Counted from the first letter of the stretch, positions 1-64,000 are shown. The stretch: DNA of 64,000 nucleotides from Tubiluchus corallicola (GCA_030141605.1 JAQGDQ010000542.1:62001-126000); one strand, 5' to 3'. A program made the numbers and translations. The notes: generated by a model from the letters alone, not told the origin.

Positions 1-440
1 GCCCACTGGGAGAGCAGTGAGTGTGCGACATCGGGTGCCCACTGGGAGAGCAGTGAGTGTGCGACATTGGGTGCCCACTGGGAGAGCAGTGAGTGTGCGA
101 CATCGGGTGCCCACTGGGAGTGCAGAGAGTGCGACATCGTGTGCCCACTGGGAGTGCAGAGTGTGCGACATTGGGTGCCCACTGGGAGTGCAGTGAGAGT
201 GCGACATCGGGTGCCCACTGGGAGAGCAGTGAGTGTGCGACATTGGGTGCCCACTGGGAGTGCAGAGTGTGTGACATCGTGTGCCCACTGGGAGTGCAGT
301 GAGTGTGCGACATTGGGTGCCCACTGGGAGTGCAGAGTGTGTGACATCATGTGCCCACTGGGAGTGCAGTGAGTGTGCGACATTGGGTGCCCACTGGGAG
401 TGCAGAGTGTATGACATCATGTGCCCACTGGGAGTGCAGG
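1..440 (+). repeat. Minisatellite, 34/36-bp units (gcccactgggagagcagtgagtgtgcgacatcgggt); truncated by window start
   Basis: About 12 visible tandem units; the overlapping ORFs at 67-551 are translations of the repeat. Confidence 0.95.
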
Positions 441-600
441 GAGTGTACCCCAGTAAGGATGTGGCTAAGAAAAGCTTTCACCTTTCGTAATCATCTTGTA
501 AAATATCCCTTGTTTACCGATTCTATTGATTGTGTAATATCTTTTGTATAATTCCCTGTTCACATGTGTTAATACATTAATGAATTTTTTGTTCTTGTAG

Positions 601-671
601 ACGGGAAAGTTTTTTGGCGACATTCAGCCACGCCTAATGGAAGTGATGGTGGATTCTGGGATATATACGCG
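601..671 (+). CDS. CACNA2D: alpha2-delta exon
   Basis: ttgtag|TGKFFGDIQPRLMEVMVDSGIYT(R)|gtaatc. Confidence 0.9.
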
Positions 672-3600
672 GTAATCATTTTAAAAATTTTCACATTTTA
701 ACTCTTTAAGTTATTAAATTGTTGAAATTCATAAGGGTTATGTATACACATGTTATATGAACTTACTTGCTTTCTGAATGCAATCTCAGATAGTAAAACA
801 AACAATGGATTATTTTTCAACATGGTAAAGGCTTAAATAAAGAATTTCTATTTTGTTACAAGTGTCCACTTCTTAGGTCACCGTGCACAGCACTTATCTT
901 TGCTGTATTAATATGTGACTTTGTAGTTTACACTAAATAAAGTGAACTGAATTGAATTTCTTGCAGGGTTCGCATGTTTGAATTCCAAGGTATGTGCCAA
1001 GAGCAGTTCCAGGAAACTGCGTCGTCGTGTAGACCAGACAACGTAAGTTCCATGTTACTTGTTAAAGGACAAGAAAAGAGTATACCTGAAGCGGTTTCAG
1101 AAAAATCGCCTTAAAAAATTCTGTTACTTTATAGCAATTTTATGCGTATATCGTACTCGCATTGAAAGGATTTTTTTTGTTGTAATTTTAAATCTCCTGC
1201 AATACTGTTCAGACCGCGTCATTACACAACGTAAATCAGGGGAATAAAAGGAAATGTTACACTACGTTCCAAAAAAATTTCCATGCAAAATTATATTATT
1301 TAGCATTTCGCTTACCTGCTTGAAAGACTTAGGTAATTAGAATTACTTAAATGTTTTCACCAATTGATAAAATGTCTTTGACTTATCTGCAGGGTGCACC
1401 ATTCACTAACCAAAAAACGTGTTTTTAATCTCATTGACAAGCTACAGTAATGTAAAATTTTATTTTGTTAGCCACGTGTGCACTACTAATGCTCTGATTA
1501 TTTTTTTAAACTTTACTCTTTGTTATCTGAACTTGTTCCATTTGTCTTATCGTTAAAATGGCTGAGTCTACCAGTCATCTCGGGAATTTAAATTTACCTG
1601 TTTATACAGCACTACTGCCGACACAAGCCCTGTATGCAAAAAGGCAGTATGTAAGCGGTATAAAATTTCAAGACAAATTTTTTAAGCTTTATGTAAGTGA
1701 AGGATTTTCTTGTGCTTTAAAGATGCATGTAAATTAATCATGTATCTTATGTTCAAATGTTGATATTGTTAGTGGAGAACATATTAATGTCTTAGATGCA
1801 AATCTATCATAGCAGAGAAAGCCTAAACCAAGATGATATGTTCACTTTATTTATTTTTACTAAATGTTGACATTTTATTCAAACTTTAACCAGTTCATTA
1901 TCTAGCAGAATTTTGACTAGTTGCTCTTTTTTCAGCTTTTTTCTACACTATTTAGTGTTATATCCTGGCTGTGGAAAGAATTATTGGTGTAAGTGAATAT
2001 ATTTTATTATTCATTCTTCTTCTTCTTCCCAGCTTTTCCCTATGTGGGGTCGCCATTGTGAATGAGTCTTCTCCACGCATTCCTGCAGTTGACCATCTCT
2101 TCATTTATGTCTTCCCTTCCCACATGATCTTCACCGACTCTTCTTTTCAGGGGTCCATACCATCGCAATCTTGCGAGGCTTCCACTACTTTTACTGTTCC
2201 TCTGATATTATTATTTCTAATTTTGTCTCTTCTTGTCATTCCCACCATCCATCTGAACATCCTCATCTCCACCACATACATTTTCTTCTCTTCGGTCTTC
2301 TTTAGAGAAGCTGCTTCCAGTCCATAGATTAGAGCGGGTCTGACCACTTCTTTGTGGACTTTACCTTTAAGTCTCACCAACTCATTCATAGAAGGTTTTG
2401 GTGCACTTTTTACAAGCGGATGCCCTTCCTGACCCTAACTCTCCCTATTTATCCGGGCTTGGTACCGGCACTGAGTTGGGCTGGCTTGCCCCCCCCCCCC
2501 CCAGTGGCTAGGTTATATTTTATTATTCATTATTCAGCTGTTATTCTGAATTGAAGTTATTATTCAAACATGTCTTATTAGTTGTTGCTTGACTACCTGA
2601 AATATTTGATGTAGTGTTGCTGTCACCTATAGTTTTCGTCGTCTTTCCATTTTTGTTTTAGGTAGTTTTAAATCAAGATTTAAATTTGAATCTTTGAAAT
2701 TTTATAAGATTGAAATTCTAAGCTTTGACAAAAACTGCATTAACTTATCTTTAAAACATTTGACACTTTTAGGCTCTTAATTCAATACAATATATTCACT
2801 TTATGGAATGGAGGACATTTTTATACAGCGCAAGGTACAGTACTTCTTATTTTACTAATGTTAGTTGACTTGTTATTAGAAAACAAGCATTTTTTCTCTT
2901 GGGCTTCTGACATGAAATTCTGTACTATGTACAATGGTGGTTATTGTCTGCCATAGAATAATCTGTAGAATTTGTGTTAGAACGCAGCGCCCGTTCTTGC
3001 TTAACTTTTTGTGTGATGCTAGGAATCTCTAACATTATCCAATCATACTCCCAAATGTCTCATGCATTACTTGAAGTAACTTGACGCCGTTGGCACATTA
3101 TGTTTTTGTGTGTCACTTTGATTCATTAAACATGATTATCTTCTGATGATGATGATGGTGATGATAATACACAATTTTTCTCTCTTTCATGAAATTCTAT
3201 AACATAAAAACAAAAAATGGTATTATAAAAATCAGTTTTCCTTGTAAAATTACAGTGCATCAATTGTAAAATCTACTCCGTTAATACAGCATTTCTCGAA
3301 ATTTTCAACCGTCTTACAACTTGCAATGGCAAAGAATCTCTTAACTGCATAAAACTCAAAAGTGCCTATAAACTGGTAATTGATAGCAAATGATTTGTTT
3401 ATTTAGCATCTCAGTTTATCTCCGACTGGGATGGGTATGAACCGTGTCATCAAGAAATGGACCTATTCTATCTAAGTAAGGAGTTTGTGGATATGAGGCG
3501 TGACCGTATCTATGACAACTGTGCCAATTGTAAATCGAAGTAAGTGTAAAATCAAAATTCAAGTCTTTGTATAAGAATTTTAAACGTGTCATTTTGAACA

Positions 3601-6238
3601 TTCATCATTTTTTGTCACCTTGATTTGCAATTTTAATGACTTATTATATTTCAAGACACTTTAATATGGTAGTTATACTACTTTCTATTTCAAGTATTCA
3701 TTTTCTGTTGTGCAACGTCAGAAAATAACTTTCAGTTCGCATGCTTATTAAACCTAGCATTTCACAGCTTTTTTGCGACGATTGAAAATTGAGTAAGTGC
3801 AACAGTCATTACTTGATTATAAATTAAGCCTTTTCACAGTTTTACTATGAGCATGCGCAGTTGCTGTAGGTCAGCGGTTTAATGAGCCCAATGCGTCTTA
3901 CTACAACAGTCATGTGACCATATGCATGTAACTACATGTTAGTGAAACACGTGGTTATTCTTATTATATACTTACACTCGTATAGCTTTAAGCTAACAAG
4001 TTATTCTTATCCAAAAATAGCTAGCAAAATAACATCAGAAATCCACGTAAAATGAAATAAATGAAGCAAAAATTACCACCAAGAATTGCTACTAACACAA
4101 TAGCATGGGATTCGATGCGTTGTCAAGTGTAAACGAATGCATTGTTTGGTTCAGATGACATTGTTACGTTCACTTAACCCTTTCACCTTTTCATGATCAT
4201 CATCAATAACTGGAAGTGTGAAAAGGGGCCATCAGCATAAAACAGTAGCAAGTTTAGGGTAGGTAGGTGGCAGGAGACATGATAAGACCATTATAACGGA
4301 AGATAGGCAGCTGATTTTGCCATGATATCATTGTCAGACTTCACGCTTTGTTACACGTGCGTGCCAGCAGCAGACGATGCTACAAGTTTCCTGTTAATTA
4401 ACACAATTGATGCTGTCGCCTCTCTTTGGGAGGAGGAAGAATAAAATGCACAAAAAGCTACATCAGTGTGATATCAATATCAATATAAGGGGTAGGTAGG
4501 TGGAGGGGCATATAATAACACCATTATAACGCAAGGTAGGTAGGTCCTCGAAATCGGCCAAAAACTTGATATAGTTATATGTAGATAGCCCCAATGGCTT
4601 TTTCTTATCTCATGAACAAGGATTGCACACTTTCGTGTTTTAGAGTCTACAGCGTTGTGAGAATACCAAACACTAATCTCATACTGATGGCTCACGACAC
4701 CCGATGCTATTGTAATCCAAAGGACAGGCTTAGCATCGAGCCACAGCAGATGGAGTACTACGATGACATGTGCTTCTTTCGCAGAAAGGAGATTTTTCGG
4801 AAAAGACCGGCGGCGTGTTTTCCAAGCCATGCAAATGTAAGCTACTTTTGACATTGTGTTTAAAATAGTTCACAACTAGGGCCGGCTCTGCCCTAGGCAA
4901 ACTAGGCAGTTGCCTAGCGCACCACATTTTTTTGGTGGGTGCCAGATTCTGAATTTAATTCTGTGACATTTAAGTTTAGTATAAATAATAGTATAGTCAT
5001 TAGTACCAGTTGTAGATAGTACCAGTTATGGTGGTATCAGTTGTGGATAGTACAAGTTGTAGATAGTACCAGTTGTGGTGGTATCAGTTGTGGATAGTAC
5101 CAGTTGCAGATAGTACCAGTTGTGATAGTACCAGTTGTGGTGGTATCATTTGTAGATAGTACCAGTTGTGGTGGTATCAGTCGTAGATAGTACCAGTTGT
5201 GGTGGTATCAGTCGTAGATAGTACCAGTTGTGGTGGTATCAGTCGTAGATAGTACCAGTTGTGGTGGTATCAGTCGTAGATAGTACCAGTTGTGGATAGT
5301 GTCAGTTGTGGTGGTATCAGTCGTAGATAGTACCAGTTGTGGATAGTATCAGTTGTAGATAGTACCAGTTGTGGTGGTATCAGTCGTAGATAGTACCAGT
5401 TGTGGTGGTATTAGTTGTAGATAGTACCAGTTGTGGATAGTATCAGTTGTAGATAGTACCAGTTGTGGTGGTATCAGTTGTGGATAGTATCAGTTGTGGT
5501 GGTATCAGTTGTAGATAGTACCAGTTGTGGATAGTATCAGTTGTGGTGGTATCAGTCGTAGATAGTACCAGTTGTGGATAGTGTCAGTTGTGGTGGTATC
5601 AGTCGTAGATAGTACCAGTTGTGGATAGTATCAGTTGTAGATAGTACCAGTTGTGGTGGTATCAGTCGTAGATAGTACCAGTTGTGGTGGTATCAGTTGT
5701 AGATAGTACCAGTTGTGGTGGTATCAGTTGTGGATAGTATCAGTTGTGGTGGTATCAGTTGTAGATAGTATCAGTTGTGGTGGTATCAGTTGTGGATAGT
5801 ACCAGTTGTGGTGATATCAGTTGTGGATAGTATCAGTTGTGGTGGTATCAGTTGTAGATAGTACCAGTTGTGGATATTATCAGTTGTGGTGGTATCAGTT
5901 GTAGATAGTACCAGTTGTGGTGGTATCACTTGTAGATAGTACCAGTTGTGGTGGTATCAGTTGTGGATAGTACCAGTTGTGGTGGTATCAGTTGTAGATA
6001 GTACCAGTTGTGGATAGTATATTGATCAACAAATTTAAAAAAAATACGCTATCATAGATTACATTTTTGCAAGTTGTAAATTATTGATTTTTTTTAAACT
6101 TAGGAAACTGACAACTGTGGAATGGCTTCGCATACACTACAGGCTTCTCATATACTTCTGTTCTTTTCTCTATTGCTCAATCTATTTCCATATTCAGCAT
6201 TCTCACTACTATGGCGATGGCAACAGGAACCTAGGTGA
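601..6238 (+). CDS. CACNA2D: Voltage-gated calcium channel alpha2-delta subunit, 3' part (7 exons; 5' end lies outside the window)
   Basis: Exons 601-671, 967-1042, 1936-1988, 2773-2834, 3407-3539, 4644-4836, 6104-6238 join in frame (723 nt), all GT-AG. Peptide TGKFFGDIQPRLM..RVRMFEFQGMC..EPCHQE..CANCK..RIPNTNL..CYC..RKRPAACFPSHANETDNCG plus a hydrophobic tail matches the alpha2-delta C-terminus (GxFFGE, YDYQAMC, IPxSNL, RRRPxSC, CG omega site). Paralog not assignable. Confidence 0.93.
967..1042 (+). CDS. CACNA2D: alpha2-delta exon
   Basis: ttgcag|(R)VRMFEFQGMCQEQFQETASSCRPDN|gtaagt. Confidence 0.9.
1936..1988 (+). CDS. CACNA2D: alpha2-delta exon
   Basis: tttcag|LFSTLFSVISWLWKELL(V)|gtaagt; phase-compatible with neighbours. 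Confidence 0.85.
2014..2512 (-). mobile_element. RTE-clade LINE 3' remnant, internally deleted
   Basis: Minus ORF HKEVVRPALIYGLEA..EMRMFRWMVG..RRDKIRNNNIR resembles the post-RT C-terminal region of RTE elements; (aag)n-like tail near 2014-2027. Confidence 0.7.
2773..2834 (+). CDS. CACNA2D: alpha2-delta exon
   Basis: ttttag|(V)LLIQYNIFTLWNGGHFYTAQ|gtacag. Confidence 0.82.
3407..3539 (+). CDS. CACNA2D: alpha2-delta exon (delta region)
   Basis: atttag|(A)SQFISDWDGYEPCHQEMDLFYL..CANCKS|gtaagt. Confidence 0.88.
3895..4230 (+). repeat. Dispersed repeat; second copy at about 41960-42270
   Basis: Shared aactacatg..tgaaacacgtggttattcttatta..gttcacttaacc..tcatcatcaa blocks in both locations. Confidence 0.75.
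4644..4836 (+). CDS. CACNA2D: alpha2-delta exon
   Basis: ttttag|VYSVVRIPNTNLILMAHDTRCYC..RKRPAACFPSHAN|gtaagc. Confidence 0.92.
5002..6020 (+). repeat. Minisatellite of 15/16-bp units (tagtaccagttgtgg / tggtatcagttgtaga)
   Basis: About 1 kb of tandem units in a CACNA2D intron. Confidence 0.95.
6104..6238 (+). CDS. CACNA2D: alpha2-delta terminal exon with GPI-signal-like tail
   Basis: cttag|ETDNCGMASHTLQASHILLFFSLLLNLFPYSAFSLLWRWQQEPR*. Confidence 0.88.
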   Translation, partial: ETDNCGMASHTLQASHILLFFSLLLNLFPYSAFSLLWRWQQEPR

Positions 6239-7364
6239 TGGATACAAGATTTCTAATGTAGTATGTAATATGTAGAAGCACTATAGTTGTTCATTTTTCA
6301 GTACATTAAATAGCATTTACTATTTTTTCTTTAGAAGGTTTGGATTTGTTGAAAAATAACACAGAAATTATGATAGAACTTTTTTGCTACATAATAATGA
6401 AAAACAGTTGAGTGCTCATGTGAATAGAAATAAATGGGAATATTTATTGTGAAATCATCTTCTTCTTCTGAGAACAGTGCACAGCTTCTGCTATGAAAAC
6501 GAAAATTGGAGAATTTTTTTATTTTTAACCTTGCACACTGTCATTTTACGTAGTTGCAGATAGTAGTATCATTTCTATTCACGATTCACTATTTTTCATT
6601 GCCAAATTACTTTGTCTAAAAAGCAGTATTGCAGTTTTTTGGCAAGTAATTTATTCAAAATCAACCACAAGAGGGAGCAGCAAGCTCTCAAATTTGTATT
6701 ATCGTTCTCCCCAAATAGTTTAGTGGCAAACTAGCACACACTGGATTGTGTATAGAATAATAATTTATTTGTAAGTAATGTAAATAGTTATATTTATATG
6801 TAAAAATTTTCTCTTAATAATCGTGGTGCATTTTTGCCCTTATTTCATGTTGTTTATGTATGTAAGTCTATAACATTTTATTAAATTACCACTTTTTTAA
6901 TTATTGTCGTCGTCGACGCTAGGTACATAGATAAACTACCTGTGATTAAAATAACATGATTTGATGAATTTTATCCTTGTTGTTACTAGATGGCAGCACA
7001 ATCAGAATTTGTGCTGCCATTTATGAGAGATTCATGACAAATTGAGCGGAAATTCTTTAGCCTGCTGTATTTAGTCGGTCTAATTAATTAATCTTTACAC
7101 TTTTGTTTGTGTAATTATAGTAAATAATTCTTTTCATCGTAGACAGTGAACACAGTTTTACTGCCATCAATTTGAGCTTATCTGGTCACGTTTTTGCATC
7201 TCCATTTTATTTCTGCTTATAGCTCTTTATCATGGTGTAATTTTTCCCAGACTAATTAGAAAATATTAACTATGGCCTAAATATTAATTACATTGTTTTC
7301 TCTTAACTAATGTACCTGGTAAGAGTTGATATTATTAGAAATGTTGATTACTCTACTAAGTGAC

Positions 7365-7707
7365 TGGGGTGAGCATTCTGTACAATAAAGCGAATTCGAA
7401 TCGAATTTGTTACTTTTGATCGCGGTTCGAAACAAATTTCAGCATTTTTTCGTGATTTTCGAATTAACCAATAAAAAGCAGTCTCACAAAGATCATGCAT
7501 ATTGCTTAATTTTGTTCTGCAGCAAAAATACTGATAATTTGCTTAAAAACTGTGCTCATAAATTGTGCTGTTTCAAACGCTTCATGATAAAGAACACATG
7601 TAACTGAAGTGCTGAATTATTCGAATCTATTTCAGGTTTGAATCGAATTTGAACTGAAAAATATTCATTTGAATCGAATGAAGTTGAACATTAGATGCTC
7701 GCCCCTA
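7365..7707. mobile_element. MITE with short TIRs (hAT-like); related copy at about 41410-41760
   Basis: tggggtgagcat ... atgctcgccccta inverted ends; internal cacaaagatc..gttctgcagcaaaaa block shared with the 41.5-kb copy. Confidence 0.6.
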
Positions 7708-8159
7708 CTACTGACTGATCACAAATTTTTAAGTGAACAGAGAAATGAAACAAACAAAACGGAAAATATTGTTAGTAATTTTATTGATTATCTGTACTTA
7801 TAATCATTGTTATCTTGCAAAGGTTGAGAATTTATTTGTTTGTTTAACTATAAAGTTTTAAATACTGACACTATGTCTAAAACACCTATGTAGCTTATAA
7901 ATACAATATAAAACATAGTAAACTCAAAGCTTTCGAGTATTTCCACGAATTATATGTTCACTTATTATGTAATAAATGAAATAAAAAAGAAAATACAAAA
8001 TGCAAACCAACTTTGCGTCTTTGCGCTGTACATGGAAGTAAACAAAATCGTCTACTTTGGCCCCTAATTCTGTCGAAAATAAACGTAATCACAACTTGAA
8101 CTAAAGCTCACAACAAAACATTTGCTTAGATTAAAATAGTTTAGTTACAAAAACATGTC

Positions 8160-8452
8160 CAGGGCCATCTTAACGCATGGGCACAGTGGGCAGTTGCCCG
8201 GGGCCCCACAAACATAGGGACTGATTGCTATGTATATTGTTTGTCTGTTATAATATTCATTATGTTAGTGCTGGTTAGTCTTTGCTGTACAGCATGTTTT
8301 TTAATGTTTAAACACTGATTTTGTTGGACGTACCAATACAATAAATATATGTTTAATTTTATCGACCATTTACATCCTGTGAGTGCATTTGTAGGTAGGA
8401 GCCCCAGTGCAGTGCTTTGCCCGGTGACTATAATGTCTATAAGACGACCCTG
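8160..8452. mobile_element. hAT-like MITE
   Basis: cagggccatctta ... taagacgaccctg TIRs; degenerate 8-bp flanks aacatgtc/cccatatc. Confidence 0.65.
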
Positions 8453-9139
8453 CCCATATCTCTATATCAATAAGTTTATCAATTATAAGCTTACTAGTAG
8501 GTTACGAAAAAAATGTTAGATTTTATAAGGTAGTATAATTGCATAAAGCTGAATGAACGAAACTGTTAAAATGGCTCATTTGTAATTATAAACAAATAAA
8601 TATTCCTTTACAAATTTTTTAGCAAAAACACAAAGCAGATAGCACTACTGAAGTTACACACGTTGCCTAGCAACTGCAATCAGCTTCTAGTTTATGAGAC
8701 TGGATAAGAAAAGTGTGCAGCTTAAGACATGGTATTTCATTATGTTCTTGCTAACAAACTGTACAATGTCAATAAATACTTCAAATAAATACAACCAAAC
8801 TTAACAGTTAATAAATAGGATATAGTACTTTGGTAAAACTGCCTCAAACTTATAAATGACATTTACTTTTGATAAGATAAATGACATTTACTTTTGATAA
8901 GATAAATGACATCACTCAGCAAAAACGACCAAAAAAACAAACAAAAAAAAATCAGCTTCTCCAGTAACACAGTTTCACTATTAACACTAAACTTTATTTT
9001 CTACAAAATTCTTAGTGCAGTTACTTTTTTATCTTGTAACACACCATATTAGTGGATCAATAGTTTCTTAGTTTTCAAATCATAACTCCAAATGGGGTCA
9101 TCGGACGCATGGGTATTTAATATTGTATCATCCTAGAGT

Positions 9140-9510
9140 GACAAGTCCCCCTGACACGACTCTTGCAGTCACTTTGCTCCATGCTGCCCTGTCACCCGCA
9201 ACCTCCCATGTCTCTGTATTTTTGATATCCACTAGCGTGTTGATAAGATCTTTTTGGGCGAAGTTAATCTATCTCAGTAGTTGTTCTTTTCTTTGTCTTC
9301 GTGTCTTTCTGTAATGCATCTTTGAAAGCTAATTTTAATGGGCTATTGTCTGATACTCGGGTAACATATCTTAACCATCTTAATCTTCTCCTTTTGATTT
9401 TAATTGATTCCCCCCTTCCTTGATTTTATTATACAGATCCTGGTTTGATATTTTCTTTGGCCATTTTACTCCTAGGATGTTCCTGTAGTTTTTTCTTTGA
9501 AATAAATCCA
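9140..9510 (-). mobile_element. LINE (RTE-like) 3' remnant, same family as 39860-40230
   Basis: Minus strand encodes decayed ILGVKWPKKISNQDLYNKIK..RRLRWL, parallel to GIRWPKKISNKDLYEKIK..RLTWIGH at 39.9 kb. Confidence 0.7.
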
Positions 9511-10497
9511 TTTGTATGGTTATTTAAAAATTTAAAATGCAGACGATTCGGCATGATCTCTTAGCCCAAAATTAAATGATTTTTAATATTTGTACTGCTA
9601 AAACTAATCTCTACATGTAAGAACCTAGGAAATACATTAGTTTTCCAGATGGGCCGTCTTATGAAAAGCTTACCACACTCACGTGGACCCTAAGACAAGC
9701 AAACTGAGTCTCTCCATCCTGGGCCCTACACGCACACTTTTGTGTGCAGAATGTAGGAAAGCTGATGAAATGGATCAATCTTAAAGGTACACTAGTTTCT
9801 ATTTATTGAAAAATAAGTTTAGTAGATGGTGACAATAGATGATGCAGTGCCATCTGTTGACAAAATGAATTCCGACAGTTATTATCTTTATTAAAAACTG
9901 GTGTGATACAAGCAATATTAACATCGTGCTTGCATTTTAAATAATCATTGTAACATCTACTGATTATCTAGTCGTAAAGCATAGCCTGGTCAGCAAAAAG
10001 ATGGGTGACCACCGACTACTGAAAAAACTGCTTCTGGCCTCTAGGTGGTTTCGTCCGCACAATCCACTTTGCTATTTACTTGACTAATGGAACACAATGT
10101 AGTCCAAACATTGATAAGACATCTCTGTCGTTTCAGCGTCTTGTCTTAGAGGATTATCACTCTCAATACGCTAGATGCTGGTCCTGCTACAACAATCGAA
10201 AATCAGTAGCCGCAGCCACAGAATGCTGGATCCCCGGAATCCAGCACTCAAAGGCGGCGGGGGCAGCTTACTTAGCATTGACGTTTGTGACGAAACTAAA
10301 ACCTGGCTCAAGATCAAGGACACAGATGGGCCACTGAACCAGCAGAGGTGTCTCAATCATGTTTGGCTGTGAATATATCCTGCTCCAATGAGGTAAACAG
10401 CCAGGATCAGCATTGCAAGTGAAATCACCCAGAACGAGGACTGAACCCAGGCGATGACATGCCACAATACTCTCTGAATTAACTGACTCTTTACAGG

Positions 10498-10695
10498 TTA
10501 TCCTTGACAGGAGAAACAGTGCTGGAATTCCGTCCAGATGGACCTGATCACGTACCGATCGGCCTCGTTGATGACATCCTCCTCGTTGTAGATGCGCATG
10601 AAGCACCTCTGCAGTTCGTTGCGACGGTGGAGGTGCTCATCGTAGGGGGAATAACGCAGTATACCGTACATTAGAGATAAATATTCAGTTCGTGT
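10498..10695 (-). CDS. NCKIPSD: NCKIPSD terminal exon
   Basis: tttcag|TRTEYLSLMYGILRYSPYDEHLHRRNELQRCFMRI..FSCQG*. Confidence 0.92.
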   Translation of the reverse strand, partial: TRTEYLSLMYGILRYSPYDEHLHRRNELQRCFMRIYNEEDVINEADRYVIRSIWTEFQHCFSCQG

Positions 10696-13600
10696 CTGAA
10701 AAGTAGAAATAGCTTCATTTTAAAGATTAAAAAAGATAGGCAATGAATAATTCTTAATGAAAAAAATGTTCTGTGACTGTAAGGAAAATTTGGCAGGATA
10801 GCCCTGGCCACTCTCGTCGTGTCGCATCATCGCTACGCATGCACAGTGTAGAGATGTCATGTCCTCTATAGCATCATATGCACGCACACACACACACCCA
10901 CACCCACACGCACCCCCACCGGTGGGTTGCAAAACAGCATAATATTTTACAATTTTTTCATAAGAAACGAAATTGCAAGAAAAAGGGTTAAAAGCGACAA
11001 ACAAAAATTTGCCAATATTTTGATTCTTACTTTCAGTTTAACTGTACAACTCAAATTACTCAACAGTTATGTATTCCTATCAACTCTAGCTACGGTTTAA
11101 CTGTACAACTCAAATTACTCAACAGCTATGTATTCGTATCAACTCTAGCTACGGTTTAACTGTACAACTCAAATTACTCAACAGTTACGTATTCGTATCG
11201 ACTCTAGCTACGGTTTGACTATACAACTCAAATTACTCAACAGTTACGTATTCGTATCAACTCTAGCTACGGTTTAACTGTACAACTCAAATTACTCAAC
11301 AGTTACGTATTCGTATCAACTCTAGCTACGGTTTAACTGACAACTCAAATTACTCAACAGTTACGTATTCGTATCAACTCTAGCTACGGTTTAACTGTAC
11401 AACTCAAATTACTCAACAGTTACGTATTCGTATGAACTCTAGCTATGGTTTAACTGACAACTCAAATTACTCAACAGTTACATATTCGTATCAACTCTAG
11501 CTACGGTTTAACTGACAACTCAAATTACTCAACAGTTACGTATTCGTATCAACTCTAGCTACAGTTTAACTGTACAACTCAAATTACTCAACAGTTACGT
11601 ATTCGTATCAACTCTAGCTACGGTTTAACTGTACAACTCAAATTACTCAACAGTTACGTATTCGTATCAACTCTAGCTACGAATGTGTTGATTCAATGCC
11701 AGCAGCTTTCTCAAATACGAAATTAAGATTAGAATTAACAATAGCCGAGAACTGAATTATACCCTGTACAACTAGTAGCAGCCAAAAGGCTAGTGTCTCT
11801 TGTTCAAATCGAAATTAGTTCACAGTTTTTTCACTTTTAAAATTTTTCGGTTTTTTTGGATTAATTTGACTTGAGCTTTTATGTAAATTATTTAGGTTTG
11901 AAATTTGTATTATCATTAGTTGCAGTCCCAGGCATTATAGTGTTGGCATAAAATCCACTTCATCTTTAAAAAGTGTCAAATATTACCAGTTATTATTTCA
12001 CTAAGGTGATACATAAATAGTACCATACCTTGTCACCAGGTGGCAGGTCAGACAGCTGTCGCACAATAATGTCTATGAGCACCATCGCATCATTCGTGTA
12101 CAGCAAGCCAGCAGTTTCGTTTGCTGAGTACATGTCGGCAAAGAATTTCAAAACAGAGTCCTGCGGCTTGGGTTTGTGATTGAAGATTCTCACGGGATCA
12201 TCTGGAATGAGGCAGATTGATTATAGCCAACAGCTGAGACACTTACATTTAACGAACATTTAAAAGTGTAATCACTAAAAGTACAACTAGTACCCTAAGA
12301 CATTATAGTTAAGAACATTGACTAAACACACTCTACAGCAACAGGTGAATAGAAGGTAAGCAAATGGAAGAACCAATTGCTTGCTCTATTTGAAAATGCC
12401 TGAAACAAATTCATCTTCTGCATACTTTAGCAACAAAGTGGATGCATCATGCATCAGCATCCTCGTCTACTTTACATCAGACAAAATTTGACAAGTTAAA
12501 CAAAAGCATTTTACAAATATGGTTTTTAGTAATCAACACAGCTTAGCATCCAATTTGTGCAGTAACATTCGATGCGGCGGGCCAGTAACATTCGATGCGG
12601 CGGGCCAAATGCTGAATGAACTATATCTCTATAGAAAGCTAAATTCAACGAGATCAAACCTGTTAAACTGAAACTACCACTACCGTTCTACTGCAGGAAT
12701 TGTAGCTCTTGCAAATGCCACATCTCTCTTTTGGAATATTAAAAAGAGCTCAATCACAAAAAAGCAGGTAAACATCCCTCAGCATTTGTTTACCCAAGTT
12801 CTTCACAATTCTCCTATAAGACAGATTTTTGCAAAATAGTTCAAAAACCAAGTAAGCACAGCACCCCAGCAATCTCTGAAGCACGGCATAAATTCAATCT
12901 ACCTGACCCACTCTACAACTCACCTCCTCTGTTGACTAACAACATCACTTTTTCTGTGAAGACCTTGGCAGTGCCCCTCCTAGCTAGGGCTTGCATCACG
13001 AAGCTCTCGCTCGGCAAGGAAAAGTGGAGATTAAATGCAAGAATCACATTTACAAATAGATCAGGTGTCTGCTCTACATCATCAAACTCCGGAGGCGACT
13101 CGATGTTATCAATGAGGAAACTGATGAACTCCTCATTCAGGTGTTCTGAAAGTAATTAGGCATGGGAATGTGAGTGAAGCAACATTCAAGCCGGTCACGA
13201 ACAGTGAGATGGGTAACTGGCAGTCTGACAATTTCGCAAAATGTTTTGTTTAAAACTATTGTGTTCTCTATTTATGCAGGACAAGACATTGATGTGATGT
13301 CATGAAAATGGGCGTTACATCACAGACGAACACTGTAGATTGTGATCATGCTTATCACAGCGCAGCACCTATTTGGGCATATGAATGTGCCAAATAGGTG
13401 CTATTGCGAGTCTTAGTGGATTCCCATAGCGGCACATAGATTTGAAAGTTTAACAATATTTAAGTAACCAAGGTGATCATTATTTAATCTAAGCTTTGCT
13501 TATTGTAGTTTTTAGTATATTAGAGCACACTTTATTTTGAACTAACATCGAAGCAATTGTCTGGTTTTCCTTTAATAATCTTCAGAAAAAAACAGTTATT

Positions 13601-16600
13601 ATCTTACGCTTACAAATTACTAGGAACGAACGAAAACAACTGCTTACCATAATGATGAAAATTCTTACCAAAATGATAAAAAGTCTTATCATAATGATGA
13701 AAATTCTTACCAAAATGATAAAAAGTCTTATCATAATGATGAAAATTCTTACCATAATGATGAACCGGCAATGGCTCACCCATTGATAATACCATAGAGA
13801 GAACCATAGCAGAATAACACAACCTCTTTATATCTGAAATAAACATGTCCATATATATAGTAGATAAATTCATAATGCAGCAGCAAATGACTGTTAGGCC
13901 AGCAATAAAAATATTCCTGTTTCCGTCTAATCGCACAAGTTATATTTTTTGTCACACAGTTAAGTTCATAATTTTATAATTTTTTTGTATATTCATACTT
14001 ACCTGACACAGTCATGTAAAAGTGTATATTTTGTATATGCTTTAGTAATTCATATACTTACCTGACACAGTCAGACAAAAGTGCATTTTTTAAATTTAAA
14101 ACGTAAAAAGCAATAGTTATTATAACACCGTTGTTTCGGTGAGGACACAGACGTGTTTTTCTATGGCTAACTCTTGGCCAGGGTTGCCATTTTGTATCAT
14201 GCTGATTATCATATTGGAGGCTAAAAAATATCTTATTTTCTGCCAAATCAGCATATTAACGGCCGAGTGTGTTGCTATTTATATCATAATTATCAGAACA
14301 TATGCTCATACCGTACAAAAAAGAAACTATATAATAATAAATAATAGTACAAGCTAGAAATGCGAAACAAAAAAACAGTGTGCATTTAAAAAAAATTAGA
14401 ACAGTACTTTTAACCAATAGGAAATAAACAAACTTTGATTTCAACTGATTTTAAATATTTCACAATTCAGCTTTAAACATTCACAAAGCTCAACAATGAC
14501 AATGTTAGAGCTTAAATCCTCCCTCCTACTGATGTCTTTTGGATTCATGAGATAACACAGAAACATTTTTTGTTGCCAGCCTTATATTGGTCAATATAAT
14601 TATATAAAAAGCTATTTGAGTGGTATCTATGGTAAACACATATATGTAAAATTGCATTAAAAATAAAAATCAATTCAATCTACAATTACAATAAAGTTTT
14701 ATTAATAAAATAAAATTAAAGCAATATTTAAAAGCCATGTCAAGAGCGTCAAGAAAAATATGACCAAAAATTTTAACTCTTTTGAATCTGTCTATCCCAA
14801 ACAAACAATATATGCCCCTTGATACGTAATTTCAATTCTTGCTTATCAGAATGCTAAAATGAAACCTTTTAAGCACAGTCTGCAAGAGTCTCTGCATCAA
14901 AGGTTTTGACAACTAGTTTACTCGGATTCAAAATGTTCGTTTCTGACAAAAAATTTGGAACGGCAAAATTTCTGTGAAAAGATTTCAGCAAAAAGGAACC
15001 TATAACTTAAGCTTTCCACAAAATGAATAAAATTGTATGGCAATGAATGCAACCTAAGTGTCCAAAATCTTGCAAATGGTGCAATGAAATATTATACAAG
15101 CAGTTTCGAAATTACATTTAAATATTTAAACACAATTTGGATAGCCAGTTAACATAGCGAAAGCTTTTCTAATGCACCGTCTTGTCAGAGTTAGTTAAAT
15201 TATTGAGGCGACTTTGCAACTTAAATTAAAAGTACACTATGTAATCCTTTTTCAGCAAGAAAAGATACTGATTAGATATTGATTAAAAAAAATATTGAAT
15301 AAGTATTAATTAAGTATCAATTGATACCTGATTTGTTGCTCTTCATGTCTCTTACAAGTTCTAGTGGAAGCACGGAGGTGAGTAAGATGGAGATAATCTT
15401 CTTGTCTAATTCACACAAAGCTCCAAACACTTGCAGCATCAGTATTCTTATTGACACTCGGCTTTCCTAAAACAACATTCTCAACAATAATTACAGCCTT
15501 CTTACAACTTGTCTAAATAGGTGTTTTTTACTATCAATTTGTACATGCTACAGCACAATGCAAGCCAGAATGCAGAACTCAGCGGGGGTCTATTTAATGA
15601 ATTGCTTGTGGCGTTACTGGAGCCCGACTCATTATTAAAGAAAAACCGGACGATTGTGTAGACATTAGTTCAAAATAAAGAATGCTCTAAAATATTGAAA
15701 ACTGCAATAGCTTATTTTAAATCAAAGCTTAGATTAAATAATAATTACTTAGGATACTGACATTTTGTTAAACTTTCAAAGCTATGCGCGGCTCAGGTGA
15801 ATCTACTAAGATTGGCAATGGCACTTTTTTGTCACGTGTGCGTGGCCGACAAACAGAAGACAGTACCGTAATAACCATGATCATGAACTGCAGTGCTAGT
15901 TTCATGACGTCATATGATGCAGAAGGCATTTTTGTGACATCATGCATTTAAGCAGTACTATAACACACCACAATGTGCTTGACGCACAAGGGAAAACGCC
16001 TGCCATTGCACAAACAGTGGTTAGTTTCTGACATAAACAAGAGCTGTGTTCGGTTGCCGTTAATTAACTTTCTAAGCTAATTATTCAAACATAAGGAACA
16101 ATTGTTAACTTTTATAGGCAACAAAATGTATATTTTGGACAGTATTTTTAAAATGAGATTGAGTCTAAACAATCGTCCGGCCTTCCTTTAAGATTTGTCA
16201 CTGAACAACCAGAAGTCTATATATATATATATCTGGTTTAAAGCAAAACCATATACATATCCTCTCATTATGAAAAAACACTTTTAAATATTAAAATATT
16301 TATGAGTGATGCTGCCAGGCTGCCAGGAACTATTATTGAATCCAAACGACCACATAACCCTCACGTAGAGCGTGTACCTAAAAGTTTGGCCGTGAACTCG
16401 TTGCTAATACATTTTGTTCAGCAAGTTCGAACGCTAAAACTATATTTCTTGCTATGTACAATAAGACAGACTCAACTATTACTCTAATAAAGCCAAAAAT
16501 TCGCTGTATTACTCTTATCAAACTGTGGTCAACTCTGGTCAGCAGTCTCGAAGGGACACCATGCAAAAAGCAACAAATGCAAGTTTATGGCGTATACGAT

Positions 16601-19600
16601 TATATAGAACTATACAAAAACACTGATATGAAATACAAGGGATTTAAATGTAAGTAAAAATGAGATTTGTTTTTAAATGACAAACATATCTATTTACTGA
16701 CAGTTACAGTCAACGTCGGATATAAGGGACACCTTGGGACTGAAAAAAACTGTCCCTTATATCCGAAGTTGAGTCAGACCGAGGGTGTATCTAGACCTGT
16801 ACTTTTCTGTACTTTTACCCATATTTTTATAGATTATTGCTATACATTCAGTGCAAACAGTGTGTAGGAAGCTCTTTCAGCGATGCAACATGTATGTGAC
16901 CACGGAAACCAAACTGTTCGAAGGACGAGTTTGCAAAAAGTTGAGGTTAAAAATCGATCAATTTCGCTTTGATCATAGGGTCCCTTATATGTGAGGTAAT
17001 TTACTTAGGTTTCTATTACGCAAGACCTGAAGATATCGTACCTTATAAACGAAGATTTTTACATATGAAAAACGTTACAAAGAATCGGGACCGGTGTTGG
17101 TGGTCCCTTATAAGCGAGTACCTTATACCCGAGGTTGACTGTATTTATTTTTGCTCCTTTCATACACTTTCTTCAGTGCTCATCCAATAAGTTTAACTCT
17201 GTACAATGATAAAGTATCTTTCTTATTCACAGCGGTTTATTTTAGCGTACATTTACCTGGTATACATAGTAGCGTGATTAGCAATTTAACAGCAATCAAT
17301 TACCGAATATTTGGACTGCTCACAAAACTTAACATCTAATTTCTGATTCGAGAGCAGACCTACCATCTGATAATACTGCACTAGATTGAGAATACACTCG
17401 TAACTGTCCCTGGTTATCACCATTCGGCATGTTGCTGGATTGGCATTTGTCTAAGAAAAAAATCAATAATTAGTACCGTGAAAGATTATAACCTCACGTT
17501 TACGTTTCTTGCTATAGTTTTTTCAGCTGCGACTGTTGCTAATCGATTACTTAATGCGATTATTTGAATTTTCAAATGCTTGTACACAGTTTTATGGCTG
17601 TCTTAATGGTTCTGTGATTGGTTAAAGCAACATGGTTGAGATGTTACTGTTTCAATGGACATGTTTTGAAAACTAACTTCTGAGCTTCCCTTTGGCTTAT
17701 TAACATAGTAACCTATAATTAAGATTGAAGCCCATCATTAAGACAGCAAATAAAACATACACAGATAGTATGAATAGAATGACTCTAAATGCAAAACTTG
17801 ACTAATTAAAGGCATTTCTCTAAACATAACTTTGATGTTTCAACTTCACTTCCTTAATATGGTTTCCGAAACATCATTGGTAAAACATAAACAAACACAG
17901 ATGCATCAGTGTTTTTTCTTTACACTTGGCAATTTTCCTAACAACACTTTATTGACTTTAGCTCTAAATGATTCTTAACAATAGAAATAAATAAAAATAT
18001 TTGCCCTGAGCTTAGCCAAAGTCTTTAAACAATTGCACCAGCTGACAGATGATGTCAGGCCACAGTGTCACCGCATTATAGTGTCTCAGCAACAAAACCT
18101 AATATGATTGCTCACCAAGATCCAAAATTTCTGTTTCCTGTGCTGTCCCTCGTTTATGTAATGTGCTTTCCGATGAGGTCAAAAACTCGTGTTTTTAAAT
18201 GTCAAATTAAAACACTCTTATTCTTAGAAGCTTTTTAACGTTTCGTTATACTAATATCTGTCTGGATGACGTACAAGTAAAGTTAGTCTTTTAAATTTAT
18301 ACATATCTGTTGTCTTTAAAATGCGGTTTCTAGATTTTTTGTGAATAATAAAAAAATTGTATGCCAAAGAGCAGTTTTAGGCATAAATCTGTAAAGTTAA
18401 GTATAAATTTCAGGCAATAACATTCTCATTACAGTAAGTTCTCGCTTAACGAGTCCCTATTTAGTGACGTTTCATTTTAACGATGCTCAACATCTAACAC
18501 TTTTTTCACATTTCATTTTAACGACAATTTTTTTACTTTGCCGAAAGCCAATTTTCATTTTATCAACAACTTTTTTTACTTAATTTGAAGCACTAAAATG
18601 GCATAATGCATAATTCTGTTTTAAAAGTGCATCAGTAATGTAAATAATGCAATTATTATACACATTTTTGCTTCTCGACTGACTACTATACCAACTGCCA
18701 TTCTTATCAAGGGAGACCTGTGAACAAACTTTGTGTATAGAAATTCTACCTGCAATCTGTTCCTATAACAACCAGAATACATAGTAAATGACACCACTCT
18801 AATATGGTAAAACTCCTAAAGTGGCCTCATGCAGCGCTTGACTTTGACTCCGCAGTGTTTATTGTTTAATGGCTGCCTAGGCTTAAACTTTAATGAAAGA
18901 GAAGCCACTAGCTAGATACATATTGGTAAGAAAGAAAGGTGGTTTCAAGCAAGCAGAAAGAAATTAATTAGCAGAAACCATAAAAAAACTCATAAAACGT
19001 TTAATTTTTTTCCAGTGGAACATATCTCAATTCTTTTACATTAGTTTCCATGGCAGTTTTGGTTTCGTTTGACTACGTTTAGCTTAACATCGCGTTTTGC
19101 TTGAACACATTAGCGTAGTTAAGCGAGGACTTACTGTATTATTTAATGTAATTCAAGGATCTTACCAAAATAGATAAGAGTTCCTCTAAGTACTCAAGAA
19201 TAACGGCCTCATCTTCATGCAGAGCCCAGCTTCTCTGTTGACTATCGTCTTTACAGTCTCTCAACTCGGAGAAAATCACCAGCAATCTCTTAGCGTCGTG
19301 CGTGTTCAAACCGTCATCACATTGAGTGTTAGTGACCACATCTAGCACCTTCTGCAGCTCGCCGGCTATTCCAGGCATGGCCTCGCCGACCCGAGACAAC
19401 ACCGTAACCACGGCGACCTTGGACTTCTCGTAACTCAGACTGGTGTTGACGCGCACTGACTCGATCAGGTTTGTGCCGAGAGACATGTGCGCATCCTCTT
19501 TTAACTTTATCAGTGACTTGTCGGGAGACATAGGCGACGTCGTATTATCTTTCGAGCAAATAAAATTCACTGTTTTCTTTGTCGATGATTTTAATGATTC

Positions 19601-21610
19601 ATCACTTGGGACGTTTTTTGTCTCGGGATGTCCAGATGTCGTTAACGGTTCGTCGATAATTTCCATATAGTCCGGTTCATAGACGTTATCATACGGTGAA
19701 TGTACCGTCTCCTTTCTGGTCGTCTCGGATGATCTGCTTTTATCTTCAGATTTGACCAAAGACGACAAGCGATTTGGAGGGGGAGGAGGAGCGGGCCTAG
19801 CTTTGTGAGGACGAATGGGAGGTTTGATTTCTCCTCCATTTGTAAAGGCAGTGTGCGAGGTTCGAGTGTGGGAGGACCGTTGAAGGGAAGGCGAATGTGC
19901 AGGTGGAGGCGGTGGAGCGTTTCTCTTCCGAGGTGACAGCTGAGTAGATGAGCTAACATCTTCGTAACCGAATCGTCGATCTGCAAGTTTTCTGAAATAT
20001 AAAAAACACCATTTTTAAAGATGAAATCGGAAGGTTCCCGACTTTTGATATAGCGACCTCATGTCTAATACTGACAACATAAAATGTGGGATTAAGAGGT
20101 GTCGTTGGTGAATTAACACTAAAACAAAAAAGGGAGGTCTACCTCTTACGAGAAAAACATTTGGGAAGCAGCAGAAGCACGTGGAAAAATGACAAAGCAC
20201 TAGAAAACTGTACTCTTATATCAACAATACTGAGATCATAAGAATTTACAAGTTTAGTAATTAATCAAATTTAAAATAATCCACTGCAAGCGGATCTTTT
20301 TAAATTTGTATAACTACTAAACGTTTTATCCCATTTTAACTTAAAATTACTCATTTTTTGGTATTTCTCATAACTGAAAACTGCACGAAGGTGCACATTT
20401 TCTTTTCCTTGCTGTTTGTCTTATATAAATACAATATTTAATTTCCAAACATAAGTTTAGACTCATTTTAATTTATTTCATTCATGTATCTTGTAACAGG
20501 GTAATGGTGCTTGTCACTGTATGTATATTCTTTAAAAAAAATTATATTTTGTAACTTTCTGCCGTGCTGTAATTCAACCCTTTGGTTGTAACAATGATGC
20601 CCAAACTGATATGTCCTAAGCCCTAATATTAATACCATTAAGAATACTTTTTGAACAAAGATGTTTAATTTTATTTTATGTTTGTTTTATATCGTAATGT
20701 ATCGATTTTTATTTTAGTATTAGAACTGACATTTGAATAATAGCATACTAAAATAAGATCTGATATGCACAGAACCTAAATGACGAATGCTTAAGTTCTA
20801 AAATTCAATTTATTTTCAATATAATAAACTAACAGAAGGTTTTGCTGTTGCTGTAAAGTATACTTTCCCCCGGCAGCCATTGCTGATAAATGGATTGCTT
20901 CAATAGCGCGGTCAACTGACAACAGTACGTCGTCACACGGTACCTAGAAAGTACATAACAAGTTAATTACTAGCTCACTAATTACTAAAAATACAAAAAT
21001 TATATTGTGATTAACACACTCACCTTACTTAAATGAAAAAATGATTATAATTATGCATGCTTCTATAGATAACTTAATAATGTAAATAAGGATGAAGTAA
21101 ATAATGTAATAATAGCAATGGTATAAGAGCAATGAAACTGAAAGTTGAGAAAGGAAAACATCATATGTAATTACGACTTTGAGTGAGCCTTAAAGAGTGA
21201 AAAAATTTTAATTACGAATTTGAATTATCTGATTATCTGTCAATGCACCAACATATATATATATATATGTGTGTATGTATATATACATACATACATACAC
21301 ACATGTACACACATACATATATACACTACACATATATACAATACATACACTCATGTATATAAACACACACACGCATGCACACATACACATATATGTACCC
21401 ATATTTAAATGGGGGAGAAAACAGTTTACTCTTCTTACTGACCTCATCTTTAGTAATGTAAGTCACAGGTACAAAACCTATTTTCCGTTCAGCATTTTGT
21501 ACTTGCCACCAATTCTGGTTAGAAGAATCCAAAATAACAAAACTTTCGCCTTCATTGAAGCTCAAACTTCTGGCATCATTTGCACGAAAATTATATAGCG
21601 CTTTGTACAT
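10498..21610 (-). CDS. NCKIPSD: NCK-interacting protein with SH3 domain (SPIN90/WISH/DIP), 9 coding exons, 667 aa
   Basis: Exons 21610-21443, 20943-20834, 19991-19166, 17450-17364, 15466-15328, 13833-13753, 13145-12924, 12201-12029, 10695-10498 join to 2004 nt. N-terminal SH3 (MYKALYNF..WW..GFVP), DRAIEAIH..GGKYT, proline-rich segment, DDSQQRSWALHEDE, LPLELVRDM, AFNLHF and YTNDAMVLIDIIVRQL motifs are typical of SPIN90. Confidence 0.95.
11033..11680 (+). repeat. Minisatellite, 57/59-bp unit, about 11 copies
   Basis: ggtttaactgtacaactcaaattactcaacagttacgtattcgtatcaactctagctac in tandem. Confidence 0.95.
12029..12201 (-). CDS. NCKIPSD: NCKIPSD exon 8
   Basis: ttccag|(D)DPVRIFNHKPKPQDSVLKFF..YTNDAMVLIDIIVRQLSDLPPGDK|gtatgg. 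Confidence 0.94.
12924..13145 (-). CDS. NCKIPSD: NCKIPSD exon 7
   Basis: tttcag|(E)HLNEEFISFLIDNIE..VILAFNLHF..TEKVMLLVNRG|gtgagt. Confidence 0.93.
13250..13571 (-). mobile_element. Partial inverted copy of the TTAA MITE family
   Basis: Reverse complement ttaa|aggaaaaccagacaattg..ttagttcaaaataa matches the left end of 15639-16187. Confidence 0.7.
13642..13762 (-). repeat. 21-bp exon-end/5' splice-site tandem array (6 units) at NCKIPSD exon 6
   Basis: catcattatg|gtaagaatttt and variants. Confidence 0.9.
13753..13833 (-). CDS. NCKIPSD: NCKIPSD exon 6
   Basis: tttcag|(D)IKRLCYSAMVLSMVLSMGEPLPVHHY|gtaaga; donor tandemly repeated downstream. Confidence 0.9.
15328..15466 (-). CDS. NCKIPSD: NCKIPSD exon 5
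   Basis: ttttag|ESRVSIRILMLQVFGALCELDKKIISILLTSVLPLELVRDMKSNKS|gtatca. Confidence 0.93.
15639..16187. mobile_element. Non-autonomous TIR element with TTAA TSD (Kolobok-like)
   Basis: ttaa|agaaaaaccggacgattgtgtagac ... gtctaaacaatcgtccggccttcct|ttaa; RR...YY termini with TTAA duplication. Confidence 0.8.
16707..17141. mobile_element. Tc1/mariner(pogo)-type MITE
   Basis: ta|cagtcaacgtcggatataagg ... ccttatacccgaggttgactg|ta TIRs with TA TSD. Confidence 0.82.
17364..17450 (-). CDS. NCKIPSD: NCKIPSD exon 4
   Basis: tcttag|TNANPATCRMVITRDSYECILNLVQYYQM|gtaggt. Confidence 0.92.
19166..19991 (-). CDS. NCKIPSD: NCKIPSD exon 3 (proline-rich region and start of helical domain)
   Basis: tttcag|KLADRR..APPPP..RPAPPPP..DDSQQRSWALHEDEAVILEYLEELLSIL|gtaaga. 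Confidence 0.93.
20834..20943 (-). CDS. NCKIPSD: NCKIPSD exon 2
   Basis: ttctag|VPCDDVLLSVDRAIEAIHLSAMAAGGKYTLQQQQNL|gttagt. Confidence 0.92.
21254..21395. repeat. Compound (TA)/(CA) microsatellite
   Basis: Direct inspection. Confidence 0.85.
21443..21610 (-). CDS. NCKIPSD: NCKIPSD coding exon 1 (SH3 domain)
   Basis: MYKALYNFRANDARSLSFNEGESF..WWQVQN..GFVPVTYITKDE|gtcagt; acceptor at 21626-21627 implies an upstream non-coding exon. Confidence 0.93.
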
Positions 21611-22490
21611 GTCTGTCAAGTCTTTCTAACAAATACAAAATGTAGTAAACTAGTGCCCAGTGAAAACCTTAAGTTATAACATTTTTCATCAACTTGAGAG
21701 CCCGGACAAATTTAACTGACAATCTTTTAATTGGGTCATGGTTATTTTCAAAGAACTTTGAAGATCTCCCATATTATTGATATAGTTTTTTCGTCCGCGA
21801 ATTTTTGGTTTTGAGTCTACACACAGAATGGTAGTTTAATAATTAAGAAATTATAAAGCAGTTTTTTAGCCATTGAATCTAATATTATGATACCAAGTAT
21901 CACGATGTAATATTGATTGTTTACCTATTGTTTTTAATGGGTGGCAGATTATTTCAAATAATTTTACCTTCAGACTTCTATTTACAGTCATTAGACATTA
22001 CTTATGCCACATAATAATGAAATGCTAGTCGAATGAAGTTACACGTTTTTAAATCAAACGAGCGGTCATTATTGACAAAACTGCGTAGCAGCAGTTGAAA
22101 AATGAATTTTAATTTTAATGCATTCTTATTTGACAATAGTGGCTATTTGCTAATTCTATTCAAAACTTCATTTATCTCCAATACTATATTCATAAGACAA
22201 TTACAACAAATTATGTAAAGCGTGTAGAGATGGGGTGACGAAAGACCAGGAGGTCATCGAATCAGTCACCCCTATATAACTTAAGAAGTGTAAAGGACTG
22301 CAGACGTGATAGTGGTATTTCGCTATTTTATAGCTTTGTTGGAACACCAAGATAAAGGATGTTTTATTAGAGGCCTCTTTTCTTAGTGTTCTTCAAAGAA
22401 GACACGTTTGTATCAAAAACAATAAAGTATTTCCATTTAAAGTCGCTTGTGTACTATTTAGTCACTTCATTTCTCTATCTGAAATCTTAA

Positions 22491-23712
22491 GAGCGCGTCC
22501 GCGAGAAGACCATGCAAAATCGAAAAATTCCGGCACAAGGCTAGGTAACCGATTCGGACCAAAGTTCGGGTATGAGGTCCACTAGTCACTAGTATTCACT
22601 GTGTGAATCTGCTTGGCCCAACTCCTCATAGTAGCAGAGGTACGGCATAAGCCGATTTTCATGAACAAATACCTATTTTTCTCTATTTTTTACTCATATT
22701 TGAAGGATTAGCCATGCAGCAACCACTGAGTTTGAATAGATCTGACTCTGCACAGTATTGGATCTTGTTATCTTCTCCAAAATGACTTTTCGACTTTTGT
22801 CCTAAACCCCCCTCTTTCGGCTCTACTGGGGGTCTTTAAGCTCACATTACGTGCAAGATGCAAATACTCAGTCATTTCAAAGTCTTATATCTCACCCACT
22901 GCGGGGGCGGGGACAAAAATATCGACATGTATGTGAATAGAGCATCCCATCCCACTATGCTGCAGTGACAATTTCGATGGAGCGAATTTCCATCCTATTG
23001 TAAATGACCCCTGAAAGAGGCATATATCAGGGTGAAAATATAGCTAACAACGTTCATCAAAAAGCTTCGTGTAGGTAAACATGAGTTGTCAAATCTTGTC
23101 AAAATACTTCAAAACATCATAAATATTCATCTTTGGCAACTAGGGGCCTGGCCAGCACATTGGTTAAACTACCGACAGGATTGGACTCCAGCATTCAAGA
23201 TGGCGCCCACTGCTGAAGTAAAATGTTCGTTTTCTGGGCTGTTTACCAGCGTTAAATGCGGCATTGTGACTAGTTATCCGCACGAAACGAATATTGTGAA
23301 TCTATTAGCCTGTACTAAAGACACTGGACCGCATTTAGAGCGCTTCCAATCTTAAAAAAATGAAATATCTACGGAATGGAAATATCTACGGAAGATTTTC
23401 ACTTTATCACTTTCCCCATGATATATTTGTCTATATTTCTGTATCTATCTTCTAGTGATAATCTACCTGCATCGATAATTCTTTCTCTATTATTTAGATA
23501 TTATGGTTTTGATTACTTGTACTACTCTTCAGTGATAGGATTATGCTGCTACAATAGGAACAGTATTTTGGACTTAGAGAAATTAATTCTGACTGAGTTT
23601 TGTAGTTTTTTCATTTTTGCACTGATATTCATAATCTTCTATGTATAGCCATGAAGCTTATTCATATAAAAAGTATAAAAAATGAACGGACGTATAAAAA
23701 TGAACGGATTTC

Positions 23713-23751
<39 letters not shown>

Positions 23752-24879
23752 AAGTGTTGTCAGATTCTTTCGCTAGCAATGACTCTCAATCTTGATAATC
23801 GGTACTTCTTTTCTATTAGAGGGCTTATTGTTTAGTCTTTCCTGGTATCCACTAGCGATTCAGTGTGTAGAGAATGCCCTGAATAAGGGTCGGACTCGGT
23901 ACTAGGGGCATGCATGATGTCCTGTCCAGAAATCCATCAGAAGAGGCAATTATTCATATTTGTAGTCATATGAAAATTCCGACATAACTAAACCAATTTA
24001 AGATGAAATTCGCAAATTTCTAGTAATTTCCATGGCAAAGGAATCTGTTGCTACTAGGAATGGAGAGCACTAGTCACAGAAAATGCAGGTTAAACGTGGC
24101 TAAATGTCTACTGTCATATACGACCTGAGCCAAGTATGTCTACTTTTTACACATGGACGGAAGTACTATGGAAAGTAAAAAAGTGTGTTGATATGGTAAT
24201 TTTTTCTAACAGTGCCCCTCTATATAATGTCATTCATGATATTATCTCAGCTCGTGCGTTTTCATGAAATTTAGAATACAGATTTGTCACTTATAATCCA
24301 GCACATAGATAGAAAAAATATTGAAAAACTACAAAAAAAGCGAATTTTGCTGATTTTTGTGAAATTGTAAAGTGCCAGTACTAAATACTCAAACAGGCTC
24401 CAGCGAATTTTCTTTTTTATATTATTAGTGAGGATGATGGTTAACACATACATGAAAACCAGAAGTTCTGTAGCCCCGCAGTGGGCGAGTTATGAGCCTT
24501 ACAACTTAACCTCTCCCTGGACTCTTAACAAAGAGCCGAATTTGAAAAATCCCGTTCTCTGATACTATTAATAGTATGTCAGAAAAAGTTAGGATATCAG
24601 AAGACAATGTCTGGGTCTATGTACCAGCCAACTTACATCGACCCATCTATAATAGTTTCTACAGGAGAAAAAGTTAAAATAACCCCCCAAAATAGCGATT
24701 TTTTGCCTCTTTTGAGGTCAATTTCTTGATGTGGTCATTTCTCTGCTAATAGTAGCTCGATCGATTTGATATCTTGGTTACATGGTTTTGGGGGGTCGCC
24801 CTTCATATTAGAAAAAAATGATATAAATTCGTCACCCCTCATGTGCCACCCTCTGCATGGTGCTCTCGCGGACTCCTTC
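22491..24879. mobile_element. 2.4-kb non-autonomous TIR element with TTAA TSD (Kolobok-like)
   Basis: ttaa|gagcgcgtccgcgagaagaccatgca ... tgcatggtgctctcgcggactccttc|ttaa; internal inverted motifs ctcacccactgcgggg (about 22890) and ccccgcagtgggcgag (about 24474); no transposase ORF. Confidence 0.75.
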
Positions 24880-25098
24880 TTAAATGTGTTGTTTAAGGAT
24901 GGCATAGCCTTAGCTTAACTCAGTATCTTTATAATGCTACAGAATAATTTTCACCACTTTGTACTAGATTGCAGCATAAATGACCATAAATTTTTTTGGT
25001 CATGACATTGTGGTGATTGTATTGTTTTTGTGTTTTGCATTGTATTGTATTGTGTGTATTTTGATATCTGGAAAGAGGTGCAGCAAGTTACATAAGTA

Positions 25099-25372
25099 CA
25101 GTAGGCGCCGCTTAATACACTCATTTTGGGACCGAAGTCTTTTGACCCAATTAACCGATGGGTGTAGCATTATTGGTATAGAAGTATGAGTCATCAGTTT
25201 AGCACTGCAAAGACTTTAATGAATTTTTGAAACGAAGTAATGCCTAAATTCCTTTGAGCAGTTGAAAAAAATTTTAAAAAATATTTTAGATATTAATTTA
25301 TATAAGTGAATTAGCAATAAATTAAAAAGTATACTTTTCTAAATCACACAAGTCTGTTTATTTGCAAAAATT
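25099..25372 (+). mobile_element. pogo/Tigger-like MITE left part; second copy at 58832-59110
   Basis: ta|cagtaggcgccgcttaata..gacccaattaaccgat..tatgagtcatca..tttctaaatcacac, shared between both copies. Confidence 0.7.
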
Positions 25373-25689
25373 ACTGTACCCGCATCAGTGGCTGTTAACT
25401 GATTAAGCGTGAAAGTGTGTTTTGCAATGAGACTTACAAAAGCAAACTGCTAGACAAGTGATTAAATGTTTGAATTCCAGAAATTCTTGGGTAACACAGT
25501 GGAAGAGCAACAGATTGAAAGCAAATCCACTAATTCAGAATTTATATATCCATGGCCATATTAATTAAATCATAATTTTTAATATTTGTGAATAGTTGTA
25601 AAGACGTTTTATTTTTATTCGTTATTTCTTTTCGTTATTGCACAGTGGCTTAGATTGCACTGATGCATTTGCCTTTAGCAGTGTAAGTT

Positions 25690-25705
25690 TACACACACAC
25701 ACACA

Positions 25706-25781
<76 letters not shown>

Positions 25782-25832
25782 TATTATATTATTATTATTA
25801 TATGTATATTATAAATATATATATATATAAAT
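25690..25832. repeat. (CA)n(TA)n microsatellite
   Basis: Direct inspection. Confidence 0.9.
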
Positions 25833-25879
25833 ATCAGTATTTAAATACAACATTAAGTCGTTAGTGTATTAGCGATACT

Positions 25880-27225
25880 CATCGATGAAGAGTGTGTCAT
25901 CATCTCAAATGAAAGGAAGCAGAATGTAGCTGTAGCTAAACAAATTTTGCGCGACATTTATGTTGACAACTTTATTTCAGGAACTCCCACTCTAGATGAA
26001 GCCAAAGTTCTTTACAGTCAGAGTAAACTATTATTTTCGTCGGCAGGCTTCAACCTTAGAGAATGGGGGTCGAATGACGCAGATTTTTTGCATAGTATTC
26101 CTGTCGAAGACTGCATAAAATCAAGTGTTGTCAAAGTTTTAGGTATCACTTGGGACTTACAAAATGACACGTTATCTATTGCAAAGGTAGACCCTGATCG
26201 GTTGTTACAGGCTAATACAAAGAGACAGGTATTGAAAGCCTTAGCAAGCCTTTTTGATCCGTTGGGCGTCGCAAGCATTATAACAGTTAATGCAAAGTTG
26301 TTTTTGGCATCTTTGTGGAAAGAAAAACTAGATTGGGATGAACCCCTTTCTGAATCGCACTCAAAACGCTGGTGTGAAATTGCCTTAACGTTGCTTTCTA
26401 TATTCAATTTGCACCTTCCAAGGTGTATTAGCGCATGTGGGGCAGTATTTCAGTTAGTATGTTTCACAGATGCTTCTGAACTCCTAAACAGTTGTCGGTG
26501 TTCGTCGAAAATCGAATTTGTGAAATTCGAAAGCAGGTTCACACTCAGTTTCGATACGTTCCGTCTCAATCGAACCCTGCGGATGGCACAACTAGGTCAG
26601 GTGTCACTAAAATAGATTCGTTCTGGCTACACGGTCCGCACTTTCTCAAAGAAAATGAAAGTAACTGGCCTGAGAGCCAGTTGCCACCTCTAGAAGCTGA
26701 ACGACTGACAGGTGTAAATAGCGAATTAAGAAATAGCATACTTTATGAGACGCAGTTTTTAACACTCGATCAGTCCGTTCGAATTAATGAGCTGTCTATG
26801 TTTGATATAAACCGATTTTCTAGTCTAAACAGACTGTTAAGCACTACTAGCTGGGTGTATCGAGCTGTAAAGCGTTTTAAAGGGGAAAGGTGTGCTATAG
26901 GCCGTATTACTACAAATGAACGCTCCTATGCTAAGTTAAACTGGATAAAACACGTCCAAAGACAAACATATGTAGATAACGAAGGACGTGCGGCAGCGGT
27001 TAACCCAGCACTACAACAGCTAAGTCTTGCTTTAGATGAACTTAGATTATCAGATGCTTAGGTAGGTTGCAAAATGCTAATCTCACACAAGGTACGTCTA
27101 GGCCCATTCTCCTACCTAAAAACAATCAGTTTACAGTTCTGTTGGTAGAACATGTACACAAACTAAACCTTCATGTTGGCGTATCGCAGACGTTAGCATT
27201 ATTACGTAAAGAGTTTTGGGCAATT
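25880..27225 (+). mobile_element. BEL/Pao LTR-retrotransposon pol fragment (RT end, RNase H with internal deletion, integrase zinc-finger start)
   Basis: YVDN, FNLREWGSN, KVLGITWD, TKRQVL..LFDPLG, LWKEKLDWDEPL, FTDAS, FVENR..EIR, RYVPSQSNPAD, WLHGPHFL, PILLP..H....HVGV..T...LR.EFW; frameshifts; no LTRs recognised. Confidence 0.9.
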
Positions 27226-27695
27226 GTCGTGGTGACTTTTGCGACGACAGTAAAATGAAAACGAGAACTTTTCCTTGTGCCATAACGCTAAATTTATTCC
27301 TTTTACGAGAGCGCAATATACATGTTTTCTTTTCCATATCAACTCAACAACTAACTAACTTCTTTTAACTAGGTTAACTCCTTGAACCAGTTCCTACAGT
27401 TACACGTAAATTAACTCACAATGGCTTCTTTACGAAGCCCAAACTTCACGACAATACCTGCTTACAAACAAAACGGTACTTAACATGATTTTTCTACATA
27501 TATTATAGTGCACAAAAGCGAAGTAAAGATGACATAAAAGTAGGAAAGGTTCTGTTTACCGTGATTCTATTAAGTGGTGTCTACTGTATATTCGTAATTC
27601 GTATAAAACATTTTTGAGCTGCAAAATTGGTTTTAGCATTTAAATTTTCTCTATTTTTAGAAGTTTTGAATAGCTGACTGCCCCAAAAAATAAAG

Positions 27696-27873
27696 ATGGC
27701 ATGCGAGTCAAGTATTTTGCAACAGCTGAGGGATCTTGCAGCTATCTGTGTGAAATCTGATTCCACTGAAATTTATTATCCCAACACTGGCAGACAACCG
27801 GAACCTGTGCTACAGCGCCGTCTTCGGGAGATAACCTTTTCTACATTGTTTTCTCACTTAGCTGGACCACTGG
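27696..27873 (+). CDS. TUBGCP6: TUBGCP6 exon 1
   Basis: MACESSILQQLRDLAAIC..RRLREITFSTLFSHLAGPL|gtatgt. Confidence 0.85.
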
Positions 27874-30800
27874 GTATGTGCAACTTTTGTGTTGAAGTTA
27901 TCATTAAAGTCAAAGTTACTGCCAGGTGGAAGTACTTAAAATACGGCAAGTGTGTCTTGTGTTATTATACGTCAACTAAAAGCTTGTAGCGCTTGGAATG
28001 AGTTAAATTACGGGTGTCAATTTGGCCTCAGAGGTCATTTGAAAGTGCAAACAAGAGCAGGGACAGATTAGGTGAAGCCGCAATTTGTTTCTTTATGATA
28101 CAATGATTACGTTTCTTCATAAATAAATAAGATTATTGTTTGCACAAATGTTTCAGTTTAAACTTAAAGGATGAATAGTAATATAGAAATATTAACATAG
28201 CGAAAAATATGTGTATAAAATTAAATATCGGTTGTTTGTTTTTTGGCAAAATAGTTTCACGTTACTATTTTTATAGTTGGAGGGTTGGTTAAATGTTTTT
28301 TACGTCAAAATGTTGCATGTGAACTATCGCTTATTTTCAGTTTTAGTTAAAGTTTTTTATACATTTTTCCAGACTAAAAAGTTTTAGAAAATTTAAATTT
28401 TGCTTTTGCAACTTAAAAAATCCTACTCTCATTACGAATATTAAGTTTCTCTTGATTGTAAGCGCTATTAAATTTAAAGAATCGCCATTTTTCGTTGTGC
28501 GAGACGAGTATCGTAATGAGTACACGCACCAGGTGACCAAAGACTGGAAAACAAACATCCATAACCAAAGACGCTTTCTGTACCTCTCCACTCGCGCCAA
28601 AGATGTGAAACATGGCAATCTTTACGGCAGTACATGCATTCAAAATTTGCCAAAAAAGGTTAAGTTTTTTAATTTATAAGTCTCTTTTGTTTAATAATAA
28701 CATGAATTCTTTGTGTGATCATAATAATGTGTTAAAAAAACTTCAATGTCTCTTGGGGTTATTTAGACCTTTCATGTTTCTAATTCCAGGTACAGCATCT
28801 GGGTTTTCCCAAACCACTACTGAGACTCTAACGCCTCTCCAGCAATTATTAGCTGTCATTTACAAGATGCGCTTACACCGGGACTATGATCGTGCCGCCT
28901 GTCTTGAAGATTGTATTGATCGTCTTAAAGGTGTGCATAGTTCTGGCAATTTATAGTTGGAGTGTTTTAAAAAAAAATTTAAACATTTCAACTTTCGTTT
29001 TTGCGTAACACTGGTATGCTTGAATCTTATCTTAACACAGCTTTCCGTGCTAAATGCCTGTCAGAGAATGCCATATCAACTCCAAAGACATATAATTTTT
29101 TATTTATTCTCTTAATTGCAAAAAGTGTAGCAATGAAAAGTCGCATATAAAAAATTGGTACTACAGTTTCTATCTTGGTAAATAGTGTAGCATGTGGTAA
29201 TGAGAAATTAGCTTCTTTACTTAGAAAAGCATTGGCAGAGTATTAAGGTGTGTTCTGTGATGTTTGCTGAATATTGTTAGAATGTTTTTGAATTACCATG
29301 TTTGTTCTGAATCTCTGTGCCAAATTGTTGAGCTTACATGTTTCTCCTGAATCTTTTTGCCAAATTCTTGAATTAGCATGCTGGCTCCTTCCTTCTTATT
29401 GTTAGACGTGCATCATGCATAATCATACAAAGTCAAGTTTTCAAGTGACAAGTTTCTTAAAGTCTTAAATTTTCTTTCAATGTGTGCATCAAAAGTCGCG
29501 AGCGAATACGATGCCGAAATTTCCAGTGTGCCAAGCTTTGTGTATGACACATTTTAAGCTTAAGAAAACATTTGTGGTCAGAACTAATCAGAACTAACAG
29601 ATTCACTGATGATCAGATGAAGGAAACACTAATGCCCATTCTAGCTGTAATATATCAACTAAGTGTGGCCTGGCAGTCAATGACAGTACATTCATCATTT
29701 TCCAAGGTATAGAATCTGAAGACTAAAACAGTTTTTTTTAATAGCATGTCAGGGCATAATTATATTATATAATTATATTATATTATATTATATTATATTA
29801 TATTATATTATATTATATTATATTATATTATATTATATTATATTATATTATATTATATTATATTATATTATATTATATTATATTATATTATATTATATTA
29901 TATTATATTATATTATATTACATTACATTACATTACATTACATTACATTACATTACATTACATTACCTTACCTTACCTTACCTTACCTTACCTTACCTTA
30001 CCTTACCTTACCTTACCTTACCTTACCTTACCTTACCTTACCTTACCTTACCTTACCTTACATTACATTACAGTAGTATACTTAGTACTCATGTCCAGTA
30101 GAATGCTTAGTGCTCATGTCCAGTAGAATGCTTAGTGCTCATGTCCAGTAGAATGCTTAGTGCTCATGTCCAGTAGAATGCTTAGTGCTCATGTCCAGTA
30201 GAATGCTTAGTACCCATGTCCAGTAGAATGCTTAGTACTCGTGTCCAGTAGAATGCTTAGTTCTCATGTCCAGTTAAAAACTGATTTCATTTTCAGAAGT
30301 GGCAGGAAAGGACGGTGTGCTAAGTGAAGATGTCAAGAGCATGATACAGCTACTGTTATCGCTGGCAGGCTCGGATGAGAGAAGAATCGAGAAACGTCCC
30401 ATTTTTCGCATTCCTCAGAAATGCGTGACCAGACAGGTGTTACACCTTGTTTAAACATTTTATGGCTAATTTATTCATACCTGTGTTTTAAAATTAGATA
30501 TTAAGTTTGTTTATTTATCTCCTTTCAGTTTGACTAGATAAGGTGCCTACCACGTATAACGAGATATCCCATATTGAACCTTGTTGTAAGCCGCGCTGCT
30601 TCAGCATTGATCATCGGCAATTTCTTTTGCTAAGTACCTGTTCTAGTTTACAAACCCATTTTATCTTCATTTCTAGAAACTGAGAAAACTGCGACTCAAT
30701 TTGCCTTCCGGTCCACCGGTGTACGGTGACAGCAACTATCGATGCGTGGACGACTTACAGTATATGCAGTACCCAAGGTAACGGAATATTGTTGGGCAAA

Positions 30801-33800
30801 GACAGTACTTGAGTTAGCGCAATGTTTTCGTGGTTACAATATTAAGCAATGCCGGGTCCGGTTGATAAACCGATTGGTGACTTGTGAGAACTGCTTTTTG
30901 GTGGTTTGAGTTGCTGTACTGCCCACTCCGCCAGTGTTTCTAGTGAGAGAAGATTCGTATGATTCTGGTTGTAGTTAAGACATGTCAGCTACTTCTTTGT
31001 CTCATCACACCTTGATAATAGGCTGATTTCTAGTCCCACCAAGTGCTGCCACATACATTGCGCAGTCATTGCTTTTTGGTACTAAATCTAGGCCTTCCAG
31101 CATACCAAGCTGTATCGAAAAGAACATGTGATAATGACGATGTATTTATTGACCTCGTGTATCAGCTCTGATGCCAAGTGTTTGATGAATGGACAGTGGA
31201 ACATTTGAGAGGAAACTGCAGTTTGATATTTTTGAGTGTTCTTAACTTTTTTCATTGTGTGAGGTGACTGTCTTGTGGCATTATGTAATGTCCTGTTGAT
31301 TTTAGTTTCTTGCGCATCAAATAAAAGTTCTATGAAACTAGGAAGTAGTTTTTTAATGTAGCAGTCGACTTTGCTATAAGTGATTTCTCATCTCTGTGAA
31401 TCTGGGACTGTGTTTTTGCACTAACAGCACCCCTTCCAAATCTTTTTTTTTGCATAACCATAATTATAATAATTGACAAGATAATTAATGATAAAATGGG
31501 GTGAATGAGTTGGCAATAGTACTAGATTTTTCTTATACTTTCATGAAACTTTTTAATGCTAATAATGATGATTGTAAACTTACTTTTTTCACCTTAAGAA
31601 GATATTTGTATGTAAAATTATAATAATTATATATTTAGAAAGATTTTGTAGTTACCTGCTGTATGTTTAGTTTTTTTAGTTTCAAGTGGGAATGTGAGAA
31701 TATGTTTACTTAGCCTTGTGGATTATGGGATGAGTTATTCTTTTTATTTCAGGGAATTGCTGCAGAATGGATCAGATTCTGCTGCTCCAAAGTTTGACTC
31801 CGCTTTATTTAAAGCTAAAGTTGGTCTTGATTTGAAAAGACGAGAGCCTCCCAATTTCTGCTTTAATTTGCGAAAAACCGGTTCTTCGCCTCCCAGTGTC
31901 ATGCCGAAGTTGCTGCTGGGTTCTCAGGCAGAAAGCTGCACGAGTGATGCAAACATAGCACTCGCAGTGCCATCTATGGACACAAATAAACAACTAACAT
32001 TGAAGACATCAAAATTTTACTGCCAGAGAAGCAGTGAGGTAAAGTAAATAAACTTGAAATAAAGTTAAATTAAATTTAGCAAATTTATGGACTGATTTTT
32101 TATGAAAGATCCAGTTTTGGGACTTTTGAAATTAAATACGGAAATCTACATGCTTGTAACTTTCTGTCTGTCTGTCTGTTTATCTGTCAGAAGGTTTAGA
32201 ATTCTTCGTTTTCAGAGATTAAAATGATTTCTATTCTTGGCGAGATGTTGGGCTGAACAAAGTTCTTAAATACTTAAGAAGTATCTAAGTATATACATAA
32301 ATATATATTGAATTCTTACTTAAATCCTTACTTAAATTCTTCAGACTCTAAAACTTTCATGCTAAAACAAATCGAATGATGATTTTATCACATTGGCAAA
32401 TGGGCCATACACAGACTAAACCACTGACACAGATATTAAGCAGAAATTTTCAAATTAATAACAGAGGAGTAAGAGAGAAGGGGAAGCAATGGCAGGAGGG
32501 TGTGAGAGAAAGAGTGGAAATGAGGAGATGGGAGAAAGAGTCCTTGCAGTTTCCCTTTGGCGATATTAACTGAACTGATGTCATAAATCGTTAGACATTT
32601 TGCTAATTAAAGACAAATTTAATTTTTATTAAAAGCTTGTGAGTAATCTATAGCTACATTTATATGTGTAAGAAAATTCAAGTCCATTTTACTGTTTCTA
32701 AAAGAGCGAAGGTTAGCGGTGCACCGAATATTTGGATCACCCAGTTTTTTCAGTGATTTTATATCAGTATAAAACCTGGTACAGCAAACTATCAGTTGTG
32801 ATCACTAAATGTTCAGCAAACCTTCAGCATTCCGAAGTTACTTTTTAACAATTGTCACATTTGGTGAAAATTATACAAACCAAATATTTCCCTATAATGC
32901 TTAGAAATATTTATGTGATGAAATCTGATAGTAAACAGCGAACGCGACGTAGCAGTCGACATTTTGCTTTCTGTATGATAACTCGAAAAGTGTGGTGCTC
33001 TGTCGGTGCACAAGTCATGCCAATGCGCAATGGCATGGCGGTGCTGTAATTGTTTATACATGCTATACACAGGAAATAAGTCAATGAGTATTCTAGCAAG
33101 TAAACAATTATACTATTTCAGTTCTGCTTACTATTTTTTGTTGATTATAGAAAATAGTTTGAACAGATTTTGAAAGAATTAGAGTTGCTTTTAAAATACG
33201 TGATACTTTACTGTATAATATTCCACAAACACAAATTTAGTAATCAGAACAATTTTATACAACTCACCAATCACCACTAACTTAAACGATAAAACTTTAC
33301 AGAGTTTGTAATTCTTTTCAATTAGAATTACAATAAAATTTGCTTCAGTTTCAGTAAAAAAATTCGGTTCAGCTTCAGTCTGAAATTCCAATTTAACATC
33401 ATATTTTTTTCGGAATTCACTTTGGCAGCACAGCCGATCATTTGGTTAAACTTTGGTGTGGTAACACAAATAAAAAATTTGGTTTCGGTTCTGTTGACGA
33501 AAATGTGCCTTCGTTACATCCGTAGTGAAGGATTTATTTACTAAGATATTTTTTCCATCATTTTTCATTTTTTTTTTGCTTTTTTGCCACCATTTGTAGG
33601 AAAAGACAAAGTTTTTTGAGCCTGACGAGGGCTTCACGCAACTTTCGACTCCAAGTTCTGACACTGACGTAGCAACTGAATATGAGAAGTGTGGCGTTGT
33701 GCCAAAGAACATCTGGGAACGGGCGCTTGACTACATACCCAGTGATCACTATACTTGGGAGACCATTGGTTGGTAAGCATTTACCTTTCTCTCTTGCTAA

Positions 33801-36800
33801 CTTAAAGGAAAACCAGCTGATTGTGTAAACGTGAGTTCAGAATAAACTTAATATAACTTAAGCTTTCCACAAAATGAATAAAATTGTATGGCAATGAATG
33901 CAACCTAAGTGTCCAAAATCTTGCAAATGGTACAATGAAGTATTATACAAGCAGTTTCGAAATTACACTTAAATATTTAAACACAATTTGGATGGCCAGT
34001 TAACATAGCGAAAGCTTTTCTAACGCGTGCCGTCTTGTCAGAGTTAGTTAAATTATTGAGGCGACCTTGCAACTTACATTAAAAAAGTACACTATGTAAT
34101 CCCTTTTCAGCGAGAAAAGATACTGATTAGATATTGATTAAAAAAATATTGAATAAGTATTAATTAAGTATCAATTGATACCTGATTTGTTGCTCTTCAT
34201 GTCTCTTACAAGTTCTAGTGGAAGCACGGAGGTGAGTAAGATGGAGATAATCTTCTTGTCTAATTCACACAAAGCTCCAAACACTTGCAGCATCAGTATT
34301 CTTATTGACACACGGCTTTCCTAAAACAACATTCTCAACAATAATTACAGCCTTCTTACAACTTGTCTAAATAGGTGTATTTTTTTACTATCAATTTGAA
34401 CATGCTACAGCACAATGCAAGCCAGAATGCAGAACTCAGCGGGGATCTATTAATGAATCGCTTGTGGCGGTACTGGAGCCCGACTTATTATTAAAGCAAA
34501 ACCGGATGATTGTGTAGACATTAGTTCAAAATAAAATATGCTCTAAAATATTGAAAACTATAATAGTTAATTTTAAATCACAGCTTAGATTAAATAATAA
34601 ATACCTCGGATACTCAAATTTCGTTAAAGTTTCAAAAGTCAGTGAATCTACTAAGATTGGCAGCAGCGACTTTTTGTCACATGCGCGTGGCCGACAAATA
34701 GAAGGCGGTACCGTGATAATAATGATCATGAACTGCTGTGTCAGTTTCACGATGTCATATGATGTAAAGCCCATTTTTCGTGACATCATGTGTTTAAGCA
34801 GTGCTGTAACACCTATGCAAGTGTGCTTGGATGCGCAAGGGAAGATGCCTGCCATTGCACAAATTGTGGTTAGTTTCTGATGTAAGCAATACCTGTGTTG
34901 CCGTTAATTAACTTTCTAAGCTAATTAGTAAAATATAAGGAACATTTGTTAACTTTTATAGGCAAGAAAGTGTACATTTTGGATAGTAAATTAAAATGAA
35001 ATTGAGTCTAAACAATCGTCCAGTCTTCTTTAAGTAATGAGCTACTTTGCCACGTTTTTAAATGGGTGATTTTAAATTTTTGTAATTCCATTTTGATATC
35101 ACTGTTACTTTTTTTGTGACAATTTTTTTAGTATTCGACTCATACTTTTCAACAATTGTATTTAATTATTTATTTACAGTAGGCCAGGTCCAACCGAGAA
35201 GAAATATATGACAGAAGCTGGGCCAAAAATAGTTGATGAATTGTACAGGAGGCAGATTCGCGATGAAGCCATCTTGTGTCGAAATGTGGAAATTCCGGCA
35301 ATAAGGGAAATCTCAGAGAGACAACTCGTTGCCGACTTGGTGAACTTAATGTGTGGCATTGAATCGGAAACATTTAGACTTGATACGGTAAATGTCTGTA
35401 AATAAACGACTATCACATGAAAATTGAGTGAATTTATCGTTTCTCAAAGCTTTTTCAGAAAATTGATTTTTAGTATTCTGCATTGATAAGAAAAAATGAA
35501 AAGGTAGTTAATTAATAACAAGGTCTATTAGTAAATATATAGTAATAGCGCTATTTTGCTCTCCTTTTTCAAGTTACATTTAATGAATATCATAAAATTT
35601 CATTCTCATTTTAGTATTCTATATGTGATGGTTAGTATTCACATAAAATACTAAAATGTGAATGGAATTTTATGCTTTTCGTTTTATGCAACTTGCCAAA
35701 GAGAGTAGTGGTTTCCCGAAATATCTCTATTATTAATAGACCTTGTTGTGATTAATTAACTGCCTTTTTATTTTTATCAGTTTAAAAGGGTTTTCAGAAA
35801 CTATAAATTCGCTTATTTATTCTCATAAATGATCTATGGTTTACTCGCATGTGGTCAGATCTATGGTTTACTCGCATGTGGTCAGATCTATGGTTTACTC
35901 GCAGATTAATAAGCTTTGCAAAAAATATGTATTTACTAGTTTACATAGAATTTATGTTTGCTCGTATATTTTTCTAGGAACAGCAAAAATTTTGCATTGC
36001 TCCTGGCTTGTACATTTCCGGGATTGATCCGGAATGCCTCACAGACATGCTGTCCGACAGCGCAGAATGCGGCACTTTTTTTTACAGGTGAGTTGATTGT
36101 AATTCTTATTGTACTTATTGTCTTATTGATGCTTGAATAGTTTCATAAATAAAAGCATCTCTAAATTAATTCAAAAGACTCCTTTGATTTTTTTTAGAAG
36201 CCGACACTTTATCAACTTATGATTTTCTCAGTAGTCATCCATCCATTTAGAGGCTTGACTCAACACTGTTTAACCTCGGCATCTAAACATGCACAATTTA
36301 CATTCTTCTCGCTTGGTATATTAAGTATTTTATACACAAGCAAATGTTTTTTTAGCTACTTTTTTGTTTAAAACACCTAAACGAAACTTCATGTTTATTA
36401 ACTTTTTTTGGAACCTTGTCGATGATATACTAAGCATAATGTGAATGGAATGCTTATCATTTATACTTTCATAGGTTAATCGATTGGTCCAAGCCACCTG
36501 TAATGAATTCAAGTTACACTCAAGGTTTAGTCTATCAGTCGTTTTTATCTGGACTGCGCAACTACTTACGCCAGTATCAGGCTTGTATTCTTGCTGTACC
36601 GCTGACTAAAACTTTATTGGAAGTTGTCTACCTGTTTCAACCGTTGCGTGCACAAATCAGGTGAGTTTAACTATTTAGACAAAATTGTATTATAATCACA
36701 TTATAAAAGCTTCATCAATAGATCTTCAAGCACTCTGGGATATGATGGCAACATTTTTTATCTTATTTTTTGTTCAAGATAAAAGTAATACAAAAGACAC

Positions 36801-39800
36801 ATTGTTTTTTACGGTCTGAGCACGGTTTTTGTAAGTGCATGTGCAGTTCTGCATACTGCAAACTGTGATGCCATACTTATTTCCATGCTTCAACTAATGT
36901 TCTCAGCATTGTAAATAAACATAGTTACAGCATAGGACATGAAACTCACCAGAGGCTGTTTTCTCAGTAATCACTAATCCATTTAGTGGCATGACTCAAC
37001 ATTGCTTAACCTCTGCAGCTAAGACTGCACCAGTTATTCTTCTCGCCTGGTATTTTATACATAAAAACTTTACAAAAGTGTTTTTTACTTAGCACACCAC
37101 AAACAATTATTCAGTGCATCAGTATTTGTTGAAGCAGTAGAATCTCTTCAGCTCAGTGTTACTAGTGTTAGCTGAAGCAGACAAGGAATAGACAGCTATT
37201 ATAGCATAACAAAGTGGCTATTTTTTCTTGATAATAAATTGAATCGTATAGTTGTAGAAAATACCATCTGAGAAATGCCTGAAAACCAATTAATTAATTT
37301 CTGTGGCCTAATTTTTGCTATTTTTAGATATTTTACTATACACAAGCAAATGTTTTTTTAGCTATTTTTTTGTTTAAAACACCACTATTTTTAGATATTT
37401 TACTATACAGCGCCATTGAAAACATTTTGCTTGAACGTGCACTTTGTAAAATATATTTTATTATCGTAAAACTTTTGTTTACTGTTCAACTGAAAGGTTT
37501 AAATATAGTACACATTGATTTTGAAATCAAGTACATCTGCAAACAGTTGAGCCTCAAAGTTTTAATATTCTTGTTTACAGAGACTAAATTCAGATATTGT
37601 ACATTTAGGTACCTATCTCACCTATGTATGATTGAGACATACGCATCTGCCGCATCATCGGCAGCATTTCCTACAGGTATCTCTCTTCTCTCTTACCTGT
37701 ACAACGAAGCGTTGCATCACGCAAGCTCTTCTCTCTACCCCGTGCTCTTGTCACTGCTGCAGATAAGTTGTAAGCCGTATCTGTGCTTCATTCGTGATTG
37801 GGTGTTCCACGGCACGTGCAGGGACGACTACGGTGAATTCATGATGAACGTCAGCGACATTTATGTCAATGCTAAAGGTGAGTTTATATATTTTTTATTC
37901 TTTCCTTTATTGTTCTAACAATGTTCTACACTTGGTTTTGTTACTAATGCTAAGTATGTGCATTTATAACGCACAATAAAATTGGACGTGTTGGATATCG
38001 ACAACTTTAATGAGCGTCTTGAGTAGCATTGAGTGTGAAAAATTATTGCTGGGATTTGGAGCTCAGAGAAAATAGGGATTTTAAATTTACAGATTATATT
38101 TGACCAAATTATTTTGTGTCGTGTGTAGCGAAACAAAAATGTCATCAGTAAGATTGGCTTAACAATTATTGAGCATGCGTGCACGTGTGTGCGTGCATAC
38201 TGTGTGCATGTGTGAGCGTGCATGCATATGTGTGTTTAATCAAAAGAGCAAACTGTAACTTATAATTTGACATAAATATTATTAAATTTCATTGCTTGCT
38301 TCCTAATGAAATCAGACCTCGAAGTTGCATTTTCTCTCAAAGCATTTTGTTTGGTTTTGCTCGTGAAACTTCTGAAAATCACAGGCTAGACAAGTGTCCT
38401 AGCAACGGCTTACTTGGTTAACGCATTGTTTCTGTGATGTTGGATTTGTGTTAGCAACTGCTTCCTTGGTTACTGCGTTGTTTCTGTGATGTTAGATTTG
38501 TGTTAGCAACTGCTTCCTTGGTTACTGCGTTGTTTCTGTGATGTTAGATTTGTGTTAGCAACTGCTTCCTTGGTTACTGCGTTGTTTCTGTGATGTTAGA
38601 TTTGTGTTAGCAACGGCTTCCTTAGTTACTGCGTTGGTTTTGTGATGCTGGATTTGTGTTAGCAACTGCTTCCTTGTTTACCGCGTTGGTTCTGTGATGC
38701 TGGATTTGTAAACTATGCTGCACAGTGAAATGTGGCAAGTGATGACCAAACTAGAACACTGTTATAACTAAGGAGTAAGCAGTTCCTGGCATCACTTAAT
38801 GAGTAAAACAACAAAATGAAGTTCCAGACTTTCTTTAGAAACGACCCCTTCACACCAGATTTCCTGTTATGCAAACCACTAAGAAAAAGTTAAAAACATC
38901 TGAAAATCTTAGTTAGGGCATTTTTTCTATTTGTATATGCCTTTAAAACCTTTTAAAGTGGGTTTTGTTGTTTTGTCACTAAAAGCATTCAGTGTTTGGT
39001 TTTCTTGTCAGTAAAAATGTTCTGCTATATGACAGAATTTCTGTTTGTCCACGTAATATCTCAAAAAGCTGTCAAATAGTTTCGTTGCAGTGAAGTACAA
39101 TTGCCCACCTGTTTATCTTAACATCATTTGCAGAGTGTAATTAAAATTTACCTTATATGGGAGGTGACACTGTTGCCATAATTATGGGCTGCAGAAAAGT
39201 GCAAAGCTGCAGATGAAGTTTGTTTACAGCATTTAGCGGATGAAATTTGTGGAATTTGTATTCCAGATGAAAGATTCTGGAAGAAAGCTTTCACCATGGC
39301 AACCAAACCAGATGCAAGTGTCCCGTCATTTTTACGAGATTTGGCGGAAGAGATGTACGTTTGCGGGAAAACCGTTTATTTGATGAGGCTTAATTGTCCG
39401 GAGGTAAATTTTTACAGATTAGTTAAGTCTGGAAATTTTGTCTTATTTCACTTTCAAAACAAGGTCTTAGGTGGCGTAAAACATGGCAGCCATTTTTGTT
39501 TCGCACTTTTACTTTTGTATCTATTTGCTTGATGTCTGTCTGAGAGTTTAACTTAGCTTCAAAACACTAAGATTTTTTCTACTAAAATTTCACCACTTCG
39601 CTGCCTGTATGACGAGGCTGTACCATCATGCTTAGTCCACTGACGCCCGCCAGTAGTAATGATACCTGCACATGCCAGACACACTTCGTGAATCAGGCTA
39701 TTGATAATAAACTGCAGTGCTGCCCTCTCTTAGCCAAAAAGTTAATATATGTGCTACAAAATGCTTGTAGCCAAAAACGTGGGTAAAACTTGCAGAAAAG

Positions 39801-42800
39801 ATTGCTGTTATTGTTGAATGTACAATGCGCTGCAGTCTAAGCAAATCATAAAGCTGAAATCGATGCGTTTCAAAGGCAAAATTACAGAAACATTTTGGGT
39901 ATTAGATGGCCAAAGAAAATTTCAAACAAAGATCTATATGAAAAAATAAAAGAAGAACCTTGGACAAGAAAAATAAAAACATGTCGTTTAACATGGATTG
40001 GGCATATGCTTAGACTACCTGATGATATTCCAGTGAAGATAGCTCTTCAACAACCCATAGAAGCAGCTAAAAAACCAGCAGGAGGACAAATGTTAACATA
40101 TTTAGATTTTGCACAGAAAGATTTAAACACTTCGGCATTGATTCTTAGAAATAAGTGCACATGGGGCACTGCAGCGAATAGGGAATCCTGGCGTAGGGAG
40201 GTGAGCAGAATCATGTCCTTGGAAGTGTGATTCATTGGATGATGATAATGAGTCTGTTGCTTTATGACTTTTGTTTTCTATCCTATAATTTTGAAACATA
40301 TCACACAAAACAAAACTACTTTTGAAATAATTCGATGAAACTGGTGGACATGAAAATGGTGGTACTCATTATGGAGGTGGCGGACAGCAACTGTGACGGC
40401 AGTAGTGGAAATTATGGTGATGTCAACAATTACGGTGGTGGCAATGACAGTTTTGACAATAAAACTGATGGAGATGAAGCAAAAGTTGCAGTAATCAGTG
40501 GTCTATAGTAGTATCTCGGGCAGTAGCAACTTTTCCTTTTTTTTACATATTCCCTTACACAATTTAAATTACACACCAGTGGAGAGGATAATATAAATTC
40601 CAAAACTTTATCGTAAAATATTGATTATAAGATCGCTGTGAACTTTGAATAAACCTTAACTAGCCACGTTGTTTTTCAGCATTACATTTGCAATCTGGGA
40701 AATCTTCCTCCAGCATTAACTATAACATTCTCATCTGCTGAATTATCAACCACCGTAGCAAAGTGTGAATTATACTCTAGTCGTGTTACTTCTCTGGCTG
40801 AAGAAAGGTTCGCTTTTGTATTTCTGATATTATTATTTCTTATACAATGTTCCCTCGCTTACCGCGGGTGTTCCGTTCCAGCCCACCTGCGATAAGTGAA
40901 TTTCTGCGAAGTAGGGACGCTATACTTATTTTAGTAGTTATACTTTATTTTGAGTCTTTATAAACCCTCCCCACACTCTTATACATAACCCTTTCCCAGT
41001 CTTATACAACACATCGTGTGTCTCACGTCAGCAAGTAGCATCTTAAGCGGGCGCAAGTACTGCATTTCATTTTTGGTGTGTATTCATCCGCCAAATAAAT
41101 ACACTATTTACTGTAAATGGTAATTTTTTATTATTTATAATATTCTTTTAATGTTAGAATTAATACTTTTAATATATTTCTATACATTTCGTGATTTTTT
41201 ATGCAAAATTCATCAAATCTATACATTACTGTACAATACGTACTACGCATGTGCAAAAATACTTTAGACAGAGTACCGCAACAACCCGTGAAACAGAGAA
41301 TATACCGCGACAAACGAACCCTGAAGTAGCGAGGGAACACTGTACTATTTCTTGTATTAGCTAAGCAATTGCTAAAGCCACAATGAGTTGTTACGTTTGT
41401 CAACATGGTAGGGCTAAGCAGTCTTTATCAGAAAGTGAATTCCAATCGAATTTTTAGCTTTCAAATTCGAATTGATTTTGAACTCAGTTTTAAAGGTTTT
41501 CATACAAATTTTTTGAATCAGTAGCGGAAAGCGGTATCACAAAGATCGTGCATATTGCTTGATTTTGTTCTGCAGCAAAAACACTAATAATTTGTTTAAA
41601 AATTGTGCATAGAAATCACAGCTAAATTGTGCTGACTGCACGTTTTAATGATAAATAGCGGTAGCTGATGTGGCGAATGATTCGAATCCATACTCTTAGG
41701 TTCTAATCGAGTTTAAAGTAAAAAAACTGGTTTGAATTCGATTCAAACCTTCAAACCTGACTACACGAATATTTTAAACTCTTCTCTAAATATTTAACAG
41801 AATTCTGAGAGACGAGGCAAAATTGGCCCAAGTCAAAGAAGATAGGAGGAAAGTATCACACGAAGTCAGGTTGCAATATATGAACGATTATAATAAAATG
41901 CAAGGTACAAAAAATATTTTTTTATTATTAAGTAAGTGAATCCAGTGTGTCTTACTTAACGTAACCTTATGCACATAACTACATGTAGGTGAAACACGTG
42001 GTTATTCTTATTATTATACTACACGTGTAGTTTTCAATTAACATGTTATTCTTATCCGAAAACATTTAGCAAAATAGCAGCAGTAATCTGTGTAAAATGA
42101 AATAATTGAAATAAAAATTATCACCATGAACTGTTATTATTACAATGGAATGGCCCTCAAGGCATTGTCTAATGTGAACAAATGCGTTGTTTGGTTCAGG
42201 TAACGTTATTAGGTTCACTTAACCTTTGCCGTTTTCACAATCATCATCAATCGCTGGAACTATGAAAAGGCTTATTTCAAGGCCACATTTGGTACCAAAT
42301 TCTAATAATGATTGATATTTATAAAAGCTATATTTATTACTATTCCAGTTTTCACGAATTTAGTTTTTGCAGAATCTTTTACTTTCTTCTAACAAAACGT
42401 GAAATACTTTTCTCAAATTAGCTGGCAACTAACAATATCAGTCGGATTATGAGTATGATTGCCAACTATAGGTAGAGCTGTTGGATTGTGTACTACAAGG
42501 AGGAAATCTGAGGCCTGCTCTGTCATTTTTAAGTAAATGCTCAGCTGACAGAGCATGGGAGTATTAATCCCAGATCTCTGGTTCAAATCCCGACTAGTAA
42601 ACAATTTTTTAGTGTCTTTTTCTCCAACTCATTACCCACAAACAGGTAATAATTGTTAAAAATAAACCGCAATACAAACACTCTGGTAATCAAAGTCATA
42701 ATCTAACTAATTAATAAAAATCTCGACCTTACTTTTAATTAGTCTCACATTCTTTTCATATTGAAACTAAAGACATTGTTCATTACACGCATCAGTGGCC

Positions 42801-45800
42801 AGTGGTCAGTCAGGTCGGGGCTACAATAAACTAAGTGAAATGGGCTACAATTTTTGAAACTCTTTGCTGATGACAGGAGGTACATGTTAACGTTCTTCTT
42901 AAAATACAGGGTAGCAACTTTCTGGTAAAGAATTCCAAAGAAAAGAAGCTTGAGGAAAAAACTTTATTGAGATAAAGCTGTTTTACATCTAGAATTGTCC
43001 GCAGTAAAATACGATGAGAAGTCTTGAGAGTATCATCCATTAAATCAGCAAAAAAGAGCATTAATACAGCAACAAATTTTTGATTTACTTATTCTTGACT
43101 TTTATTTGTTTTCTTTCTGCAGATCAGCAAGAGCAAAAGCGGAAAGCCGAAGATGCAGCAAAACGGCAACGGCTCGAGGAGATAAGAGAGCAAATGGAAG
43201 AGCAAAAAGAGGTATAGTTTCACAGATCTATGTATGTAAGAACATTTTCTTGACTTTTGGGTACATTTTGTTTTCAGCATTGACCTTTACCGTTTTTTTT
43301 ATGTAAACTGGTCATGCTAAATTGTTTACCTGAACCTGAATGCAAACGTATTCATAATAGCAGTGATAATAGTAATGATGATGATGATGATACTGTTGCA
43401 GAGGTGGCCAGGGTTCTCAAGTCCAGGGTTCAAATCTGGATCAGTCAAACCATGTTGCAGACGAATATTGTAGATGAGAAAATAAACGACAAGTTTGAAA
43501 ATTCAAATAGAAAATTTCTCGTATAAATTAGCCAGAATCTTTTCCTGCGTTTCTCATGCTGATCATGATTACGGAACAGGTGCTTAGGTGGTAAACACAC
43601 CTGTCCATCTGCAGACTGAACCAATGAAGCCATTCCATACCAGCTACAGTACTTATAACTGCTATGCAGTGCTGATGTGCAATGGTTTCGTAATGGATCG
43701 AACCATCACAATGTAGAAGGGGTCGAAAATAAATGGCATTACCCCTGTAACAGTACAATAATAATAATGATCAAGTGCCCTTGTTATTTGTTTGATTCAT
43801 ATTCAAAATAGTTTGCTTTTTAAATTGTTGACTAGTAATGTTCTAGATGAATCATTTTGATTGTGGCATTTATACCTATATAGATGGCGTTGTATTATGT
43901 TTATGTGTGAGTTGCTAAAGTTTCATATTTGGACATTTACCTACTTGGTTAGAGAAAGACAAGAATTAAGCAACGGGAAGCTGATGAAGATGCTGATAGG
44001 GTACGCAAAGCAACGAAACAAGAAGCAGAGAAGGCAGAGGATGAAGCCGATCTTGAACGAAAAGTCAGGTAAATTACTCTGCCGGTCTTGAACCAAAGTC
44101 AGGTAAATTACTCTGCCGGTCTTGAACCAAAGTCAGGTAAATTACTCGGCCGGTCTTGAACCAATGTCAGGTAAATTACTCTGCCGGTCTTGAACCAAAG
44201 TCGGGTAAATTGCTCTGCCGGTCTTGAACCAAAGTCAGGTAAATTACTCTGCCGGTCTTGAACCAAAGTCAGGTAAATTACTCGGCCGGTCTTGAACCAA
44301 TGTCAGGTAAATTACTCTGCCGGTCTTGAACCAAAGTCGGGTAAATTGCTCTGCCGGTCTTGAACCAAAGTCAGGTAAATTACTCTGCCGGTCTTGAACC
44401 AAAGTCAGGTAAATTACTCGGCCGGTCTTGAACCAATGTCAGGTAAATTACTCTGCCGGTCTTGAACCAAAGTCGGGTAAATTGCTCTGCCGGTCTTGAA
44501 CCAAAGTCAGGTAAATTACTCTGCCGGTCTTGAACCAAAGTCAGGTAAATTACTCTGCCGATCTTGAGCAAATAGTCAGGCAAATTACTCTGCTGATCTT
44601 GAACCAAAGTCAGGTAAGTTACTTTGCCGGTCTTGAACGAAAGTCAAATAAATTACCCTGCCGGTCTTGAACAAAAAGTCAGGTAAATGATCCTGCCGAT
44701 CTTGAGTGAAAAGTCAGGTAAATTACCCTGCTGATCTCAAATCTTCTAGACTATATACTAGAGTCTATGGCTATATACTAACGAAAATATACTACTTCTG
44801 AATATAAATTCTCGGTCGTGGTGGGTGCCGCCTTTCACTTGAAAATTATGACGTAACTGGGAGAGTTCGTGACTTTTCGTAAGTGCGTCGCGGGTTTCCA
44901 TAAGCGATGCAGCTTAAACTATTTCAAACTTCTGTACTTCACCTACTGTTCTGGCGAAAACATGGCAAAATTAGCTATGTAATTTTTTGGTAAAAACTTT
45001 TTATGCTTTGTTGAAGATTGACAGTGTGCTACTTTTCTTCAAGACGAATGATATCATTGGAAGAATTGGACGTCATTTGGACATGCAAAATGAGAATGCC
45101 CATGCATGAAGTGATTGCGACTTTAAAGTGATTTTACTAATGACACGAGGCACTTATTGCAGTTTTATTACTAAATCCTACTAACTTTTTTAGTGAACAT
45201 TTCATAAACAGTAAAACAGGCGTACAAAAATCTGATTCTCTATGAGCAATGAAATACTTACACGAATGCCTCTCAGATCACTAAATTGTATGAAGTATAA
45301 CGCCTTCCTGCATTTGTTGTGGTTGATCATACACTCGGATTTGGTGAAGTCATATAATAATGTAGCTATATTAATTCTTCACAATATGTAACTACTTGTA
45401 AGTGTAATGAGTTGGAAACTCTTAGAAATGCCCGCACTGGGTTGTGAACCAAGGTCTCCTGCATTGAGGACAGTATTGGTAATAGCTTGCATTGTTTTCA
45501 ACTTTTCCATCAACTGAAATGTCAAATTTTGATAAAGCTCAACTTTGTTACCAAGCTTTACTCAGAAGTTTGTTTTTGTTTGCTTGTTTGTTTGTTTGTT
45601 TATTTGTATGTTTGTTTGTTTGCTGATTTTTTGATCAACTGTTTTCTGTTTATTTTTTGTCTATTTTACACTACAGTATTCAGAATTCCTACAAGAAACT
45701 TTGCTGTCTCTTCAGGTCTGAGTTGATAGAATATTACGCTGTCATATCGGAGAAGATGGAAGCCAGAGAGCAGTTGGCGATTTGGAAAACGCAGCGATAT

Positions 45801-48800
45801 CGGCTTACTGCCAAGAGAAACCAGTTTCTTCAGGCAGAAGACGACACTTTACAACAAGAAATGGCAAAACTGCGCCGTACAGAAGCCACCTCAAAATCGT
45901 CATCAGACGATTCTGTCAGCGCCGCATTCGGTCGTTCGGCAACGGAATCTAAAGTTGATGTGGTGAAGGACCTGGCAAAGTCTAATACTGATGCATCAGC
46001 AGTTTCAGAAGATACTACAGATACCCATGTAACTGAAAAACTTGTAGATGTCGCTTTGCCATCCACGGTTGCTGGATTATCGTCGGATCAAGCAGTTGGT
46101 AACTTGCTGGATTTTTCCGTGGATCCACAGATTTCCTCGCAGCTTTTACTCCCAGAAGAAAAGTCTAGCAATGTGTCTATGACTTGTGATGATTTACTGA
46201 TAGACTTTTCTGTAGACAAGTTGGAAATAGCCTCGAAAAGTGAACCAAGTGTTGATGAAATTATTTACATTGGCAAAAAAGTTGATTTTGAAAATGCTAC
46301 AGAATTTAATGGCAAAGTTGCTCAACCAGAACCGGTTGAGGAAAAACTTAGTGATCTGACATTCGGAGAAGTGAATCCCGAGGAAGAGCAGCAGAAAGGC
46401 CGTGCAAGTGCTGAGGCACCATCGCTCCGGCAGAAACTGACTAAGTCACCATTAGGTGGTGCTTTTACTAACCTGATGGATTTGTCTATTACGAAGTTGC
46501 CAAAGTGGGAAACGAAAGTTTTGCCAAGTAGTACAGACGTAGTTAGAAAAATTGAGAAAAAATCCACTGATAGCATAAGCAGAACAGAAATTGATATACT
46601 CGATGAGCCAATCATAATGTTGCCTGATGACGCTACTGAAAAGTCGGAATCGGGAACGAATCTTATTGCAAAGAGTGCCGGCAGTGAAATAAGCGTCATC
46701 AGTCAACCTGATAGTGCAGCACAAACTGTAGCAAGTGAGGTGAATGCTCTTACTTCTAAAGACTCTAATACTGAAATAATAACTGTTTTTGATGATGCCT
46801 TAGAAACGCCAGTACTGGAAGAACAGAGTATTGTTTCTAAAGCTTCTGCTAGCGTATCTGATGATAGATCAGAGAAGCGTCAAAGCTTGCCAAGTGATGC
46901 TGCTGCAGCATTTGATAATGGTGCCAAAACTCTAGAAGCCGAGAAAACGATGATTGTTGCCAAGGAACACACTGCAGGGATGCCCATATCAGTATCTGAT
47001 CTTCTTCGAAATTCTCTCTCACCAACATGTGTCAGAGTTGTTGAAAGTGTAGATCCAATAGAAAAACAGAACAGTGGCGTGTCCGTGTCTGCAAAAAAGG
47101 CCCATGTGTCTGATATGTCCGAAGGATCGATGGTATTCATTCCTCGGAAAAAGAAAACATTTTCCCAGATATCAGATACGACTTGGGAGCCAGGAAGTGC
47201 CCTGAAACAGAGGTCTGGATTGCTGAAAGTTACGTCTTTGGCACCACACGTGGAACAGCCTAAACTTCTTGGAAGCGGCCGTTGTTTAAGCGAACAAGAA
47301 GATGATTCTACAGATTTGGGAATAAGTGCACAAAATGATGATGATAGAAACGAGGTTCAGACAGTTAATGCTAAAGTACCGTTTATTTCTGAGGCAGTTG
47401 ACAATGATTCTGCTGATGGAAGAGCAGTTCCAGATATGCTAATGGACACTGAAGCGTACTCGACTCACATTGTTCGTGAGCGAAACGTGCACGGACACGC
47501 CTCGGATGCCACCGTGCAGGATCTACTTAGGACCCGTGAAGTGTTGGGAAATGACATCGCAATAAGACGGGTACGCAGCGCAAGAGAACAACGTGTTCAA
47601 ATGCGGTTTGATGAATTGAGCGAAGCTACTCGGGAGAGGAAAGCTCACGGTAGCCACTCATCTGATTCGACGGTGCAGCGTTATTTAGGAGGAGATCGTG
47701 AATTGAAGTCTGCACCATTAGGTGAGTTTATTAGTTGCACCATTAGGTGATTTTATTAGTTGCACCATTAGGTGATTTTATTAGTTGCACCATTAGATGA
47801 GTTTATTAGTTGCACCATTAGGTGATTTTATTAGTTGCACCATTAAGTGAGTTTATTGGTTGCACCATTAGGTGAGTTTATTAGTTGCACCATTAGGTGA
47901 TTTTATTAGTTGCACTATTAGGTGAGTTCATTAGTTGCACCATTAGGTGAGTTTATTGGTTGCACCATTAGGTGAGTTTATTAGTTGCACCATTAGGTGA
48001 TTTTATTAGTTGCACTATTAGATGAGTTCATTAGTTGCACCATTAGGTGAGTTTATTAGTTTATGTATTTTGTATGCAGTTAATGTAAAGTCCTGTCTTC
48101 AAGAACAAACATGCAAAAAACCCTAGATTTCTAATAAGTACTGCAAATCTAGTAAAATTTAATGTAACAAATGTTCATGTGTGTCAGCAGTAGAATGGTT
48201 TTTCAAAAATCTTAGCCTAACAATGAATAACAAGGCTAATTATGTTACAATTTTGGCTCAAATCTTACTATTTTACCTTTCAATGTAAGCTTATAATCAT
48301 TTTTGTTGCTGTGTCTTGACATTTGGAATAATAAATAAAAAAACAAAATAAATGAAATGAAATAGTGGCAAATGACAGGTATAGAAAAAATGTAAAGCTT
48401 CATCACCACTAGGTTTATTAACAGCAACTATACCAGAAGGTTTTGACAGTGTAATGTTTTTATAATTATTATACATATACATTTTTGTATACTCTGTGTA
48501 TCTCCGGTTAAACTAGTACTTTTTGTTGTTTTTTGCATAGATGTTTCTACCATAGACGAAGGTTGGTTAGAGAGACGATATCATTGGGAAGAGATTAAAC
48601 CAGAATCGTACACAAGTGATTATGAACGCCTTAGTCCCAGGCTAAGTATGGACTAGCTATTATAATAGTCATTTTTTTATTACAGGCACTTAAAACATTT
48701 ATACTTTATTAAAAACACCACAATTTGATTTAAATTTTTAATTTACATTGTTAATTTACATAGCTTTTAACTATCTAAATTAAAAGTTGTAATAAAGTTG

Positions 48801-51800
48801 TGGCATTTTAACTATAAATGTTATTATAGTGTTCTCGAAATTACGCATTCTTCCAAAATTGAGAAAGACAGATCTCTTTAGCGTTTCTGGAAGAACTGGA
48901 AGAAATTTTCCAACGATTTTTATATCTAAAAAGATATTTTCCAAAGAGTTTTACATCTAATACTATCAGGCGCTTCAACTTATTATGGAAATGGATTACT
49001 GGAAACAAAACGTAGTAATAAAATGTTTTAAGAAATTTAAACACGCTTACAGTATAATATAATTATCAGTTATGCTGATGGACTGAAATTGATTTTGAAA
49101 TCTATTTTGTATTTAAAATGATGAAGATCATTCTTACTCTTATTTTGAAATGATGTTGAGTTGATATTATTGATGGAATTTAGATTTATTGAAATATATT
49201 GATGATAATGAAAATAATGATTTCATCAGTCATATGCCACATTGCTCAGTAAGACAGACATACATGCATTTAATAATATCTTCAATCCTTAGTATCGACA
49301 TTTTATTGTCAATTGTAGTGTGTTTGTTTGTTCCTTTACAAAATTGTTGTACAAACAATAAACTCAGTGATTACAGAAGTCATTATAAGCACGTGAGGGC
49401 CAGACCTCCGCTACATCACTGGCATTCTCTTCTGGACACTGTCAGGGGCGTAGCCAGGTTCTAAAGTTAGGGGGAGCATGCACATAAAAAGGCATCGTGA
49501 AACGTACCAACATTTTTAGCGTGGTGGTTATACATTTTAATTTTGTGTTTAAGATCAAAATACGAGGGTTATACAGTTTTAAAGGAAGTACATAATTCTT
49601 ATTTTGTATTTAATACTAAAACTTCTTAGCGCTTTTCCACTGCACTCCTTACCAAAAAAATTTACGGTAGCATAATTGTTTTTCTGAACAATCTTAACGA
49701 TTGACATGATATAACTTCTTCATAATAAAATATAAAGACACTGAAACTTGCCTTTGCAATATCTAATTGGCAGTAGGCCTACTACCAGACAATCTTGTGA
49801 CAAAAACATTTTATAATAATTAGATTTGGGGCAATTTGATCTTTAGTTTGATCAGTCAACCTTGACAAACAAGTTGCATAAGTGCACTCCTCATTTCAAA
49901 AACACGTGAAGCAGATTGGTCAATAAAGTAATGACTCCGGAAAATTCTTCCAGTGCCATGTGATTAAAAAAAAAAAAAAATTCAACTTCCATCGCACAGG
50001 TGAACTAATGAGTTAAAAATTGTTAGAAAGGTGCCAATTTTGAAAAATCTGCTTGGCAAAATCGGGAAAGTGTCGCCCCCCTTAACCCCCCCCTTCCTTC
50101 TCTATCTCCTACATCACTGCACTCTATACCATTAAACTTCAAAATTCTACTCATACAATAAATGTTGGGTGGCTTGTTTGGAGTAAATAAATCTGAAATT
50201 ATACGTAGAAAAGTGAAAATATGTTTATGCTTCGTTTATTCATCATTACGTATGTATCTTGACTTTTGTTTTGCAGAGGGAAGACCATCTGGTGACGTCA
50301 TGGCAACGGTGCGTGACTCTGTACGAAATTTGAGTGTGGATCTCGCCGTTTCGTCTGATGGCAGTGATGTGGACGCTTGTGATTACCTTCCTCTTCCTGT
50401 TCTGCTGGAAAGATGCATCACCGTTCCACTGCAAACTCAGTGAGTATTGTTAGTTATGCATCACCGTTCCACTGCAAACTCAGTGTGCATTGTTAGTTAT
50501 GCATCACCGTTCCACAGCAAACTCAGTGAGTATTGTTAGTTATGCATCACCGTTCCACTGCAAACTCAGTGAGTATTGTTAGCTATGCATCACCGTTCCA
50601 CTGCAAACTCAGTGAGTATTGTTAGCTATGCATCACCGTTCCACTGCAAACTCAGTGAGTATTGTTAGTTATGCATCACCGTTCCACTGCAAACTCGGTG
50701 AGTATTGTTAGCTATGCATCACCGTTCCACTGCAAACTCAGTGAGTATTGTTAGTTATGCATCACTGTTCCACTGCAAACTCGGTGAGTATTGTTAGTTG
50801 TATTTTATGCCTCATTCACACTAGCAAGCTTTCTCGCCAGGGCATTTGCAAGTGTTTCAGATGAAAGAACAAAATTTGTTGCGAGTTTCTCTTCGACAGT
50901 AAGGGCAGTCTGACATTCATTTCTTTATTCACTGCGATACGTGTCGTGAGTAACTCCTTCAGACATTCAGATTAAAGAGGAAGTCAACTTACAGCACTCA
51001 CATTTTTGAAGAGTTTGCAATTTCTTGTCGGCAGTAACTTGCAGTCATTCACACTTGCGAATTTCCTGTCAGAGAGAAAATTGGTAATCAGAGCGCACTG
51101 TTTAACCAATTTTGAGATTGCATTCTTGAGTTTTCAGTTTTCCTCGGAGAATTTTTTCATCTTTTGAAAAAAATCACACCCACTGTTTGTGGTGCCTTAG
51201 CATTTTATCCGAGGTTTGTAGAACTTTATAGTTTACATAAGAATTGTAGTGTTTTGAAGCGGCTATCAAAATATTGTGTAAATAAGACGTATAAAAATTT
51301 CTTATGTCACAGGTTGAATTAAATATGTAGTAATTGCAAAGAGCTAGAAAACACTAATTACTGCGATAAAAATTCATATTTACAAAGTGGAAATCTTCAA
51401 CGGTCACCCTTTGCTCATATGAAAGCTTAAAACACACATTTTTTATATCTGTAACTGGAAAACAAAATTGGATGACAGAACCTGAGGAATGTAAAACTAT
51501 ATGGTATTCTGAACTTGAAACTTTGCAAGATCATTTTGTTCCATCTCGCATTTTTGCAAGACCGGTCTCGTAAGACAAATATTAGTTCGTATAACTTTCT
51601 TTTGTTTTTTCTTCTTCCTTACTGCTTCTCACATGAAAAATTGTAGCACGTAGAAAATAGTTTTAAGTCTGTAATAATGTTTATTGATGTTAAGTTACAC
51701 CTGCACTACTAAATACAGTTAATAATACAATTAGTTAATAAATAAATAAATAAATACACAGTAAATAAACTGATTTACTGATTTATTTTTTTATTAAATC

Positions 51801-54800
51801 ACTAAAACACCAAACTTCGTAAAACTGATTTACTGACTTACTTATTACTAAACCCACTAAAATATTGACCTTCGCACTCGAGCCTTCAACGGTGGAAAGT
51901 TGGCAGTGTATCACTTTAGTAAGAAATAGGAGAAACCTTAGACATTCACTTACTACCAGTTTCATTTCCCCTCTAGTTTTCATATTCAAATCAGGATTAG
52001 CCTGATGTCTTTGTTCCTGAATACACATGCATAAACTTTAATGCCCTTGGGTTTTATAATTTTTGACAGTTATTGGCAAATAATCTTTGAAAGTGTTATC
52101 CGTTCTCATATAAACAATGATTAGGTAACTTCCTGTCTTAGCTCAGAAGCGTCCCAATTTAGGTTTTAGATTAACTTATTTGTCCATTTAACACAATATT
52201 ACAATATACGAACTATTACAATTACAGAATTGACATGCACTGCAATTTAATGAGCGTAGCAAATTGTATAAGTTTCGGTTCTGTTCACACAATGGCTAAT
52301 CCTGCACATCTACATTGTAATCACATTTGATGTTTTCAGCGTAAGTCTAGTAAATGCTGCTGTACTGCGATACTTCATGGTTGAACTGGATTTGGCAGAA
52401 AACTTTGCGGCATTGCGAAGATTTCTGCTATTGGAAGATGGTGAATTTGGGCAGATGCTGAGTGATTTGCTGTTTGATAAGGTGAAAATTTGTGCTTTTT
52501 TGTTATTTTAACATATGATGCAAATCTTATCCTTGATAAATTATTGCTAATATTTTTCATCTATTATTTTTTTATTTCACCTTCTACTATATTTTATTTT
52601 TATTATTGCGAAAACTATTGCAGAATTATAACCTAATAAAAAATTGTGTGAAAAAGTTAAAAGTGTGATATTAGATTTATTTCGTTTTAGATAGTACTTG
52701 AAGTTGTCTCATTGCAGTCTTGAAAGTGCTTCTGCATTGTTGTGAAACAATCGTCTTTTTTATTGTTAAGCAAGAGAATTCAATATTCAAAAAACAATGC
52801 ACTGTTATGGATACCTGGTGATGTGGCTCAGTATTAGTATGCTTGCTTCTTACCCGGGTTGTTGTGGATTCAACTCCCGGCCAAGTCATATCTAAGACGT
52901 AAAAACTCGATCTTTGACCAGGCATGCAGGTTTATCGAAGCAATGTGCGGGGTAATAAAAATCAGAACCACCTTGAAAATAAGTATTGAGGTACTTAAGG
53001 TGTTATTCCTGAGTTATGTCCTAAATGATATTATTATTATTATTATTTTATACATTAGTGTTACTTAAGTCATGGTACTTATGCTGTTGATATCAAATTT
53101 TTGTCGTTAAACTTTAAATTACTCATGATCTCAAAATGGATCTGCAAAAGTGTGTTATTACAAGGCACAAAAAATTAATTAGTTGTTTGATTGAGATGCC
53201 ATGACACTCATCTGCTTAAGTTAACATGTTCATTAAGCTCACAGATGATCGTTTCAACTTAGCAGTCATTTTCAATGCTAAAAATAAGGCAAAAAAGGAA
53301 TATTAAGTACATTTGATACTGCAATATTAACGCACACAATACAAAACCAAACACTAGAAATTAAATTGTCAGAATAATCGTCGTTGTAACTGGAAAGAAA
53401 TTCAAAAGAAATGTAAAAGTTACCTTATGTATGAGATTCAGAAAATATTGCAACACAGTAAACCATTAGTGCAAGTCTACGTAATGAAGATCCACGGTTA
53501 CAAGCATTAGAATGATAAAACAAAAACTTCTACACAGACCACTACAGGACCTGATGGAAGAGTCAAATTGGTCTAGAACACAGAGATAGTTAGATCTGCA
53601 GCATGAATGGTGCTACTGATTATAGTGGGATGTTAGGAACTGAGCGGCGCTTCATAATATACAAGGCCTCTTCTATCTTGAAATCCTGAATAGTTCTTGT
53701 ACCATGTAAGATGTTAAATGCAGAGTCGAGTCAGTGCCGGATTAAGGCATGGGCTTTATGGGCTGCAACCCAGGGCCGCAGAGTTGAGTCAGTGCCGGAT
53801 TAAGGCATGGGCTTTATGGGCTGCAACCCAGGGTCTCTGCCAGCTGAGAGGCCTCCAGAGGTTAAGTGCAATTAACTTACTGTGAAAAGTTACTAACTAC
53901 AAAATGAGAGTAGAAGTATGCTGAATTATCTCTTTAAAATGGTTCCATTATTTAATATGCTGTATAATGATACACTGGAATTATTTTCTTATCCATTATT
54001 TCAACTCACAAGGCACTGGTAATCCTAATTACATTGACACAATGTTGTAGTAATTGAGGCCACATCTCCTGTGACAGAACTAAGAAATCTTTTTGTTGTG
54101 AGAGACTTCCACCCATCTATGTGGTCCTATGTTGTCATTAGGTTGTAGAAGTTGAATAAACTGATTTGATGAATCCAACATTCATGCTTTTGTAAATTGT
54201 CACTGGTGCTCTACAAAATCAAAATCCGCGCTGAGTCGAAGCTATAAGAATAACATCTCATTATAGATTGCCGTGTGTTCCAATCCAGCAGAATTCTTCA
54301 CGCCTCTTGTTCTGCAACCACTTCTTAACGAAGCACTACGATCTTCACTTTACGGCGAGTCTCCTCATGCGGACAAGGTGAGCTTTATGTTGAAGCGTGT
54401 GCCTGCGAAGCTCTTTCCTACAGGTGAGTAACAGGTGCTGAATACATTTTTAGGGGAAGCTCTTAAATGAATTAACTGATTATTTCTGTGTGTGTGCGTC
54501 AAGCAGTGTAATATACATTTTATGCAAATAGTGCAATTCTGCTTTTACGCAATAGTTGTTAATTTTATTACACTGAATATTTAGGCAAAATCAGCTGATG
54601 ACTCTATTAAGACAGGTTCTTAAGCTTTGTATTGATCACGTTTGTATCAAGTGTTTTGTTGCATTTTGAGTAAATTTATCAAGATTTTGTGCTATTTTGT
54701 TCAGTAAATGAAACGTTTTTCATGGGGTGCTAGCAGACTTTTCTCAGGTAATCAAATTATCTGAACATTTCAACAAAAACAAAAAACCAACACCTTCAAT

Positions 54801-57800
54801 TAGCTAAACATGTTATTAGCTAATTAGCCAATTAAATGATGAACATCGATTTAGTGTGTGCTGATGTTGTATGTATAAAAAAGTCCTACAATTTCATCTA
54901 ACAGCAAGCTAGAGCTTAGCTGAAACAGTAGGTTGCCATGGTGTTCGTAACATGCAGCCTGTTATGTGCATTGTTCTGCTGTACATTCCAACAATGCAGT
55001 ACGGACTGCTCATTGGAAAAAATTGTGTTGCTATGGCGACCGAGTGATCTTTTGTCTGCCATCTAGTGGTAACTTAAAAAAGCATTGCAAGTGTGTAATT
55101 GCGCTATTTGCAGTTGTATATATATATATCTTTATATTATTTCAGCAATAGATACGTTTGACTGCCTGGAGCTTCACTACAAGGTTGACTGGCCGTTAAA
55201 CATCGTCATAACAGAAAGCAACATGTCTGCTTACAACTCAATACTCGCCTTCATGTTGCGCTTGAAGCGGACAATTTGGGTTCTGAATGACGTCTGGCAT
55301 AATTTGAAAGCTTGTTCGGCAGTAACTGATATCGGAGAGTCGTCACAGTTTCGGAAGCTGCAGTTGTACAGGTAGATTTTTTGTACTATTGTGGAATTGT
55401 TCATTTATGGTGACCTAAATACTTAAAATTGCAAATTTTGTTTGTAGAGAGCCCAAAAAAGCTTCAGGGAGAAAAAAGGAGAGACAAAAAGAGGAAGAGA
55501 GTGAGAGAAAGGTGGAAAGGAGAGACAGTGAGACTAGATCAGTTTGTAACAAGTTTTTTCATTGGTGGTTTGACAGGCACGAGATGCAGCATTTCGTACG
55601 AGCAATACAAGGTTACATCGCTAATCAAGTGGTTTACGTCTCCTGGCAAGAGTTTCAAACAGAGCTAGAGCAGCAGGTGTGTAACCTTGACGACCTGCGC
55701 AGGTGTCACACACAGTATCTTCGTAAAGCTGTTCTCAGGTAAATGAAAGGTGACAGTTTTGAACCCCCACATGAGTGCCACGCCTAAGATAAGGTTGTCA
55801 TAAAAATAGCATGTCCTTGTTGATGACCTAAGTATGTTGATTACTCATGTGTGGGTAAACAGTTTAGCCTAATTTTTACGTTTTTGCTCCTATATCAAGT
55901 CTTTAAATGATCACAGCTTTTTTAACCATACCACTATCTTAGCCCTACCGCAGGTGTCTACCCTGCTTCAGGGCCGGATTGTTCTATAGGCTAATATAGG
56001 CTGCAGTCTAGGGTCCTTCCAACTTAGGAAGCCCTGCTAAAACATTTTCAAATATAAATTTGGGTTTAGTGGTTATAAAAAATCTATTTCTTCGCTAAAC
56101 TTTTGCTGAAATATGTGCTAATTTGGTATGCAATAGACAGTTGAATAGTGGTATTTCTTAAAGAATATTTTTATTGACAAACAAAAGATAGATCTTATAG
56201 TTACTAAAATATGAAATATGTAAATGCTACTAAAATATTTCATGGGTAAAAGTACTCAAATGGGATGCAGGGGAGTTGTGGGGTGGCTCCATCTGAGGGT
56301 CCCTATAATTTCATTTGCCTAGGGAGCTCAGAAGGTCACAATCCTACCCTGCCCTTCTTACTTACATGACTCTATGTGTCATAGTTTTTGACTTAACACA
56401 ATGTTATGCATCCAACTGACCAATGTCCTATACTCTTGAGCCTTTGACTGTGAGGTCACCATTCACTGTACCATTGTCAATGTCCCTAGCCCAGTTGTTT
56501 TGGGCTGGTTTCGTGTGTCTAGCCCTGTGTGTTTGTAATCTAATATGAATTTTTCATGTCTTCACAACAACAACAACAAGGATGCGTTACAACCTCTGAT
56601 TACTGGATCCAATATGCAGAAAACTCACCATTGTGACCAGTGAGATTTTTCCTGCAGTTTAGCCCTGTGCAAGCAATGATCCAGCTTTCCATGGCAAGGT
56701 CTACTCAATGTAGATGATTGTGGCATGACTGGGATCTAGATCGTTATCAAGAATAATCTTCTAACATGAGACTATGGACTAGCCGGGGGGAGGGGCGGCT
56801 CAATCATGTTCGGCTGTGTACGCCTTCCTCCAACATGGGCAATGTGGCAGCTGAAACTGCAAAGAAGCTGAAGATCACCTGTTCTCTCGGTTGCAGGGCT
56901 TACCAATTTAATTATCAAGCTCATTATCAAAGATAGTTCTTGTCAAAAACACTTAATTTTATTACGATGAATGATTGATTTTTATTCTTCGAAAACATTT
57001 TATCTGATTTTAGCGATTTAATTGAATGTTTTTAACTGTATGTAAACAGTTCGAATTTTGTAAAAATAGGCGGGAGAGCAAAACAGGGCGACCGAATGAC
57101 CTAAATTCAATTACTTTTGCATTTTCGATGCAAACAAACACTGAATTGAGTTTAATTTGCAACAATTTTCAAAATGTATGTATTTCACTTTTTTATCAAA
57201 AAAAAGAACAAGTAATTGAAATATGCGCCTAGTTATTAATAAATATTAGATTTTTACGATGACGATGAAGCAAGATTAATTAGTACATGTTTAGTAATAA
57301 AGGCTTACTGGTCTATTATAAAAGACCTACGTTATGTATATATATAGGCAATAATCCTAATTCAGCTAATTGCATGACCAATTGAGCAACATGCCAGCTA
57401 TACTATAGACTTGAATGACAGTTACATAGGTAATTGATTACGATGCAAATTTACATTGACATTCAAGAACCAGTTTGCACGAGCAAATCCATGCAAACAG
57501 GGTAAAAAATACTTTAACTTGACACATGCCATACTGACGTAGTATTGGTAGTTCTCGACAGTCCCGTTAAGATGAGGCACTGAACTGAATGGGGTGTCTC
57601 AGTCATGTTCGTATATGTGTGCATCTTCTCTCGGCAAAGCACATATTCTTGGGCAGTACAACGCTAGAAATTACGAAGAACCCACATGTTGCCAACCCAT
57701 TCTTTGATCAGGCACAACCATACTTAACTTTACTTACTAGATGTAGACCTGCGGCGATTCATCTCGCTCATGAACAGAGTAAGCACTTCATTCCATTATG

Positions 57801-58692
57801 GCTTGTATTTTCAGATGTTTACTGAATAAGAAGGCCAGTCCAGTAGTGAAGATAATCAATGACATCTTTCACGTCATCCTCGAGTTTCACGAACAAGTAC
57901 TCTCATACTCCTGGCGGTGGAACGAGGAGGCGGAGGAACTCCAGCACCCCCTATTTCCACGAATTGTGACCAGTTACGAAAACTTTCAGCGGTACTCAAC
58001 TTTCCTGTTTAGACGTAAGTAATTTTTTCTTGATTGGTTAGAAGTTGCGCTGACAAGCCACTGATATGGAAATTTCTAGTTTTTTGCTGAATTACTGCTG
58101 TGTTTACTTGTCTTGAGGGCAGAATGCAAAATGCTGCAGCCTGCATTGTAAGCAATTTTATTTGACCATTACTGCTTTCTGATAAAATACAGGATAGATT
58201 TTAAAATACTCCTGCTTGCTTATAAATGTGTGTGCCAGTTGGCTCCCTGTTATCTTCAAGAGTTAATTTCATGGAATATTCCACAGTGTAATTTGCCTTC
58301 AGCAAATTCAATGAACTTGGTCAACCTAGAACAGAACTAGTCAATTGTGGAGGACGGTAATTCTCGTCTGTCGCTCCTCTGTTAGGAAAGCAAACGCTGT
58401 ATGGTAGTCAGAGTCATTTTCAATTTTTATAACATGCCTCAAAACCTTTTTATTTCAAAAAAAAACTTTTAAGTTTTTGTAATTACTTAATCAAATTAAT
58501 TTAAATCAATGTAGGTTGTGATTGCATATTAAATTTTATATGTAGAATTGTAATGTATGTATTATTTATCTTTGCTTTTAGTTTTATCGTAGTGTACAAC
58601 TTTTAAACCCATTCCTGGTATGTTTTTACTCACACTGTGTAGCTATTATCATTGTGAAGCCCTACAGAATTTTATGGATTTGAGGCTAAAAA

Positions 58693-58782
<90 letters not shown>

Positions 58783-60167
58783 GTTATTATTCTTATTAGT
58801 ATTAGTATTATCATCATCAACATCATCATTACAGTAGACGCCGCTTAATAGATTCACTTTGGAACCGAAATGTTTTGACCCAATTAACCGATTGAACCTA
58901 TTAACCGATGGTTGTAGTATTACTGGTGTAGCAGTATGAGTCATCAACTTACTGCGCCCTGCAAAGGTTTTTAATGAATTTTAGTAATGCCTAAATTCTT
59001 TTGTGCAGTTAAAAATCTAAAAAAAGTATTTTAAATTATTAATTTAGGTAAGTGAGTTAGAATAAATTAAAAAGTATACTTTTCTAAATCACACAAGTCT
59101 TTTTTTGCAAAATTTACAAAAATTCCTTCAAAGTCGGCTGTTCCATTTTCTCCTGAAGAAGTTGACTCACAAAGTTCTCGTAATTATAAAAACGTTGAAA
59201 ATCTGTTGCAATGTATTTTCCTAAAACATTTGCTGGCGGCGCACTGCGAGTTGGTGGTACTGTCAATAAAATGCACATGAATGAAAACAGTTGCAGTAAA
59301 ACACCATGAATACTATGTAGAATAAACAAGTTCACTAGTGTTTTGCAGGTTTAATAGTTTGCTTATTGTATTATGCTCAATAAGTGTGTTCATTAGTTCA
59401 CCTGTTTAGTGGTGTTGACAGGTAACAATGGGCTTCACTCGTCTCGCCTGTTTGTGGTGTTGACAGGTAACAATGGGCTTCACTCGTCTCGCCTGTTTGT
59501 GGTGTTGACAGGTAACAATGGACTTCACTGGTCTCACCTGTTTAGTGGTGTTGACAGGTAACAATGGGCTTCACTGGTCTCACCTGTTTGTGGTGTTGAC
59601 AGGTAACAATGGGCTTCACTGGTCTCACCTGTTTAGTGGTGTTGACAGGTAACAATGGGCTTCACTGGTCTCGCCTGTTTAGTGGTGTTGACAGGTAACA
59701 ATGGGCTTCACTGGTCTCGCCTGTTTAGTGGTGTTGACAGGTAACAATGGGCTTCACTGGTCTCACCTGTTTGTGGTGTTGACAGGTAACAATGGGCTTC
59801 ACTGGTCTCACCTGTTTGTGGTGTTGACAGGTGACAATGGGCTTCACTTGTCTCACCTGTTTGTGGTCACACGCTGTTGCGTTTCTGTATGTTGTAATGT
59901 TGAAACACTGTAACAAAATTTACCAAACACACTTAATTTTAGAGTAGGTGTGATGCCAAGCAAAATTAATTCAGAATTTGATGGATACATCTCCACTTGC
60001 TGATCAACTATTATCGTTGTAAGCATGTTGCATCATGTAACCCATCACTTTGTTTTTTAATTGCAGTGCTGCACAAACTGGCTAGTCGTGGATACGAGAC
60101 ACACTTGAAAATACTTCTCAATATTCTCAACCTCAACGACTATTATTCTGCACAAACGGAGAGCTGA
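27696..60167 (+). CDS. TUBGCP6: Gamma-tubulin complex component 6, 24 coding exons, 1875 aa
   Basis: 24 GT-AG exons join in frame (5628 nt). Motifs: LLLSLAGS, WETIG..YMTEAG, GRIP1 (GLVYQSFLSGLR, FPTGISLLSYLY, CKPYLCFIRDWVFHG, VPSFL..CGK), coiled coil, long insertion with HGHASDA, GRIP2 (FLLLEDGEF, LHYKVDWPLNIVI, RHEMQHFV, LNLNDYY). Confidence 0.95.
28790..28930 (+). CDS. TUBGCP6: TUBGCP6 exon 2
   Basis: ttccag|(G)TASG..YKMRLHRDYDRAACLEDCIDRLK|gtgtgc. Confidence 0.85.
29756..30072 (+). repeat. Compound pentamer microsatellite (TTATA)n-(TTACA)n-(TTACC)n-(TTACA)n
   Basis: Direct inspection. Confidence 0.95.
30081..30273 (+). repeat. 25-bp minisatellite (cttagtgctcatgtccagtagaatg), about 8 units
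   Basis: Tandem units ending about 23 bp before the exon 3 acceptor. Confidence 0.9.
30297..30436 (+). CDS. TUBGCP6: TUBGCP6 exon 3
   Basis: tttcag|(E)VAGK..SMIQLLLSLAGSDE..VTRQ|gtgtta. Confidence 0.85.
30677..30777 (+). CDS. TUBGCP6: TUBGCP6 exon 4
   Basis: ttctag|KLRKLRLNLPSGPPVYGDSNYRCVDDLQYMQYP(R)|gtaacg; supplies the phase 0-to-2 bridge between exons 3 and 5. Confidence 0.75.
31753..32038 (+). CDS. TUBGCP6: TUBGCP6 exon 5
   Basis: tttcag|ELLQNG..SALFKAKVG..QRSSE|gtaaag. Confidence 0.8.
33600..33772 (+). CDS. TUBGCP6: TUBGCP6 exon 6
   Basis: ttgtag|EKTKFFEPDEGF..NIWERALDY..TWETIG|gtaagc. Confidence 0.9.
33806..35029. mobile_element. Composite TTAA-flanked element: MITE left stub, captured NCKIPSD segment, full MITE
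   Basis: TTAA 33802-33805; TIR stub 33806-33846; copy of 15001-15638 at 33852-34494; MITE 34495-35029; TTAA 35030-35033. Confidence 0.85.
34182..34320 (-). pseudogene. NCKIPSD: Duplicated orphan copy of NCKIPSD exon 5
   Basis: 139-nt copy of 15328-15466 with both splice sites; I see one synonymous change (CGA>CGT); antisense to the host gene TUBGCP6. Confidence 0.9.
35180..35387 (+). CDS. TUBGCP6: TUBGCP6 exon 7
   Basis: ttacag|RPGPTEKKYMTEAG..LVADLVNLMCGIESETF..DT|gtaaat; cagtag NAGNAG acceptor. Confidence 0.92.
35408..35836. mobile_element. Long imperfect palindrome (foldback/MITE-like)
   Basis: gtagttaattaataacaaggtctatta pairs with taatagaccttgttgtgattaattaactgc; cattctcattttagtatt pairs with aatactaaaatgtgaatg; centre about 35632. 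Confidence 0.75.
35978..36087 (+). CDS. TUBGCP6: TUBGCP6 exon 8
   Basis: ttctag|EQQKFCIAPGLYISGIDPE..AECGTFFY|gtgagt. Confidence 0.92.
36475..36660 (+). CDS. TUBGCP6: TUBGCP6 exon 9
   Basis: tcatag|LIDWS..QGLVYQSFLSGLRNYLRQYQACIL..QI|gtgagt. Confidence 0.93.
37609..37877 (+). CDS. TUBGCP6: TUBGCP6 exon 10
   Basis: atttag|YLSHLC..FPTGISLLSYLY..CKPYLCFIRDWVFHG..EFMM..NAK|gtgagt. Confidence 0.94.
38399..38710 (+). repeat. About 52-bp minisatellite, 6 units
   Basis: ttagcaactgcttccttggttactgcgttgtttctgtgatgttagatttgtg in tandem. Confidence 0.9.
39267..39403 (+). CDS. TUBGCP6: TUBGCP6 exon 11
   Basis: ttccag|(D)ERFW..VPSFLRDLAEEMYVCGKTVYLMRLNCPE|gtaaat. Confidence 0.94.
39860..40230 (+). mobile_element. 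LINE (RTE-like) 3' remnant
   Basis: ORF 39895-40230 GIRWPKKISNKDLYE..RLTWIGHMLRLP..AANRESWRR is a typical post-RT LINE C-terminus. Confidence 0.78.
40680..40807 (+). CDS. TUBGCP6: TUBGCP6 exon 12
   Basis: tttcag|HYICNLGNLPPALTITFS..LAEE|gttcgc. Confidence 0.88.
40845..41342. mobile_element. Tigger/pogo-like MITE
   Basis: ta|caatgttccctcgctt ... tagcgagggaacactg|ta. Confidence 0.8.
41801..41904 (+). CDS. TUBGCP6: TUBGCP6 exon 13
   Basis: taacag|ILRDEAKLAQVKEDRRK..KMQ|gtacaa. Confidence 0.85.
42538..42760 (+). mobile_element. tRNA-derived SINE-like element
   Basis: A-box-like gctcagctgacagagc and B-box ggttcaaatccc, followed by non-tRNA body; boundaries approximate. Confidence 0.45.
43123..43211 (+). 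CDS. TUBGCP6: TUBGCP6 exon 14 (coiled coil)
   Basis: ctgcag|(D)QQEQKRKAEDAAKRQRLEEIREQMEEQKE|gtatag. Confidence 0.87.
43953..44068 (+). CDS. TUBGCP6: TUBGCP6 exon 15 (coiled coil)
   Basis: ggttag|RKTRIKQREADED..DEADLERKV(R)|gtaaat; donor amplified about 20 times. Confidence 0.87.
44046..44737 (+). repeat. 34-bp exon-end/5' splice-site tandem array (about 20 units) at TUBGCP6 exon 15
   Basis: gccggtcttgaaccaaagtcag|gtaaattactct; first unit is the real exon end. Confidence 0.95.
45716..47721 (+). CDS. TUBGCP6: TUBGCP6 exon 16 (2006-nt exon, large low-complexity insertion)
   Basis: cttcag|SELIEYY..AREQLAIWKTQRYRL..HGHASDA..KSAPL|gtgagt; lies within ORF 45657-47750. Confidence 0.93.
47711..48060 (+). 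repeat. 25-bp exon-end/5' splice-site tandem array (14 units) at TUBGCP6 exon 16
   Basis: tgcaccattag|gtgagtttattagt. Confidence 0.95.
48541..48645 (+). CDS. TUBGCP6: TUBGCP6 exon 17
   Basis: gcatag|(D)VSTIDEGWLERRYHWEEI..LSPRL|gtatgg; phase-compatible but weaker donor. Confidence 0.72.
49442..50120. mobile_element. hAT-like MITE, degraded
   Basis: caggggcgtagccagg ... cctacatcactg ends with G-rich and C-rich subterminal blocks. Confidence 0.5.
50277..50439 (+). CDS. TUBGCP6: TUBGCP6 exon 18
   Basis: ttgcag|GRPSG..YLPLPVLLERCITVPLQT(H)|gtgagt; donor amplified 9 times. Confidence 0.9.
50413..50799 (+). repeat. 43-bp exon-end/5' splice-site tandem array (9 units) at TUBGCP6 exon 18
   Basis: atgcatcaccgttccactgcaaactca|gtgagtattgttagtt. 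Confidence 0.95.
52340..52481 (+). CDS. TUBGCP6: TUBGCP6 exon 19
   Basis: tttcag|VSLVNAAVLRYFMVEL..LRRFLLLEDGEFGQMLSDLLFDK|gtgaaa. Confidence 0.95.
52817..52985 (+). mobile_element. tRNA-derived SINE-like element
   Basis: tggctcagtattag (A-box-like) ... gattcaactcccggcc (B-box-like), then a non-tRNA body. Confidence 0.45.
53720..53860 (+). mobile_element. hAT-like MITE end with an internal tandem duplication of about 59 bp
   Basis: gagtcagtgccggattaaggcatgggctttatgggctgcaacccaggg occurs twice. Confidence 0.6.
54267..54423 (+). CDS. TUBGCP6: TUBGCP6 exon 20
   Basis: ttatag|IAVCSNPAEFFTPLVLQPLLNEALRSSLYG..LFPT|gtgagt. Confidence 0.92.
55146..55371 (+). CDS. TUBGCP6: TUBGCP6 exon 21
   Basis: tttcag|IDTFDCLELHYKVDWPLNIVITE..QFRKLQLY|gtagat. 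Confidence 0.95.
55577..55738 (+). CDS. TUBGCP6: TUBGCP6 exon 22
   Basis: tgacag|HEMQHFVRAIQGYIANQVVYVSWQEF..YLRKAVL|gtaaat. Confidence 0.95.
55969..56351. mobile_element. hAT-like MITE
   Basis: cagggccggattg ... caatcctaccctg TIRs; 8-bp TSD ccctgctt/cccttctt. Confidence 0.75.
57815..58014 (+). CDS. TUBGCP6: TUBGCP6 exon 23
   Basis: tttcag|CLLNKKASPVVKIINDIF..HPLF..YSTFLFR|gtaagt. Confidence 0.94.
58694..58800. repeat. (ATT)n microsatellite
   Basis: Direct inspection; explains the poly-N ORF 58672-58947. Confidence 0.95.
59398..59866 (+). repeat. 45/46-bp minisatellite (about 10 units) containing CAG|GTAACA
   Basis: tcacctgtttagtggtgttgacaggtaacaatgggcttcactggtc in tandem. Confidence 0.93.
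60067..60167 (+). CDS. TUBGCP6: TUBGCP6 terminal exon
   Basis: ttgcag|(L)LHKLASRGYETHLKILLNILNLNDYYSAQTES*. Confidence 0.94.
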
Positions 60168-61750
60168 TAACTTGTTAACAGATGGGAGTAGTATGTTAAT
60201 TTGATCGTGCGCCACTTCTTTATTCTGCAGAAACGGAGAGCTGATAACTTGTTAAGAAACAGATGGGAGTAGTATGTTAATTTGATCGTGCGCCACTTCT
60301 TTATTCTGCAGAAACGGACAACTGATAACTTGCTAAGAAGAACTTGTCACAGATGGGAGTAGTATGGTTTATTTGATCGTGCGCCACTTCCTTATTCTGC
60401 ACAAACGGAGAGCTGATAACTTGCTAAGAAGGATTTGTCACACATGGGAGTAGTATGGTTTATTTGATCGTGCGCCACTTCCTTATTCTGCACAAACGGA
60501 GAGCTGATAACTTGCTAAGAAGGATTTGTCACACATGGGAGTAGTATGGTTTATTTGATCGTGCGCCACTTCCTTATTCTGCACAAACGGAGAGCTGATA
60601 ACTTGCTAAGAAGGATTTGTCACACATGGGAGTAGTATGGTTTATTTGATCGTGCGCCACTTCCTTATTCTGCACAAACGGAGAGCTGATAACTTGTTAA
60701 CAGATGGGAGTAGTATGTTGATTTGATCGTGCGCCACTTCCTTATTCTGCAGAAATGGAGAGCTGCTAACTTGTTAAGAAGGATTTGTCACAGATGGGAG
60801 TAGTATGTTGATTTGATCGTGCGCCACTTCTTTATTCTGTACAAACGGAGAGCTGATAACTTGTTAACTTGTTACAGATGGGAGTAGTATGGTCGATTTG
60901 ATCGTGCGCCACTTCTTTATTCTGCAGAAACGGAGAGCTGCTAACTTGTTAAGAAGAACTTGTCGCAGATGGGAGTAGTGTAATTGATTTGATTGTGCGC
61001 CACTTCTTTATTCTGCGCAAACAGAGAGCTGATAACTTGTTAACTTGTCACAGATGGGAGTAGTATGGTCGATTTGATCATGCGCCACTTCTTTATTCTG
61101 CAGAAACGGAGAGCTGATAACTTATCAGGAAGACCTCGGAGTAGTATAGTGGATTTGTCTGTGCGTCACTATTCTTTATTCTGGGAACAGAGAGCTAATA
61201 ACAGTTGTGAATGGCAGTAGTAGTCCATCTAGTTTGCAACAATTACTGTGCATTCGTTTCAACATTCGCAACCTTGCTGATGACTTGTTGAAAGACATAA
61301 GAGTGGTATAGTTGATTTGCCTGTGCTTCACTTTTCTTTATTATGCAGTAACAGAGAGCTGTTAACTTATTAAGATGACCCCTGTTATAGATGGGAGTAG
61401 TATAGTCGATTTGCTTGTGTCCCAATTTTCTTTAGTCTATAAATACATGATAACAGTCATTGTGGGTGTAGTATAGTACATCTACTCTGCATATGACTCA
61501 ACATTCTCAATCTCAACTGTTATTCTGTAGGGAGATGATGACTTGTTAAAACACATAACAGTTGTATAGTCGATTTGCCTGTGCGTCACTTTTCTTTAAT
61601 CTATAAACTGGGAGTTAATACAACCATTGATGATACTAGTATAGCTGATTGGTCTATACAACACGTTTGTTCATTCTACATAAATGGAGCTTGTCAGCAA
61701 GACATCAGTCACAAGTGGGAGTAGTATAATCAATTTGCTGTGCGTCACTT
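60143..61750 (+). repeat. 77-91-bp tandem array seeded on the TUBGCP6 stop codon (about 13 clear units to about 61200, then decayed copies)
   Basis: ttattctgcacaaacggagagcTGAtaacttg..gggagtagtatgg..gatcgtgcgccacttc. Confidence 0.92.
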
Positions 61751-62493
61751 TTTGTGCCAGCTTTCACACTGGAAACTGATACACAGACAAACTGATATAC
61801 TACATTTCTAGTTCGACAACGAAGTGGTAGAAGTTCAAATTGATGTATCACTGAACTGTCTCCTTTTAAGAATTTGTTTTGCCTCTTTCAAAACAACAGT
61901 CCTTAGGTCAGATTTCGAGGAAAATTTGAAGTTAATTTTCTGAACATATTACAAAGTGCCAAAGTGTTAAGCAGCATAACCAGTATTGCCTGTTCTAATG
62001 TTAATCTACAGGGTATTTACCTACAGGTTCAAAAACAGCTAAATTCGAATGTCACGTATGATTTTCGTGTTGTAATTAAATTATTTTATTGATTAGTAAA
62101 TCATTGTGACTTGAATTATGATGCAATAAAATCATAACTGGCAATAATAACAGTATTGTTTCATTTTTTTGACTTAACAGCTTTAAAGGAGAATTTTTTA
62201 TGATTTTTTATACCTACCCCATTTTGAAGTATGGTAAAAAGTATACATTTTAATGCCAATAACATTGCAAAAGCATTTCTGATAATTAAATAATAGGTAA
62301 AAATCTTATTTAATAGTGGGCGAGCTCAATCATTTGATGACATCACAAACAAACATAACTTTCAACAACAAAAATGTTCCATGAGTTTTTGTTACACATG
62401 TTTGCAATAGTGAAAATTGAATTACAGCACTACTGTAAAAGGTTCAGTGTTGTGCTAAAACTCAGTAAGTTGTATGATAAAAATTCAAATTTA

Positions 62494-62760
62494 CTGCTAT
62501 GCTGTCGAAAGCGTGCAGTTCATCACAAACTAACACATCTGAACTGAGAGGTACAGCACCTATTTCTGTGCACTGCATTTCAGAAGTGCAGGTGCTAGTG
62601 CCCGTCTAACTAGTGAATGGCGAACATTACCGCTATGCTGTCGAAAGCGTGTAGTTTATCACAAACTAACACATCTGAACTGAGAAGTACAGCACCTATT
62701 TCTGTGCAGTGCATTTCAGATGTGCAGGTGCTAGTGCCCGTCTAACTAGTGAATGGCGAA
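62494..62760 (+). repeat. Direct tandem duplication of about 135 bp
   Basis: gctatgctgtcgaaagcgtg..ctagtgaatggcgaa occurs twice. Confidence 0.88.
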
Positions 62761-64000
62761 ATGTATGTAGCAGCAAAAATCTAGTGGCACGAATGAGAAA
62801 TTGTGCTTGTGTGGTAATAATTCTTTCACGCAAGTCATTTTTGACAAAATAGTGTGTTTCTTTATAATATTTTAAACAGTAGATTGTTTTGACCTACAAT
62901 TTAAGAATGGGTCTGGTTTTCCTTTAAAAGAGCAGGATGATGATGTTGTTGGTGGTGACAGCTGCAGTGGTGGTGTGTGTCTTAATGTTGAGGGTTGCGA
63001 TGCAAACAATAATGCTCTGTAGTTTTACATTTCCAGTTTAATTGTAATAATAGCAAATTAATTATAATTAGTTAGACACAGATCATTATTACTCTCACTA
63101 TAACCTCAAAATTCCATAGCAGCATTTTCATGACCTCCCCCCAGACAGCTTGTCCGTTGAGTTACGAACAGCACACAGCAGTATTCAGCGTAAGTTACGC
63201 TGGAAGAGAGTAATCACAGCTACACAGCTACAGATAAACTTCTTTGTACCGCCTACTGTACTTGGCACTGCATTGTTGTGAGTTTGGCATTATATCGACG
63301 TACATTAATACGTGCAAGTCTATGCAAATATAGATATTTTGTTTTGCCAAAATTTTGGGCATTGAGCGAGTTTGGCATTATATATCATTTTTATTCGTAC
63401 TCGTGGTACAATCACAACAAATAAACAAAGAGATCAACAAGCAAAATAACTTTAATTAACAAGATTAGCAAGCAATGTGAAAGGGGGTTATAACAAGGTT
63501 TGACTATACAGTGATTTGCCCATTGAGCCACAAGCAATACTGATATATACCATTTATTGTATATACCATTATTACCATTAATATACCGTGCACCATTATT
63601 TAGCCGAATCTCCACAAGCCACTCTTCCTACCCTTTTGAACATTCTTTTATCCATCACATCTATCCTTACTTTGCACAACTCTTTTTTTTAAATTGCCTA
63701 AAAACCTTCGTTTTTTTTTTGTTCTTTTTTTCTCATTATTTCGACGTGTTTATAATGGTGCAAGTACCTAACAAGTTTTACTTCTGGTTCTTGCCATTTA
63801 TTATATGCACGCTGTCATATAATCATTATTATTAATATCTATTTTTTCCCAGTGTTTCTTGATATTGTATTTGTATTTACACTTCCAAATAAATTTATTA
63901 TTATTATTATTTCTATGGGTGTACTCGCTTTAAAATCGCGAGTTAATATAGATTAGAATGGTGACTAATAACTATATAAGAAGTTTAGCTTGTACTGATT

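What the first reader, a model, noticed from the sequence alone, without database searches (positions are those of the whole stretch)
13642..61200. Recurrent tandem arrays seeded on exon 3' ends and 5' splice sites (splice-donor amplification)
Seen: four arrays with unrelated sequences, on both strands and in two genes, have the same build. Each unit is the last 10-27 nt of a real exon plus the first 11-16 nt of the intron including GT. They are 21 bp x6 (13642-13762, -), 34 bp x~20 (44046-44737), 25 bp x14 (47711-48060) and 43 bp x9 (50413-50799). In each, the genuine exon end is the first unit and the array extends only downstream in the direction of transcription. That is 4 of 37 modelled coding donors; none of the modelled acceptors is spanned by an array. 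A fifth array is seeded on the TUBGCP6 stop codon, and three more repeats contain donor motifs. Inference: either a transcription- or splicing-coupled mutational process targets donors (Pol II pausing or R-loops at the U1-bound site, RNA-templated repair, re-integration of microDNA circles), or selection tolerates only this geometry. Either way the spliceosome must pick the first of up to about 20 near-identical donors. I do not know of a description of this as a genome-wide phenomenon, but I cannot search the literature.
Basis: partly seen in the sequence, partly recalled or inferred. Interest (0 to 1): 0.88.

Follow-up and report, generated by a model that had tools for sequence, protein, structure and literature searches.

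The report
Exon-end minisatellites repeating splice donors
In two genes of an invertebrate animal, likely a mollusc, four exon ends and their splice signals are repeated 6 to 20 times into the next intron, a repeat type already known from lancelets, chickens and humans that is likely harmless because the first signal is predicted to be the one used.

Summary
Four arrays (21 bp x6, 34 bp x20, 25 bp x14, 43 bp x9) start in the last 11-27 nt of an exon of NCKIPSD or TUBGCP6 and repeat its donor. A fifth spans the TUBGCP6 stop codon. Of 11 large arrays, 4 span donors against 0.26-0.33 expected (P about 1-2e-4, in a window picked after the fact). The kind is known: lancelet 'mirages', human F7/CBS VNTRs, and 'exon stuttering', screened genome-wide in chicken. 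This scan has noted it in at least 16 other genomes, at acceptors and stop codons too. Donor specificity is not shown: 4 against 0 acceptors gives P=0.125. The downstream polarity follows from keeping the reading frame. In the 34-bp array the copies were expanded from one another, not re-templated from the exon. Most likely these are ordinary duplications expanded at DNA level and filtered by first-donor splicing, with some unexplained excess at exon edges. No RNA covers the arrayed donors. The organism is likely an aculiferan mollusc, AT-rich unlike the bird cases. What stays open and is cheap to test is whether exon edges, and donors in particular, are enriched genome-wide.

The parts
10498..21610 (-). 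NCKIPSD/SPIN90 gene, 9 modelled coding exons, 667 aa
   Evidence: Pfam SH3_1 and SPIN90_LRD; homologues named NCK-interacting protein; open spliced model
13753..13833 (-). NCKIPSD coding exon 6 (81 nt) whose donor at 13753|13752 seeds the 21-bp array
   Evidence: homologues collinear across the junction; donors at the same codon in loci L006, L007, L016
13638..13763 (-). 21-bp donor array, 6 copies (11 exon + 10 intron nt), variant order ABCBCD, 4 of 6 with GT; all later donors in frame, first stop 141 nt into the intron
   Evidence: X1 contig 13725-14192 with 0 differences
27696..60164 (+). TUBGCP6 gene, 25 modelled exons, 1891 aa
   Evidence: Pfam GCP6_N, GCP_N_terminal, GCP_C_terminal; homologues; open spliced model
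44046..44737 (+). 34-bp donor array, 20 copies, donor 44068|44069 (23 exon + 12 intron nt in copy 1); order A BCDE BCDE BCDE BB FGHIJ; 18 GT, 1 GC, 1 AT; stop at intron nt 2
47711..48060 (+). 25-bp donor array, 14 copies, donor 47721|47722 at the end of the 2006-nt exon (11 + 14 nt); 12 GT; stop at intron nt 27
   Evidence: donor supported by frame and consensus only
50413..50799 (+). 43-bp donor array, 9 copies, donor 50439|50440 (27 + 16 nt); 9 GT; stop at intron nt 2
60143..61200 (+). 77-91-bp array seeded on the last 7 codons and TGA (60162-60164) of TUBGCP6, about 13 copies in the 3' UTR region, decaying to about 61360
59397..59867 (+). 45-bp intronic array with a donor-like CAG|GTAACA; first unit is AG-[25 nt]-GT, a possible unmodelled microexon, not needed by the protein
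1..446 (+). 36-bp array in the CACNA2D-like gene with a donor-like GCA|GTGAGT on the transcribed strand; its start lies outside the window, so seeding on an exon cannot be tested
30071..30274 (+). 25-bp intronic array ending 23 nt before the acceptor at 30297; does not span it (nearest acceptor-side case)

Best explanation
These are locus-specific minisatellites whose first unit is the end of an exon plus its splice donor; they likely began as ordinary short tandem duplications, likely grew by copying among their own units, and are likely tolerated because splicing is predicted to use the first donor and discard the rest with the intron. Shown: array anatomy, open frames through copy 1, shared derived variants and higher-order blocks. 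Inferred: (1) birth by a blunt or 1-nt-overlap duplication of 21-43 bp; (2) growth by slippage, unequal exchange or gene conversion; (3) a selective filter: duplications wholly inside exons are purged, those crossing a 3' edge (donor or stop codon) leave the first, correct signal in place; use of a later donor would give a premature stop in 3 of 4 arrays; (4) the excess over random placement reflects a modest real bias to exon edges in general, inflated by the window having been chosen for it.
For: Open frames and collinear homologues with copy 1. 34-bp array: copies 2-15 differ from the exon copy by 3-5 changes but by 0-2 from each other's commonest form, in a 4-unit block repeated three times; 21-bp array has a 42-bp block twice. 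Birth junctions of the 25- and 43-bp arrays show 0-1 nt of overlap. Stop-codon array has the same 3'-edge geometry with no donor; 5 of 11 large arrays lie on 3' edges of coding sequence. F7 minigenes use only the most upstream of identical donors (PMC1557585). Lancelet mirages do not disturb splicing and occur at both boundaries (PMC3087553; PMC3902484). Chicken: 236 introns in 115 genes, donor or acceptor side (PMC12954441). In 18 intron-bearing NCKIPSD loci fetched by protein homology alone, 1 of 11 non-coding arrays spans a donor (L010, a different donor from the window's) and one ends on an acceptor AG (L014).
Against: The filter alone predicts 0.26-0.33 donor arrays, not 4; even tripling the expectation leaves P=0.019, so step (4) is needed and has no direct support. 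The blind loci give 1 observed against 0.30 expected, P=0.26, which neither confirms nor excludes an excess. No acceptor array lies in the window. The intron part is 10-16 nt in all four arrays (post hoc P=0.034) and about 11 nt in L010, which the model does not explain. Unchecked scan notes report acceptor arrays with 39-46-bp units in molluscs, so the filter against acceptor arrays cannot be strict. In human CBS and 6-16 the nearest decoys are partly used (PMC1557585). No RNA covers any arrayed donor.
Confidence: 0.65

Rival explanations
1. A transcription- or splicing-coupled process (Pol II pausing, R-loops, breaks near the U1-bound site) raises the birth or growth rate of duplications at donors specifically, with the downstream break 10-16 nt into the intron.
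For: 12-15-fold excess of donor arrays in the window; 0 of 37 acceptors; narrow intron part, P=0.034 post hoc; 2 of 6 non-boundary arrays carry a donor-like motif on the transcribed strand, expected 0.34, P=0.04; scan notes holding donor words outnumber those with acceptor words 45 to 12 (unchecked and wording-dependent).
Against: 4 versus 0 is P=0.125. The stop-codon array needs no donor. 0 of 24 small (under 4 copies) repeats span a donor, where a 12-15-fold higher birth rate would predict about 4, though many of those are chance or low-complexity hits. Copies derive from other copies, which rules out repeated RNA-templated or circle re-insertion from the exon in the 34-bp array. F7's unit is 4 exon + 33 intron nt, so the 10-16-nt distance is not general. 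Acceptor arrays are in print.
Confidence: 0.13
2. There is no bias to exon edges at all: this is a minisatellite-rich genome (11 large arrays, 8.9% of the window) and the window is a lucky draw picked out of a very large scan.
For: P of 1-2e-4 is reachable among many thousands of animal windows; effective neutral target is smaller than assumed because much intron DNA is high-copy repeat (depth table); blind loci P=0.26.
Against: The pattern recurs in print in lancelet genes and in unchecked scan notes from at least 16 genomes; donor plus stop is 5 of 11, P=3e-6 to 1e-5.
Confidence: 0.14
3. The decoy ladders are selected regulators that tune TUBGCP6 and NCKIPSD output through unproductive splicing and NMD, or add 7-residue steps to NCKIPSD.
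For: 39 of 45 decoys keep GT; later donors give premature stops in three arrays and in-frame 7-aa steps in the 21-bp array.
Against: Young, homogenising copies keep GT without selection; an immediate stop is common at these donors anyway (8 of 32 within 3 nt); the orthologous NCKIPSD donor has no array in L006, L007 or L016; the in-frame array is the one with the largest share of lost GT (2 of 5).
Confidence: 0.05
4. The arrays are assembly artefacts.
Against: 4-10 distinct unit variants per array in ordered blocks, with end copies 4-6 changes from the centre in the 34-bp array; X1 contig matches into copy 2 with 0 differences; same build in an unrelated animal.
Confidence: 0.03

Closest known systems
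Lancelet 'mirage' minisatellites (Adh3, globins BflGb6/BflGb9, troponin C, PGBD5). Seen: passages of PMC3087553 and PMC3902484; Canestro et al. 2002 only through these citing papers
   Same: Tandem copies of an exon-intron boundary, many keeping the splice signal, several per gene, homogenised centre with diverged ends, regular splicing reported intact; Adh3 units 10-72 bp overlap the 21-43 bp here
   Different: Different phylum (likely mollusc); all four boundary arrays here are on donors, whereas lancelet has both sides; splicing and length variation not measured here
'Exon stuttering' of chicken dot chromosomes (Hron et al. 2026, PMC12954441). Seen: abstract, Results passages, whole Discussion, the screen's Methods, part 1 of 13 of the supplement
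   Same: Lateral part of a coding exon with its donor or acceptor copied in tandem into the adjacent intron; 1-44 copies; strictly local origin; accompanied by purely intronic arrays
   Different: Tied there to GC-rich dot chromosomes; here arrays are 23-45% GC in a 30-42% GC window with interspersed repeats. 4 of 36 introns here against 3.4% of dot introns (different detection rules). No donor-versus-acceptor count in the parts I read
Human boundary-spanning VNTRs: F7 IVS7 37 bp x5-9, CBS IVS13, 6-16, LMNB2, PDGF intron 4 (Borensztajn et al. 2006, PMC1557585). Seen: abstract and passages of introduction, results, discussion
   Same: First monomer spans the donor; identical pseudo-sites follow; the most upstream site is used
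   Different: Single loci in different genes; here three donors of one gene. F7 unit is mostly intron (4+33 nt)
Internal tandem repeats at exon-intron boundaries in human segmental duplications (De Grassi and Ciccarelli 2009, PMC2812944). Seen: passages
   Same: Repeats at boundaries, possible source of new introns
   Different: There they often change the transcript; here the model predicts an unchanged mRNA

Membership tests
mirage / exon-stuttering minisatellite | Direct tandem repeat whose unit spans a real exon-intron boundary | tested here: met
   Four arrays; junction supported by homologues for three, by frame for one
mirage / exon-stuttering minisatellite | Extra copies lie in the adjacent intron and many keep the splice signal | tested here: met
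   39 of 45 decoys keep GT
mirage / exon-stuttering minisatellite | Local origin: unit unique to the locus | tested here: met
   Within the window the multi-copy hits of each unit fall in its own array; only one or two short hits per kilobase bin elsewhere. Rest of the genome not available
mirage / exon-stuttering minisatellite | Regular splicing is kept (boundary copy used) | tested here: inconclusive
   Frames open only or best through copy 1; no RNA contig covers an arrayed donor
mirage / exon-stuttering minisatellite | Copy-number variation among alleles or individuals | tested here: inconclusive
mirage / exon-stuttering minisatellite | Concerted evolution of inner copies, ends excluded | tested here: met
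   Clear in the 34-bp array, partly in the 21-bp array; the 25- and 43-bp arrays are uniform to both ends
avian sequence stuttering (strict sense) | GC-rich chromosomal context lacking interspersed repeats | tested here: not met
   Window GC 30-42%, arrays 23-45%, retroelement remnants and high-copy repeats present
F7-type donor VNTR | Pseudo-sites functional but silent while the first site is intact | not testable with these tools
   Needs minigenes or RNA reads

The most novel reading that the evidence does not exclude
In this lineage a position-specific mutational process makes the 3' ends of exons hot spots for minisatellite birth or growth, 10-fold or more above intron background, with one break fixed 10-16 nt behind the donor; this would be a splicing- or chromatin-coupled route to tandem repeats in an AT-rich genome, distinct from the GC-linked avian case.
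Probability: 0.13. Interest if true: 0.75.

Novelty: new member of a known kind. Interest (0 to 1): 0.3.

Why it matters
As it stands: a dense example (4 of 36 donors plus a stop codon) of a known repeat kind, in a further animal group and in AT-rich DNA, which argues that high GC is not required for exon stuttering. Such arrays mislead gene prediction and offer natural tests of first-donor choice. If a genome-wide count showed a true donor-specific excess with a fixed breakpoint distance, it would link splicing or exon chromatin to germline mutation, and would bear on intron gain by boundary duplication. None of the papers I read gives a donor-versus-acceptor or observed-versus-expected count, so that test is still worth running.

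Tried and rejected
No whole genome is held for this window, so no genome-wide count was possible; scan notes for this genome and for look-alike stretches were empty. No RNA holder was listed for 43100-51000; this is no evidence on expression. The share of words held by X1-X4 (0.81-0.30) says nothing about the arrays themselves. X6 (RNA is a guess, about 88-92% alike) gave pieces that stop at modelled edges 12029 and 19991 but none over an arrayed donor. A homologue search with the CACNA2D-like exon found nothing, so the 1-446 array could not be tied to an exon end. Selection against decoy GT: 6 of 45 decoys lack GT, from few events; too few to test. 'Decoys lead to a stop' as a sign of design: rejected, 8 of 32 donors have a stop within 3 nt anyway. 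'Downstream only' as a sign of transcription coupling: rejected as forced by frame. The 14000-14075 donor-like pair lies in bins with repeat-level depth and one X1 contig skips 57 nt there; not counted as an array. Tree is the quick version; the careful search did not finish; 41 of 55 homologues were used, no lancelet among them. Literature searches for an enrichment or donor-versus-acceptor count found none; the library lacks most subscription papers, Canestro 2002 was not readable, and the per-gene plots in the chicken supplement are pictures, so such a count may exist unseen.

Full report
Setting. The window is animal DNA of 30-42% GC with the 3' part of a CACNA2D-like gene (Pfam VGCC_alpha2), NCKIPSD on the minus strand and TUBGCP6 on the plus strand. 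Spliced models give open frames of 667 and 1891 aa with GT-AG introns throughout. A quick tree of the NCKIPSD model with 41 of the 55 homologues places it beside a chiton, outside gastropods and bivalves but in their clade (SH-aLRT 94, not starred): likely an aculiferan mollusc. No whole genome was available.

The observation. All four arrays exist as described. First units hold 11+10, 23+12, 11+14 and 27+16 nt of exon and intron; copy numbers are 6, 20, 14 and 9; 43 of 49 copies keep GT. Homologues run straight across the junctions at 13753, 44068 and 50439 when copy 1 is used; 47721 is supported by frame and consensus only. Three other animals' loci have a donor at the same NCKIPSD codon, without an array (L006, L007, L016). 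The fifth array starts in the last 7 codons of TUBGCP6 and repeats the stop in units of 77-91 bp. An unbiased junction search finds copies at 4 of 36 donors and 0 of 37 acceptors. One X1 contig matches from the exon into copy 2 of the 21-bp array without a difference but does not formally bridge it; the other arrays have no read check. Their ordered variant structure argues against artefact.

Chance. I took every TRF array with period 15 or more and 4 or more copies (11 arrays, 8.9% of the window) and asked how often one unit placed at random outside wholly coding positions would span a donor. Expected 0.263, or 0.332 with GC matching; observed 4; P=8e-5 and 1.9e-4. With the expectation doubled or tripled P is 0.002-0.005 and 0.019. 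The window was chosen for this pattern, so these values overstate the case. Donor against acceptor, 4 to 0, gives P=0.125. Among 24 small repeats none spans a donor (expected 0.3). As a blind check I fetched 21 NCKIPSD loci by protein homology; in the 18 with introns, 1 of 11 non-coding arrays spans a donor (L010, 18 bp, 13 or more copies, at the donor that is array-free in the window), expected 0.30, P=0.26; one array ends on an acceptor AG (L014) and one in-frame array lies in coding sequence (L011).

Mechanism. Growth is among array copies. In the 34-bp array the order is A BCDE BCDE BCDE BB FGHIJ; copies 2-15 lie 3-5 changes from the exon copy, including a one-base loss that would break the frame, and 0-2 from the commonest form; the last five copies have drifted 4-6 changes. 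Repeated templating from the exon, as RNA or as circles, would reset copies to type A; in the 25- and 43-bp arrays type A recurs, so there this test is silent. Birth junctions of the 25- and 43-bp arrays have 0-1 nt of overlap; the 34-bp array is followed by a worn 8-nt echo of its start that may be an old microhomology or a partial copy. Polarity needs no special cause: if the mRNA is to stay intact, a donor array must use its first copy and so lies downstream; the same holds for a stop codon. Later donors give a stop at intron nt 2, 27 and 2 in the three TUBGCP6 arrays and in-frame 7-aa additions in NCKIPSD. That the first donor wins is inferred from F7 minigenes and lancelet RT-PCR as reported; no RNA here covers these donors. 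The filter does not explain why so many arrays sit on exon ends. Candidates are selection of this window, faster turnover of mid-intron DNA, and a bias of recombination or repair to the edges of conserved exons (inference, untested). Two hints favour something more specific: the intron part is 10-16 nt in all four (post hoc P=0.034), and 2 of 6 non-boundary arrays carry donor-like motifs on the transcribed strand (P=0.04). Both are weak.

What is known. Lancelet 'mirages' are tandem copies of exon-intron boundaries on either side, reported in Adh3, globins, troponin C and PGBD5 (passages of PMC3087553 and PMC3902484). Human F7, CBS, 6-16, LMNB2 and PDGF carry donor-spanning minisatellites (passages of PMC1557585). 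A genome-wide chicken screen found 236 such introns in 115 genes, over 90% starting at the exon border, donor or acceptor side, mechanism left open between replication-stress repair and meiotic gene conversion (PMC12954441). PMC2812944 covers boundary repeats in human duplications (passages). The scan's own unchecked notes list 45 donor-type findings in at least 16 genomes, 12 acceptor-type in at least 5, and several stop-codon cases; one says donors and acceptors are hit equally in its genome. My nine literature searches found no enrichment or donor-versus-acceptor count; the chicken supplement's plots could not be read as data.

Verdict. Real, well built, and a new member of a known kind. 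It differs from the avian case in being AT-rich and from the lancelet cases in its one-sided count, which is not significant. Interest 0.3; the donor-specific mutational reading gets 0.13 and is testable with one annotated genome.

Noticed in passing
window 33852-35034 versus 15001-16192: A 1.2-kb, 90.4% identical copy of NCKIPSD coding exon 5 with its flanking intron DNA lies inside TUBGCP6 intron 7, antisense to TUBGCP6; part of the segment is a very high-copy repeat, suggesting capture by a mobile element.
   Followed up: partly
window 59397-59421: First unit of the 45-bp array is a 25-nt stretch between AG and GT; if spliced in, TUBGCP6 would end early after LFRL with a short new tail. Possible microexon or chance.
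   Followed up: partly
window 14000-14075 (minus strand): Two copies, 58 nt apart, of a perfect CAG|GTAAGT donor motif in mid-intron; region has repeat-level depth and one X1 contig skips 57 nt.
   Followed up: partly
L010 8607-8847: 18-bp donor-spanning array, 13 or more copies, in frame, at another NCKIPSD donor in an unrelated animal.
   Followed up: yes
L014 3545-13629: Locus with at least seven minisatellites; a 40-bp array ends on the acceptor AG at 5704 and a 35-bp array starts about 20 nt behind a donor.
   Followed up: partly
window 45716-47721: TUBGCP6 has a 2006-nt exon encoding a long, low-conservation insert without Pfam match.
   Followed up: no
window 25857-27255; 2150-2434; 39841-40227: BEL/Pao retrotransposon remnant between NCKIPSD and TUBGCP6 (Pfam Peptidase_A17); two short frames that look like LINE reverse-transcriptase tails (recalled resemblance, no matching Pfam hit).
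   Followed up: no
window 29759-30274: Compound 5-mer microsatellite grading ATTAT to ATTAC to CTTAC runs directly into a 25-bp minisatellite that ends 23 nt before an acceptor.
   Followed up: no
runs X5, X6 on window 19700-19990: Two runs with the same species label as X1 differ from the window by about 10-12% in coding sequence and share alleles, hinting at a cryptic species or a mislabel.
   Followed up: no
window 601-21610: CACNA2D-like and NCKIPSD genes are neighbours here; human CACNA2D2 and NCKIPSD are both at 3p21 (recalled, not checked).
   Followed up: no
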